DNA of 64,000 nt, from positions 601,737 to 665,736 of the forward strand of contig NW_015172553.1 in NCBI RefSeq assembly GCF_001447785.1, given 5' to 3'. This document shows, in pieces, positions 1-64,000 of the stretch; the stretch's first letter is position 1, and every line of letters begins with the position of its first letter. This DNA comes from Gekko japonicus. Its lineage: Eukaryota. Made by a program: the position numbers and the translations under genes. The notes under the pieces were generated by a model. The model worked only from the letters and a program-made list of their open reading frames with translations, made no database searches and was not told where the DNA came from.

Positions 1-211
1 ACAACAACAAAAGCGGACAGAGCCTGGCTTACACAAGCAGCTGCCTTTGATTAGATGACAAGGACATAACTTCATCCATGCAGTTTGTCAGTGGTGCCAC
101 TGCCACATCCAAGTGGGGCCTGAAGATTTCCTAGAATTGATCTCCAGACAACAGAGATCAGTTCCCCTGGAGAAAATGGCTGGTTTGGAGGGTAGACCCC
201 AATGGCATTAT

Positions 212-644
212 TGTTGGAGTGAGCATGTCTGACTCTGGACATTTGGGAGCGCTACATCACTCCAAGGGTGAATAGGTGTGATCTCCTCTGCCTCTCTTTG
301 TCTTAGCCTGGGAGCTGCCCTCTGACCCCTCATCACTTCTTGTCCTCGCACTCTCTCTACATGGCCTTCCATGGAGATACGTGTCTCTGCAGGCCTCTCC
401 TGTAGATACAATGTCATACTCCCACACACACAATGCCAGACAAGCTGGCCCTTTGTGATAAGGACTCTTTAGTTTAGATTTCTTTCTCTCCTTTGACTGC
501 AGCTTCAGTGTGAAATGGATCTACTTGAATAAATGTTAAGTTTACCTTTTTTGTAATATACTTCTTGAGAGATTTATTTACTGCACTCAGTATCACACTT
601 TTGTGACTGGGCAAACTTTGCCATATTAACCAAATATCCCAATA
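212..644 (+). mobile_element. Probable solo LTR inserted in a hAT MITE
   Basis: TGTTGG...CCAATA ends, internal AATAAA, 5-bp TSD attat/atgat; MITE sequence resumes on both sides. Confidence 0.6.
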
Positions 645-1119
645 ATGATACCTTGCTGAGGTCCCTCCCCTTCCCCAAACCTCACCATCTCTACACTACA
701 CCCCCAAATCTTCAGGAATGTCACAACTCAGAGTTGGCAACCACCAAGTAATGGCATAACTTCAAAGATAGGCTTGTTGTAGACCAGGGTAGATTTGTTC
801 TTGCTGTTCATCCACTGCTTGATATTTCCATTTCTAGCAACATCTCAGGCCCTGGGGCTACTCCTCTGGATATCTTCATAAACTGTAGACTGGCAACATG
901 CTGGAGTTGGCCACAACATGCATTTGGGGACAGGCAGCAGTAAGGCATCTGTATTGCCTGCACCTGAAGGCTCGGGGAGCGGCCAGTCATTGGCAAGTAC
1001 AGGTAGGGAGCCACTGAACTATAATTGTTCACCATTCCCAGATGCTTCCCTCAAGACACCTGTTTCTGGGGGCAGGTTTCAAAGATGTTGCCCCTTTAGA
1101 CTTAGGTCCACAAAAGTAG

Positions 1120-1350
1120 GGCTGCTTCAGGATCTGGTATTGCTCCTGAATGTCCAAACAACAACAGTAGCCAGGAGTGCCTTTCCCCAGCTCAGGCTGG
1201 TGCACCCACCACATCCTTTCAGGGAAAAGATATGTCTAGGTCATATCCATCCAGACTGGACTACTGCAAAGCAGTCCGCAGTGGGCCTACCTTTGAAGAG
1301 TATGTGTAAATTACAACAAATGCAGAATACAGATGCCGTTGAGGTACAGA
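1120..1350 (+). mobile_element. Degraded L2-clade LINE fragment
   Basis: VARSAFPQLRLV and VGLPLKSMCKLQQMQN resemble [12 protein letters not shown] and [16 protein letters not shown] of the L2 at 32-34 kb. Confidence 0.6.
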
Positions 1351-1797
1351 ACAGATTGCCAGGTTCAACTCAAGGAGCCTTCAGGCTACAAACCTACTAC
1401 ATTGTTTGGAGAGGTGCCTTCCATTCTGTCTGCTAGAGGAAAACCAGCGGCCTGAAGCAAGCATGAGGAGAAGGCTCTTCATTATTTAGCTTCCCCCTCA
1501 CCAGCTACATTTGCGTGGGACAATGACATCGCTCTCCCCTCTATGGCAAACCTACTGATTTTTGTCAGGTAGCTGTGTTTGTCTATTTTTTTTTAGGATA
1601 TCTTTAATAAAATCTCAGACAAGCACCTTATTAGTTTTTAAATCAGAAGCAAACAGGACTATTGCAGAATGAATTAATATCATAATCAGGTGGTAAAGAA
1701 ATGGCCACCTTCTAGGTACAATACTGAAAATGGGCCTTTCAAGCACATGTCTGTCTTCCTCTGTGAAATATTGGATGGAATGTTTACTCCAGAGGGT

Positions 1798-1968
1798 AGG
1801 CGGCCTGGTACAGCCTGGTCTCCTCAGATCTCAGAAGCTAAGCGGGGTTGGTATTTGGAAGGGAGACCGCCAGAGGCAGGCAGTGGCCAACCACCTGTGC
1901 TTCCCACTTGCCTTGAAAACCCCTTGCTGGGGTCAGCATAAATTGGCTGTGACTTGACAGGACTTTAC
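1798..1968 (+). mobile_element. 5S rRNA-derived SINE
   Basis: gatctcagaagctaagcggggt...ttggaagggagaccgcc resembles the 5S internal region, followed by a non-5S body shared with 49392 and 51608. Confidence 0.7.
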
Positions 1969-3004
1969 CCACACAAACACACACACATGCTTACTTGGCA
2001 AAGTGCTATGGACATTGATAGCACTTTGTGTTTCTCTGTGTGTGTTTTATATAATATGTTCTCCACACAATACTCCGGATTATAAATGATGTATTGAATA
2101 TGCCTGTGACTGTAGAAATGAATAATGGAAATTCTAAACACAAATCCTTTTTTTAAAAAAAAATGTGCTTGAGGAGTAACCATATTAATCTGTGGTAGTA
2201 AAAAATAAGCAGGAGTCTTATGGACTAAAGAGTAACAATCTTCTTTCTAGAGCATACTTTTCTGGACTAGAGCCATTTTGTAGTCATAGGACTCCTGCTT
2301 TATCTCTGTTGATGGGTTAAGTTAAAAAAAAAGGAATTGTCCAGCCTTTCAAACAGCATCATTACATATATAGTTGGTTACATTTTTACAATTAATTATA
2401 GCTTCTGAATCATATTAAAAGGGGTGGGGAGCCAAAGTTTCACAAAATACGCCTTGCTTGTGTTTAAGGAAGACTAAGGAGATATTTTTTTCTTGTCAGT
2501 CCTATGCGCCCCTCCCCCGGTGTTCTATATTTCTTCTTGAAAATGTAGTGTGGAAGGACTTATTTTCGCTCTGCTTCTCTTCATGCCTCCCCTAGCAAAT
2601 GCCCACACATCCTTAGGGACACCCCCTTCCATACTTTACTTTTACATTATTTATTGGAGTGGAGGACAGGCAGATGAAGGAAAATGCACCAGTAGTCTTG
2701 CAAACTTTCCCCAGGATTCTCCCCTCTGATTCCTTCAGGTTGCAGAATGATGGGTTCCCTCTTCTACTTCCCCAGAATATCCTGTTTTAGCCCCCTCCCC
2801 CCAACATAACATTAGGACTCAACATAAAAACTTATGACCTGGAAATTCTACCCCCATCCCAAGCACAAATGCCTGAGGCTGACCACTGTGCTTTCGTGGT
2901 GAGGGACAAATGCTTTGCATATCTTTAGAGGGACTCTGTGAAAGCTGCTGTTCTCCCAAGGACAGTGGACAAGCTCCCACCCATGGGATCCAGCAGGAGC
3001 TAAG

Positions 3005-3421
3005 TAGCGTTACCAACTCCAGGTTGGGAAATTCCTGGAGATTTGGGAGGTGGAACCTGGGGAGGTAGGGTTGCCAGCCTCCAGGTGGCGCCTGGGGATC
3101 TCCTGCTTTCACCACTGATCCCCAGCCGACAGAGATCAGCTCCCCTGGAGAAAATGGCTGCTCTGAAGGGTGGACTCTGTGGCATTGTGCCATGCTGAGG
3201 CCCCTCCCCTCCCCAAACCACACCTTCTCCTGGCTCCACCCCCAAAGTCTCCAGGTATTTTCCAACCCAGACTTGGCAACCCTATGGGAAGGGGAAGAAC
3301 CTCACCAGGATATAATGCCATACAATCCACCCTCCAAAGAAGCCATTTTCTCCAGAGAATTGATCTTTGTAGTTTATAGTAATTCCAGATCTCCAGGCCC
3401 CACCTGAAGGTTGGCAACCTT
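3005..3421. mobile_element. Nested copies of a ~210-bp hAT-type MITE (TAGGGTTGCCA termini)
   Basis: A reverse copy (about 3066-3284) sits inside a forward copy; same family at about 3615, 14067, 16855, 18439, 24280, 43168, 48760, 56050, 58279, 63837. Confidence 0.8.
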
Positions 3422-4051
3422 AGAACAAGGGAAGGGAGCAGGGAGTGATCTTGCATGATGCTGCAACATCACTTACAGTTTGTGCCAAGAAATGATGACA
3501 TGACACTCTAGGAATTCACACATCTCTATGGCTCTCGCCAAACTAAATAGAACAAGAGCAGCCATGTCTACTTATACAATAAAAGTTGTACACAGTGAAC
3601 CTCTCCTCCCACACTAGAGTTGCCCACTTCCTGGTGGTGACTGGAGATCTCCCACTAACACAACTGATCTCTAGGAAATAGAGATAAGTTCACCTGGAGA
3701 AAATGGACACTTTGGTAGGTGGATTCTATGGCACTGAGTCCCTCCCCAAACACCACCCTCCTCAGGCCACACCCCCAAAACGTCAGGTATTTCCCAACCC
3801 GGAGCTGGCAACCCTATCCCCATCTTGCTTCTTTTCATTCCATGGCTTCAGGTACTTTTCTCCCAGGCCAAATCTACTTCCACACACCCTCCCTGGGCAA
3901 CAATCTGTGTGATAACTAGGTCTTACGTTTCGGGAAACTAGAACTAGCAATAATTCAGGTAGATTCTCAGACTTAAATTTTGACTTGATAAAATCACAGT
4001 CAGGTGACCATACCTCAGCAATTTCAGAGGCTAACAATTCAGAGGAATTCA

Positions 4052-4252
4052 GAGAAGACCCTGATGCGGGGAAAGATTGAAGGTCAAAGAAGAAGGGGAC
4101 AGCAAAGGATGAGATGGTTAGACAGTGTTGTTGAGGCAACGAACACGAAATTAAGAAAACTCTGGAGGATGGTGGAGGACGGGAGGGCCTGGCGTAATGT
4201 GGTCCATGGGGTTGCAAAGAGTAGGACTCGACTGTGCGACTGAACAACAACA
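4052..4252 (+). mobile_element. RTE-BovB LINE 3' fragment
   Basis: [26 protein letters not shown]...[11 protein letters not shown], (CAA)n tail. Confidence 0.92.
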
Positions 4253-5065
4253 ATTTTAGATGTAATCATTTTTTAAAGGTATCTTCAGAGACCAGACTCT
4301 GGCTTCCTACTTGTTGCACATCAGGACAGTTGGCCAGAGAAGGAAATTGCAGGAGTTACTAGTCAGCTAGCACACAACATTCTCAATCCATGTCAATAAT
4401 ATTGTCTTCCTTTTATATACCTAATACCACCAACACACTAGCCCTGTTTGCATATTACAGTAGCCCTGTTCATGTTACAGTGAACGAATGTACATCCTTC
4501 CTGTATGTGCATACTTCTGTTTGTCAGAAAGAGCCAACATTTGTTCACTTTGGACCAGTACCCGAACCGCATGCATTGAATGCAACATGGGAATTACTCA
4601 ACACATGTATATTGAAAAAGCAAGCCTATCCTGTACAGATTGCACATGCATTCACTTTAACTTGTGAACAAGGTTACCAATAGTACACTTCTGTTCTGCA
4701 ATCTGAGCAAAATATTACTGAAGGAAACCACTGGAATGCTTCCATATACCTCCCTGGCCTGCTCACCTGCCCTCTGCACGTGGTCCTTGTCTGCTTGTCC
4801 TTGTCCTGCCTTCCTGTATCCATTCTCTCATCTTACTGAGGGCCAAACAACATGATATCTTTTGGAGCAAGTTGGGTCCAGGCTGAGGTGAGTCTGGAAT
4901 AGTTGGAGTGCCCCTGCATAGGTACAAGGGTTCCCCCACACCCAGTTCCTGTTTCCCACCATCACTGCTGCAGCTAGCGGGAGAAAGTAATCTTTAAAAA
5001 ATCACCATCGGGTAACAGCATGGCATCACTTCCCAACAAAATGTGCAAGTGACACCAGTTCTCTC

Positions 5066-5251
5066 TAGGAATTGCTGGAAACTCTACAGCTTTACAGTGG
5101 ACTTTCTGGCAATTACTAGGGAGGACTGACAATGCCTCCAGGTTTCCCCCAGAAGTGATAGGAATTGCTGGAAACTCTACAGCTTTACAGTGGACTTTCT
5201 GGCAATTACTAGGGAGGACTGACAATGCCTCCAGGTTTCCCCCAGAAGTGA
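5066..5251. repeat. 93-bp tandem duplication
   Basis: taggaattgctggaaactctacag...cccagaagtga repeated at 5066 and 5159. Confidence 0.95.
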
Positions 5252-6750
5252 CAGCATGCTGTTGCCAACTGTGCCGCCTCCCCCCCCCCCATGCCAGTCT
5301 TTGGCTGCCATGTCTGGCAACCCTACTCCACATCCAGCTCCAAAGCTGGGCAAATAACTCCCGGATGGGGCCATTTCAGCTCAGGGAAATGGCAAGGAGG
5401 GAGAGAGGAGCCCTTTCTCCCCCACACCGCAGTCCTGAACCACGCTGGGCTCCTGACATTTTCTAAAATGATCTTCCCTGCAGGTGCTGTATGACTATGG
5501 GGAAAGCATGTTAGGTCCAGGAAAGTCGACAAACTAACATTTTGCCTAACTACCTGCCAGTTTTGCCACAATCACCAGATGTTCCTTACCACTGGCAGAA
5601 CCTGGTCCTGCAAAGACCTAGATGGCAAGAGTTTGGTAGAAATTATGGTTGTAAGAGTTCAGAACGGTGAATGATACTGGAGTGAGATCCCAATATACCT
5701 ATTTCATTTAAGATACTCCAGGGCTGAATCCCAGCAAGTCCTGGCTTCTGCCTGCCTTCCATTTCTCTTGAGACTCTTTGGTTTAGAGCCTGCCAACTTT
5801 GATTAAAAGGAGCTGAGCAAAGGTAAACTGGCTGTCCATTTAAATAAGTCAAGCTGGGATAGAATCTACAGTCTAAGTCAGCCCACCCTTCACATCCATT
5901 AACCAAGCTGCAATGGCAGAACTGTCAGTCATCCATGCCTGCAGGACCAGAAATCACCCCCCCCCTTTTTGTATGTGTTTCTCCTTGATCCAGATAGAAG
6001 TGAGAAGCAAGACTGATACAGGAACTGAGCAACATTTTTGAAAGGTGTAAAGAAGATATGGAGGCTGCTGCTAAAATCACCTATTTTAGTTGCATTGTCA
6101 TTGAACTGCATATAATCAGTGTGCATCAGTTCCACTATCATAATAGATGTCAGACTGCAGCTGATGGTCCTTGCTCATATTCTGCTGGGTAATCCTTCTA
6201 AGATGTGAACAAACCTTCTTTAGGCTTTCAAAAATCTGAAACTGGGCTTAGAAATCAAGAAATGAAATCACTTCCAGGTGATGTTAGAAGATCCTGGGAA
6301 GGGCCCAAGACTCCCCCACTCAGCAAAAAATAGGACCTGGCAACCCTATTTGGAACAGAGAAATGGGGGGGAGGTTACTTAATAAGCCCCCTCTTCCTCA
6401 CCTCACCACTGCTTCTCTGCTCTCAATTGTACATTCCCAAGCAGTTTTTCCTATAAAACAAATGTTGTCAGGATACCACTTACACAGATTTTCATTTAAA
6501 TGTGTACTTTGGTTTGCAGATATTCTGACAGAAAACCCCTAAATTGGAACTGTGTTGATGTGACCTAACAGCCAGCATGCACAACATCACATATTAAACC
6601 TGCTCCTGGACTACACCACTTCAGGCTGCAGGTGTTTCAATGCCCCCCCAAATTAAAAACAAAACTTCCTGCACAGAGAAAACCAGATTCAGGGAGGTGA
6701 ATTCCAGCCTAAATGTTTCCCTGACAAGCTCGTTTTCTATATGCATAGAT

Positions 6751-6756
6751 TTTATT
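6751..6756 (-). terminator. Candidate polyadenylation signal of LGI3
   Basis: AATAAA on the minus strand about 1.27 kb past the stop codon; no transcript evidence. Confidence 0.35.
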
Positions 6757-7766
6757 GTTCTTGATGGATCATACAAAACTAGTCCCCTCCCACATGCCAC
6801 CTGATGTAGTACAGACCTATTGAGCAAAGGGTATGTACAAAATTGGTTTGTATGACTTTCACAGCTGACCCTAAAAAGTGTATCAAAGCATCTTTTGTAA
6901 TGCAATTTGTGCCACATGTTCATGTTGTTTAGTGGAGGAGAAACTGAACATAAATTCAAACCAATGTAGGTTTTACATGCACATTATAGACTGATTTAGG
7001 TACATGAAGATGTTTTAATTTGAATATGAACACACTGGATGTTAAATGTAAAGTTTGGCACTGAAAGGATGAATTTTTCAAGCCATCCTGTGGTGACATA
7101 GAAATGCTCAGAAAAATTTCCAGTCATAAGCCGATAACCCAGAGGTCATTTCGGGGGGGAACGCGTGGGAACGCAGTTCCCCCGGGTGAGGTACGGGGGG
7201 CGGGGCACATGACGAAGCCTGCTTCTGGCCGCCCCGCTTCTGGCCCTCATTCAGCCAGGAGGAGGCAGGAGAAGAGGGAGGGTAAGTTGCTTCCTCCCTG
7301 CCTAAATATTGCAATGAGCTTTTGGTGTGCAATTGGGTGTGCATAGCTGTTCCAGTGCCCAAAACAGGGCACCAAGACTGGAGTTTCAGCCAAGAAAAAA
7401 TACAGCACTTGTTCAAATATCAGATTCTCATAAACAAATCCCAAATAGTTCATGGGAGATCATGACACATATTTTGGACTTTTCTTCCTGATGAGGTACA
7501 GCCCCTTTTGTGTGTGGTAGGCGACTCTCCTATGCTCTCACTGACACTGAAAGAAATTTGGAGAGGGGAATGGTCATGTAAATTCTCAGATTTCAAATCT
7601 GGCATCTTAAAAACCTGCATTTCCAATTTTGAAAATCCCCTAGAAATTGTATTAATGGAAAATTTTGTCCCAGCTACATTTTAGAATTTTTTAGGGGGAG
7701 GGGACATGGACATGGAGTTACAAACTCTGTGAGTGTGTTGTTGCATAAGCATTCAAGTCAACAGAG

Positions 7767-7768
<2 letters not shown>

Positions 7769-7797
<29 letters not shown>
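7769..7797. repeat. (GT)n microsatellite in the putative LGI3 3' UTR
   Basis: Directly visible. Confidence 0.95.
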
Positions 7798-7799
<2 letters not shown>

Positions 7800-8023
7800 G
7801 GGTCACTTTCATACTTGGTAGAAGCCTGTGCATCACAGAGGGCATTGGTTTACTCACGCCAAAGTGAGAAGCATATATAGGGGAAGGTATTCAAAGGACT
7901 GTGAGGAAGCAGCTTTGCTCAGAGTGATTATAGTGCTCTGATGCCCTTCAGCAGAGGGGCACCTCATCTGGCATAATGTCTTTGTGTGTGTGTTTATAGG
8001 GGGAGGACAGTTATCCACCCACC

Positions 8024-8841
8024 CTACAAGCTGAGGTCCACAACAATATGCTTGTAGACCAATGTGTTTCCTTTGAAGCTGGGTGCTAGCAGGATATCCA
8101 TGCCCTCCAAGGGAATTGGATGGAATGCTCGTGGAGCTTGGACAGAGAGTTCCTGGAACTTGACAAACTTCTGCTTCTCTTCATCCCAAAGGTAGATATG
8201 GGTAAAGGAGAAGTCACTGCCCAGGGCCAAGTACTGGTGCCGAGAGACTCGAAAAGGCTCCATGACCATGGAACCTCGGGAGGGCAAGGTCTGCAGCTCT
8301 GTGAACCGCAGTCCCTCCCATTTGACCACCTTGGAGTCACCAATATAGCGGCTCAGGCACAAATAGTTGTCCCTCTTGATATAGAAATGCTTGACCATCT
8401 GTACATCCATCACTTCTGCTACATCGCCCAGGTGGACAAACTGCTTCTGCGAGCGGTTCCACTGGTAGATAATGGGCACCTGGGAGCTGCTGGAGATGAT
8501 GAGGCGGGGCTTGCCGTCTATTTCCACATACTCCACATCAGTGTCTCGGTGCCAGGAGTGAAGGTCCTGTTGGGAATAGAAGCCATTCTGGTTCCAGCGA
8601 TAGAGGCTGGTGGAGCCAGCTTTGGAGCTATCAGCAATTACAAAGAACCATTCGCCCTCAATCTGGAAGGCCTCGATGTCATTGGGCTTTCGGATCTTCT
8701 GGCTGTCAATGTCTTGGATCTTGATGAACTTGTCAATGTTGGTGTCCCAGCGGTAGATATAGGAGCCACCAAAGAGCTGGGCTACCACAACATACAGCTG
8801 CGACTCTGCCACAATCGGCTTGCAGTAGACGGCTGAGTGAG
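8024..8841 (-). CDS. LGI3: LGI3 exon 8 (EPTP/EAR propeller, stop)
   Basis: 818 nt, AHSAVYCKP...[12 protein letters not shown], acceptor cag at 8844-8842. Confidence 0.96.
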
Positions 8842-11800
8842 CTGTCATGGAGAAATTGAGAAGAGTCAACAGACGCAAGAAAATTGGCCTGAATTTAGCA
8901 GTATTATAACTTAGGCAGGTACACTTTATGACAATCTGGATGGCTACAGACATCCAGTTCAGGCTTTCTCTTGTAAAGCATGTCACCAGCTTTTATTTAT
9001 TTTAGGCACAAAAATGGAGCCTTGGAATCTATTTTGAATAGAAGAGATGAGTCCTGGAAAGTTTGTAATGAAAGACTGTAATGAAATACAGTTTCTTTGT
9101 ATGTTGGCCAATGGGGAGAGGCGAGTAAACTAATGCCTCCAGAAGAAGAAGAAGAGAGAAGAGATCTGGCCAATGGGGAGAAGCGAGCAAACGAATGCCT
9201 CCAGGATAAATTACCATCAGTCAGTGCAAAACAGCAAGGACCTAATATCATCACAAATCTAACAGACAATTATGGGCCTCCAGGCAGATCAAAAATACAC
9301 AGAGGCCACCCCAGGATAACCTTCAGGGCTGCAGTTTGTCCACATAGGTGACATGATTCATAGATTGCTATGCTAGCCACAAGGCTGGTGCACCAACTCT
9401 TTAACTCTTGTATTTTAAAGAAAGATATCCACTTTGCCTAGAGCAAGCACTATCTCAGCCCCACCCCCTATACTTTCCATCTGCCTTCAGTGGAGCCATC
9501 AGTGGCTGTAGAGGCAGCAGCCAGGCATCCTTCCTTCTACCCGATCCTTAACTGCGCTGTATTTCCCAGTCCCTCCTCTTCATGGCATTGATCCTGAAGC
9601 TTCACTCCACTATAGAGAAGGGAAAGATTTTTCTATTATCTACCACCCCCACTCCATCTTTACCTGGGATGCTGTCAAAGTCACGCAGCTTGCGCTCAAC
9701 GTAGTCCCATTTAAGGATGGTACAACTGCTGGAGCTTGGCTGGGCCAAAGCCACGTAGAGGTCGCTAGCATAGACAAAGGGCTCAGCAGACACAGACTGG
9801 AAGGGCAGTACCTGGTGCACCACAAAGTCTGATAAGGGAAAGATGCCAAGAAACAAAATGAAGTCATGCATCCTAATAAGCCAATGGCTTTCTCGTCCCT
9901 CAGAATCACCCCCAGACTGTAGCTTAAAGGATGGCTGTCCACACTAAAGCTGAACCTGTCCTTGTGGTCAAATCACTTCAGCTGTGTTTTATAACATGTT
10001 CAATTAAGTTGGACAGAGGCCAATATAACCATTCAAGCCATGTAGTGCCAATCAACTCGCCAACGATACAATGGGCTGCTTTTTCTACCTCGGAGATATT
10101 GTGATGGGAAACATTTCAGCTGCTGAATTCCTTTCTATTTCAAAGATGCTAAAGACTGCCAGGAAAAGCTGGTAAACCTGACCTCTTACTCAGAAGCCCT
10201 TTTTTAAAAAATGCCTGTACATTTTTCAAATGCCTCTTCAAACACATGTGGACTTTTTCGAGAAAGAAAGAAATGCCCACCAAATCTAAATATTTTCCCG
10301 TTTCTTATCCTGCTCTATCATTTCTGCTTCTCTCCATCCATTTGCTCCATAGTCTACACGCATTCTGGCTGTCCCAACCTGTAGTGATGCAATCAAAATC
10401 TTTGAGTGGCAGGTCCCGGATCTTTTGCCCTTGGTACTGAGGGGGGCTGCCACAGAAGACGGCGGGTACAGTGGTGTTGGAGCTTTCCAGCCACTCCACT
10501 AACCACTTGATTTTGCAATCACAGGTCAAGGAATTGCCTCGGAGATCTCTGTTGGGGAGAGACAATTCAAGAACAGTCACTGGAGGATCACGAATGCTTC
10601 CCTTCCGTTCTAAAGAAAAAGGTTGTACAGTCTCTGAGTATTCCCCAAATATAGAAGCAGGCCTTTAACCTCTGGCAGAAGAGGACTGGAAAATCTGAAC
10701 TGGCCATTTGTATGTCACTGGCAAATCAACTGTATTTTGAGTGCACGGCCACACCCGGGTTGGGTTGAGGCTGAGATGTGCTGATGATTTGATGTCACCT
10801 GTTCCCAGGCAGAGGATATAGCAATGGTGATGATTCATTAACCTGCACAGCTCTAAATGAATTCTCTTGTTGTTCCTTGACAGACTGGTCCTACAGCACA
10901 CACATGGGCAGGAGTCTCTCTCTGACTGCTCTGGGAAATTAACTTGTTACCAATAACTCTGCATCACAAGTGCTAGGAGAATAGAAGGATCACCGCAATC
11001 TGGTGAGCTTTGCATAACCTCCCCACACATACACAAAATGATACTGTTCTTTCCTTTTCAGTTTTTTGGACAACTTATTTCAAGTCAGTGATCTTGCTTA
11101 ATATCCTTGCATGCATATCACAGAGAAAAAGACAAACGTAAATCCACTCATGTCACAGTATATAGTATGTACATCTGTTTAGCAGATACCTGAATTATAA
11201 CGTGGGATACAATCCAGTCCAAAGTTAAGCACTTTCATTGCTTTGAACCACAACATTAGCCATGAAATTAATTCATCAGCCATTGAGATTAATCATTCCA
11301 TTTATTAATTTATTATTCCATTTGTTTTCTCTTGGTTCATCCCCCTTGGTTTACCCTCCTGTTTTCCCCAGGCCCTTGCATTGCATTACTTAGACTGCAA
11401 AACTCTATTTTTTGGTAAAATTGCATAATTTGCCCTGAGTCTCGGGAGCAAAGCACACTACAGCTGTGGAAGATGAAGCTTATCTGGAAGTGGTCTTCCC
11501 ATTCTAAAGGTAAATTACTACTAACAAGGTGAGGGGAACCTTACAGATCACTTAGGATGTCCAAAGGCTTCAAGAGGTCTCTAGGCAGCGTCTGCAGATT
11601 GTTGTGGGCCAAAGATCTGAAAGAAAGAAAGGAGAGCAGGGTTGAGCTGAATGCTTGCCCATTTACATTTTCAGGGTGAAAGTTGTGCTTTGTGGCACAG
11701 GAGGCAGAAATACTCTCCAACCCCCCCAAAAAGGTGCAGACATTCACCATTTCCCAAAGCTGTTTGTGGCCATCCTCTCCCCTATTTATTGCTGTTGCTG

Positions 11801-14800
11801 CGTACTGCAATTTTTCTCCTGGTTAGGGCTTCTTCCTTCTTTCCTACCCCCTCAGCGATCACACAGGGATTGTGATCTCAACACTACACAGACAATCGGA
11901 TTAATCACTGAGGGCGAACCTGGCCAACTAGGAGGAGGGCAATGTGAACAGGCACCTTTTCATGCCAATGAAAGATTCACAAAAAACGCTCTCCTCTTTC
12001 AGCTCAATTCGAGGAGAATCTGTGTCATCACAAAAAGGGACCAAGGACTTAATTTGCATCATTTCTTAAAGACATGGGGAGGAGTGTCAGTCTATGTGGA
12101 GCTGCCTCCTAACTGGCAGATAACGTACTCAGCCCCCCCTCCCCCCACTGCGCATCTCAGCTCCTGAGATTTTCTTACACGTTTCTAACCCAATAATCAC
12201 AGCCATAAGGGCTGAACTGTAACTCAGATGGGGCTATGCAAGATAAAGGAAACTGGTCAAGGTCATAAGCAGAATGTTTAGTTTCTATTCCAGGGGAATC
12301 TCCAATTGGCCAGCTGTAGTTTCTCCCATAGGCATGACCTCTCTTGGTGCGCCACTGTGGTAAAGGGCAATCCAGCCCTCCACACTGATTCTGGGTGGCC
12401 TCTCATCAGCAAAGAACGAGCAGCAGCATGCGATGTGTCTGTGCTCAAAGTCCAGAGAGGCTGGCAATATACAAGCCTTCCCTTCCTCCAGACATAACCC
12501 ATACTACAGAATGACAAGCATTTCGCTAGTAGTTTCTTAATCTTGCTGGTATGTCACACACTGGAGCTGCGGTGGCTCAAGTGGTTAAGACGCTGAACTG
12601 CAGGCTCTGGAAGGTCGGTAGTTCAGTAGTTCAAGACCTGGGTGTGCCACATGACGGAGTGAGCTCCCATCTCTCGTTCCAGCTTCTGCCAACCTAGCAG
12701 TTCGAAAGCAAGAAATTGCAAGTAGATAAATAGGTACCACTTCGGTGGGAAGGTAACAGCGTTCTGAGCACCTTGGTGTTTAGTCATGCCGGCCACATGA
12801 CCACGGAAACGTCTTCGGACGGCGCTGGCTCTTCGGCTTTGAAACGGAGATGAGCACCGCAACCCTAGAGTTGGATTCGACTGGCTTTCAAGCAAGGGAA
12901 ACCTTTACCTTTACCTATGTCACACACTAACTAGGAGTACACCCCTTAGGTTATGTTCCAGGTCCACACAAGGTATGCTTATGCACCAGTACTAACTCAC
13001 AGGTGTGTCAGGGATTTGAGCCCACGGAAGGTGTTTTTTGACAGAGACCGGATGTCGTTGTTCTCGATGAACCTGAGGGCAAAGAACAAAATGCAGTCTT
13101 ACTTTCCTGTGCCCTTGATGCTGCTTGAGGAGTCTTCCTGCTCCACAGAGGGACCTTTTTTCTTCCACCCCCAGACAGTTACACAGAGGTGTACACACTG
13201 CCTATATGCCAACACGTCCCTGGCAGGACTCTCAGACCTGGACTCTTTTCGCAGGGTCTAGGCTGGATTCCCTCTGCCACCTTCCTGGCACACTCTCCCT
13301 TGCACCTGCTCACCACACCAGCCTCAGATGTGCACCGCCACCCTCTCCTCCAGTCTCCTAGGCCACACTGCAGCACCCTCCCCCCTCCTAGATAAATGGC
13401 TATCTTGAGGCATAAGGGTAATTTAAAAAAGAATGCCTAGAAGCTGCTGGCAAAGCACTCCTTGCAGGCTTAATACCCTCAGGACATCCATCTCTTCTCC
13501 CTCAAACATAGATCAGCCTTGCTGAATATCCCTGTTCCTATCCTTAGCAGAATATCCCTATTTTTCTAGCCCACGGCAGCATCTTCTTAGCCACTTCGCA
13601 GCCCTGCATGCCCAGTCATCATTCCCAGTATGATTTCCCCTATCAACTTTACACCAGTTTGGCCTCATCCCCTCTCTGCTCTGACTGGATGTTAGACAAA
13701 GACTCTGTGTTGTCCATACAGATATTGCAGGTGTGGGAGTCCCATGAAGGCATTGTCCCCAATCAAGGTAAACTTGTTGGAGTTCAGCAGCCTGCAAAGA
13801 AAAGAAAAGAGAAGGAGCTGCAGTTGGTGACATCAGATACGAAAGGGATCACTGACACACACCCCCCCCGGGATCATGCTTTCTTTTTGTTTAAAGTTTC
13901 CTTTGAATGAATCAGGAGGCTAAAGGTGGTTTACAACAACAGAGTTCTACAATTAAAATAAAACTGATCTATAAAAGAATACCCTAAAATAAGCAGGCCC
14001 AACATTCTACCCAATAGTATAGTACATCCAGTAAAACGTTGTCCTAAATAATGCTGCCTTACATGCAGGGTTGCCAGTCTCCAGGTGGGGCCTGGAGATC
14101 TCCCACTATTACAATTGATCTCCAGGCAATAGAGATGTCCCTCTGGAGAAAATGGCTGGAAGAAAACTTATGGAAGGTTCACTTTGGCTGGCATTGCAGT
14201 GTTGCCAGTCTCCAGGTGGGGCCTGGAGATCTCCCACAGCAGATCTCACAGTCCTGAGAGTACTGCTGAATGGAGCACAGTGGGGCTTACTTTTGAGTAA
14301 ACATGCTTGCCATAAAGCTGCAATGTCTAAAGCCAACTGGTTTAGCAAGCACTTTGGTTCCACCATCCTTTAGTGTCCAGTTCTGTAAATTCTAACCTAG
14401 GTTCTTTTCAGGAAGCAAGAGCCATCTAGCAGCTCAGGTTAAGCAGGGCTCGCTTCAACCTGAAAAAAGGAGCTAAAATCTTGCAATTTCTGATTCAATC
14501 TGGCAACTCAGCATTTTGCAAAGCTAACAGATTTGCAGAGGAGCTGCCCTGCAATGAGCTTTGCTGCGCTCAAGCAAGCTAAACTTATGGAAGGTTCACC
14601 TTGGCTGGCACTGCAGTAAAGTCTGAAAAGGCCAGAATAAAAGAAAAAGTTGGGAGGTGGGATTTCAGATTATATCCTTAAAATCAGCGCTTACAGTAAG
14701 TAAACAGAAACTTGTTTTTAATTTAACAATGGGGTGAATTTAGTGATCTACACCCCAGCACCAGGAATACTGGGCTCTTTGTCAGTTTTTCTTGCCCCAC

Positions 14801-17800
14801 TAGGAGGGGATCTAGTCTCCCTTCCCCCCCCCCCCCTCTTACTATTGCTGGCCGGCGAAAGTACATGTTCTAAAGCAGCCTGAGAAAGAACGAGCCCTTC
14901 CATCAGCTGCTAGAGGAAGTAGGGCAGGTGCTGCCCTATGAAGCCATTCTACTAGTAAGACCAGATATGGACTAATTCACAAGCCCACCACCTCCACCCA
15001 AGAACACCCCCAGTGAGAGTGGGGAACATACAGGAACTGCAGAAATGGAAGGTGAGCAAAGGCGCCTTCTTTGATTTCGCTGAATGCTGCATTTATCAGT
15101 GTCCTGTGGGAGAGAAGGAGACGGTAAGAGAGATGCAAGGGGGAGGGGAGAAGATTCATCCCATCACAGGGAAGCATTTGAACTTCAAAAGCATCGGTGC
15201 AGCATCTGAAACCTCCCTGACCCACAGAACGTTGGCCTGATAAGCAAAAAACAAACAAACCCTAGTAGACAGTTTATGTAGTGCAGCATAGAACGCTGTG
15301 TGTGATGTTGTAGGATATAGAGGTACCTACAAAATTATATTGCTTCTTTGCCAGTTTAACTTGCACAAAGAATCCCAGGATGTACACTTTGGTCAAGGTA
15401 CAGAGCAATGTTCTGAGCTTTCTATCACACCTTGAACTCTGCTTCCCTCAAGAGACAGAGACACTGGTTGATCTGTTGAAGTCCATAGAACCAATACTCC
15501 TGTTGTGAAATTCCTTGTTCAACCAGAGGCAGACTGGGGCATTACGATGGCCCAGGAACAAGCTGAGCTGAGCGCCCCCTGTAGAGCATTCGCCTTAGAC
15601 CCAGCCAGCAGTTGCGATGATGGATGTAGGCTTGTCTGTCGGACCAAGCCCAGTGCACTGTGATGTGGGCAAAGGTGAGAGCAGCCCATTGAGACAATGC
15701 TGCTCCTAATGGGGCTTGGCTCAATTTGCTCCCAGGACTGCAGACCACTGGGAAATTTCCTAGGGAATTAAAAAGTCAAATCCACCCCAAGTTTGAATGA
15801 TACTGCAGTCACATACTCTCACCAAGAACACCACACACTGTAGGTCCAAAACCCAAGTTTATAAGGCCCTGTGGCATTACCAAAAAAGGGCCAATTTAGG
15901 CATTTCTAGGAGTTTATTTATTTAGAGGTCCATCAAGATCTGAGACACTAAACTGTAGTTTACTTAGCTTGCACAATAAATCCAGTTCTGGGGTGTAAAT
16001 CGGTAGTGGAAGTGGAGACTACAGTTTTCTAACAGAATTCATAGCACTTAACTACACAACCCCCAGGACTCTCCGAGGAAAGCTGTAAGTGTTAAAATGG
16101 TATAAAAGTGCTGTAAGTGCATAGTATTGACAGGGGCCTCAGACTTCCATTTTCATCACTGATTACATTACAACTGCCCCAACTCAAGTCACGTGGCGTT
16201 TATTTCCAGTAACTTGTAATCACCAGCTATCAAAAACCATCAGTACATATCTGAGTATCTTCAAATCATCAGCTCCTGTCATCTCCTCACCTGAGAGTCC
16301 TAAGTGGCCTTCTGAGCCCCACATCACCCCCACCCCCATTATATCTGTCTGATAATGGTGTGCACTCTCTCACGCACTCAGGCACATAGACACACATGCA
16401 CGGCTTGCTCATAAATGGGAGAGGAGCACAGCTAATGAATTGCACCTACCACACAATCCCTGCAGGGGGGGTATGTATTTAAAGATCTCTCCATTTGCTG
16501 TGATTAATAAGGGCTAGTTGGAGAACGGCTCAGAAACCACTTAAACAAATCAATGCAGGCATCAACATTGGCCAGCAGACAGATCTAGCCAGCACAATTT
16601 GAGAGAAAGCAAGCAGTAAGAACTGTCAGAGTACCAGAAATTCCTGATAGGAGGAGTGGAGGGGGTCCATCTTTCACTGGATTTGCTGCCTAAAGGGAGA
16701 TGAAATTTGTCTTATGGTCTCCCACAGACTTTGGAGGCTTGCTGTCTCCTGTGCTGGGGACTAAACCCAGCTAGTTTATCCTGAAAAAGAAGTGTTGAAC
16801 TAAAATAAGACTACTTCCCTGCACTGCAGCCAGCTCCCTCCTCCAATACCATGTGGATGCCAGTCTCCAAATAGGGCCTGAGGATCTCCTGGAATTACAA
16901 CTGATATCCAGTCTACAGAGATCAGTTCCCCTGAAGAAAATGGCAGCTTTGGAGGGTGTACCCCTGCTGAGGTCCCTCTCCAACCCAAAACCCACCCTCC
17001 CCAGGCTCCACCCCCAAATCTCCAAATAAATTCCAACCTGGAGTTGACAACCCTGCAAAGAACAGATTCATTCAAGTTTGATCCCTCAAGCATAATTTTT
17101 TTTAAAAGCACAGAAGCTGAATTTTTCTTGAGCCAAAGATGCTTAGAGCTACAAGGCCAAATTTCGGTACTACCTTAACAGCGTGTAGCCACTTCTCTTG
17201 TGGCTGCTGTAACGTTATCGAAGTCACATGCAAAACCTCTCCCTGTGTCACTATTCAAACAAGTTGTATGGGTGCAAAAAACTATATCACCATTCAACTC
17301 AGCAACCATCACAGGTAGACGTCAGAACCCCAAAAGCTGCCCATACTGTGTGAGTGGAGCCATTATGTGCTATCTTGGAAACATGGGAGCAGCCATAAGG
17401 GCAGAGGCTCCTAGGTCACTAATGTATCATTTAAATTGAGTCCAAGACCTTCTGCAGAATAACAGTGCAACAGAATCAGATGAGATGGTAGAGTCCTAAA
17501 TGAACCACAACCCTTCAGACTGTAAGTGGGTGGAATCACAGTTTTGCACGCTTGCATTTTTAAAAAAAAAAAAAAAATCTCTGCTCCAAAATAAGCAGGG
17601 CAGCAGTCTGGGTTGCAGCCTTCCTCCCAGATATATTGTTTATTTACTTGCAGGGAGCGTTTCTTTTTGACACGGAGGAGCATTCAGCCCTTTGATTGGC
17701 TCCAAACCATATCTACAATGGCATCCTCTCCATCTGCAGTTCAAAGTAGTACAGTCCAGCCTGCAGCTGCAGGATTATACCACCCCGTTTTGCTGCTTGT

Positions 17801-20800
17801 ACAGACCTCTCCCAAGCTGCTCAGAATGTAGTGATAAAATCTTGGGCAGCACCACTTCAGACTCCTCCTTGTTTGGAGGAGTTCATACGTTTGTATGTTT
17901 CCATGCACAGAGATATCCTCTTATATAAAGCAAACCAACTTGGCGCCCATGGCATTCACCAGTGTTTCCTGGCATGTGCTACTCCCTGCTACTCCAATTC
18001 CTGACCTCTTCCACACTCCTTCCTGATCCCCTTTCACATTCCTTCCTTCTCTTTGTCCCCCTCCATCATGTTTATGCTATCTCCTTTTCTACTGTTTCCT
18101 CTGACAGTGTCCACATTCCTTCCCCTTTCTCTGACCCACTTTCATCCTTGATCTACCCTACATCATTTCTCCAGCCAGCTTTGAGATATGCAAAAGGTAA
18201 TGGGAGGATGGGGTTGTGGTCTAGCTCCATCCTATGAAGTTGGGTAGTAGCTGCAGAGTAAAGGGAAAGAATGCCTGAGCTCTCAGCTAAACTCTGTCTT
18301 CATGGAGATGGTGGGTTGCTTGAAGCTATTTCACCACAATGAGAGTTTTACCACCAACAGAAATGAAATGGTTTCCCAGTACAAGAAATGAAAAGAAATA
18401 TTAGAAGAGCCAAAAGATATCTGGTGGAGGTGGAAGACTAGGGTTGCCAGATCTGGGTTGGGAAATACCTGGAGATTTTGGCGGTAGAGGCTGAGGAGGG
18501 TAGAGTTAAGGGAAGGGAGAGACTTCAATGGGACATAATGCCATAGAGTCCGCCTTCCAAAGCGGCCATTTTCTCCAGGTGAACTGATCTCTGTCGCCTG
18601 GAGATCAGTTGTAATCTCAGGGAATCTCTAGCCACCACCTAGAGGTTGCAAACCAAAGAGAGAGATCATGGGATGGAAGTTGAAAGGAAGCAAACAACCG
18701 TGATGTATTGTGCCAAAAAAAGTTCTTCACAGGCTCGTAAATTCTTTTTCCAATATTCAGTTTACTGGAAGCAATTCAAATGCCATCAGCACCAATGAAC
18801 CATGCATATTACATCTCGTTTCGTGTATAACTTTATCAAAGTGGGTAGCCTTGAAATACCTATATAATATTAATTCATTTTGGCAAGCACACTAGTCATA
18901 TCTCATAGTCACATTCATCCATTACACTTCACACTAATGGATTTGATGAATGTGACTATGAGATATGACTAGTGTGCTTGCCAAAATGAATTAATATTAT
19001 ATAGGTATTTCAAGGCTACCCACTTTGATAAAGTTATACACGAAACGAGATTTAATATGCATGATCCATTGGTGCTGATGCCGTTTGAATTGCTTCTAGT
19101 AAACTGAATACAGGAAAAAGAATTTACAAGTTTGTGAATAATTTTTTTTGGCACAATACAGCATCACGGTTGTTTGCTTCCTTTCAACCACCTGAGGCTG
19201 GCAACCCTATCGGAGAAGGATGGTTTATGCTACTCCTATCCAAGGGTCATTTCGTAGAAAAAGAGCTAGGGGGACTCATTAGCATAACTCATTAGCATAT
19301 GCCACACCCCCTGACATCACCGGAAGTGTGTCCTCCCCACAGCCGGCGGCGACCTCCAGCGGGCACCAGCAGGGAGCTCCAGGCCCCGCCCTCCTGCACC
19401 TCACCCCGGGGGGATGGCGTCCCCCCGCGTCCCCCCCCAAATGACCCCTGCTCCTATCCCAGCTAGGAAAACCTACCCTGCCCTCCTACCGCCTGCCACA
19501 ACCCAGAATAATTTCTCTCATATTCACCCCCACACACACATACACTCTCCAAAACACAAACACAAAATCCACTTAACACAGACTTATGGGCTCCAAAGTA
19601 TTACCTTCAGTTGATTTCGCCATTTGCAGAGACTTGCATACAATGATGATGGCTATTCACCACATTTTTTTCTCGATTGCACTTAAGTAATTACACTACT
19701 ACCTGAAAGTTTCTTCGGCCCTTACAAAGGCTGAAATCTTACTTTTTGTTTTTTACTGTGAATGTTTCATTTAACTGAAAATTTATTTTTTAAAAAAAGT
19801 AAGGGAGAGATTTAGGGACCCGCATGGCACAATTTCGTGGTGGCACCCAGTGTCTTTTCTCAGAATTCTAAACATGCCCAGAGGGATCAACAAGGGCAGC
19901 AAACCCTTCAGTAAACTGTCCCCATGAATGGCCTACTCTATGCCTGTTTCTCCTATAGGCTATTTTATTACATACATTTTATTACAAATATATATTTTAA
20001 AATGCGGAAGCACTAAAAACTATGAGCCCCATAGATGCAATTTGAATTGGTGCAGTTGAACATTCTACCACCTCCACTTATTGGTTCACTCAGATTCAGG
20101 TGTAGAATAAGCACCCCTAGAACAGCCCTATTGGAGACCGTAGTGTTAGATTTATTGCAAAGGGGAACATATTTTTATTTTGTCAGGCTTAGGAGTTTCA
20201 GGATCTGATTAACAAATTTCCCTTGAATCTCTGAAGCCACTTCTTAACACAGATTTTCAGCCAAACTTGAGGTCAGAATTAGGTTGCTGCAGCTTCCTCT
20301 GAGGCATCCATATACCATCCATATACCCACAGGTACACGAAGATTTCCAGTTCCCCATCGCAAGGGTCGGGCATTCCCTTTTGTGTACTTATGCACATGT
20401 GCACACACCCATATTTCCTGTTTGCCCATCTGCATTTATCCACCACATCATGGGGCATTTTATATATGCATACTCACATGCTCTGTGATGCAGTAATAAG
20501 TACTTAGAAATGCACATAGCACTTGCATGCATTCAAAGTACTTCACCTATATGGTCTCAAAAAATCTGTACAACAGGCATCTAAAGTAGGCCAGTATTAT
20601 TCTCTCCACCATTGTGGGGAGATGGAGCTGAGACAAACTTAAAGTGTATGTAATGCCAGGATGCAACCAGACCCCAGTACTTTGCAGGCTTGCTCTGAAA
20701 GGCTGAAGACAGATAAACATTTTTAAGAGATGTGACAGCGTTTTGACACAGCCGGTGTTGCCTGCAGAGCGAACACTCCACTCCTTCCACCACCACCCCT

Positions 20801-21474
20801 GTCCTGCTATCATCACTGATCAACTGATATCAATGCATGTGTGAACCAGAAAAGCTTTGTATAGCCACAGAGTTCCAGTACTACCATCTTACATGTTCCA
20901 ACTCACAGATGGCTTTTTCACCCTGCAAGCTCGGTAATTAACTCTCCCTTTCCCTAGGAACAAAATAGCCACTACACAACAGCAGAGTAACTCCGGAAAA
21001 CAAGCTTCCACATGACAAGCCGATACGCTGAAAAACTCAAGACTGGAGCTCCAGCAAGTGGTGCAGATCTTCTAGCCCGCCCCACCTCAGCCTTCCAGCA
21101 GCAATCTGCACCCTCAACAATCTGACCTCCACTAGGGTGACCACTTCACTTTGTAGCCAAGCAGCTATCTAGAAACACCCCCACCCCCACCCCAGACACA
21201 CACATGCAGACATACTCCCCAGTTTGTCTCTGCTAGTGATTTCCAGATTTGTCACTTACAGTGAAATGACATCTCGAGGCAGATTCTTGGGTATGCTCTT
21301 CGAGTCCACACAGAAGGCAGTGTCTCTTGTGCAAGAACAGCTGGGGGGGCAAGGGGGTGGTCTCGGGGCTCGCCGGGAGGCGGCAGGCAGCCAGAAACAG
21401 GCCAGGCCCAGCAGGCAGAAGAGAAGAAGAGATCCCCTTGGGGAGGTTTTCCCCAACGGCTGCGGCTCAGTCAT
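8024..21474 (-). CDS. LGI3: Leucine-rich repeat LGI family member 3; 8 coding exons, 1656 nt, 551 aa
   Basis: Exons 21474-21260, 15103-15032, 13791-13720, 13072-13001, 11616-11545, 10548-10379, 9828-9664, 8841-8024 (215/72/72/72/72/170/165/818 nt), all GT-AG and in frame. Signal peptide, LRRNT ([14 protein letters not shown]), 24-aa LRR exons, LRRCT, EPTP/EAR repeats ending HIVVDLSL. Paralogue call rests on sequence resemblance and adjacency to SFTPC. Confidence 0.96.
9664..9828 (-). CDS. LGI3: LGI3 exon 7 (first EPTP repeat)
   Basis: 165 nt, [18 protein letters not shown]...RDFDSIP, cag/gtaaag. Confidence 0.95.
10379..10548 (-). CDS. LGI3: LGI3 exon 6 (LRRCT)
   Basis: 170 nt, [20 protein letters not shown]...KDFDCITT, cag/gttggg. 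Confidence 0.95.
11545..11616 (-). CDS. LGI3: LGI3 exon 5 (LRR)
   Basis: 72 nt, [24 protein letters not shown], cag/gtaagg. Confidence 0.95.
12563..12915 (+). mobile_element. Full-length Sauria SINE
   Basis: tRNA-like head (gtggctcaagtggttaa), body with aaataggtaccac, (ACCTTT)n tail, 13-bp TSD tatgtcacacact at 12550 and 12916. Confidence 0.9.
13001..13072 (-). CDS. LGI3: LGI3 exon 4 (LRR)
   Basis: 72 nt, [24 protein letters not shown], cag/gtgagt. Confidence 0.95.
13720..13791 (-). CDS. LGI3: LGI3 exon 3 (LRR)
   Basis: 72 nt, [24 protein letters not shown], cag/gtatgg. Confidence 0.95.
15032..15103 (-). CDS. LGI3: LGI3 exon 2 (LRR)
   Basis: 72 nt, [24 protein letters not shown], cag/gtatgt. 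Confidence 0.95.
18679..19188. repeat. Long inverted repeat (foldback), arms about 241 and 244 bp, 25-bp spacer
   Basis: 18679-18919 is the reverse complement of 18945-19188 with scattered mismatches; mirrored ORFs 18710+ and 19154-. Confidence 0.95.
19241..19450. mobile_element. hAT-type MITE
   Basis: TIR caagggtcattt/aaatgacccctg, 8-bp TSD ctcctatc. Confidence 0.85.
21260..21474 (-). CDS. LGI3: LGI3 exon 1 (signal peptide + LRRNT)
   Basis: gccATG start; [72 protein letters not shown]; donor gtaagt. Confidence 0.93.
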
Positions 21475-22175
21475 GGCCTTTTCCTGGCTTCTCTCTCCTC
21501 TCCTGGTGAAGAACAGCCCCCTCCAACTCCTTGCTGAGTTTCTCCAGGGAAAACCAGCAGTTGTAGCTGCTGCTGCTGCTGCTGCAGCCACCAAACAGGA
21601 TGCTCTCTCGACTTCTCGCTTTCCTTCTCCACAGACAACCTCTGTGTGTTTCTAGGCGGCCGCTGAAGCCAGACTGGCAGGCTGCTGGATACAGCAGCCT
21701 TGTACGTAGGGTGGAGGGGGAGGCAGAGCACCAGGCTTCTGAGTGATGGGGGAGAATGAGAGCATTGCTAAGGATGCAGCCCTACCATGGGGATTGTCAC
21801 TAAGGGGGTGGGGAAGAAACAAGAGGCAGGCTGCATATGGAACAATATACAACTGCTCAGAGTAGCTGTAGCCATCAGAAGCGGTCCAAGATGCCTTATG
21901 CAGGGCGGAATGAAGACGATAAAAGATTGAAACAGAGGAATTTTGAAAACATTGAAAAATTAAGACCACATTTTGAAAGCAGGGGCCAGATTCTACTTAA
22001 AAGCCCTTCACATTAAAAAAAAAAGTTTTTAGGTTGTGTCAGAAGGCCTGTAAAGAGGGGATAACTCCTAGAGGAGTTTCAAAGGTTAGGGCTGGCCTCC
22101 AAAAGGGCCTTCACCAGGGTTCTCCTCAAACCATAATTGTGGGTTTCCACAGCAGCTCCTGCTCAGACAGTCTTA

Positions 22176-22687
22176 GGCTGAGTTCAGACTGGCAGTTTGA
22201 AGCGGGAGGGAGTCATGGCAAAAAAGACCCGGAACAAACTGTTCCGGGTTTTCCTGGTCACACTGCACTGACTGATACGGGAGCATACCAGGGAAGAGGT
22301 GCAAGGGAGCATTCACACTGTTGGCCTGCCCCTGGCAGAGGCACGGCTGTAAGGCGCAGCTTTCTTTTTGGTAATCTGCAGATATGCGCTTATGCGCATA
22401 AGTGCACAAGGGCACAAGAAAAACGCGGCTAATGGCATTCACACTTCATTGGAGTGGGATGGACAAGGGATAATCTTACATGTTCCAACTCACAGATGGC
22501 TTTCCTGGGTTCGATACCACTTTCACCTGGCATCTTTTAAACTTGGGAGTGAAGCGTTACGAGATGGGTTGAGTACGGCTGGGGAACGCCGGACAGATGT
22601 GCCTGTGTGAACAGCACCTTTAATCTGTTTGTGAAACGTTTCTGAAACGTGCCTATATCGCGCCAAACTGCCAGTCTGAACTCGGCC
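22176..22687. mobile_element. PIF/Harbinger-type MITE upstream of LGI3
   Basis: TIR ggctgagttcagactggcagtttg / caaactgccagtctgaactcggcc, TTA TSD. Confidence 0.85.
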
Positions 22688-23523
22688 TTAGAGCCTGGGC
22701 AATTATATAGGATGGAGACAGTTCTTTAGGTACTTTGGTTTCAAACCATTCAGGGATTCAAAGATGGAAACCAGCACATTTCACTGGGTCAGCAAAGTGG
22801 TAACTATAGCATGGATGTTATACGCTTATTGCAAATAGGCCGTATTAGCATTCTGGATTCACATTTTGCACCAGTTGAAGATTCTGGCCAATCTTTCAAG
22901 ACAGCCTCATGTAGAGCACATTACAGTAGAGCAATATGGATGTTATGAAAGTGTGTGTGCAACTGTGGTCAGGTATGACTTCCCCAGAAGAAACCACTAC
23001 TGCCAAAACAGCCTCAGTTGGTAACAAAGCAGTGCTAAACTACTTCCACTACCTAAATGTGTTGAGTCAGAGAAGAATCTAGGAGCACTGCTCTTTCAAG
23101 AAGACAATAACCCATTCAGAAAAGGCCTATTCATGGATAGAGTTGCCAGGTCTCTTTGCAGTGCTGGCGGGGGGATTTGGGGTGTGTGTACCAGGATGTC
23201 CCCAACACGATGACATCGCCCAGTAGTGATGTCATCACATCAGTGACATTGCGCAGCAACATTCCGGTTTGAGGGGAAAACTCTATGGTGTTAGGCCAAA
23301 TTTACCATAGAGTTTTGCCCTCAAACCAGAGCATCCTGTGCAATGTCCCCAACATGATGATGTCACGTCTGGGTGACATCAGTGTCAAGATGTGGCTGTT
23401 TGGGGTTGGGGTTTCCCCACTGGCCAGCTAGTTGGCGATGGGTAGAAGCTCTGAAAACCAGGGGAAACCCCGCCAGGACCTGGGGAGTGGCAACCCTATT
23501 CATGGATCAGTTTTACCCCAAAT

Positions 23524-23717
23524 TAGGGTTGCCAGCTCCAGGTTGGGAAACTCCTGGAGATTTGGGGGTGGAGCCTTGAGAGACAAGGTTTGGGGAGGGA
23601 TGGGGCCGGGCAGGGTATAATGCCATGGAGTCCACCCTTCAAAGCAGCCATTTCTCCAGAGGAATTGATCTATCATCTGGGAGAGCGCCAGCTTCCACCT
23701 GGAGGTTGGCAACCCTT
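23524..23717. mobile_element. hAT-type MITE (TAGGGTTGCCA family)
   Basis: TIRs and 8-bp TSD ccccaaat. Confidence 0.88.
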
Positions 23718-24263
23718 CCCCAAATCACATAATTTCTATTTTATCTAGATTGTTTCAGAGACAGAGAGACAGAGTTATATGCCATCAGTGTACATATGAC
23801 AACTTGTTCCAGATCTTCAGATGATCTCTCCCAGCAGTTTCAGTGTTGATGGTGAACAGTATAGGTAACAATCTAGAACCTTATGGAGCCCTTAAACTAA
23901 AGGCTAAGGGTTCCAGTGAACAAATGTCATTTCAAAGGTGCACATTATGCGTTGCTCCACGCCACTGTTTGCCATAGAGGATCACATTTAAACTTCTATG
24001 GGTGTATGACTTCTCCCGTGCTCTCTCCAGTAGGCAAACTATTTCTGAAATTGGAGGAACACTTGAACTACAAAAAATACAATTCCTAATGGTGGCCAGT
24101 GCTATTTTATTGTCAAAATCTCTTGTGAAAAAACCTGAGAGAAGCTGAAAAACATGATGGTTTAGACACAGGGAATTCTTACAAACAGTACACTGAGTTG
24201 CCTTTACTTTGGGTGCCTAGAGAGGAGCTATAAAGAAAGACTAAAGCACTGCAACTTGGGAAC

Positions 24264-25467
24264 CTTGTTGCAGCTGTGCTTGCCAACCTACATGTGGGGC
24301 CTGGAGATCTCCCAGAATTACACCCGATCACCAGACTACAGAGATCAGTTCCCCTGGAGAAAATGGCTGCATTGGAGGGTGGATTCAATGGCATTATAAC
24401 CTGCTGAGGTCTCTCTCCTCACTGAGCCCCATCTTCCTCATGCTTCGCCCCCAAATCTCCAGGAATACGCAACCCAGAGTTGGTGATCCTGGCTGCAGTG
24501 AAGACCAACCGTCCTCCACTCTTTGCACTGGCTTGTCTGTTCCTAACAGGGATCCCACAGGGGCTAAGTGCTTCTGTGCAGAGATGCCCTATAGCTCCTA
24601 GTATGTCCGCAATATCCAGCCCCTCCTACCTATAAACATGTCAAAACAATGAGCATTGTGTTAGTCACAGATAAACAATATTTTGCAAAAGCCTGTAACA
24701 GGCACAATCTCTGCGTCTCGCCCTGCTGCTGCTCCCCCATCCCTCCCTCCTTTTAAACATAACCGGGCTAATGTAGCCACGCCTATTTACAAATAACAAC
24801 CAATGAGATTGCTAGAATAAAGACCAATGGGAGTCTTTCCCTCCTAGGGAATGGTATCGTTCTGATTGGTCGCTGTTACGAAGCGACCAATAGGAAGTTC
24901 GCTCAGAGGAGCCCTGGTCTGGCTCGAAGCTTAACATGGGAGTCCTATGAGGTGATTCATGTAATCATTTCAATACATTACACTTGTTGCAGCTGTGCTT
25001 GCCAACCTACATGTGGGGCCTGGAGATCTCCCAGAATTACACCCGATCACCAGACTACAGAGATCAGTTCCCCTGGAGAAAATGGCTGCATTGGAGGGTG
25101 GATTCAATGGCATTATAACCTGCTGAGGTCTCTCTCCTCACTGAGCCCCATCTTCCTCATGCTTCGCCCCCAAATCTCCAGGAATACGCAACCCAGAGTT
25201 GGTGATCCTGGCTGCAGTGAAGACCAACCGTCCTCCACTCTTTGCACTGGCTTGTCTGTTCCTAACAGGGATCCCACAGGGGCTAAGTGCTTCTGTGCAG
25301 AGATGCCCTATAGCTCCTAGTATGTCCGCAATATCCAGCCCCTCCTACCTATAAACATGTCAAAACAATGAGCATTGTGTTAGTCACAGATAAACAATAT
25401 TTTGCAAAAGCCTGTAACAGGCACAATCTCTGCGTCTCGCCCTGCTGCTGCTCCCCCATCCCTCCCT
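24264..25467. repeat. 485-bp direct repeat (24264-24748 / 24983-25467) around a 234-bp unrelated insert
   Basis: Copies appear identical by eye at offset 719. Confidence 0.95.
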
Positions 25468-27138
25468 GCCTCCAGCCTTTTGTGCTGCCTCATCTCTTTC
25501 GTCCCCAGTGATCCTAGCAGGTCCAAGTGGCTGTCAAATAATTTATGGCACACGAACTGCTTTGCCAGCGCTGAGTGTGAGTGTGGCACGGTCACAAACA
25601 ACTCTCGTTCCAGGCACAGCTGAGTCCCAGACAACAAAAGGCAAAGAGTGCGAAGGCCATTCTTAGCGCTTTGGAGAAGGGCCGGATGGACACGAGCAAA
25701 CAAGATGCAGGGCCTCCCAAGGAGGATGGGACTTGTGCCATCCTCTGCAGGGGAGACAACTTGCACACCTCGGGGAGGACAAGGCAGGGGGAGAACAAAG
25801 CAGGTTATCCAGAAAGACAGCTGCTTCAAAGCGCATCTCTATCACATGCAATCCTCCTACATGTCATCACGACTCAAAAGCAATAGCATAATGGATAGGG
25901 AAGGATGACTTTCTCTTCCCCCATCTCATGCACATCTTCGCAGGCTGAACCCTGGCATAAGACTGCATCCACACACATTAGGTATCGTGCTACTGTAATA
26001 TTGTGCTACTGTAGTGCTATAGCAGTAATTCACAACCATATTTTACCTGCATGGTCAAGATAAGAGGTGAATTATCACTTATAGCACAATGATAACATAA
26101 AATCCAATGGTATGTGAAATCTTTCAGTCACAACGTAATGCTCTTGTGCACTTCCCCCTCATTGCAAAGAGGTTTATATAGAATTCCCTGGGGAACTGTG
26201 CCTTAAATATTTATGAAGGCACAGTTTGGATTTTCTGCCTCAGGTGTCAGAATTTTCTGGCTAGCCCTACATTTCACCAACAAAGCCAAACACTGCCATC
26301 TATTTCATACTGCTTCCTTCAATTGGGTCTAACTCTCATTTCAGCAAGGGGCAATCAAATACCTGCTGGCTCAGCTAACCAATTGTTCACCAGTCATGAA
26401 CAGGGAGCCAGTTGTCCAGCAGTGAGTTTGCTGTTTGTGAACAGTGCAAACCTGTTCATCAGGTTATATTTCTCAAGCATTCAAACAGCAATTGGCATTA
26501 TTTATATGCACACCTTTTCACAGCGCATGATGGCAGTTCATATTTTCCCCCTTTCCTGCACGTCTGTCCCCAACAGTCCAGTTGTCTCTTCCTGCTGCTT
26601 GACAGCCCATGGTATAAGTGAGCAAATCAATCAGTCAGCCAACAATTATAAATTGTGGAGGGGGTTAACTCATATTGTTTGGTGTTTATTTAAGTCCATG
26701 TTATCAAGTCCATGACAATTTTCACACAGCCCTATGGGAGGCACAGTTCTCCCCTCATATCATTTAATGTGACTTTGGGTAGAATTGATTTCATCTACTG
26801 CAGAGATACAAAAGCGCCTGGAGGCCAGGAAAATGAAATTCCACCACAAGGAAATGAAATTCCACAGCTGCAAAGCCATTCAAGATGAACAAATCAGATG
26901 TTTAGATCAGAGGTGATTCTGGCTTTTGAGCTAGCTATGTTTGAACATATTCACTGTGAAAGTTGCTGTATCACATGATGTGCCCCCCCTCCTAATACCT
27001 TCTCTGTACCTGTGGCTAAGAAGTTTATGCATTTTGAAACCTCACATCAAGTTCTCACATTCTCCCTTAGAACATCTCAAGAACTTTGTGGCACAACTAA
27101 AGAAAAGCAAGAAGGGCCCTTAATCCTGCTTGTATTGA

Positions 27139-27417
27139 CAAGTGGAGCCTGTAACTTTGTGAGAGTGTGACTAGCCTTTTTTTAGAGCACTTTAACCTTC
27201 AGAAGACAAAGAGGCCTTTTGCTGCTAAGAGGCCCTTGTGCTTTTGGGCAAGCTTCCTCAGAGGTTCTTGGCTGACTCAAGTCCACTTACCAAGACTCAG
27301 TGAAAAACAGGTTCCCAGATCAAAGGACAAAAGCCAAATATGGCTCTCAGCCAACAGCAGGGTCAAAGAGACAAAGTGTTACCCACAGAAATTTAGTTCC
27401 CACCTTCTGATATAAAT
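27139..27417 (+). promoter_or_regulatory. SFTPC copy A proximal promoter: TATA box and NKX2-1(TTF-1)-type motifs
   Basis: TATAAAT 27411-27417; CAAGTG 27139, CTCAAG 27276, CACTTA 27284. NKX2-1 is the established activator of mammalian SFTPC; binding here is inferred. Confidence 0.6.
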
Positions 27418-27477
27418 ATCAGAAGGTTTCCAAGGAGCAAAACAGAGCACAGAAGAACCCGCTCAGAATAGGCAAGA

Positions 27478-27522
27478 ATGGCAACTGACGGCAAGGAGGT
27501 TCTTCTGATGGAGGCACCGCCT
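27478..27522 (+). CDS. SFTPC: SFTPC copy A exon 1
   Basis: [15 protein letters not shown], donor gtaagt; TATA box at 27411. Confidence 0.9.
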
Positions 27523-30500
27523 GTAAGTCTCTCCTTCTGGAGTAATTTCTTTCTTCTCATGGCAAGTGCGGCTTCCAAGCCATAGCAATGGCAACTACAG
27601 CTGGCCCTTGGAATTTTAGTCCCTATGATCCAAAACTCCAATGAGCACAATCCAGAAGGAAGTTCCCCTTCGTGTATCTTGCTGAAATGTATAGGAGTTG
27701 CACAAGACAGTGCCAGTTAATTCCACTGGGACTCATAAAGTAGAACGTTCCACTGGGTTGTGCCCCCTGAGTCAGATCAGTCCGACTCCCATTCATCTGC
27801 CTTCTATAGCTCTCTTCATCTGCCACCCAAGCTTCCTCTCAGTAGGTTCACCTGTCAATTGGAAGAGGACAAACAAACAGCAACAAAGACTGTGTGAATT
27901 GATCCCAACCTTTCACAATTCCCCCTAAAGCATACGTTTTGGCTCTCATTGCTTTCCCCTGTGGCCTAGGTGGTGAAACCGTGTTTGGGTTGTGCCACTT
28001 CAGTCCGATCCCAACCTTTCATAATTCCCCCTAAAGCATATGTTTTGGCTCTCATTACTTTCCCCTGTGGCCTAGGTGGTAAAACCGTGTTTGGGTTGTG
28101 CCACTTCAGTCTGCAGGGAGGGCTCTCATGACTAAATAGTCGATGTAAAAAAATAGCCCCTCGGCATAGAAATCTAGCAAGAAGGGATCCAGCATAGGCT
28201 TTGCCCTTACATTCTTTTTCTATGTGCAGGGCGTTTGTTGTTTTTCAATGGAGTTTTTAATCGTCACTTCAAGCCAATTGTTTTACCTCAGGCGAAATGA
28301 ACTACATTCATTATTATAACTGTGCTTCCATTTCTTTCTTTCTTTCTTTCTTTCTGCTGCTGCAGGATTATACTGCATCCCCCCGACTCCCTGGGCTCCC
28401 TTGCAAGAAGCTCTTGATTGTTGTGGTTGTGGTGGTAGTGATTGTTTTAGTTGTTCTGGGCTTCCTTCTGATGGGCCTGCATATAACAGAGAAGCACACT
28501 GAAACGGTAAGTGCAGTAAAATGGCCGCAGGTACAGGAATCTCAGGGGTGGATTGTGACAGTAAAACCCTCCAAGGCTAAGCAGCTCCTGTGCTGCTGGC
28601 AGGAACTGCTTGGCTCAGACCCAACCCACAACAATACCAGCCCTGTCCACTAGTTACAGTGAATGCATGTACAATCCATGTAAGGCGTACACTCGATTTT
28701 TCTTTATACTTGTGTTGAATAATTCTCATGTTATATTCAACACATGTACAGTTGAATGTGTGACTAAAAAGCACCTTTTATCCAGGTACTGATCGCCGGT
28801 TTCATTTGTAAAGAATGTGCATTGGCTCTTTTGTATGGACAGGTGTATGCACATACATGCAGGCTGTATGTGTATCCATTGTAACACGTGAACAGGACTC
28901 GTGACAACTGGAGTAAAAGTAAGTGGGTACCGATTGCCAGCTAGAAATTGTATCAAAGTGGTACCTCCCATATTCTGCACTGAGCCCACACACACGCAAG
29001 AGAGAGAGAGGGCTCTTTAGCTTGGAGAAACAACGACTGAGGGGTGACATGATCGAGGTTTATAAGATTATGCATGGGATAGAGCAGGTAGAGAAAGAGG
29101 TACTTTTCTCCCTTTCTCACAGTACAAGAACTCATGGGCACTCCATGAAATTGCTGAGGGGTCGGGTTAGAACGGATAAAAGGAAGTACTTCTTCACCCA
29201 AAGAGTGATTAACACATGGAATTCACTGCCACAGGAAGTGGTGGCGGCTACAAGCATGGACGGCTTCAAAAGGGAATTAGATAAGCATATGGAGCAGAGG
29301 TCCATCAGTGGCTATTAGCCACAAGGTATAGATAGGGACTCTGGGGCAAGTGATGCTCTGTCTTCTTGGTGCTTGGGGGGGTCAACAGTGGGAGGGCTTC
29401 TAATGTCCTGGCCCCACTGGTGGACCTCCTGATGGCACTGGTATTTCTGGCCACTGTGTGATTCAGAGTGTTGGACTGGATGGGCCTTTGGCCTGATCCA
29501 ACATTGGTATCTCTTATGTTCTTATGTTAAGTACCAGCCAGAAATGTAAATTACTTTCATCGCTGGTGACCATGGTAAAAGTGGACCCATGCCTCTGTCT
29601 GCGCCTTTGCTGGCATCAGAAGGGGAGGAGCCAACAGGCAAGCTTGTGTGTGTGATTGGCCTGAGCAGCCTTGCAGTGCTGCCAATGCCAGTGTGGCTGA
29701 GCTCAGCTGAATGTTGACCACCAGCGAGGCATCCAGGGCAACAAACTCACTGGGAAATTTTCCAGTAAGTTACAGACCAGTTCTTAGGAGTGTGCAGTTG
29801 GTTACTTAATACTTCCTGTTGGTAGAGTGCCTATGCAGCAGTCAGGACACTGAACTGATTAAAAGTAAAGAAAGCTTTATTTATGAACTAACAAACTGGA
29901 CAGGAATCAGAAGAGATAAGCCTTGCTACCTCAGAGAAAGTTCTTGACTATTCTAGCAGAAAACCCCAACAGTAGCACCTGCAGACAGGAGAAGCCCCTT
30001 TATAAAGGTATGCCCTCTAACATTCCTGTCTAGCTAGAGCTTGCTGCCCTCTGCAGGATTTTTTTGTACAAAAGACATGGTTATATTGGAATATATACTC
30101 TCAACAGTGCCCCATAACTAATCATTCGTATGTGTAGTGCATGTTCTATACCCTCTCCCCTAGAAACTGACATTTGAATGAGTTAAAGAAAGCAAAGGGT
30201 GCTGCTGTTGAAATGCACCATTCTTGCTACTCAGGCTGACTGTTCTTTCGTTTCTCCCTCAAATACTCAACCTCCCCCCCCCCCCCCCAGCCATATTCAG
30301 TGACTAAATGTGCCAAACTGTGTATGCAAGGGTGTAGACTTTCCAATTTCCCGGGGGGGGCTGGGGCTCGACCAGAGGCATTGCTTTGCTAGGAGTAAGG
30401 GTGGCTCCCGGGGGAGGCTGAGTACCTTCCTGAAAATTTCGGCGGGGGCTCACGCCCCGCCGCCCCCACGAAGATTACGCCTATGGGTTGCAGGCACAGT

Positions 30501-33500
30501 GCCACTGAGGAGCTGCAGTAGTTTTATTTGGCCTGGCTCACTGCCCTTATAAAGCCTCAGAGCAAGCTGATACTCAGCTTTTCTTTCACCACCTTCAAAA
30601 GCATGCTTAGTTAATCCATATCAATAAGAAAATGTCCCATAAGGCAACATTGTTTTGATCTTCATCAATGTATTCTTTGATCACTGATGTCAGTTTTGTG
30701 CCCCAGTCAATGGCTGGCATCTCTATCAATGCCTCCAGTCTTGCAGCCACTGAAAATGTCAGATGTGCAAACGATGCAAGTTTTTAAGACTCAAGGAAAT
30801 TATGCTAGTCAGGACTCACACTGTTTCTTTCCACCTAATTTACTGGGAATAGCTCTGGCTTTTCTTCTTCCCACTGGAAATACAGCCAAAGTGCTCTGGC
30901 AAAGAGCTCCTTGTCTCCTATTATCTTAGGCTGAATCGTGTAAAAGCAACAAAACATCGGCTGTGAAAGAAAGGAGAAACTCTCATCCCTGCACTGTTTA
31001 GACAAACAATTGCTATACACTCTTTTTAGTTTCCCAGTTGCACTAGTTGTAGGAAGTTCCAAGGGGTCTCCTTCCTAGGAGAGAATACAGGTGCGTTATC
31101 AGTGTTCCCTCTAAGCTGAGTTAGTGTGAGCTAGCTCACAGTTTTTTAGCCTCCAGCTCACCCATTTTTGCCTTAGCTCAGGAAGGATGGCTCCAGAGCA
31201 AACTAATTTATGCAGCAGCCAAACTGCTCGCTCACAACTTTAACGCCAGTGGCTCGCAAGGTAGAATTTTTGCTCACAAGACTCCACAGCTTAGAGGGAG
31301 CATTGGTTATGATGCTGTTGCAATATCTGTTTTGTTACAAATATGCAGAGGAGTGGACAGGAACCCTGACAGAAAGTTAAGCAAACAGCATTCCTTTACA
31401 GTGTGTTCCCCCCCCCCCCACCGACCGTTGCTGCCCAGCCAACGGGTGAAACTCAAACTTCTGGTTGCTCTGCAGGCTACTCCAACTAGAACTGATGGGA
31501 TGTGCTCAAAAGCTAGTAATAACCTATCATTAAAAGCCACTAAAGGTTATTTAAAAGCAACTCCTTTAGCTATTAGCTTTCCAAAAGATGGCTATCTTCT
31601 CATTTCCCTTGATCTCTTCTTCTGATCCATGCAAATTTCTTCTCCTATGCTCTTCCTTGCTCCTTTGTACCATCTAGGTCCTGCAAATGACCATTCAAGG
31701 TCTGGATGGCGACAGTTCTCTGCAGCACCTTTCCATGACCCGGAAAGAGAAGCTGGCAACATTCCATGTCCGTGTGGATGGCAACACTTCTGCCACTGTG
31801 GTGTATGACTACAGTAATGTAAGGTTTTGCTTAATGTGTTTGGCAACTTCGAAAGGGAAATCCCTGAGGGGCAAGACTGAGCATCACACAACTGCTGTTT
31901 CACATTTTCAGATGCACATTTTCATGGCCTGCAAGCCCTTATTAGAAGCATAGATCCTCCCCTGTTCTCATTTGGAGGAAATTTCTCACCTTTAAGGCTG
32001 CAGAAATTATTCTTATTAAGTTATATGGCACTTTCAAATTTTCAAAATATTTTTAGCTGGAGTAAGGTAATAGAGGGTAAGGTAATAGAGAAGGAAGTGG
32101 CAACGCAGCTTCAGACTTTCTTGGAGGATGCTAAGATCTTGGACCCCTTCCAGTCCACCTTTCACCCTGCCCATGGGACAGAAATGATATTGGTCACCCT
32201 GGTGGGTGATCTCTGGAGACATCTGGATTGAGGCAGATCGGTGCTGCTGATACTTCTTGATCTGTCAGCAGCGTTCGATATGGTTGACCATGATGTGTTA
32301 GCCCACTCCCTCACCAACATGGGGATATGGAGGCTTGCCTTGCAGTGGCTGACCTCCTTTCTCCGAGGTCGGGGACAGAGGGTGGCATTTGGGGGGAGTT
32401 ATCCCAGCAACACCCACCAGAATGTGGTGTGCCGCAGGGAGCAATTCTCTCCCCTATGCTATTCAGTATCTATATGCACCCCCTCACCCAGATTATCTGG
32501 AGATAGGGGCTTTGTTGTCACCAGTATGCGGATGACACCCAGCTCTATCTACTGATGGACGGCTGCCCAGACACGGCCCCAGGAGATCTGGACAAGATGT
32601 TACAGGCTGTGGCTGGATGGCTGCGACAGAGCTGACTGAAGTTAAATCCATCCAAGATGGAGGTCCTGTACCTGAGTTGCGGGGGATTGGCACAGGGAAT
32701 CAGGCTCCCAGCCTTCAACGGGGCTCCACTGGTCCTGATGTCAAGGGTGAAGAGCCTGGGGGTGCTCCTGGACACCTTCCTTTCTATGGAGGCCCAGGTC
32801 ACCAACATTGCCAGGTCTGCCTTTTTGCATCTGAGACAGATCAGGCAGTTGGCCTCATATCTCACCCCCCCCCGCAAGACTTGACTATTGTGACCTATGC
32901 AATGGTCACTTCTAGACTGGATGATTGTAACTCTCTCTATGTGGGGCTGCCCTTGACTCTGCTCCAGAAGTTGCAGCTACTGCAGAACACGGCAGCACCG
33001 GTGTTGATGGCAACTCCTGTGCAGGCTCACATCCACCCAGTGCTGCGTGAATTGCACTGGCTGTCTATTAAATTCGAGATCCGTTTCAAGGTGCTGGTAC
33101 TTCCCTTTAAAGCCCTATAAGGCCAGGCGCCAGCATACCTTCAAGACCTCCCCTCCCCATATGAGCCCCGTAGAGCACTAAGATCTACTAATCAGGCCTG
33201 TCACCAGGATTTTGTAATTCAGGGGGCCTTTAAATAAGTCAGGGGGCACTGACATCACAAAATAACAGTAAAAATTTAAGAACTCACTTTTGCATCGTTC
33301 ACACTCTGCTTGCCTACATGGGGAAGCAAGCCACGTTTGGGGACAGGGCGGTGGTGGGGAGTCCTCCAGGTGGCCCAGAGAATCGGGAGTCCTCCAGGTG
33401 GCCCAAAGAGTCAGGGGGCCTGGGTGCTGGATGGAAGTCAGGGGGCCAGGCCCCAAAATGCCCCACTGTAGCTACAAGCCGGCTACTAATCAACATCTTT

Positions 33501-36010
33501 TGTTAGTCCGACTTGCCTCAACCAGGGCCAGGGCCTTTTCAGTCCTGGCCCCCATCTGGTGCAATGAGCTCCCATATGAGATCAGGGCCCTGCAGGATTT
33601 ATTACAATTCTGCAGGGCCTGTAAGACGGAGCTCTTCCACCAGGCTTTTGGTTGAGGCAGCGAACATCCCCTCTCTTTGGCTGGCCTCCCATCAGCGGCC
33701 TGGATCCTTAAATTTTCAATGTCATCTTAACCGCTAAGATATCTGATGTCTGCTAGAGTTTACATGGTACTCAGGACTTGTGTTATGTTATTTTATACTG
33801 TTGTTTTAATGTGGTTTTAACTGTATTGTATTTTATATTGCTGGAACCTGCCCTGAACCCGCTTGCGGGGAGGGCAGGATATAAATCCAAATAAATTAAA
33901 AAATACATCTCTGCAGCAATTCATTTACAGGCAGGGAAATCTGGGTGATTACTTATTCCCATTTTGTAAATGAGAAACTGAAGCTGAGAGATTCCTGACT
34001 TTCCTAGAGTCACTGTGACTGAGCTAGGATTGGGGATGGGCATGAACCAGGAAAATGTGGTTCGGTTCGTGGCACACCTGGTTTACAAACCACAAATCAT
34101 CACAAACTTTTAGGAGCCAGACAAACCGGATCAGTTCATGGTTTGTGATGGGGTAGAACAGGGGGGCANNNNNNNNNNNNNNNNNNNNNNNNNNNNNNNN
34201 NNNNNNNNNNNNNNNNNNNNNNNNNNNNNNNNNNNNNNNNNNNNNNNNNNNNNNNNNNNNNNNNNNNNNNNNNNNNNNNNNNNNNNNNNNNNNNNNNNNN
34301 NNNNNNNNNNNNNNNNNNNNNNNNNNNNNNNNNNNNNNNNNNNNNNNNGTGCAAGATATCAAAGATCCCTACAGGATCTCCCCTGGATGCTCCTCTAAAT
34401 GCCCTCTAAGTTCTACCCCCCCCCCGGTTGCTTTGAAGTTTGGTAAACATTTAGATTGAGCTGAGACAGTCTGTCTGGAAACGTAGCCACAAATCGCCAT
34501 AAACCGCCATGAACTGCTTGAAAGTTTGTGCCAGTTAACCTGCCACGAACTTCGGTTTGCAAACCACGAACCAGCCAAAATTCATCATGAACTTTCATTT
34601 GTGAGCCAGTTCGTACCCATCCCTAGCTAGGATTTGAGTACGGTCGTAATGCCAAGTACAAGAATTGTTGATTTAAGTGGAGAGGGATCAGCAAAGGAGC
34701 TGATGTGAAACTGCAAGACGTGAAAGTTCCACAGAGCTGACATCTTTGCATTCTTTGGTTTTCTACATGCATGTAAGGGGGAGTAACATGGGAAGAAGCT
34801 GCATGAATCTAGATGCTTGGGCAGGAAGGCGCGAACAGAATTGTGTGTGAGAAGGTGATTTCATGGAGACTGTGAATGAGGTTTTATAGCGTACCCATGA
34901 ATTCTGTATTTGCACAGCTGCTGATTGGGTACAGATTCTGGCCAGGACAATCCTGCTGCATCACCAAGATGAACAAGGAGAACATTCAAAGCTTGGATGC
35001 TATCGTTAAAGCTTTCCAACAAGTTCAGGTGAGGTCAACCAGGAGGCATCACCTTTGCGATTGCAGGGAGCATCCATTGAGAAACAGATGTCTCCATGAT
35101 AAGGGAACACTTGAATGGAACCCCCAAACATTTTGTGCCCCAAGGCTCAATAAGGTCAGGGTCTAAGGATCTCTGTTCTACACTAAAGAAACAAACCAAG
35201 GAGAAAGTTAGACTAGAGATTTCTCCTTAGCATCTATTTTCTATGTGCACAGAATTCTTAACGGGGGGGGGGGGCACACACATCCAACTTGCAGTCTGAA
35301 GGGATACACAGTGCATTCCTAAAGAGAATTACACCCTTCCAAGACCATTGACTTAAAATGAACTCAGGCAAGGGTACCTCTGTTTAGGATTGCATTGACA
35401 GCTTCAGAACCATTAGCCCACATGATCTATTTGTGTGGACTAACTCTACTGAAAGTAACCAGATGGGGAAGTTCATAAGCAGGGCACCACGGCAACAGCC
35501 AATCCTCTGTCCTTAATCCTCAGCATCTGGAGGCAGTGGATTTACTGCTGAAACATGAACAATTGGGCTTCTGGGCATCATGACACTACTATCTAGTTCT
35601 TTTTGATTATCCTGAAGAGGAGCTAGAGGAAGGGGCAGGGCGTGCCGAGTTTACGAGAGCCCCCCACAGGATGACAGAGGTTTCCACTTTAATATTCTCT
35701 AACAGATGGCTTATCCTTCTCTCCTCAAAACCAGCCCAAACGAAAACATCCGATATCTCTTCTGAAGGGTACAGAGCCATGAGAACAATTCTGGCTCTGT
35801 ATAATAGATAGAGATAGCAACCGGGTGCTGCCAGGTCATGTTCTGAGAATGCAACCTTTTCCTTTTCTCCTTTAGTCCAAGCCTCTTACACCCCGTCACC
35901 AGCAGACTGAGGAGGAGGAAAAAGAGCTCCCTGTCGTCCTGACCGATCGCTCTCTCCTGAGCACCACAGTTAACATCCTCTGCAGCAGCGTTCCCATCTA
36001 CTGGGCTTAG
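27478..36010 (+). CDS. SFTPC: Pulmonary surfactant protein C precursor, copy A; 5 coding exons, 190 aa
   Basis: Exons 27478-27522, 28366-28506, 31678-31818, 34918-35028, 35876-36010, all phase 0, [19 protein letters not shown]|DY resembles mammalian MDVGSKEVLMESPPDY; poly-Val helix ending LLMGLH; BRICHOS motifs [23 protein letters not shown]. Confidence 0.93.
27901..28111. repeat. 106-bp tandem duplication in copy A intron 1
   Basis: gatcccaacctttca...gccacttcagtc at 27901 and 28007, a few substitutions. Confidence 0.95.
28366..28506 (+). CDS. SFTPC: SFTPC copy A exon 2 (mature SP-C helix)
   Basis: [47 protein letters not shown]; long pyrimidine tract + cag, donor gtaagt. Confidence 0.95.
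29008..29528 (+). mobile_element. CR1 LINE 3' fragment in copy A intron 2
   Basis: [23 protein letters not shown]...[18 protein letters not shown], tail (tcttatgt)2. Confidence 0.93.
31100..31306. mobile_element. hAT-type MITE
   Basis: TIR cagtgttccctctaagctg / cagcttagagggagcattg. Confidence 0.8.
31678..31818 (+). CDS. SFTPC: SFTPC copy A exon 3 (linker + BRICHOS start)
   Basis: [47 protein letters not shown]; tag/gtaagg. Confidence 0.93.
32067..33900 (+). mobile_element. 5'-truncated, frameshifted L2-clade LINE (RT domain to 3' end) in copy A intron 3
   Basis: [48 protein letters not shown] motifs; A-rich tail. Confidence 0.92.
33193..33482. mobile_element. MITE nested in the L2
   Basis: 8-bp TSD ctactaat at 33185 and 33483, imperfect TIRs. 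Confidence 0.7.
34031..34625. mobile_element. hAT-type non-autonomous element spanning the gap
   Basis: TIR tggggatgggca / tacccatcccta, 8-bp TSD gctaggat. Confidence 0.8.
34169..34348. other. Assembly gap (180 N)
   Basis: Run of n. Confidence 1.
34918..35028 (+). CDS. SFTPC: SFTPC copy A exon 4 (BRICHOS)
   Basis: 111 nt, [37 protein letters not shown]; cag/gtgagg. Confidence 0.93.
35876..36010 (+). CDS. SFTPC: SFTPC copy A exon 5 (BRICHOS end, stop)
   Basis: [44 protein letters not shown]; donor-like gtgggt at 36018, as expected before a non-coding last exon. Confidence 0.92.
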   Translation, partial: SKPLTPRHQQTEEEEKELPVVLTDRSLLSTTVNILCSSVPIYWA

Positions 36011-36731
36011 AGGAGAGGTGGGTGACAAGCAGGTCTGACAGATATAAAGGCCCACAACCAGAACTTACCCATTGACTACTACCACACAAAAAAACTCTCG
36101 TCGTCACAGTGTTCCTGTCTGAAAGATTCCTGCAATGACTCTTAGGGCGCCTCTCTTCCTACACAATTCTAAAGCCTTTCACTGGGGTCTTATTTCTGGG
36201 TATGAATTTAATTAATCCCCCACCAAATGCAAAATCTCTCCCAGCATGGAGGCCCAAGCTACATGATCAGCAGAGTCACGTTGCCCAATGATACCACTTC
36301 AGACTGGAAATGGGAGTTTAAGTGCTTGAGTGCTTCCCCTGTATAAAAAATACACACACAAGTGGCATATCTGGGCTTTGAATGGCAGTTACGGAGCTGG
36401 GATATTTTGTTGATATCAGGAAATACTCAGACATTCAGACCTCCCCCCAGTTTGAAGTGGCCCAGTCCAGCATCAGTTAAGGCAGCTGAACATGTACCAT
36501 GTTGTTGTTCTGTTATAACATTGTTCTGTTATAGCATTGTACTGGTGTTGTTCTGTTATAACATCTTCAGAACACCATCTTGGTTTTATGATTCGGAGTG
36601 AGTATTGGAGCACCGATATTTTTAATAACTGTATTATGTTGTATTATTGTATTTTTATACTGTTCTTACTGTTTTAATCTGGCATTTATGCCCTTGTTAG
36701 CCTTCGGGGAGGGCGGGATACAAATCTAAAG

Positions 36732-36762
36732 AATAAATAAATAAATAAATAAATAAATAAAT
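36732..36762. repeat. (AAAT)n tail of an L2-like 3' end
   Basis: Follows gggagggcgggatacaaat. Confidence 0.85.
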
Positions 36763-38173
36763 GTAAGATCTGAAGGCAGTGGGAATGCATTAGACCCTTT
36801 TAAGGCCTATTGGCCTAAATTTTAGAGAATTGTCTTTCAGAGTTGTTTCAGAGTACCTACTGCCAACGAGAATTGTCTTTCAGAGTTGTTAGCTGGTGGT
36901 ACCTAATGCCAACCATATTTTGACAGACCTTTTTCTTTATAATTTTGATTGATTTGCTGTCTTATGCTGCTGTGTTTTTGATGCTGCTTGCAAAAAAAAA
37001 ACCCCAACCCTGTAATAAATGAAGCATGGAAAAGCAAAAGCTCAGTTTAGAAAAAAAATGTCTCCCTTATGCCACAACCAGTCCAGCTTGTTGTGGGTGA
37101 ACTGTGGGCCAGCAGAAAGCCCATGTGGCATAGGTGACATGGACTCAAGATAACCATGGTATCCTTTCCTTTTATCCAAAGAGAGCTCTATGATGCATCG
37201 ATGCTGAGCAGTGCATAGTTGTTGTTAATCACTTATCACCCAATAGACAAAAGGATCATCATGGTATCAACAGTGGTGTCCAATCCAATGTACCTGGGCC
37301 CCACTGTGATCACATCTCACGTTGGTGCCTTTCTGTACCTAATTTTTTCCCTATATGTAGGGTTGCTAAGTGTGAATTCATCCGCAGTGGGGGACTCCCG
37401 GCTGGCAGCTGAAGAGCGCGTGTGTGCCGCATCCACGTTGCCTGGAAGTGACACAGGCACGCCAGGCACGCTGGGGGTGTGGCCACGACCATCCGAGGGA
37501 AAACCATAGAGTTTTCCCTTGGATGACCATGGCCCCGCCCCCAGCATGCCCGCGTCACTTTTGGGCGACGTGCACGTTGCGGTGGAGTTCTCCCCGGGGC
37601 CCGATCCGCTGGCAGCAGGGAACGGGCCTCTGGGGCGGGGGTTTCCCCGTCCCCTGGGGGGACTTGGCAAGCCTACCTAAATGGTTCTAATTAGCTTAAG
37701 CCTATAGCTTTCAGACCCTTTTGGAAGCTTATGGGGGCTTCTCATTGAGAAGATTATTGGCAAACAAACAACCAGTAAACGACAGCCTGCCTAACTGTGC
37801 ACAGGAACGCATGGCCATAAGAAGTTCTAGTGAGTGTTAAAAAGGCTGGCCAGGGCCCTGCATGAACAGTGCCCCAAAAGACACTCCCCAAACCTCTGTA
37901 ATGCACAGAGTTTAGTGGCAGATTTGCAGGGTTCTTCATCAGAAAAGCCATTGTGGTAGTGGCCAGTTTTAGGAAGAAAGGTTTAAGCCACAATATATGT
38001 CATGTGTTTCCTTATCTCTTTTATTCCTCATAAAGTTAGGGGGAATGCCAGGTAAGATAAGAGGGGACAATCCATGATAGCTATTTTTATACATTCAGGA
38101 CATCAGAATGATAACTGCAATTACTACTTGGAGCTGCAGCTGTTTACCTACCACTGTATGTACCTACCACTGT

Positions 38174-38394
38174 TAGGGTTGCCAGCTCTGTGTTGTGAAA
38201 TACCTGGAGATTTTTGGGGTGGAACCCGAGGAGGGCAGGGTGTGAGGAGGAGAGGGACCTCAGCAGGCTAGAATGCCGTAGAATCCACCTTCCAAAGTGG
38301 TGAATTTTTCTCCAGGTGAACTGATCTCTGTCACCTGGAGATCATTTGTAATCCCAGGAGATCTCCAGCCACCACCTGGAGTTTGGTAACCCTA
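38174..38394. mobile_element. hAT-type MITE (TAGGGTTGCCA family), full length
   Basis: TIRs and perfect 8-bp TSD accactgt. Confidence 0.9.
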
Positions 38395-41300
38395 ACCACT
38401 GTATGTGCCAGTGTCCTGTTTCTGGATGCAGAAGAGCAGAATTCTGTGAATGCATAAGGAACATCTTTTCTCACTGACAACAGGAAAGGCCTAGCCACAT
38501 GCATAATTTACAACACTGAATTATGATCATTTCTTGAATTACCCCTACAATTAACTTCATGCAGAGTGAGGGTTATCAGCAGTATGGGAGGAAATGCAGA
38601 AACTTCCCAGGATTCTAAGAAGGGGGCTGCCAATCCTAACAACTATTAACCGTTGGGGTATCTCACACTTCCACTGCAGAGCTCAAGGTGGCATACGTGG
38701 GGTGATCCCATTTTGTTGCCACAACTCTGTGGGGTAGATTTGCTGAGAGCAGCTTCCCCACACCAGATGTCAAGTAAACTGGCTGAGTTTGGACTTGAAC
38801 CCAGATCTAATAACTCACCAGCAATGGACACTGAAATAAATAACAGGTGGGAACATGTATGGCTGTGTGCGCATGCTTGCCAAACAAGTAGATTTACATA
38901 TGTGTCATTTGTAATATCAAATAATTTGAATTTTTTTGTAAGAACTGAGTTTCAGGTTAGGAAATAGAAGGCATGAAAGGAAGGAACACTACTAGAAAAC
39001 TGAACACTCTCTGTGAATACTGTACAGTGCAATCCAAGGCAGGCTTTAGGGTTGCCATTCTGCAGTTGGGAGCAGGGGATCCCTGGTTTTTTGGGGCTCT
39101 ACCCGCCACCAGCCAACTGGCTGGCAGGAGGAAACCCTGCCCCCAAACAGCAATATTGCCGGAAATAAACACAACATCATACGGTGATGCTCTTGTTTTG
39201 GGACAAAACTCTATGATTTGAGATTGATTTTACCATAGAGTTTTGCCCAAACACGTTGTGGTGTGATGTCAGCATGTCATGGCACTCTGCCCCACTCCTG
39301 GAAAGTTCCCATCCCCCACCAGTGTGGCATTCAGACCTGGTAACTCTAGCAGGCTTACTCAAATTTATGTCCTATTCTATTGAGCTTAATCTAGGATTGC
39401 CTGGTCACTCCTGGCAGGTGGCAGAGAATGGGGGGAGACTTGACAAAAGAAAGAGAAAGGCCCCTGCCATGTTGCTGGTTTTGTACTGGAAGTGACATCA
39501 TCCTGGCAGTGACTTCCAGATGCCACATTGGTATTTGGGCAAAACTCTATGGTAAAACCAGCTTCTACCATAAAGTTTTTGCCCAAATACCAGAGTGACG
39601 CCAGGAAGTCACTGATATGATGGCATCACTTCCTGTATGACACTGGCAATGTGGCCTGGGCCTTCCTCTTTTTACTGGTAAGTCCCCCCGCTGGCCAGCT
39701 GATTGGCAGGGTGTAAGGGCAAGGGACCCCACCTCTACCTTCTTCCTATTTTATATGCTTTACCTGCTATATTTCCTTCTTTTGAAAAAATGAAATCTGA
39801 GATCCTCAAAATGTTTAATTCTGTGCTGGCATGGGCAACCCTCCCTCTTCCTCTCCCTCTCCCTCTCCCTCTCTCTCTATATATACACATACATACACAC
39901 ACACACACAGGCCTGCTGCATATGGATTATTAGTATTGCTGACTGTCAATATTTAATCACTGACTCTTGAGAACAAATGAGCTCTATGAATATCGTGCCA
40001 CTAATTAATTTGGTACCTCTGTGAGTTTTCCACCTGCTGAGTAGACCCAAGGGAGAAGCACTTTCATGTTGTACAGAGAAGTCAGAAATAATTACCACAT
40101 GCTGTTCAAAGGACCAGTCGTGGAACATTATTCCAATTAGCTTGAGATGTTCTGGGTGGTTTTCCAGAGTTGCTTCCTACCTAATCTTGTATTAGCTGCA
40201 TTTGGGGGCTATTTGGGACCTGAATTGTACAGTAAAATAAACCAGTTTTCTTGCACCACATTTGGTCAGTCTTTTGATTTTCATTTAGCTGGGTTTATAA
40301 TTTCATGATGGCATCACAAACAGAGTGAGAACTGTCCAAGACAAAGAGAGAACAAGAAATTAGGTTGGTCTTATTCCATAATTATCCATCCCTTTCCAGG
40401 TTAGTGCACTGGTATTCCAGTTTCTTATACTCAGTTACCTCCCAGTCAAGATGGTATTGATCGAACCAGTAACACCACGGTCTGACAGATAAAGAAATAT
40501 TGGGGTCTGAAAAGCCACAAGCAAAGCACCCTGGGAGGCAAAGCATTATTCCTTCAGGGCAGCAGACCGGCTAGGCCACATCAGATCCCAAAGAGATTCA
40601 GCTCTGTAAAACATGTGCACCCCTGAAGCTTCCCTGCAGACCGGAAGGGTCACCATCTCCAAGCTTTGATGGGCACTAGGAACTGAGCCAACAAGGCAAC
40701 CTGTCTTAACACTCTCTGCACTCGTTGAGGAACATTAGGATTCTTTTATCATTAACATTCTTTTCTGTAACATTAACACAAGTCTATAGTGGCAGAATAA
40801 TTTACAGTACTCAGTAATTTCACAGAAATATTGAACATTTTAGTACAGATCTGTGAGGGGGGAACAGTCCAATTGTACTATATTGGCTCCTAAATAATTG
40901 AGACTCTGTGATTATGGGGAAACTCCAATACCAGAGTGCATCACCTGGGGCTAGAAGTACAGAGATTGTGCTGCCCAGTCAATATATTGTGCTGCCCTTC
41001 CCACTTTCATAAGTAGTGAGAAGTCCCATGGGCATCACTGCCAGATTTTGTTTCCTTTGGAGACAGGGTTGCAAACAGGTCTGGAGAAAAATGTCTGATC
41101 CCTTTAATATAGGTTTAATTTCAGAAATGGGCAGTTGAAGCTTACCATGGCATGGAGTTAAAGAGCATCACCTGGTAAACAGCATCCCATCAAGCTTCTA
41201 TTAAAAGGGATGGGACACTCTTCTCCAGGCCTGTTTGCAACCTTTTTTGGAGACAGAGCCGTGGAAACACAAGGAATCTTTATGAGCAGCACATTGTGGC

Positions 41301-43046
41301 ATGAGTAAACAAGGAACTGGCTGTACAGTAGATAGCATAGCTGCTCATCCTGCATGAAGAAGCAACACGTGCAGTTCACCTCACCCCCAGCTGCCTTCTC
41401 CATTTCAGCTACAGCCAGGAACTTCCAGCTCCCCCCCCCGCGCCTAATTCAAAACCGCATCTGCCTTTAGCTGGAAGTTGTCATTTTCCCCAGCTCTGAT
41501 AGGTGTTAGGGCTACAGCCATCAAGGTTCTTTCACAAAGTCCCTGGACACTTGACAGTGATTAAGGGAGCCAAACTCAAAATATCATAGGAGGAACATTT
41601 AAAAGAGAAAGGGTCTAAAAGAAGAAAATAGCCTTCTTCCTCAGTATCCTATACCTCCAGATTGATTTTATCTATTTAACTTTCTTACATTAATTCTTGG
41701 GGATACCATGTGTATCATATGCATGTAGACTGTGGCGCATAGCACAGGGCACCTCCAGGTCACGCGACCCCTTATACTGCACATAAATGCATATGCTGTT
41801 TAATAGTTTCAAATGGCTGCACAGCATTAAGTAGTTAGCAGTAATGTGAATGAGAAATAACTGTGAGAGAGAAGCTGAGGCATAAAACTATGCCCACAGA
41901 GTGCATACTAAGGACACACACAAATACGAAGTTTCAGTCACATTCAAATTAGAAAAAGGTGTTCAAAACACAGATCTGTGGGGACACAGAAGAAAGATGC
42001 TGAAATATAGGACTTTAAGAAGTCCAGCTTAGGAACCCTAACATCTTGGAATTCTGGAGAGGCTCTGGGAGGTACATCAGGGGAGTAGGAGGCCTGGCTG
42101 GTTCCCTTTTGGGAGTAGATGGAGAGAGAAGACCTGTTGAGGGGGGCAGACAGGAAGGAGTGCTCTGAGGGGCAGAGAAGCTTTAGAGATTGTCTAAGGA
42201 GGATGCCTTCTAACCGGAGAGAAAAATGCTTCTCTCGAGGAACAGATGACATTCAGGGGTGGTTGAGACCCTCGAGAGTTGCTACCATCCAGAGAAGAAA
42301 CACCTCCCCCCAGTTCATGTTGAAGGTGGGAGCAAAGAACTCCTACAAAAAAGCGATACACATGACATGCCCCACATTCAAAGAAAAACTGAGGGGCCAT
42401 TTTCCACTTGGCCCTCTGGAAAAGAGATAATGTCCAGACTCTTCCTGAAGTTGCAAGTGTTGTAACAACAACAATGGAGATTCGTCTTTTTCTTGACCCA
42501 CGGAAGGAAATCACCTGAATACATTAACCAATGACTGTGAGTAAACAGACTTCGATTTCCCGGGCTCTCTTCCCATTGGCTCTGTGCCAGCTTTCCCTTC
42601 CAGGTCAGTCTAAACAAGAGCACACAAGGTAAACAGATTAACCCTATAATGACTGAATTAGACCTTACAACACATACATATTTCCAACAGTGAGAAGGGC
42701 CCCCCCCCAAAAAAAGATGTATTCTTCACTCCCACTGACTTTGAGACTATTAGATTGGCCTTTGGTACTGTATATTATTGTTTCATTGTTAGCAACATCT
42801 TCTTCAGTTTAAAACTCCCTTCCTCACCTTTAGGGGAAAACAGTTTTTCTTAAAAGTTCAGTTCAGGTTTGAGCGGGCTCTGACCACTATTAACTCAATT
42901 AACTATTAATTCAATTAATAATAACAACAACAATCTTGCTCTTTTTTGTCTGACAAGGTAAAGTAGAAGTGATATACACATATGCAAGATTAAAGCAAAA
43001 GGAATACAGATAATTGATAGACAAGGAAGTGCCAGCATTGAATATA

Positions 43047-45095
43047 GGAACGTAAGAATGTAAGAAGAGCCCTGCTGGATTAGACCAATGGTCCATCCAG
43101 TCCAGCATCCTGTCTCACACAGTGGCCAAGCAGTTCCTCTGGAGGACTAACAACAGGGCATAGAGGCCAAGGTCTGGGTTGGAAAATACCTGGAGACTTT
43201 GGGGGAGGATCCAGGAGATGGTGGGGTTTGGGGAGGGGAGGGACCTCAGCACGGTACAATGCCATAGAGTCCACCCTTCAAAGCAGCTATTTTCTCCAGG
43301 GGAGCTGATCTCCGTCAGCTGGAGATCAGTTGTAAAAGCGGAAGATCTCCAGCCCCACCTGGAGGCTGGCAACCCTAGGCTAAGGCCTTCCCCTGATGTT
43401 GCCTCCTGGGTCTGGGATTCAGAGGCTTAATGCCTCTGAATGTGGAGGTTCCCCTCAGTCACCATGGTTAGTAGCCATTAATACACATCCTCCATGAATC
43501 TATCTAATCCCCTTTTAAAGATATTTATTCCTGTGGCCATCACTGCATCCTCTGGCAGCGAATTCCACATTTTAATCACTCTCATGGTAAAGTAGTATTT
43601 TGTCTATCCTGAAACTACTGCTCATCAGTGTCATTGGATGCCATCAAGTTCTAGTATTTTGGAAGAGGGAGAAAATTTTCCTTTTGTCAATTTTCTCCAT
43701 TCCATGCATAATTTTATAAACTTATATCATGTCCCCTGAGCCTGCTTTGGTGGGGTAGGGCAGGGTATAGATCGGAAAAATAAATAAATAAAATAAATTA
43801 AATGTCTCTTTTTTAAATTGAAAAATCCCAGACTCCTCAGCCTTTCCTCATAGGGAAAGGGCTCCAACTCCCTAATTATCTTGATTGCCCTCCTCTGTAC
43901 TTTTTCCAGCTCTGCAATGTCCTTTTGTAGAAACGGGGTCCAGAACTGTATTCCAAATGAGGTCACACCATAAATCTATGCAGGGGCATTACAATATCAG
44001 CCGATTTATTCTCAATCACTTTCCTAATAATCCCTAACATAGAGTTTGCCCTTTTCATCGCTGTAGCACACTGAGTTGACACTTTCTTTGAGCTATTCAC
44101 TACAACCCCAAGATCTTTTCCCCTCTCAGTCTAAGAAAGTCCAGACCACATTAGCCTATACTTGAAGTTGGGAATGGGATTTTTTGTGCATCACTTTATC
44201 AACATTGAACTTCATTTGCCACATTGTTACCCACTTACCCAGTTTGTGGAGGTCTTCTTGGAGCTCTTTACAGTCAGCCTTGGTTTTCACCATCTGGAAT
44301 AATTTTGTATCATCTGCAAACTTGGCCACTACACTACTACCCCCAGTTCCAGATCACTGATGAATAAATTAAATAGTATTGGCCCCAATATCAATCCTTG
44401 TGGGACCCCACTGCTTACTTCCCTCCATTGTGAGAGCAGTCTATTGATTCCTACTCTTTGCTTCCTACTCATTGAACAAGTTTTTAATCTATAAGAGAAC
44501 CCATCCTCTTATCCCATGACTGCTAAGTTTACCCAGGAGTCTTCAGTGAGGTACCGTGTCAAAAGCCTTTTGAAAGTTCAGGTATATAATGCCTACTGGG
44601 CCACTGTTGTCTACATGCTTTTTCACTTTCTCAAAGAACTCCAAAAGGTTGGTAAGGCAGGACTTCCATTTGCAGAAGCCATGCTGATTTCCCCTTCAGC
44701 AAGCTTTGTCCCTCTACATACCTAGCAATTCTATCTTTGATTACAGTTTCTACTAATTTGCCTGGGATAGACGTTGGGCTGACTGCCCTGTAATTTCCTG
44801 GTTCCCCTCTGGATCCTTTTTTAAAAATTGGTGTCACATTTGCTACTCTCCTTTCTTCTGGTACAGCAGCTGAATTTAGTGACAGGTTACATATATGGGT
44901 TAGTAGATCAATGATCTCACATCTGAGTTCCTTAAGAACTCTGGGTGTATGCCATCAGGACCTGAAGACTTATCAATATTAATTTTCCCAGTCAGTCTAG
45001 AATTTCATCTCTGGTCACCTCAGTTTGGCTCAGTTCTTCAGACTCCCTTCCTGGAAATATGGGCTGTGGCATGGGTACATGCACCACACTTTCCA
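43047..45095 (-). mobile_element. Degraded CR1 LINE with nested MITE
   Basis: TPIFKKGSRGEPGNYRAVSPTSIPGKLVE and QFWTPFLQKDIAELEKVQRRAIKIIREL; CR1 3' UTR and tail near 43050. Confidence 0.92.
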
Positions 45096-46441
45096 TATAG
45101 ATCCCATGTGGATTCCATAAAAAACATGTAACTAGAAAACATATATCCAGTCTGTCATTTATTTTCCAGGCTCTAACCTGGCATGACAGCATATTTGCAG
45201 ATGGAGGCTGACTAACTAATGCAATACCCACTGAGCATATTTTAACAACACAATACAGTATTTTTCTGTATCTTCTCAGTGGGGAGCAAACATCACACTA
45301 CCTGTGGGTTACTGTGTGAATACAACTGTGAGCTGATGTTCCTGGGGCACAGTTCTTTTAGCTCTGTCCCTACCCTTTGGCAGCTGGCATTATGCATCAT
45401 GTTCTTGGCATAGCTGACAAAGAGTTCTATTACGTGACTGTGGAAAACACAAGAACCCTTACCTGAATAAAAGAACTGTTTAAGAAACATTTGAAGCCTT
45501 AAAAGTCAAATTAGCCAAAACAAAGAGAACCCAAGCCAAAAAATTGTTCCATTGAGCTGACATACTAGCTAGAGAAAGGACACATATTCAGTCAGATTAC
45601 AAAACCAAATAAAACTGGCACATTCTAGAAAGCAAATACTTCACCTCTTCTCCAACCCTGGTGACATGACTTGGTGTTTTTAAAAAAGAGGCTCCTAAAC
45701 CCTCAGAATTTCCACATTTCCTCAAGGCCCACTTCAGACTTTTCCAAAGGGCCGGTCCAAGGACAAAGAAGAAAGTTCAAGGTCAGCTGTGAGAAGGCAA
45801 GCTCAATAAAGACATGGCACAGGTTAAATACATGGAGCGGGATTGCTGCACATAAAGAAGTTACCAAAATCGTCTGCCAAACATCAACAGAAAGGGGAAA
45901 ACACTGCTGATCAAAGATGACCACTTTGCGTGTTGTAAACAGTTCAGGAAAAGAACAGCAGACACAGCTACCTCCACGAGACGCTTCTGTACCTAACAAG
46001 TTATTTAGAAAACCCAGGGCAAAAGTTAGACTGGCGTAAATCGCTACTCAGTTATGAAGATTCCTTGGGTGATTTGGGGAAATCACTCTCTCTTGGCTTT
46101 CATCACAGGGTGGTCGTGCAGATAAAATGCCCTTCTGGGTTCAAAGGGAATGATGAGAACATTCGCACTCAGTACCTCTGTCTCAAAAGTAACTGAGCCA
46201 CTGCTCTGAATGAGTGTAGAATCTCCCAGCTTGAAGGTTCAGGGGAGGGAGATCATTTTTGAATTATTATTTTGTACATTTCAAATCATTCGAAAAAGCA
46301 GTTGAGGAGATTAAGAGAGGCCACCTCATTCACATAAGGGGATATCGATGTCACAAGAGCAGACCCATGGGTATACTTTGGCCCTCAGAGACGAACACTT
46401 GCAGTTCTCTAAACAATGAGGCCACATAGTGGAGGACTTGC

Positions 46442-46640
46442 CTTGAGACTCCACTTAATGCCAAGGCACCGGGCCACCTCCTTGGCTCTTAAGAGCTTAA
46501 GAGGCACTGAATCAAGTTCTCAGATTATATAGATAAAAAAGCAAAAGTGAAAATCTGGCTCCCAGCCCACCGTCTTCTCAAAAGCTCTTAGCTGTGGGCA
46601 CCCCACCTGTTTTACGACACCTCTAGGCTTCATATATAGG
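46442..46640 (+). promoter_or_regulatory. SFTPC copy B proximal promoter: TATA-like box and NKX2-1-type motifs
   Basis: CATATATAGG 46631-46640; CTTGAG 46442, CACTTA 46452, TCAAG near 46512. Confidence 0.55.
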
Positions 46641-46698
46641 ACACACTCCATCCAGAGTGGGCTGGGAGCAGAAGCAGTGCAGCAGAGTTGGCGGGACA

Positions 46699-46761
46699 AT
46701 GGAGATAAATGAGAAGATGGAAGTTGTCACTAAAGAGGTACTTCTCCAGCTACCACCAGTG
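46699..46761 (+). CDS. SFTPC: SFTPC copy B exon 1
   Basis: [28 protein letters not shown] motif shared with copy A, donor gtgagt at 46762, TATA-like CATATATAG at 46631. Confidence 0.85.
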
Positions 46762-49700
46762 GTGAGTCCCACCTTTATGCCTTTATGGGCACAATGATTT
46801 TCTTTTTAAAAATCCATAAAGGCAAACAGCTGCATGAACCTGCTGTTTCTCCACTTCTTTGCTGCAACTCCAGTGGATTTCAGCACCCATTTTAATAAGT
46901 GTCAAAGCAATTTGAGCAGCAATGACCCATAGAAAATGAAAGCAACCTCCATTAGAGTAAAGGCACAATCCCAACAAGTAAGAGTGAGCTGGCAAGCACC
47001 GTTGTCCCCCTAAAATCACTTGAGTGTGTGAATGTGTCTACACACACACACACACACGTATATCCCATGCCAACCAATACTGTAATGACTCTGCGCAACA
47101 GGTATAGATTTTTCAGTGTTTTTTTTTTAACTATAAGGGGCCTGTGTCACGGAACTCATGCATAGTACCATGCCTTTCAAATGCAAAAATTATGATGTCG
47201 TTTTAAGTGTTGTAAGTCACTCCAAGCCCCCTGGGTGAGAGGTAACTAAAATCTAATAAATATATTTTTAAAGCCAATGTGGCATAGTGGTTAGAGTTTC
47301 AGAGTAGGATCTGTGAGACCCAGGTCCGAATCCCCACTCTGCCATGGAAGCTTGCTGGGTGAATTCAGGTTGGTCACACACTCTCAGCCTGTTATGATTT
47401 TATGATTTTATTCTGTCTAAACTGTAATTTTAACATTGTTCTAATAGTATTATACTAATTGATGTATACTGCCCTAAGCCCGTTTATGGGGAGGGCAGTA
47501 TATAAATCAAATGAATAAATAAATAACTGACCTCGCAGGGTTGTTGTAAGGATAAAATGGAGAAGAGGAGAATGATGTAGGCCAGTTTGGGTTCCCCCTG
47601 GGGAGAAAGGTGGGATATAAATGAAGTAGATAACATAAATAATAAAATAAAGAGTTAATCCTGCCTGTGGCTGGAAGCCATTATGCAAAAAGTTAAAGCT
47701 AGCATTCCCAGATCCTTAATGCTGATTGCAGTTTTGCTGTCTGGGAAACTTACACCTTGGAGTTATGGGATGGTTGTGAATGGTTGTGTGAGTGTATATG
47801 AGTATGGTTGTGGATCACCGAATGATTGCATCTTAATTTCGTTGTACTATGTACAATGACAATAAAGTATATTAGTATTAGTATTAGTATTATTTCCCTT
47901 TGCAAAGTCTGAGAAAAAACATTTTGAAGGTCAAGAAGTGTTGAGACTTCAGATAATGGATGGGACGCCCTGAAGTCCTGCTCGCCACAGCCAGTGAGGG
48001 TGGTGATAGATAATATATTCTATGGTGCTGGTGTTTTCAATATTTTATGGGCACAATTGTTCTGTAATGTCACCTACCCTGAGTGTTTGGAGTGGGATAG
48101 ACAAGAACCCTAGTCTCAACAGATAGGACAAAGCAGTGTATTTCCTGGTATTTTATAGATACAACTTTGTTGTTCAGTCACACAGTCGAGTCCGACTCTT
48201 CGCGACACCATGGACCACATCACACCAGGCTCTCCTGCCTTCTGTTGTGCTCCGGAGTTTATTCAATTTCATGTTCGTTGTCTCGATAACACTGTCTAAC
48301 CATCTCATCCTTTGCTGTCCTCGTCTTCTTTGACCTTCAATCTTTCCCATCATCAGGGTCTTCTCCAGTGAGTGCTCCCTTCTCATTTGGTGGCCAAAGT
48401 ATTTGAGCTTCAGCTTCAGTATCTGGCCTTCAGTGACATGTTTTATAATGCTATTCCAAGGAACACTTTGCATGCTCCTGTGTTACATATTGTTGAAAGC
48501 TCTTTGCCATCTACATGCTATATTAATTTACCCTGCAATAGCCCTATCCTAAATTGGTTTAAGAATCAAGATATGGAGGGTTTTTGGGTTAAATGTATCT
48601 ATTTATTTATTTCATTAAACTTATGAATTGCCCACCCTGCAAGCAGCCTCTGGGCAATTTACAGCCTTATAAAACATTTAAAATACAGACAATATATATA
48701 ATTATAATAAAAGTATACCTGAAAGACATAATTGTCCTACCTACCTCAGCAGCTACAGTATGCTAGCCTCCAGGTGGGACTTGGGAATACCCTGGAATTA
48801 CAGCTCATTTCCAGACTACAGAGAGCAGTTCCCTTGGAGAAAATGGCATTGTACCTCACTGAGGTCCCTGTCCTCCATCCCCAAATTTTCAGGAGTTTCC
48901 CATCCTATATCTGGCAGCCTCCTATATCTGGCAGCCCTAACCTCCCATCCCCCACCAGTGGGGGACCTGGCAACCCTAAGAATAGCTTGCTGCCTGAGTG
49001 TTCATGCACTGACAGATACAGATTTAGAGGTAACATGCATGCGTTTCCCACTCTGAGATTAAATTCTAGACATTTGGTGGGAAGAGCTGAACCATAAAGA
49101 ATGACAATGCTGACAAAATGTTAATAAGGCATCCCCCCCAAATAAAAATAAGGACAGTGAATCACCATGGACAGTGACCAGCAAATGGCATCCATGGTAT
49201 AGAGGAACCATTGGAGCAGTCCTACCATGGTTCCACAACTAGACTGTGTGACATGTTCTCAAATGGGTTATAGTAGCAATGCCATGAATATCTTTTGAAG
49301 GAAGGGAAACAAGAAAGGGAGAAGGGCAAGGACGAGAAAAGTCACATCTCAACCAGAATTAAATATGGCCCCATACTCCAGGGGGAAGGAAGGTGGCATG
49401 GTACAGCCCAATCTCATCAGATCTTGGAAGCTCAGACAGGTCAGTACTTGGATGGGAGATCACCAAGGAAGACTCTGCAGAAGGAGGCCATGGCAAACCA
49501 CCTCTGCTTCTCACGTCCCTTGAAAGCCCCTTGCTGGGGTTGCCATAAGTCAACTGCAACTTGATGTCACTTTACACGCACACCCCTATAATGCAGGCTG
49601 GGTGGTGCAGAGAACAAAAAGGGGAAGTCCTCTGGAGCCATATGGCTAAAAAGTAACATTATTTATAAAGTATTTAAAAATTGGGGTGGATCCAGCCATT

Positions 49701-52700
49701 CTCCAGGTAGCCCCTTCCTCCAACTGAAGTGGCTCTTCCTCCAACGAAAGACACATTTAAGTTGGAGAAAGACTCCTTAGACTGAAGGAGGTTGGGAATA
49801 AAAATTTAAACAAATGAATACATTTTGCCCACTGGAGTGGTGGGATAGGAGAAGGATCCACCCCACTGTGTACAGAGCCAGGGCCTCCTAGCCAGGAAAT
49901 CACCCTACCTTCTGATGTCCCCCTTCCATAGCACCACCACGCCTTGGATCCAGATCTTCTGGGCTGCTGCCCCTGCTGCGATTGCAGTTTTGCTGTCTGG
50001 GAAACTTACACCTTGGAGTTATGGGATGGTTGTGAATGGTTGTGTGAGTGTATATGAGTATGGTTGTGGATCACCGAATGATTGCATCTTAATTTCGTTG
50101 TACTATGTACAATGACAATAAAGTATATTAGTATTAGTATTAGTATTATTTCCCTTTGCAAAGTCTGAGAAAAAACATTTTGAAGGTCAAGAAGTGTTGA
50201 GACTTCAGATAATGGATGGGACGCCCTGAAGTCCTGCTCGCCACAGCCAGTGAGGGTGGTGAGAGATGATATATTCTATGGTGCTGGTGTTTTCAATATT
50301 TTATGGGCACAATTGTTCTGTAATGTCACCTACCCTGAGTGTTTGGAGTGGGATAGACAAGAACCCTAGTCTCAACAGATAGGACAAAGCAGTGTATTTC
50401 CTGGTATTTTATAGATACAACTTTGTTGTTCAGTCACACAGTCGAGTCCGACTCTTCGCGACACCATGGACCACATCACACCAGGCTCTCCTGCCTTCTG
50501 TTGTGCTCCGGAGTTTATTCAATTTCATGTTCGTTGTCTCGATAACACTGTCTAACCATCTCATCCTTTGCTGTCCTCGTCTTCTTTGACCTTCAATCTT
50601 TCCCATCATCAGGGTCTTCTCCAGTGAGTGCTCCCTTCTCATTTGGTGGCCAAAGTATTTGAGCTTCAGCTTCAGTATCTGGCCTTCAGTGACATGTTTT
50701 ATAATGCTATTCCAAGGAACACTTTGCATGCTCCTGTGTTACATATTGTTGAAAGCTCTTTGCCATCTACATGCTATATTAATTTACCCTGCAATAGCCC
50801 TATCCTAAATTGGTTTAAGAATCAAGATATGGAGGGTTTTTGGGTTAAATGTATCTATTTATTTATTTCATTAAACTTATGAATTGCCCACCCTGCAAGC
50901 AGGCTCTGGGCAATTTACAGCCTTATAAAACATTTAAAATACAGACAATATATATAATTATAATAAAAGTATACCTGAAAGACATAATTGTCCTACCTAC
51001 CTCAGCAGCTACAGTATGCTAGCCTCCAGGTGGGACTTGGGAATACCCTGGAATTACAGCTCATTTCCAGACTACAGAGAGCAGTTCCCTTGGAGAAAAT
51101 GGCATTGTACCTCACTGAGGTCCCTGTCCTCCATCCCCAAATTTTCAGGAGTTTCCCATCCTATATCTGGCAGCCCTAACCTCCCATCCCCCACCAGTGG
51201 GGGACCTGGCAACCCTAAGAGCAGCTTGCTGCCTGAGTGTTCATGCACTGACAGATACAGATTTAGAGGTAACATGCATGCGTTTCCCACTCTGAGATTA
51301 AATTCTAGACATTTGGTGGGAAGAGCTGAACCATAAAGAAGGACAATGCTGACAAAAATTTAATGAGGCATCCCCCCCCAAATAAAAATAAGGACAGCAA
51401 ATGGCATCCATGGTATAGAGGAACCATTGGAGCAGTCCTACCATGGTTCCACAACTAGACTGTGTGACATGTTCTCAAATGGGTTATAGTAGCAATGCCA
51501 TGAATATCTTTTGAAGGAAGGGAAACAAGAAAGGGAGAAGGGCAAGGACGAGAAAAGTCACATCTCAACCAGAATTAAATATGGCCCCATACTCCAGGGG
51601 GAAGGAAGGTGGCATGGTACAGCCCAATCTCATCAGATCTTGGAAGCTCAGACAGGTCAGTACTTGGATGGGAGATCACCAAGGAAGACTCTGCAGAAGG
51701 AGGCCATGGCAAACCACCTCTGCTTCTCACGTCCCTTGAAAGCCCCTTGCTGGGGTTGCCATAAGTCAACTGCAACTTGATGTCACTTTACACGCACACC
51801 CCTATAATGCAGGCTGGGTGGTGCAGAGAACAAAAAGGGGAAGTCCTCTGGAGCCATATGGCTAAAAAGTAACATTATTTATAAAGTATTTAAAAATTGG
51901 GGTGGATCCAGCCATTCTCCAGGTAGCCCCTTCCTCCAACTGAAGTGGCTCTTCCTCCAACGAAAGACACATTTAAGTTGGAGAAAGACTCCTTAGACTG
52001 AAGGAGGTTGGGAATAAAAATTTAAACAAATGAATACATTTTGCCCACTGGAGTGGTGGGATAGGAGAAGGATCCACCCCACTGTGTACAGAGCCAGGGC
52101 CTCCTAGCCAGGAAATCACCCTACCTTCTGATGTCCCCCTTTCATAGCACCACCACGCTTTGGATCCAGATCTTCTGGGCTGCTGCCCCTGCTGCGACTG
52201 CTGCTCCCTGCCTGACTGCGGCTCCTGCCCCGGCTGCGGCAGCTGTCCCAATTGCTGCTGCTGCTGCCCGAGCTGCTGCTGCCCCCCCAGCTGCAGCTGC
52301 TGCTGCCGGCTCTGCTGCTGCCTCCCAAGTCTTCTGTGCAAGTTGCCCAAGTTCCCCAGCTGCCCAGTGCACATCAAGAGGCTCTTGATCGTTGTGGTGA
52401 TCGTCGTTCTCATCGTGGTGATCATCGTGGGCGCCCTTCTGATGGGGCTGTTCATAACTCAGACACACACTGAGACGGTGAGTGGAGGGCTAAGTAAGTG
52501 GACATTGGTGAGGAAGGGGGCAATAGATATATGGGAAAGTAACCGGTTTTCACTTAGTGCACTTGGCTCAAAAAAAAAATCCCATTAAGGGGCATTTTTA
52601 CTTTTCCACAGTAGTGCAGTACCAGCACAGCTACTTGCAATGTTTGTCTACTTTTCCACAGGCTGTACAGCATCCTTGAGTTAATGAGACATGGATTTCG

Positions 52701-55700
52701 GAGAAGATTTGAATCACAAGGCGCAAGGGACAACAGCAAACATGCTAGGCGATAGATAAGGGGCACCAAGAAAAAGCTAATATCAGAAGTAAACTCCTAG
52801 GACTTCTCACCAAAACAGTCAACCTGAGTCTGGGGCAACTGTGAGGGCTTCACAGATATAAAAATGTGCTCTGCTCGTAGAAAGCTAGCTATCAAGGGGA
52901 GCAACATAATGATTTTGTACTCCCTGATATGATGATTTTCTTTGTGTAGGAATTTCCTTTGTTGTCTTTTTGGAATGAAGGAACATTTGGTCTTGTAAGC
53001 AACCGCTTGCACTCTGCAGGGGTATAGTCCAGGCACAGCTTGGTATAGAAGCTAGGGCACCAGGACAGGACCTCAGAAGCCCAGGTTCAAATCCCAACTT
53101 TGTCATAAAGTTCACTAAATGACCTTGAACTGCAGGCTAACCAACCTCACAGAGTTGCTGTGAGGATAAAATAGGAGAAAAAAAGCGTGCACACTGCCCT
53201 GAATTCCACGGAGTAAAGGAAGGATAAAAATAGATAGACTTAACTGATACAGGATACAACCAGTTTTCCAATGTCAGAGCTTACCAAATGCATGAAACAA
53301 GAGTGTGCATACAAAACTAAAGTGCCGTTGGAGCATAATAGTAAGCCAAAAAGTCTTCCATTCATATCTCTCCTATACACAGGGCTATTTTTGGGCAGGA
53401 ACGCACAGGAACGGAGTTCCGGCTGGCTCCTGAGTTGGCCACGCCCAGCAGGAACTCATTAGCATAATAGGCCACACCCAATAGCAGAAACTCATTAGGA
53501 TTGGCTGCATTAGGGGTGTGTGGCCTAACATGCAAAGGAGTTCCTGCTACAAAAAAAGCCCTGGGTTTTGACAACAAACAAGGTAAACAGAATAAGAAGG
53601 GAAAGGTGGGTGTGGCTGGATGACCACACTTCTGGTAACATGGGGGTGTGGCCTAATGTGCTAATGAGTGGTGTTGTCAGGGTGTGGCCTAATATGCTAA
53701 TGAGTTCCTGCTGGGCTTTTTCTACAAAAAGAGCCCTGCCTATACACTTATGCAGTAGCCTTTATTGAGCCGCCCACTCTAATTCAGACTCCCACCTACA
53801 ATACTGGGACAATGCTGACCTAACTTACTGGATTGTTGTAAGCAGTGTTCCCTCTAAGCTGAGTTAGTGTGAGCTAGCTCACACTAACTCAGCTTAGAGG
53901 GAACATTGGTTGTAGGGATTACTGAGATGACAAATATATAAGAGCATTCAGAACACTCTACAGCAGAATCTAAATACTATTGGTATTATTAACTACGGCT
54001 ATGGCTAGTCCACAAACTATCTGAGTTTAGGGAGCCGACTCTAACTCTAGCACCATTCCTTTCAGAAATTCAGTACTGCTTACCATCTCAAGATCCGTCT
54101 GCTCCCCAGAGTTGGGACTGGGACCCTTGCAGGCAGGCTGGTGAGAATGGAAATGAAAAGCAAGCATCCTCACCACAAGATCCGCCTGCTCCCCAGAGCT
54201 GGGACTGGGACCCTTGCTGGTAAGAATGGAAATGAAAAGCAAGCATCCTCACCATACTGTATCCTGTTCTCTATTCGTAGGTCTTGCAAATGACCATTGA
54301 AGGGCTGGAGGGGAGACAGTCGCAACTGAATCTGCCCATGGATCAGGAAGAAGTGGCCACTTTCCATGTGAATGATGGAATCAATGACCCAGCCACAGTC
54401 ATTTATTACTTTGGCAAGGTGAGCATGAGAGGCCGCTGGAGAAGAGGCTCTTTGGGAGAGAAGGGCCTTGGTCATTCAGGTTGGATCATGACACAATTGT
54501 CACTTTTACTATACATGGACAACATGCGGCTGCAATCTCACAAATGGTTGCCAGCCGGTTTAGTTCACAGCACCCATTCTCCCTTTCATTGCTTACATGA
54601 TTGCACGGAGCAGAACTGGAACGACATATCCGTCACTACTCAGCATTTGCCAAAATGCCCAGTTTCATCCCTCAAATTATGAATGTGCTCTAATTGAAAA
54701 GTTTTCTATACGAATACAGCAAAATACTTTTTAAAACAGATTTTTAGTGTTGTTGGCATCTCTTCGTTATTTTCACAAGCATCAGATATGAAATTCTTGC
54801 ATCCGGTGACTGTGTCAGCTATCCAACAAGGGAACTGAACTGAAATATCATTGGATCCTAAACACAAATGTTAAATTAGGTAGTATTATAGAGAACATCT
54901 AGAGAATTAAAATCAGGACTGGCAGCTCAAAAGTAGGCAGGGAAAGCTGGTGGTTCTGGTACGAATTCCAGCAGTGGCCTTCCCTGACTCATAACTTGTT
55001 CACACTGGGGGTCACTAGTTATGTGAGGCCAGCTGGGACCCTACTGCCTCCTTGGTTTAGCAGAGCATCCTCCGGCCATCTACGGTGGTGGTTCTACACC
55101 GTCAGCCAAGCTAAACCAGGAGTTCCTTCTGCTTGCTGGCTATTCTGGCAGTACTGGGTGTGAAGTGCCTGAACTCTGCTGCCAGGGGCCATGCTTCCAG
55201 ACCCCTGGCGCTTTAAAAACACAGAGGAGCCTTGGGTAACACATTTTTTTCACTCTACCATGAAGGAAATCTACAGCATGACCCAGCCTGCAGTTACTGC
55301 TAGATTTCACACAAAATTCAAAAACTGAGCCACCCTCCTTTTAATGCATTTCTAAGTCATCTATAGCCCTACCTGATTATTGGTATCTGAGAAGTACATA
55401 TTAATGAAAGCATGCCCTCTATCTGCAACAGCTACTGATTGGTTACAAATCCTGGAACAGAAAGGCCTGCTTCATCACCAGAATGGACGAGGGAAACATC
55501 CAAGGTCTAGATACTATCCTTAAAAAATTCCAGGTAAGAGCAGAAACCTGATACAGGGAAATATTAATATTAATATTATTATGGGACTGCAGGGAAATAT
55601 TATGAGATGGTGGTACTTATGGGAAAACCCTGGTGGATTTGCAAATGGGGAGAGGATGCCATCTACTCATGAGGAGGCTGATTGCTAGACAAGCACAGGT

Positions 55701-55903
55701 CATGGCCTCAGTGACTCTTCTTATGCAGAGTGGTAGATTGGTTCCAATTCTATTGTTTTCTTTTATAGACCAACCTATCCGTCACACCTCCCATGCACAC
55801 CTCCCAGGAAGAGGAGACGTTCCTTCTGTCCCAAGCTGATCACTCCATCTTGGGTGCTACAATTAACATCCTTTGCAGCCATGTCCCCATTTTCTGGGTT
55901 TAA
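46699..55903 (+). CDS. SFTPC: Surfactant protein C-like paralogue, copy B, with Cys-rich N-terminal propeptide; 5 coding exons, 255 aa (249 aa from the second ATG at 46717)
   Basis: Exons 46699-46761, 52148-52477, 54281-54418, 55432-55533, 55769-55903, all phase 0, GT-AG, no stops. [30 protein letters not shown] closely matches mature mammalian SP-C; BRICHOS exons align with copy A. Confidence 0.9.
47272..47625 (+). mobile_element. tRNA-derived Squam3-like SINE interrupted by an L2 3' end
   Basis: A/B boxes (tggcatagtggttaga, ggtccgaatccc), CORE-like gggttgttgtaaggataaaatgg. Confidence 0.7.
48167..48437 (-). mobile_element. RTE-BovB 3' fragment (duplicated at 50423-50693)
   Basis: [44 protein letters not shown]. 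Confidence 0.92.
49392..49580 (+). mobile_element. 5S-derived SINE (duplicated at 51608-51796)
   Basis: atctcatcagatcttggaagct...gtacttggatgggaga 5S-like head. Confidence 0.7.
49932..49981 (+). pseudogene. Duplicated, truncated 5' part of copy B exon 2 (pseudo-exon)
   Basis: Same acceptor and first 50 nt ([17 protein letters not shown]) as 52148-52197, then runs into intronic sequence with a stop at 50055-50057. Confidence 0.85.
50423..50693 (-). mobile_element. RTE-BovB 3' fragment (second copy, inside the duplication)
   Basis: Same ORF as 48174-48473. Confidence 0.92.
52148..52477 (+). CDS. SFTPC: SFTPC copy B exon 2 (Cys string + SP-C helix)
   Basis: 330 nt, [19 protein letters not shown]...[42 protein letters not shown]; acceptor cccctttcatag, donor gtgagt. 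Confidence 0.88.
53380..53738. mobile_element. hAT-type MITE
   Basis: TIR cagggct / agccctg, 8-bp TSD cctataca. Confidence 0.85.
53843..53908. mobile_element. 66-bp palindromic mini-MITE
   Basis: Same left end as the 31100 element, TSD gttgtaag/gttgtagg. Confidence 0.85.
54089..54254. repeat. About 87-bp tandem duplication just upstream of copy B exon 3
   Basis: caagatccg(t/c)ctgctccccagag...caagcatcctcacca at 54089 and 54176. Confidence 0.9.
54281..54418 (+). CDS. SFTPC: SFTPC copy B exon 3
   Basis: [46 protein letters not shown]; tag/gtgagc. Confidence 0.92.
55432..55533 (+). CDS. SFTPC: SFTPC copy B exon 4
   Basis: [34 protein letters not shown]; cag/gtaaga. Confidence 0.92.
55769..55903 (+). 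CDS. SFTPC: SFTPC copy B exon 5 (stop)
   Basis: [44 protein letters not shown]; donor gtgagt at 55908, 4 nt after the stop. Confidence 0.92.
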   Translation, partial: TNLSVTPPMHTSQEEETFLLSQADHSILGATINILCSHVPIFWV

Positions 55904-57227
55904 CAAGGTGAGTGAACAGAGATGTTCACTGTGGGTATGAGACCAAGGAGTTACAACTTCATGCAATAACATCTTGCAGACATCTATATACAATCCATTT
56001 GGCCACCCAAATCACTTATTCATTTGTATGCTTAAACTTGACAGATGTACGGTTGCCAGCTCCGGGTTGGAAAATTCCTGGAGATGAGGAGGGTGGAGCC
56101 TGGGGAGGGTGGGGTTTGGGGAAGGGAGGGACTTCAGTGGGGGATAATGCCATATGGTCCACCTACCATTTTCTCCAGGAGAACTGATCTCCTGCCACCA
56201 CCTGGAAATTGGCACTCCTGGACAGTTGTCTCTCCAAAAACGGGGAGAAGCAATGGACAAACTTGCCCAGGGCAAGTACGTGCCTTATGTCATCCACCAT
56301 AACACACTGAAAGACAAATCTTGGGCATGTTTACTGAGATGTTATCCCCACTGAGCCAGAGTCCCCACAGAGGCTGAAGACCTCGGCCACCACCCTTCCC
56401 CCACAGAGGATATCCCGAAGGCTCTCTAGCACTTTACATGAGAATAAGTTCCTCTCGTGTCCAAAAGAGTGTGCAGGTCTCTCTTATGGCACCATAGGAG
56501 TGGTCACTGCTCTTTTCTGGGCGGAGTCGCTTGAGGAGCAGAGAGCGCTTGCTGTGTCCAAAGCAGCTTGTCAGAGGTATCCCAGGGACAAGGAAGGGCA
56601 TGAAGGCAACTAGCAAGCTGCTAGTTAGCCATCACTACCATGACCCCACAGTCGCCAGTGCTGCCAAAACAAAAGCAGTGAGTTGGCAGGTCTGAAAAGC
56701 CCTATCAGTTTGGCCTGAAACGTCAGAGTTGTAGCTTCTTCTCAGGGTCTTTAGGGGAAAGACGAACACTTCAGTTTGGAGGGCCTAAATCAAAGACATG
56801 GGCTTATTTTCTGGCTGGCTCAAGAAGAGCTTTTTATATTTCTTCTTCATCCTTATCTCTCAAGCTCCAACCATAAGGCACCAGGCAGAGCCAGGCTCCT
56901 CCCTGACCAAACCGGTGCCATCCTTTACCCTCACCACCAGGCACCTCCTGACCTGCCAGGTATCACACCTTTGCCTCTTTGGGTCCCCATGGGAAGAAAG
57001 GCAAGGTGTAAATGAAGTAAATCATCAAGCCTGAGCCCCTGGAGAGATGAATTGCAGCAACGAGCAGTTACCACCAGAAGATGCTGAATTTCACGACCAT
57101 CACTTGACAACATTCTCTGCTGCAGCCCCACATTCAAGCAGAGGACCAGCCAGTACGCTTCAGTGCAGTTATGTGAAGACGGGTTCCCACCTTCCCAGGA
57201 TCTTATCGTTTCCTCTCTACCTTGCAG

Positions 57228-57861
57228 GTTCAGGACAGACAACTAAGCCCTGGGATTGCCCCTAAGTGGAACAGGAACACCTCTGAGCATCTTTTAGGGG
57301 GCAGTCCTGCCCTTGGGCTCAGTACAGCATACCAAGAATGGCTTTGGGTGTTAACAACATGTGCAGATACAGGAAATGTGCACAAGTTGTGCTTCCTGTA
57401 TTTGCTCATAGCATTAAGGCCTGAAGCCAGACTCCTAAAGGCAACCCTCACTGGGGCTGTGTCCGAGACTGTAAGCGGTCTGGGGCAGGGATTGCATTTC
57501 CGAGTTATGTGTCTGAGAAGACAGTTCAAATTGTTTGGGCTCCCTCACAGTCTGCAGACCACTCCCTGCCCAGCTCTTTCCTCCTCTCAAATAAGAACTT
57601 CCCTGACCGAACTACCACTCAGGCATCCCTGCTGTCTCCCCCACCCCACCCCTTAGTGGCAGCCAGTTCTGCTACCTTGAGGAGAGGCAGCATCTGGCAT
57701 CATGTAGGGCCCAGTTATAAGGGCTCCTAGTTGTGCAAGAAAAAGGAGGGAGAGAAAAGAAGCCCCCCCCCAAAAAAAGAGGCCGTTCTGCCTACTCCAT
57801 CTCCCCCTGTTATCATCATGCCCGGGTGGACTACAGTGGAATATAAAGGGGCTTAAATAAA
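57228..57861 (+). other. Candidate non-coding last exon (3' UTR) of SFTPC copy B
   Basis: Strong acceptor ttcctctctaccttgcag ending 57227 and AATAAA at 57856-57861; matches the donor just after the stop codon; unconfirmed. Confidence 0.35.
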
Positions 57862-58970
57862 TGATGGAGGCTTCTTCATGCTAACTCAAAGTGGCAGCAG
57901 TGTAATCCCAGAGGGTGGTAGATGGCAGGCTGAGGAATGGAATCCTTTGCAAAGGGTTTGTGCCTTGTGCTGACAGAGCCTCCTGGTGGGCTGTCTGTTT
58001 GAGAAACAGCCAGCACAGCTGGGAAGAGATGGGCATTCTTTGCCCTAGTTCTCACAGTGGCAGGGAACCGGAACCTGGGCTGCAAGCCTGCTCCTCCACA
58101 AGGATAAAAGTCCCTTTCATGTGAAAAACTAGCAAGGCAGGGAGAAGACTCGTAATTCAGGACCTCTTTCCCAAAAAAATTTCCCTGACATGCTAGCGTC
58201 TTATAAGAAAGATATTTTTATACAGAGAGAGAGAGGCGTTTAGTCTAAGCCTTGAATTCTCCCAGAATTACAGCTGATCTAGGGTTGCCAGCTGTGGGTT
58301 GTGAAATTCCTGGAGATTTGGGGGGTGGAGCCTAGGGATCTGAGGAGGGGAGAGACCTCAGTGGAGTATAACGCCTCCCAAAGCAGCCATTTTCTCCAGG
58401 AGAACTGAGGATCAATTGTAATTCCAAGAGATCTCCAGTCACCACCTGGAGAGTGGCAGCCCTTAGCTGATCCCCAGCGCCCCTGGAGAAAAGGGGAGCT
58501 TCAGAGGGTGGACTCTGTGGCATCACATCCCCGCTGAGCTCCCTCCTCTCCTCAGGCATCGTCTCCAAATCTCCAGGGATTTCCCCAAGTGAATTTGGCA
58601 GCCTTATGGCCCCAACTGACAGTCTACAGTGGTCCAGTGCAAACACAGGCTACCGGAGGGGTAGGAGATGGGAGTGGGGACCAACTAGGTTTTACCATAG
58701 CACTTCAGATGAATGCTAGAGCAGGGGTCTCCAACATGGTGCTCATGGTTGCCGTGGTGCCACCAGGACCTTTTCTGGTGCCTGCCAAGTGTTTTTAGGA
58801 AGTGGGTGGGGCCAGGTAGGGCTTTCGTCCAGCAAGGCTTCTTTTTCTTATTGGAGCTTTGATCAGTGGCCACCACAGTGAAAGGAGCTGCACTGTGTTA
58901 CTGTACTTCAGCAGTAGCAATCATTTTGTGGTTGGCTCAGCCTCCGGTGGCAGGCATTTTGTTGCTGCGC

Positions 58971-59342
58971 TAGGGATGCCAGATCCCCCGATGGGGGGTC
59001 CCCCATTTTCAGGCCCTACCTCTCCGCCCCATTATACCCCTTAAAAACAGGGAACAATGCCAGAAATTGTGACATTCCTATGTGTCCCGGAAGTAACATA
59101 GGCACATCAGGGACTTCAGGGTGGCGACTCTCTGGTTTTTGGGCAAAACTCTGTGGTGGAAGCTAATTCTACCATAGAGTTTTTGCCCAAAAGCATGAGC
59201 TCCACCCCCTGACGTCCCCGACATGCCTACGTCACTTCCAGGTCAAATAGGCATGTTGCATTGATTTCTGGCATTCCTCCCTGCTCCTGGTAAGTGCAGC
59301 CTCCGTCCCCTGCTGGCAGCTCCATGAGACCTGGCGACTCTA
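58971..59342. mobile_element. Nested hAT MITE
   Basis: tagggatgccag...ctggcgactcta, TSD tgctgcgc/tgctgcac. Confidence 0.8.
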
Positions 59343-59409
59343 TGCTGCACCCACCATGCCATGTCAGCATTCCAAATGCACCTGCAGGCTCAAAAAGGTT
59401 GGGGACCCC

Positions 59410-60147
59410 CTATAGATGGTATATGACACCGAAAAAAAAATAGCAAATATTAGCAGTAATATGTCAAGTAAATGTTGGAAATGTAAAAAAAATGGAAGGT
59501 TCTTTTTATCATATGTGGTGGACATGTGAAAAAGCAAAAAAAAAATTGGACGGAGGTCCATAGAGAAATTGAAAAAAATGTGAAATGTAAATTTAAAAAG
59601 GAGCCAGAGGTGGTGTTGTTGGGACTTAAAATGGAAGAAGTTAATATTGCAAAACGAACTCTAATGTGGTATATGATTATTACAGCTAGAATGAGGTACG
59701 CTCAATGCTGGAAACAAGAAAAAGTACCTGAGATCTGGGAATGGATAAAGAAGTTAATTTTCATGGTTGAAATGGATAAAATGACAAGAAAACTTAAGAA
59801 TCAAGAGGCAGAAGATTTTTTTGCAGATTGGAAAGACTTTAAAGACTATTTGGAGAAATACTGGGAGGTGAAGAACAATTTATTTAGCTTTGACAACTAC
59901 TGATGTTAGAAGGGTATTTAGAGTGTGTATAAGTGTATAAGAATAATAGTGTTACCTAATAAGTTTAAGTAATAGATGTAAGGTGAAGAGTAATAGAAAC
60001 AAAAAAACTGGGAGGAAGGTTGGAGCACTGCGGGAAGCCAGAAGAGGGAGAGGATTTGGGTAGAAAAGGATATAAAAGGATTGAAAAAAAATGTTATATT
60101 GTTTGATTTTGATGTTATATCCTAATAAAAATTGTTGTTTTTTTTAA
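59410..60147 (+). mobile_element. L1-clade LINE 3' fragment
   Basis: ORF2 C-terminal zinc-knuckle region (KCWKCK...HMWWTC), A-rich, AATAAA tail, about 18-bp TSD aaaaaggttggggacccc. Confidence 0.85.
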
Positions 60148-63100
60148 AAAAAGGTTGGGGACCCCTGTGCTAGAGAATTGCTCAGTGCATTGACATCACT
60201 TCTGATTTGCGCTGGAAATGACATCACAATGTGCATGCAGGGTGGGGTGGGTGCCAATTACCCCCAACTAGACTGTTGAGCAGGGTCACAGGTGGACAAC
60301 AGGAGGCCCAGCAGGGAGGTCTCCCACTAAGTGAGGTCCTGTCCCTTTGCCCAGATTCCTGTGCTGTCCAGCAAGAGCCTGTACCTTTCTGATCCAGGCA
60401 GCACCCAGGGAAAGAAAAGTTCAGGAGAAACAAACAGTGCGGTAGGAATAAAAAAACTAGTTACTACGCAGTTAATAAAGAAGTACAGAATAGCCAAGAG
60501 CCATAGCTTTGATTCTGGGAAAGAAAAGCAGATTTAAAATGCTGCAAATAAATAATAGTTCTGTCGATAGGAAATTTGGCTGGCTGTCCTCACTTGGGTG
60601 TTTTGACAGCTGGAAGAAAATGTTTAGGAATTACTTAATGCTGAATACATTTTTTGAAACTTAAAGATTGGATTTCAAATCTGAGTGCTCTAAGCAATCT
60701 TTATACACAAGCACATATGCTTATGCTCAGTGGGACTTACTCCCAGGTAAATAGAAGCACAGCCTATAGTCATTAGCATTCTCTTGATCTTTCTTTTTTT
60801 GGCTATTCTCAAATGCCATCAGCTATAAACCATCAAATGCTTATCAGAATGCCACTGCCAGATGCTCAGCAGTAATTGCCACTGCATGTCACTTGGCAAA
60901 CATCAAGCGTGTTACCTATCAAATTTTGTCAAACACCAAGAGGAAATCAAATCAAGCACTGAATTAATATGGGTAGAAAAATTCTGCCAGTTTATATCCT
61001 CTTCTTCCCCTCTCTTTGTGGTCTTCCCCCATGTAAAAATGTAGAATGCAAGCTCCATGGGGTGAGGATCTGTTGCTTTGCATCCTGTAGAGCACTGTGC
61101 ACACTGATATTAATAAACATGTTGATAATGATGTATATATGAAATAATCACTAAATATTAAAATCCTCTGCAAATATTTGAGACCAAAGTTGGTTAAGTT
61201 GCATTTTGTTTCTGCTCTGTTTCAAGCTTTGATTTCTAAACTGCCCTGACCTCCGGACCTGCAGTAGAAAAAAGCAACGCCACAAAACCCCAATCAAATA
61301 AAAAATCATTCTGAATGGAAAATACAACACGGTGTCTTAGGAAAACAGGCTAAAATTACCCAGCGGCTTTAGCCTGGCTTCTGAAACAAGACAGTGCTTG
61401 CGGGGAGGGCGGGGTATAAATTTGATAATAAATAAATAAGCTGCCCAGAGTTGGAGGCTTAGATTCTATAAGCAAGTTCTGTGTATGCAAGATAGTATTT
61501 ACTATGAAGCATGCTTCCTTTTGTGCTAGCACTTCTGGTTGCACAAGAGCGAGGGTTTTCAGAGAGACCTTGGTTACTAGCGCTAGAAGAAGCACTATCT
61601 AGCATGCACAGAAATGGCCAACTTTGATGAGTCTCCAGCAGAAGGGCTGTGGAGGACTCCACAAGAGTACTTCTAGATCCCTGCTCTCCACACAGATTGA
61701 CTCTATTCCGTGGCACCTTGAAGAGACAAAATGTTCATCCAGCATCAGTTTTTCTGGACTAGAGCTCATTCCTTTAGGTACCTCCCTAAGCAGTCATTTT
61801 ATGATGAAGGTTTGAAAAGATTAGAACAGCAAGGCCAAGGGGGTCATGAAATGCAAGAATTACAGGGTGCAACATAATTTTCAAATCTAATTTAAAAAAT
61901 ACAAAGACCATTCACTAGTTTTGCTAAACAAATCAACAGGGTATTTGCATAAAAAAGTTTTCCACTTCCTGTGAGGAGCCATTACATTGCATCTGAAGAA
62001 ATGAGATACCATTCACAAAAGAGTACGCTGGAATAAAATTTTCATAGCTTTAAGGTGCCACTAAACTGCTGATTATTTCTGCTGCTACTAACATGGCTGC
62101 TCTTCTGAAATTGTTTCAAAGAAGATTCACTCAACTGATGTTAAGGATTTGGGTACATCACCAGTAAGGGGTCAATCTCGAGAACACTTTCCCATTTCCC
62201 AGCTTGAAATTTTAGCATTTGCCTGCTGAAGTGTCCTGGACCAATTGCAAAGGGTTTTGGACCACATTCTAGGGCACACACTCTATTCATGTGGGGCAAT
62301 GCCCAGCAATTTTAGTCTCTCTATTGCACTTCTTTAACTGAACAACGTGCCCTAGAACAAAACCACCGTTCTCTGTTAGGTGAGCCTGGCAGAGGAAAAT
62401 GGGTAGCCATGAGCCGGTTCTCTTTCCTTTGGCCTCACAGGGCTCTCTGGGGTACAGGTTGAACCCCACTGCTCTAAAGATATGCAAGCACACTGTGAAC
62501 TTGGCTTGCCTCACTGACAGGGCATTGGTTGGCACAGGTCTTGAGAATGATGGAAATCTCTTTGTTCTGCATGGTACATGCTGGCAAACTACAGCACTTG
62601 GGTCCTCCTGACCCAACTTTTCTATCAGTTCTTTTCTTCAGTGTGGGTTTTCTACCTTGGTCAAGTGTCAAGTTCTTCAAATAATTTTTTTTAAACCCAC
62701 ATTTAAATTAACTGGGCTAAGCGAAGTTGCTTTGCCTTAAAGTGGACAAGGATCCGTGCTGGCTTTTACCTGCAAGTGCTTTCGTTCACTTCCACTACTG
62801 ATTGCTGGTCCCGTTGCAGTTGTCGAGGGAACAGAATAAGAGGCAGTAAAGAGAAAGGCTGCATTCTTACATGTTTATTGCAGGCTTCCGAGCAGAGGGG
62901 CTCTTAGCATTATTCTTTCATAACCCAACCATTAGTTTCCTTAAAACAGCAAAACAAAGCATGGTACAGTACAGCTGTTCCGCCCCTTTCCAAAAAAAGC
63001 AATTTTAAAAATAAATTTCCAAGCATTCAGTCTCCATATGAGATCACTCAGGGCTGGTATGCGAGATAGACCCAGGTCTCTTTTGGAGAAGTAGACCTCT

Positions 63101-63525
63101 TTTAGAGGGGATCCAGAACACTTGATCTGTCATGATGCGGGGAGGTCATCGTCACCTTTATTTTTCAAACAAATCTGATACCACTGAAAACCCAGGCAAA
63201 GTGTACTGTTATGCCTCCAAGCCAGCTGCTATGCATGAAAAGCCCCGTGCCGCTACCAGGACTGCAGACCTGTCACACTCGTCAGATTGAGGAAGGCACC
63301 AGCCCCCCAATAGGTGGACATGGAGTGGGCTGAATTCAGCCCCTCACCTGTCCGATTGTCCAGAAGCAGCTTTTCACATCCCTGAAGCAGAGTGAGATGG
63401 CCACCTGCAGTTGAAATTCCCTTTTTGGCACATATATGTGTCCTAATGGTAAAAGGCTGTCCCTTCCCTCCGTTCCATTCGTGGGCCATGTAATCAGGTT
63501 GCTATTTAGGGCAGAGACTTCCATG

Positions 63526-63997
63526 TTTGACAAAGCCACAGAGATCATCATGACCCTGACTTGAAGCTTGACTCATCTTGATCCAGGCATGAGTTGGGGA
63601 CTGGATGACCTTCCTGCAAATGCTCAGGACATGGGAACGCATGTAGACAAAGTCTATGGAGGAAGAATATTTATTACAATAGTCTCCATTCTGAGCCACC
63701 TAGTGCAGATGGGCAGGACGAGGGTGGAGAGAGTGTGACTTGCCCAAGGCCACCGGATGAGCCCATGGCAGAAACAAAAACTGAGTACGGGACTGTTGGG
63801 TATGCAGGTTACAATGCAATCCTAAACACACCCTTCTAGGGTTGCCAGCTTCCAGGTGGGGCCTGGAGATCTCCCACTTTTACAACTGACCTCCAGATGA
63901 CAGAGTATTTGACAAAGCCACGGAGATCATCATGACCCTGACTTGACGCTTGACCCATCTTGATCCAGGCATGAGTTGGGGACTGGATGACCTTCCT
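63526..63997. repeat. Direct repeat of at least 90 bp (63526-63615 / 63908-63997), may continue past the window
   Basis: tttgacaaagccac...ggatgaccttcct at offset 382. Confidence 0.9.
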
Positions 63998-64000
63998 CCA

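Follow-up and report, generated by a model that had tools for sequence, protein, structure and literature searches.

A probable ancient tandem pair of SFTPC genes in Gekko japonicus, with one member of a cysteine-string type

The window, a 64,000-nt stretch of DNA from Gekko japonicus, probably holds a functional tandem pair of SFTPC genes that lies beside an LGI-type gene and descends from an old duplication, with the second gene being a Cys-string variant. The first gene (copy A, 27478-36010) encodes 190 aa and the second (copy B, 46699-55903) encodes 255 aa; both were rebuilt from the window sequence, have no internal stops, and match the SP_C-Propep and BRICHOS families, in agreement with a first-pass annotation that had proposed two intact SFTPC genes in tandem. 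Copy A would represent the conventional sauropsid SFTPC: its N-terminal part carries a PPDY sorting motif, a single Cys lies next to the membrane, and a poly-Val helix is followed by a BRICHOS domain that retains the Asp. Copy B would represent an SFTPC-like type in which a mammal-like helix (CPVHIKRLL...VGALLMGL) and the BRICHOS fold have been kept. The features of the region are as follows.

8027..21594, minus strand: LGI-type gene, head to head with copy A (Pfam EPTP, six matches, 7.4e-66; LRRCT, 1.1e-05); last exon at 8027-8986, LRRCT exon at approximately 10308-10580, first-exon-like ORF at 21259-21594
27411..27417, plus strand: predicted TATA-like box of copy A (TATAAAT), from the sequence, 67 nt upstream of the ATG
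27478..27522, plus strand: copy A exon 1, donor GTAAGT
28366..28506, plus strand: copy A exon 2, encoding DY..., the poly-Val helix and HITEKHTET; Pfam SP_C-Propep
31678..31818, plus strand: copy A exon 3, linker and start of BRICHOS, ending in VVYDYSN
34169..34348, no strand: assembly gap of 180 N within intron 3 of copy A, between exons 3 and 4
34918..35028, plus strand: copy A exon 4, Pfam BRICHOS (1.8e-07)
35876..36010, plus strand: copy A exon 5, Pfam BRICHOS (1.1e-03), stop TAG at 36008-36010
46633..46639, plus strand: predicted TATA-like box of copy B (TATATAG), from the sequence, 66 nt upstream of the ATG
46699..46761, plus strand: copy B exon 1, donor GTGAGT with a weaker donor 3 nt upstream; equals the N-terminus of the database protein P0005
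47724..49981 and 49982..52197, plus strand: two tandem units in intron 1 of copy B, 97.6% identical
52148..52477, plus strand: copy B exon 2, long form, Pfam SP_C-Propep; conserved in frame across orthologues
54281..54418, plus strand: copy B exon 3, ending in VIYYFGK, with Tyr at the BRICHOS Asp position
55432..55533, plus strand: copy B exon 4, Pfam BRICHOS (3.4e-05)
55769..55903, plus strand: copy B exon 5, Pfam BRICHOS (2.5e-03), stop TAA at 55901-55903
57126..57173, plus strand: probable start of copy B exon 6 (3′ untranslated), acceptor ...ctgctgcag, placed from the tail of P0005

Both copies showed the same gene structure, with five phase-0 coding exons whose lengths are all multiples of 3 and with GT-AG introns throughout. 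A GT donor follows each stop codon closely (GTGGGT at 36018, 7 nt past the TAG of copy A; GTGAGT at 55908, 4 nt past the TAA of copy B). The exon number and phase, the separate TATA boxes, and the donors just past the stops had all been described in the first-pass annotation and were found again in the rebuilt models. The LGI-type neighbor of copy A is a candidate for LGI3, the gene that adjoins SFTPC in mammals; BMP1 was not seen within the 64,000-nt window, and a search of the LGI exons against NCBIfam, a prokaryote library, was uninformative.

Identity counts, alignments, and trees were based on the joined models of copies A and B, and database searches were run exon by exon. SP_C-Propep (PF08999) matched exon 2 of copy A (1.5e-12, 47.5 bits) and of copy B (1.9e-12, 47.2 bits) well above the cut-off of 25. 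BRICHOS (PF04089) matched exons 4 and 5 of copy A (31.7 and 19.6 bits) and of copy B (24.4 and 18.4 bits), with some scores below the 25-bit whole-protein cut-off because the queries were single exons; full-length orthologues carry PF04089. A phmmer search of copy A exon 3 against PDB gave no match. The motifs were those first described: PPDY and VVYDY, with the BRICHOS Asp, in copy A, and PPV/HHH (no PPxY), CPVHIKRLL...VGALLMGL, and VIYYF in copy B. Each copy has a juxtamembrane Cys and basic residues ahead of a long helix rich in Val, Ile, and Leu, and the BRICHOS Cys pair is present in both.

Mammalian SFTPC resembles both copies in having five coding exons, all phase 0, and a stop codon close to the end of the fifth, and in the order of its parts: an N-terminal propeptide, a Cys next to the membrane, a poly-Val helix, a linker, and a BRICHOS domain (PF08999 and PF04089; 2YAD). 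It too has an LGI-type neighbor. It shares PPDY with copy A, whereas CPVH(I/L)KRLL and VGALLMGL are shared with copy B. Compared with the mammalian protein, copy A has a shortened peptide N-terminus with a single Cys, and copy B has a Cys/Pro string of approximately 65 residues, no PPxY, and, as in other geckos, Tyr at the BRICHOS Asp. The number of genes also differs: mammals showed one SFTPC gene in these searches, and the Gekko window contains two.

The two proteins were 49.5% identical over 186 aligned residues. Local blastn between the two gene regions (leaving out 53140-53176) found similarity only in exons 2, 3, and 5 and in two short repeat matches; the introns of the two copies are therefore unrelated, and the diverged proteins and dissimilar introns of the earlier description both stand. 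Between copies A and B, pN was 0.30 and pS was 0.65, giving a dN/dS of approximately 0.25, which for this paralogue pair is read with dS near saturation. Models that read through the A part and then the B part were found in Phrynocephalus, Columba, Chelonia, and Geospiza, showing that the tandem order is conserved.

That the second copy was created by the assembly, for example from haplotypes left uncollapsed or a false join across the N gap, has a negligible probability. The gap within copy A and the nearly identical tandem repeat within copy B would fit such an origin, but the copies are only half identical, their introns are unrelated, and separate orthologues of the two occur in many genomes. 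Moreover, the gap is intronic, and the flanking exons match orthologues without indels. The joined model of copy A aligned over its full length with four gecko orthologues and was free of indels at the junction of exons 3 and 4 (VVYDYSN/LLIGYR); no coding residues of copy A are therefore hidden in the gap. The artefact was rejected on the separate orthologue clades, the unrelated introns, and the indel-free exons around the gap.

It is also very improbable that either copy is an unexpressed or decaying relic in Gekko. Copy B lacks both PPxY and the BRICHOS Asp, and a recent tandem duplication of 2.2 kb has altered its intron 1: each unit ends in the exon 2 acceptor and the first 50 nt of exon 2, and a decoy acceptor is therefore present at approximately 49931. 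Against decay, none of the 10 coding exons is disrupted, all splice sites are canonical, and the two copies are equally conserved with respect to Paroedura (88.9% identity for copy A and 89.0% for copy B). The Asp-to-Tyr replacement is common to three other gecko genera with intact genes, and the BRICHOS fold of a gecko B-type protein was predicted with confidence. The pseudogene reading was rejected on the intact exons and the equal conservation.

The folded protein was P0017 of Paroedura picta, the database protein closest to copy B. Its BRICHOS domain had a pLDDT of 83-93 and 2YAD as the best match (TM 0.74-0.84), and its Cys string was predicted to be unstructured (pLDDT < 50).

Orthologues of copy A were found in geckos, lacertids, skinks, snakes, turtles, alligator, and birds, and those of copy B were found in 11 squamate genera, 5 turtle genera, Crocodylus, and birds including Calidris, Zosterops, Buteo, and Anser. 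Apparent genomic read-throughs of primate or human origin among the matches (e.g., P0008 and P0128) were left out. SFTPC family trees with both copies included, a check that the first-pass annotation had proposed, gave well-supported, separate A and B clades, each comprising squamates, turtles, and archosaurs (A clade, 88-91% bootstrap; B clade, 97-99%, with 97/94 and 99/97 in two trees). Given orthologues of both copies in squamates, turtles, crocodilians, and birds, the duplication predates crown sauropsids, and the earlier reading of an old duplication with both ORFs kept agrees with the two clades and with the Paroedura identities. The duplication would thus be older than the last common ancestor of these four groups, and purifying selection would have acted on both genes since. 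That both genes are real and intact and form a pair of this age is very likely.

A protein search with the whole of copy B exon 2 returned only genome-annotation proteins already found, and no transcript-derived ones. Logan-derived bird proteins in the B cluster continue into the intron and are therefore genomic, not spliced.

Full-length trees recovered a sauropsid clade of A plus B with mammals outside (95/92 and 99/97). A duplication older than amniotes, after which mammals would have lost one copy and one gecko copy would be the strict orthologue of mammalian SFTPC, is accordingly placed in conflict with these trees, and no Cys-string mammalian protein was present among the 218 family matches. 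The A plus B clade may, however, be inflated by gene conversion in exons 4 and 5, which is evident in turtles and birds; the tree of exons 1 to 3, the N-terminal half that is free of obvious conversion, joined mammals with A, if weakly (70/13). The AU test rejected neither mammal plus A (P = 0.086) nor mammal plus B (P = 0.067), as anticipated by the first-pass statement that the true orthologue could not be decided from the window. The mammal-like features are themselves divided, with copy B keeping CPVH...VGALLMGL and copy A keeping a mammal-like N-terminus. On balance, we consider the pre-amniote duplication rather unlikely.

The B type is defined by a conserved Cys/Pro-rich string in exon 2, as judged from the aligned sequences. 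In copy B, 52148-52342 encodes the string, with 26 of the 27 N-terminal Cys, and 52343-52477 encodes the helix and HTET. In the squamate, turtle, crocodile, and bird orthologues of copy B, the string is conserved and in frame, and all differences in its length between species keep the frame into the helix. The N-terminal Cys count ranged from 8 to 35 in the other B-type proteins. The B-type layout places the string between (H/D)(H/Y)xALDP and CCLPxLLCxLPK, followed by CPVHIKRLL, and copy B conforms to it. Pfam found no DnaJ domain in copy B exon 2 or in the string alone, and nothing in the string itself. The string was absent from the claims of the first-pass annotation.

The claims of that annotation did include complementary losses in the two copies. 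The motifs are as it described, but the losses in copy B are not paralogue-wide. PPxY is absent from all squamate B-type proteins and kept in the B proteins of Emydura and Chelonoidis. The BRICHOS Asp, present in 36 of 42 aligned family members, is replaced only in the B proteins of geckos (Tyr in copy B, Paroedura, and Sphaerodactylus) and skinks (Asn). In these alignments, therefore, the loss of PPxY in squamates and that of the BRICHOS Asp in geckos and skinks are seen to be lineage-specific.

Copy B is already present in RefSeq as "SFTPC-like," with P0005 (162 aa) as the Gekko japonicus model. P0005 is 100% identical to exon 1, the inner part of exon 2, exon 3, and exon 4 of copy B. It uses an inner acceptor at 52342/52343, thereby omitting the Cys string, and skips exon 5; its odd C-terminal tail is encoded by 57126-57173. 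The current Gekko japonicus model of copy B is wrong at both ends. The long form of exon 2 is the one favored by sequence conservation, by the strength of its acceptor, and by the model from Paroedura. Were the true product the short form, with the Cys stretch intronic or confined to an alternative isoform, the direct joining of PPV to the sequence past the inner acceptor in P0005 would be correct, and the DNA of the stretch is indeed repeat-like (degenerate periods of 9, 18, and 39 nt with 71-78% matches). This is nevertheless improbable. The acceptor of the long exon is strong, with CATAG following a stretch rich in pyrimidines, and its TAG puts a stop in the frame upstream; the acceptor at the inner site, AAG, is weaker. 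Between Gekko and Paroedura the string shows 89% conservation, and more than 20 species keep its reading frame, all indels being of whole codons. P0005 also errs at its 3′ end.

Database entries named "surfactant protein C-like" in RefSeq and UniProt, which are automatic predictions, include the orthologues of Gekko copy B (Paroedura picta P0017, Tiliqua scincoides P0001, Emydura P0019, and Calidris P0137). Copy B and P0017 were 89% identical, had the same layout (HALDP...CCP...CCLPxLLCxLPK...CPVHIKRLL), and fell in the same clade (97-99%). Copy B is thus known in databases, and we found no paper devoted to it; a literature search for a sauropsid SFTPC paralogue returned nothing beyond Lewis et al. 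(2018; PMC6191699). Lewis, Dorantes and Hanken (2018) reported an amphibian SFTPC-like gene beside SFTPC, which they proposed to be neofunctionalised; "SFTPC-like" was described as salamander-specific, and loss in amniotes was raised only as a possibility. Like copy B, the amphibian gene is a second SP-C-related gene; unlike copy B, the Ambystoma protein has no Cys string. Membership of the gecko copies in the amphibian SFTPC-like group was rejected: the SFTPC-like genes of Ambystoma, frog, and lungfish were split from amphibian SFTPC together with all amniote SFTPC, including A and B (100/99).

In copy B, a string of approximately 65 residues would have been gained just ahead of the helix, bringing the N-terminal Cys to 27. 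In mammals, proSP-C spans the membrane with type II topology, and SP-C cysteines are known to be S-acylated. With the same topology in copy B and the basic HIKR flank before the helix, the string should face the cytosol. Disulfides are unlikely there and S-acylation is the fate of SP-C cysteines; copy B would therefore most likely be multiply acylated. The mammalian PPxY motif binds Nedd4-2, and membrane sorting of copy B would no longer depend on PPxY and Nedd4-2; in geckos, the Asp-to-Tyr replacement would also change its BRICHOS chaperone. As a whole, this mechanism of acylation and sorting, which is reasoned from mammalian SP-C biology, is offered tentatively. Sub- or neo-functionalisation of the pair can reasonably be inferred.

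A functional analogy is offered by the cysteine-string protein (DNAJC5/CSP-alpha), in which a cytosolic run of Cys carries multiple palmitates and tethers the protein to secretory vesicles. Both proteins have a dense Cys run next to the membrane, predicted to be cytosolic in copy B. The likeness goes no further: copy B has no J domain and no sequence relationship to DNAJC5, and its acylation is predicted.

SP-C is generally regarded as a lung-specific gene present in one copy. Models of surfactant function and of SFTPC-linked lung fibrosis are built around three of its elements: the palmitoylated helix, the PPxY sorting signal, and the BRICHOS chaperone. It is conceivable, although somewhat doubtful, that all reptiles and birds have a second, as yet undescribed SP-C with a multiply S-acylated cytosolic string of 20-35 Cys, a protein that is differently sorted or far more heavily lipidated. 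If so, a Cys-string SP-C could account for ways in which sauropsid surfactant differs from that of mammals, or could act outside the alveoli or the lung, and in geckos the B paralogue would have gone further by dropping both PPxY and the nearly invariant BRICHOS Asp. The sauropsid pair corrects the picture in the literature of "SFTPC-like" as salamander-specific. A second gene that all major sauropsid lineages have kept for at least some 280 million years, in which acylatable cysteines are multiplied approximately tenfold and PPxY or the BRICHOS Asp is dispensed with in some lineages, would be a natural experiment on helix acylation, PPxY, and BRICHOS.

Two intact SP-C genes lay in tandem on the + strand, each encoding the membrane helix and a BRICHOS domain. 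Stop-to-stop translations of the first locus were compared with the second locus, which gave four similar exon pairs, and the full models were then read from the sequence.

Coding exons of copies A and B (window position, strand, description)
27478-27522, +, copy A exon 1, starting at the ATG (5' limit of the finding)
28366-28506, +, copy A exon 2, Pfam SP-C propeptide/helix match
31678-31818, +, copy A exon 3, sequence reading
34918-35028, +, copy A exon 4, Pfam BRICHOS match
35876-36010, +, copy A exon 5, Pfam BRICHOS match
46699-46761, +, copy B exon 1, sequence reading
52148-52477, +, copy B exon 2, Pfam SP-C propeptide/helix match
54281-54418, +, copy B exon 3, sequence reading
55432-55533, +, copy B exon 4, Pfam BRICHOS match
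55769-55903, +, copy B exon 5, Pfam BRICHOS match, ending at the stop (3' limit of the finding)

All 10 exons had lengths that were multiples of three, the introns were GT-AG throughout, and there were no internal stops; the predicted proteins were 190 aa (copy A) and 255 aa (copy B). A TATA-like box was located 67 nt upstream of the ATG in copy A and 66 nt upstream in copy B, and a GT donor followed the stop by 4-7 nt in both. The rebuilt models agree with the first-pass annotation, which had given each copy five phase-0 exons, its own TATA box and a post-stop donor. A run of 180 N (34169-34348) fell within intron 3 of copy A, between exons of matching orientation and phase. The joined copy A could be aligned over its full length to four gecko orthologues, and the exon 3/exon 4 junction was free of indels; thus, its coding sequence is complete despite the gap. 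Four AATAAA signals at 8-nt spacing (36732-36761) were present approximately 720 nt past the copy A stop, and neither AATAAA nor ATTAAA was found within 1.6 kb of the copy B stop.

P0005, the 162-aa RefSeq model 'pulmonary surfactant-associated protein C-like [Gekko japonicus]', was retrieved by a word search that used the helix-encoding portion of copy B exon 2. It was 100% identical to copy B exon 1, inner exon 2, exon 3 and exon 4, which identifies the window as DNA of G. japonicus or of a closely allied species. This model uses an inner AAG acceptor (52342/52343, exon start 52343) instead of the long exon 2, and therefore does not include the Cys/Pro-rich stretch of approximately 65 residues ahead of the helix (the Cys string). 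It also joins exon 4 directly to an exon at 57126, bypassing exon 5, and so lacks the end of BRICHOS. The segment that encodes its tail (57126-57173) lies behind a good acceptor and is most likely a downstream untranslated exon of copy B, the partner of the post-stop donor; the last 16 residues of P0005 are probably a frame read of this 3' untranslated exon.

Copies A and B shared 49.5% identity over 186 aligned residues. Synonymous differences between aligned codons were near saturation (pS 0.65, pN 0.30; rough dN/dS 0.25). Nucleotide similarity was limited to exons 2, 3 and 5 and two short repeat matches, the introns being unrelated. Copy A carried PPDY, a shortened single-Cys mature N-terminus and VVYDY; copy B carried PPV at the exon 1/exon 2 junction, CPVHIKRLL...VGALLMGL and VIYYF. 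The motifs that the first-pass annotation listed were correct. The sole strong nonexonic similarity between the loci was that of 31100-31140 (41 nt, copy A intron 2, just 5' of exon 3) to 53843-53908 (copy B intron 2), at 98-100%; it matched in both orientations and is a short palindromic repeat element. Retrotransposon-like (LINE-type) ORF fragments, judged by eye, were present in copy A introns 2 and 3 (28923-29318 and 32241-33120), and similar fragments were seen by eye in the ORF translations of intergenic 43727-44837 (minus strand).

Intron 1 of copy B contained a tandem duplication (47724-49981 vs. 49982-52197), the units being 97.6% identical across approximately 2.24 kb, three gaps included. 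Both units terminate in the exon-2 acceptor and the opening 50 nt of that exon, and thus an intact decoy acceptor (ccatag followed by CACCACCACGCC) lies at approximately 49931. The units differ by 2.4%, which argues against an assembly artefact and for a genuine duplication of fairly recent date. On the minus strand, an LGI-type gene (8027-21594; six EPTP repeats, LRRCT) lay head to head with copy A, which fits the expected arrangement, LGI3 beside SFTPC. Within 56000-64000, nothing was recognised as an exon of BMP1.

The distribution of orthologues was established by a profile search and an exhaustive representative search, with cluster names added. A-type proteins ('SFTPC', approximately 185-200 aa) were found in geckos, other lizards, snakes, turtles, alligator and birds. 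B-type proteins ('SFTPC-like', approximately 217-280 aa) came from eleven genera of squamates and five of turtles, from Crocodylus porosus, and from several birds (Calidris, Zosterops, Buteo and an Anser cluster). In Phrynocephalus, Columba, Chelonia and Geospiza, read-through models begin with an A part and continue into a B part, which shows that order and strand of the two genes in these four genomes are as in the window.

Lungfish proteins, together with SFTPC and SFTPC-like proteins of amphibians, served as outgroups in maximum-likelihood trees. The trees recovered separate A (bootstrap 88-91%) and B (97-99%) clades, each with squamates, turtles and archosaurs, so the duplication dates back at least to crown sauropsids (approximately 280 million years), and the old divergence first proposed from the sequence holds. 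Sauropsid A and B together formed a clade (95-99% support) with mammals as sister. The AU test rejected neither mammals with B (P = 0.067) nor mammals with A (P = 0.086), and mammals weakly joined A in the exon 1-3 tree; the duplication may thus be older than the divergence of sauropsids from mammals. The first-pass view that neither copy can be singled out as the true orthologue stands. In the exon 4-5 tree, turtle A nested among turtle B sequences and bird B among bird A sequences. Between A and B of one species, identity in exon 4 was 89% in Emydura (P0100/P0019), 73% in Columba guinea (P0015), 71% in Podarcis (P0114/P0003) and 51% in Gekko, and the raised likeness in turtles, pigeon and Podarcis relative to geckos extended partly to exon 5. 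Both the nesting and the high identity suggest that gene conversion has affected the 3' half in turtles and birds, and support for the sauropsid A+B clade could be inflated as a result. On present evidence, the most fitting term for A and B is co-orthologues of mammalian SFTPC.

The trait that defines copy B is the Cys string, found in every B-type protein and in none of the mammalian matches. B-type exon 2 starts with (H/D)(H/Y)xALDP, followed by the string and then CCLPxLLCxLPK...CPVHIKRLL. The string contained 8-35 cysteines across species (27 in copy B) and varied in length by whole codons, the frame into the helix being kept in every case. In P0141 (Phrynosoma) and P0143 (Crotalus horridus), B-type exon 2 was annotated in an alternative reading frame of the GCT/TGC-rich stretch, one rich in Ala and Val, which may be a misprediction or a true frameshift. 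The 'complementary features' of the first-pass annotation do exist in this genome, but in part they are changes specific to geckos or squamates, superimposed on a pair that is older. PPxY was lost in all squamate B-types examined but retained in Emydura (PPDY) and Chelonoidis (PPHY). The BRICHOS Asp, present in 36 of 42 aligned members, was replaced in gecko B (Tyr, four taxa), skink B (Asn) and one salamander SFTPC. The shortened single-Cys N-terminus was common to squamate A-types, with other variants in turtle and archosaur A-types.

Both genes were intact in many species over four major lineages, and the Gekko and Paroedura proteins were 88.9% identical for A and, counting the Cys string, 89.0% for B, which bears out the claim that both reading frames were kept. 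The AlphaFold model of P0017 (Paroedura picta B-type) was confident for helix and BRICHOS, with 2YAD (human proSP-C BRICHOS) as best structural match (TM 0.74-0.84). Together with the paralogue dN/dS, these data are consistent with selection on both copies. Of the words sampled from 52000-56500, 20-33% occurred in four small same-organism runs; that these are RNA runs is a guess.

The only literature found on an SFTPC paralogue was Lewis et al. 2018 (PMC6191699), most subscription journals being outside coverage; within that coverage, nothing relevant on SFTPC paralogues or duplication in reptiles or other sauropsids turned up. That SFTPC-like gene is described as apparently restricted to salamanders, with possible amniote loss mentioned. 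Sauropsid B-type is unrelated to this gene, which in our trees belongs to a separate lineage with frog and lungfish proteins, split from SFTPC proper with 100/99 support. The members of this lineage were P0135 (Ambystoma), P0153 (Discoglossus), P0157 (Mixophyes), P0150 (Spea) and P0152/P0154 (Protopterus). Because of the frog and lungfish members, the amphibian paralogue looks older and wider in distribution than published.

By analogy with mammalian SP-C, copy A would act as a conventional proSP-C, with PPxY-dependent sorting, one acylated Cys, a BRICHOS chaperone and helix-peptide processing. Mammalian proSP-C has type II topology, and SP-C cysteines are S-acylated on the cytosolic side, where disulfides are unlikely. 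The HIKR basic flank and type II topology would place the Cys string of copy B in the cytosol. In the P0017 model the string had pLDDT < 50 and no predicted fold, and no Pfam domain was found in it. A role in metal binding or cross-linking, of the kind seen in Cys-rich proteins of the epidermis, is possible; given the cytosolic placement, low pLDDT and lack of a Pfam domain, the string is most likely a multiply acylated, membrane-hugging N-terminal segment, functionally comparable, by inference, to the cysteine string of CSP-alpha. Such an acylated string could substitute for PPxY-dependent sorting or give a more heavily lipidated product. The pair is sauropsid-wide and already in automatic annotation, and is not peculiar to this genome.

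Follow-up and report, generated by a model that had tools for sequence, protein, structure and literature searches.

The window analysed here, 64,000 nucleotides of the Gekko japonicus genome, contains two genes of the surfactant protein C (SFTPC) type, and the second of these raises the question whether a run of 27 cysteines encoded immediately before its surfactant helix is a genuine part of a protein and, if so, what such a segment might do. The upstream gene (copy A) is a conventional SFTPC; the downstream one (copy B) lies in tandem with it on the same strand. The features on which the analysis rests are the following.

8027-8986, minus strand: last exon of an LGI-family gene, with six EPTP repeats (EPTP E = 7.4e-66).
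27478-36010, plus strand: copy A, a conventional SFTPC of 190 aa, with a PP/DY motif and one juxtamembrane Cys.
27478-27522, 28366-28506, 31678-31818, 34918-35028 and 35876-36010, plus strand: exons of copy A, from translated exons and profile matches.
46556-46569, plus strand: putative NFI-like palindrome TGGC-N5-GCCCA, by motif consensus only.
46633-46638, plus strand: TATA-like box of copy B, which precedes the first ATG by ~65 nt.
46699-46761, plus strand: copy B coding exon 1, with the ATG at 46699 or 46717; it ends in PPV, followed by a GTGAGT donor, and is homologous to copy A exon 1.
47724-52201, plus strand: tandem duplication in copy B intron 1 (47724-49985 and 49980-52201, 97.6% identical).
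52148-52477, plus strand: copy B exon 2, 330 nt, phase 0, with AG at 52146-52147 and GTGAGT after it.
52148-52180, plus strand: exon 2 segment of 11 residues before the string, standing where the DY of the PPxY region would be.
52181-52363, plus strand: cysteine string, 61 codons, 27 Cys.
52341-52342, plus strand: internal AG (AAG/TTG), the acceptor in the RefSeq G. japonicus and G. kuhli models, with 65 codons lost in frame.
52364-52477, plus strand: SP-C mature-peptide homologue, comprising the basic flank (HIKR), the poly-Val/Ile transmembrane helix and the C-terminal flank, from profile and structure matches.
54281-54418, plus strand: copy B exon 3 (linker and BRICHOS start), phase 0, canonical sites.
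55432-55533, plus strand: copy B exon 4 (BRICHOS, first conserved Cys; BRICHOS E = 3.4e-5).
55769-55903, plus strand: copy B exon 5 (BRICHOS C-terminus, second conserved Cys, stop codon; BRICHOS E = 0.0025).
57126-57176, plus strand: first part of what is probably a 3'-UTR exon 6, preceded by AG at 57124-57125 as acceptor; it matches 16/16 residues of the tail of the RefSeq model P0004.

Copy B is an intact gene with five coding exons, all in phase 0 and bounded by AG/GT sites, and its product is 249 aa long from the second ATG or 255 aa from the first. The flanking exons implied by the 249-aa model of the first-pass annotation are thus all present, and the N-terminus of the RefSeq model for this species (XP_015276561.1, P0004) is identical to the product of exon 1. 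Exon 2 is 330 nt long versus 141 nt in copy A, as had been claimed; it is bounded by canonical splice sites and is free of stops in frame 1, where it encodes 110 aa, with all 27 Cys within a 61-aa stretch that is in frame with the surfactant helix on the same exon, again in agreement with the earlier reading. The N-terminal half of the string is a variable CC-x repeat and the C-terminal half a nearly invariant core that adjoins the helix; PVHIKR follows directly and leads into the poly-Val/Ile segment. At the DNA level, the string is a degenerate TGC/CTG-type repeat with periods of 3, 9, 18 and 39, in which 26 of the Cys codons are TGC and one is TGT; this composition alone explains a way in which the string could arise.

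The locus is that of an SFTPC-type gene as well. Mammalian proSP-C, like copy B, combines SP_C-Propep with BRICHOS, has five phase-0 coding exons and neighbors an LGI gene; the LGI-family gene in the window we take to be LGI3, by synteny with the human SFTPC locus at 8p21. The palindrome lies within a 40-nt promoter block that is common to copy A (27341-27354) and, in both copies, stands ~70-77 nt upstream of a TATA-like box. Local alignment of the two promoters gives a score of 18, compared to a mean of 10.9 and a maximum of 16 for shuffled sequences (z = 4.8).

That copy B is an SP-C paralogue, as proposed initially, is borne out by profile and structure comparisons. Exon 2 matches the Pfam SP_C-Propep profile with 47.2 bits (cut-off 25), and an orthologue, P0038, does so with 70.6 bits; P0038 also matches the solved SP-C helix 1spf (E = 3.8e-8) and the proSP-C BRICHOS structure 2yad. 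Exons 4 and 5 of copy B each score slightly below the 25-bit cut-off for BRICHOS when searched alone, with both conserved cysteines present; in the full-length P0038, the domain reaches 50.9 bits. These searches were run with single exons or database orthologues. By sequence criteria, then, copy B is a member of the surfactant protein C/proSP-C family. It shares with mammalian proSP-C the type II layout, the poly-Val helix and the C-P-V-H-I/L-K-R helix flank, the last being kept by copy B and not by copy A. The Cys of S-C-P-V-H in copy B corresponds in the alignment to the second of the two CC residues in mammals and is a candidate palmitoylation site, and a basic-residue/Phe site between the string and the helix resembles the mammalian N-terminal cleavage site. 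The two differ ahead of the helix: mammalian proSP-C has two juxtamembrane Cys and PPDY, whereas copy B has 27 Cys in 60-65 extra residues, and in geckos the DY is replaced by His. The exon 1/2 junction of Gekko copy B reads PPV/HHH and does not make up the PPxY (Nedd4-2-binding) motif; in the remaining squamate B-type proteins the sequence is PPVDY, again not a canonical PPxY, and the His triplet just upstream of the string is gecko-specific.

Whether the string is a peculiarity of a single genome is answered by the orthologues. The first search with exon 2 yielded 29 matches, led by an Elgaria protein of 272 aa with 75% identity over the whole exon, and altogether about 25 in-frame B-type proteins were gathered across squamates, turtles, a crocodile and birds; for example, XP_077161848.1 of Paroedura, XP_048368080.1 of Sphaerodactylus and XP_062995281.1 of Elgaria contain both the string and the core motif. 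The number of cysteines in the string is 12-35 in squamates (24-35 in most), 16-18 in turtles, 14 in the one crocodile and 8-18 in birds. The same region contains a single Cys in A-type N-termini, with three in bird A-type models, two of which come from spurious upstream extensions or the helix start, and 2-3 Cys in mammals and salamanders. Gap patterns in the exon 2 alignment are many and varied, and all keep the frame. Exon 2 of Gekko is 95%, 94%, 93% and 85% identical to that of four other gecko genera; between Gekko and the skink Tiliqua, the string is 82% identical versus 67%, 74% and 66% for exons 3-5. Low-complexity Cys runs inflate alignment identity (the shuffled mean is 48-59%), and the squamate string identities nevertheless lie above all 300 composition-matched shuffles (z = 4.0-8.4).

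These comparisons show copy B to be the gecko orthologue of an old tandem SFTPC paralogue kept across sauropsids. The string has stayed in frame since the common ancestor of lizards, turtles and birds, with conservation no lower than that of BRICHOS, from which we infer that it is translated and under selection, and we consider it very probable that the string is a real, conserved and translated feature. The first-pass annotation had suggested a new class of protein in reptiles. The protein does appear to be uncharacterized, but it is not restricted to reptiles in the narrow sense, being sauropsid-wide including birds, and it is already present among RefSeq and UniProt predictions, where the orthologues carry only the automatic name "surfactant protein C-like". 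Those sauropsid predictions are direct orthologues of copy B, with no difference in kind, and the string is described nowhere there; we likewise found no description of it in the literature searched, a scope that leaves out most subscription journals.

Trees computed without the string cluster A and B separately from mammals (support 92/90 and 96/93) and so date the A/B duplication later than the divergence from mammals; the AU test does not reject an older origin (p = 0.09). Fused read-through models in Chrysemys and Phrynocephalus have the same A-then-B order. The tree was computed without frogs, caecilians and lungfish, a search seeded with Pleurodeles added only one further salamander protein, and primate-like SP-C matches (P0009, P0016, P0017) were excluded from every alignment and tree. 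Among non-mammalian tetrapods, salamanders also have a second gene derived from SFTPC, expressed at altered sites (Lewis, Dorantes and Hanken 2018, PMC6191699); this SFTPC-like paralogue was reported as apparently salamander-specific, and cysteines are not mentioned in that report. The two salamander proteins that we retrieved have CC only, in contrast to the string of copy B.

Transcription of copy B is hinted at by three lines of evidence: the promoter block shared with copy A; RNA-labelled sequencing runs that contain part of exon 2, four same-species runs containing 94% of its words; and a duck "SP-C-like" locus that co-varies with SFTPC in RNA-seq (PMC10887599). Logan-derived bird proteins (the P0020 cluster) run through introns, being derived from DNA or unspliced RNA, and so provide no evidence of expression. 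A further feature of the G. japonicus gene is the 2.26-kb duplication in intron 1, which copies the exon 2 acceptor together with the first 54 nt of exon 2 and thereby creates a decoy acceptor at 49932; joined to a GTGAGT donor at 50044, it would give a 112-nt out-of-frame exon. This duplication may be real or an assembly artefact, and the decoy upstream of exon 2 could impair copy B in this species.

What, then, might the string do? Mammalian proSFTPC is a type II protein with a cytosolic N-terminus that is palmitoylated soon after exit from the ER (PMC8792467), and the string of copy B occupies the side that is cytosolic in proSP-C, as anticipated in the first-pass annotation. Copy B has the build of a type II membrane proprotein: a short N-terminal exon, a poly-Val helix after a basic KR flank, a linker and BRICHOS. 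An in-frame TGC/CTG-type repeat between the trafficking-motif region and the helix would have grown into a string of about 60 residues, mostly Cys, Pro, Ser and Gly, lying on the cytosolic face against the membrane, where mammalian proSP-C has its two palmitoylated cysteines. Given this position, the string is most likely S-acylated many times, and a multiply S-acylated cytosolic juxtamembrane segment is the likeliest function, one that we would give about an even chance of being right. Golgi DHHC enzymes are the proposed acylators; the acylated string would serve as a multi-lipid anchor that orders nearby lipid and may steer sorting into multivesicular and lamellar bodies. The cleavage-like site between the string and the helix implies that the string may act in the propeptide rather than in the secreted peptide.

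Cysteine string protein (DNAJC5) has a dense, heavily palmitoylated Cys run that anchors the protein to the membranes of secretory organelles, and the Cys clusters just cytosolic to the transmembrane helix in the coronavirus spike tail and in phospholipid scramblase (CCCPCC) are multiply S-acylated and organize lipid. DNAJC5 is, however, a functional analogue without a sequence relationship: it lacks a transmembrane helix, whereas copy B lacks a J domain. The DnaJ domain was absent from the Pfam scans of exon 2, P0038 and P0041, and DNAJC5 membership was rejected because a J domain ahead of the string is lacking in copy B. Cys-rich juxtamembrane endodomains contain ~6-10 Cys, compared to 24-35 here, where they lie N-terminal to the helix of a type II protein. 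Accessible cysteines of membrane proteins are palmitoylated stochastically, as reported in PMC5668376. In the AlphaFold model of P0038 (17 sequences), residues 1-96 have a pLDDT of 28-47 and no secondary structure, the helix being the only confident part; the model is poor overall (mean pLDDT 44.7), which makes it a weak footing for the view that the string has no fold. Searched alone, the string matched 0 Pfam families at E up to 10, and a protein-sequence atlas search with it gave no usable match.

The foremost alternative is that the string is a membrane-tethered cytosolic Zn/Cu-thiolate cluster akin to metallothionein, which would serve the secretory cell as a metal buffer or donor, or as a redox sensor. 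The composition of the string (Cys, Pro, Ser, Gly, Asp, Asn, no aromatics) and its CC, CxC and CxxC spacing are indeed metallothionein-like; the gecko His triplet just upstream, the invariant Cys positions in the C-terminal half and the cytosolic placement, which suits thiolate clusters, all fit as well. Nevertheless, no metallothionein profile in Pfam matched the string even at E = 10. The number of CC units is free to vary, with 12-35 Cys among squamates and no fixed cluster pattern, which is easier to reconcile with a bulk property than with one fixed cluster geometry, and the string abuts the membrane at the known SP-C acylation site (PMC8792467). Membership in the metallothionein family was rejected on the lack of a profile match and of a fixed pattern, and a metal-binding role appears unlikely.

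Slightly less probable still is that a short isoform is the working product, with exon 1 joined to 52343 in most transcripts and the string a minor or regulatory alternative. Skipping of the Cys codons through a downstream acceptor had been foreseen as a possible refutation of the string, and it does occur in some gene models: exon 1 is joined in frame to exactly this acceptor in P0004 and in the G. kuhli model P0068, and the string is missing from the sea-turtle models P0008, P0031 and P0032 and from the Ensembl Varanus model P0049; moreover, the pyrimidine-rich string DNA could serve as a polypyrimidine tract. However, AAG is a weak acceptor, whereas that at 52148 has TAG and a strong pyrimidine tract. 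P0004 is a poor model that also skips exon 5, loses the end of BRICHOS and reads exon 6 (57126 on) as coding, and the G. kuhli annotation may have been made by transfer. The string is present in every other RefSeq isoform from squamates and Pelodiscus, and its conservation, at least equal to that of BRICHOS, would not be expected of a segment that is rarely translated.

We regard as improbable a third possibility, namely that the string cross-links through disulfides in the manner of keratin-associated proteins, in the lamellar-body lumen or at the air-liquid interface, where molecules would be bonded into a network, such as one lining saccular or parabronchial lungs, or skin, against adhesion. 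The Cys/Pro/Ser/Gly make-up does resemble that of high-sulfur keratin-associated proteins, in which a variable repeat number is typical. Yet no keratin-associated family in Pfam matched the string (the composition filters of HMMER may hide weak matches), and membership in this group was rejected on that account; the string is synthesized on the cytosolic side, a reducing environment, and late compartments remove the mammalian N-terminal propeptides (PMC8792467). Metallothioneins and high-sulfur keratin-associated proteins, for all their similarity to the string in composition and CC/CxC spacing, are soluble or structural, whereas in copy B the string is fused to a membrane helix and BRICHOS. 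Finally, a decaying duplicate with a neutrally expanded triplet repeat, for which the degenerate TGC/CTG repeat with TGC in 26/27 Cys codons and the recent duplication disturbing intron 1 might speak, is rejected as highly implausible along with a pseudogene, given the five intact exons with conserved BRICHOS cysteines, string identity beyond all shuffles and in-frame orthologues in four sauropsid orders, which refute the frameshifted orthologues that had been feared.

Few lung-specific proteins have been studied as thoroughly as SP-C, and models of its cohesive role in surfactant films turn on its two palmitoyl groups. With multiple S-acylation as the preferred reading of the string, it is tempting to entertain a broader picture, which we put forward only tentatively and rather doubt: copy B might be a second surfactant-type lipoprotein of sauropsids, its string bearing some twenty to thirty acyl chains as the most heavily S-acylated segment known, with a role in forming lamellar bodies or in the surface film of non-alveolar (faveolar or parabronchial) lungs; the gene would have arisen on the sauropsid stem or been lost in mammals. 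If acylated, the string is an extreme substrate of DHHC acyltransferases. At the level of annotation, the G. japonicus gene is corrected, as XP_015276561.1 omits the string, and "SFTPC-like" genes are not confined to salamanders. Where reptile or bird surfactant differs molecularly from that of mammals, copy B is a candidate, and the 15-35 Cys kept for ~280 million years across all of the major sauropsid lineages sampled amount to a natural experiment on juxtamembrane acylation in surfactant biology.

The window contains two complete SP-C genes on the plus strand, namely, a conventional SFTPC (copy A) and, downstream, a paralogue that carries a cysteine string in exon 2 (copy B), with phase 0 and AG/GT sites at every exon. 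A comparison of one half of the window with the other, together with splice-site inspection, gave both gene models; searches were run exon by exon or with database orthologues as queries.

27478-27522, 28366-28506, 31678-31818, 34918-35028, 35876-36010, plus strand: coding exons of copy A, 190 aa
46699 or 46717-46761, 52148-52477, 54281-54418, 55432-55533, 55769-55903, plus strand: coding exons of copy B, 255 or 249 aa
52148-52477, plus strand: exon 2 of copy B, open over 330 nt, AG at 52146-47, GTGAGT after it
52181-52363, plus strand: Cys string, 61 residues, 27 Cys

Exon 2 of copy B encodes 110 residues: an 11-residue lead-in, the string, PVHIKR, the poly-Val/Ile helix and, last, a short polar stretch. 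At the DNA level, the string is a degenerate TGC/CTG-type repeat (periods 3, 9, 18 and 39) in which 26 Cys codons are TGC and one is TGT. The helix part matches the Pfam SP_C-Propep family (47.2 bits, cut-off 25), as does exon 2 of copy A equally well, and exons 4 and 5 match BRICHOS in both copies. The first-pass annotation had reported exon 2 sizes of 330 nt in copy B versus 141 nt in copy A, 27 Cys in 61 aa and a 249-aa copy B product; all of these figures are correct, the 249 aa being counted from the second ATG (46717). The mammal-like C-P-V-H-I/L-K-R flank is kept by copy B and not by copy A, whereas PP/DY is kept by copy A. Copy A is intact, with PP/DY spanning the exon 1/2 junction; unlike in mammals, it has a single juxtamembrane Cys and a helix that ends in G-F-L-L-M-G-L. 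An N run (34169-34348) marks an assembly gap in its intron 3.

The string architecture was found in database proteins labelled just 'surfactant protein C-like'. These orthologues of copy B (hereafter B-type) come from the following sauropsids.

Geckos: Paroedura, Heteronotia, Euleptes, Sphaerodactylus
Skinks: Tiliqua, Lerista
Lacertids: Podarcis, Zootoca, Lacerta
Iguanians: Anolis sagrei, Sceloporus, Phrynocephalus
Other squamates: Hemicordylus, Elgaria, Varanus, Rhineura
Turtles: Pelodiscus, Chrysemys
Crocodile: Crocodylus
Birds: Calidris, Buteo, Anser

Most squamate B-type proteins contain 24-35 N-terminal Cys, although the Rhineura model has 12; turtles have 16-18, the crocodile has 14 and birds have 8-18. 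Elsewhere, true orthologues of copy A (A-type) contain 1, mammals 2 and two salamander proteins 2-3. Bird A-type models score 3, since spurious extensions upstream, or the start of the helix, contribute two more. Exon 2 of the window is 95%, 94%, 93% and 85% identical to that of four other gecko genera, and 82% to that of Tiliqua. The N-terminal half of the string is a run of CC-x units, the copy number of which varies by species; the C-terminal core, which runs into L-P-x-L-L-C-x-L-P and the Cys ahead of P-V-H, hardly varies between turtle and gecko. Between Gekko and Tiliqua, the string is 82% identical (exon 3, 67%; exon 4, 74%; exon 5, 66%) and, between Gekko and Elgaria, 80% (70%, 68% and 66%, respectively). 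To control for the easy alignment of Cys-rich sequences, the string was shuffled 300 times per comparison: mean shuffled identities were 48-59%, and no shuffle reached the observed identity in any of the six squamate comparisons (z = 4.0-8.4), with z = 2.3 for Pelodiscus. Every length difference among the orthologue strings keeps the frame, contrary to the frameshifts expected of the neutral expansion that the first-pass annotation had named as a possible refutation. Taken together, the shuffle test and the in-frame length differences rule out a neutral repeat and argue that the string is translated.

Loss, alternative splicing or homology-forced modelling may explain why the string is absent from the sea-turtle models P0008, P0031 and P0032 and from the Ensembl Varanus model P0049. 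These sea-turtle B-type models have 2 N-terminal Cys, compared with 16-18 in Chrysemys and Pelodiscus, and the cheloniid string may have been deleted or spliced out. No B-type protein of snake, chicken or zebra finch was among the protein search results, owing, perhaps, to loss or to limited search reach.

String and helix are encoded by one exon, with the string on the N-terminal side, where four basic residues lie within 16 residues of the helix; the far side is acidic or neutral, and BRICHOS is C-terminal to the helix. ProSFTPC is a type II protein, and post-Golgi targeting requires its cytosolic N-terminal domain; palmitoylation follows ER exit within 30 min, and the N-terminal propeptide is lost in multivesicular bodies (PMC8792467). 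By this topology, the string would be cytosolic and adjoin the membrane where SP-C has its two acylated Cys. No fold was predicted for residues 1-96 of P0038, a full-length B-type orthologue (pLDDT 28-47, a poor model), and the string matched no Pfam family; the repeat half apparently tolerates copy-number change, as a bulk property would. Given this putative juxtamembrane site, the absence of a predicted fold or family and the copy-number tolerance, our preferred reading, with about an even chance of being right, is multiple S-acylation of the string. Analogues include cysteine string protein and Cys-rich tails adjoining transmembrane helices. A basic-residue/Phe site between string and helix is similar to the N-terminal cleavage site of mammals, and this similarity suggests that the string may have its role while part of the propeptide, whether in sorting or in ordering the membrane, and not in the secreted peptide. 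The gecko His triplet would also fit a metallothionein-like thiolate cluster, a reading that we consider unlikely.

The protein database search returned 29 relatives. The RefSeq G. japonicus protein XP_015276561.1 (P0004) is accounted for in full by the window, at 100% identity, through exon 1, the part of exon 2 that begins at 52343, exon 3, exon 4 and 16 tail residues at 57126-57173; the window thus belongs to G. japonicus or to a near-identical genome. In this model, exon 1 is spliced to an AAG/TTG acceptor inside exon 2, at 52343, so that 65 codons, the string among them, are lost; exon 5 is left out as well, and a probable 3'-UTR exon (57126-57176) is treated as coding. The G. kuhli model P0068 has the identical internal junction, as would be expected if a short isoform that skips the string via 52343 were dominant. 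Both models are of the kind that the first-pass annotation had named first as a refutation, with a downstream acceptor that leaves out the Cys codons. However, AAG makes a weak acceptor, in contrast to the TAG and long pyrimidine tract at 52148, and P0004 also loses the end of BRICHOS. Acceptor strength and this truncation suggest that the short RefSeq model is not the main product, and dominance of the short isoform appears distinctly improbable; the XP_015276561.1 annotation is apparently either mistaken or that of a minor isoform. Disulfide cross-linking of the string, once exposed to an oxidising lumen, is less probable again, and neutral decay of copy B can be dismissed as extremely improbable.

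Several features surround the two genes.

8027-8986, minus strand: last exon of an LGI-family gene, 320-codon ORF with six EPTP repeats (E = 7.4e-66)
27341-27354 (copy A) and 46556-46569 (copy B): NFI-like palindrome TGGC-N5-GCC(A/C)A inside a 40-nt promoter block
44350-44620, minus strand: reverse-transcriptase-like fragment (LINE remnant) between the SP-C genes
47724-49985 and 49980-52201: 2.26-kb tandem duplication in intron 1 of copy B, 97.6% identical

In human 8p21, LGI3 lies head to head with SFTPC, and the LGI-family gene thus identifies the window as the SFTPC locus, with copy A adjoining the LGI gene and copy B downstream. LGI3-SFTPC synteny with mammals is conserved in the window, and SINE-like repeats occur at ~24.3, 25.0, 38.2, 43.2, 48.8, 51.0, 56.1, 58.3 and 63.9 kb. 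The promoters of the two copies have the 40-nt block in common (score 18; shuffled mean 10.9, maximum 16; z = 4.8), and, in each, the palindrome precedes a TATA-like box by ~70-77 nt, which hints that a promoter of the SFTPC type may drive copy B. The intron 1 duplication, which may be either a genuine recent event or an artefact of assembly, ends downstream inside exon 2 and copies the exon-2 acceptor with the first 54 nt; the upstream duplicate offers 49932 as a decoy acceptor, with a GTGAGT after it at 50044, and the resulting 112-nt exon, if used, would shift the frame.

Indirect evidence of expression comes from sequencing runs and a duck study. In four same-species runs, the RNA label of which is a guess, 94% of the sampled exon-2 words were present; in five runs recorded as RNA, the range was 6-27%. 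In duck RNA-seq, LOC110354773 ('SP-C-like') and SFTPC drop together ~25-30-fold between sample groups (PMC10887599), consistent with co-expression of SFTPC and this candidate Cys-rich copy.

Trees were built from the region between the helix and the C-terminus, excluding the string. The 27-row tree has the topology (salamanders, (mammals, (A, B))), with support of 92/90 for A+B, 90/87 for A alone and 84/84 for B alone; when masked bird and crocodile B rows are added, A+B support rises to 96/93, but the A/B split is weak (~60%). By these trees, the duplication is placed before the split of lepidosaurs from turtles and archosaurs and probably after the split from mammals; the alternative, an older origin followed by loss in mammals, is compatible with AU tests, which did not reject mammals grouping with A or with B (p = 0.087 each). 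The fused read-through models P0044 (Chrysemys, turtle) and P0042 (Phrynocephalus, agamid) have the A-then-B order of the window. Bird A (P0024, P0028, P0059) and bird B (P0011, P0015, P0064) proteins have BRICHOS residues in common that are absent in the squamate copies, for example, L-L-V-S-x-R-S and D-K-D-N-I-P-G-L-D; this pattern suggests gene conversion between the tandem bird copies, which may blur the tree.

Full-text literature searches yielded no account of a Cys-rich SP-C paralogue, the salamander gene being the only 'SFTPC-like' gene found; that gene is reported as apparently restricted to salamanders, and cysteines are not mentioned (PMC6191699). Lungfish have three sftpc copies, according to a preprint (10.1101/2024.07.14.603411). 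The B-type gene is not new to databases, where its proteins exist as automatic predictions. The string, with its proposed biochemistry and putative expression, is a real, ancient and conserved feature.
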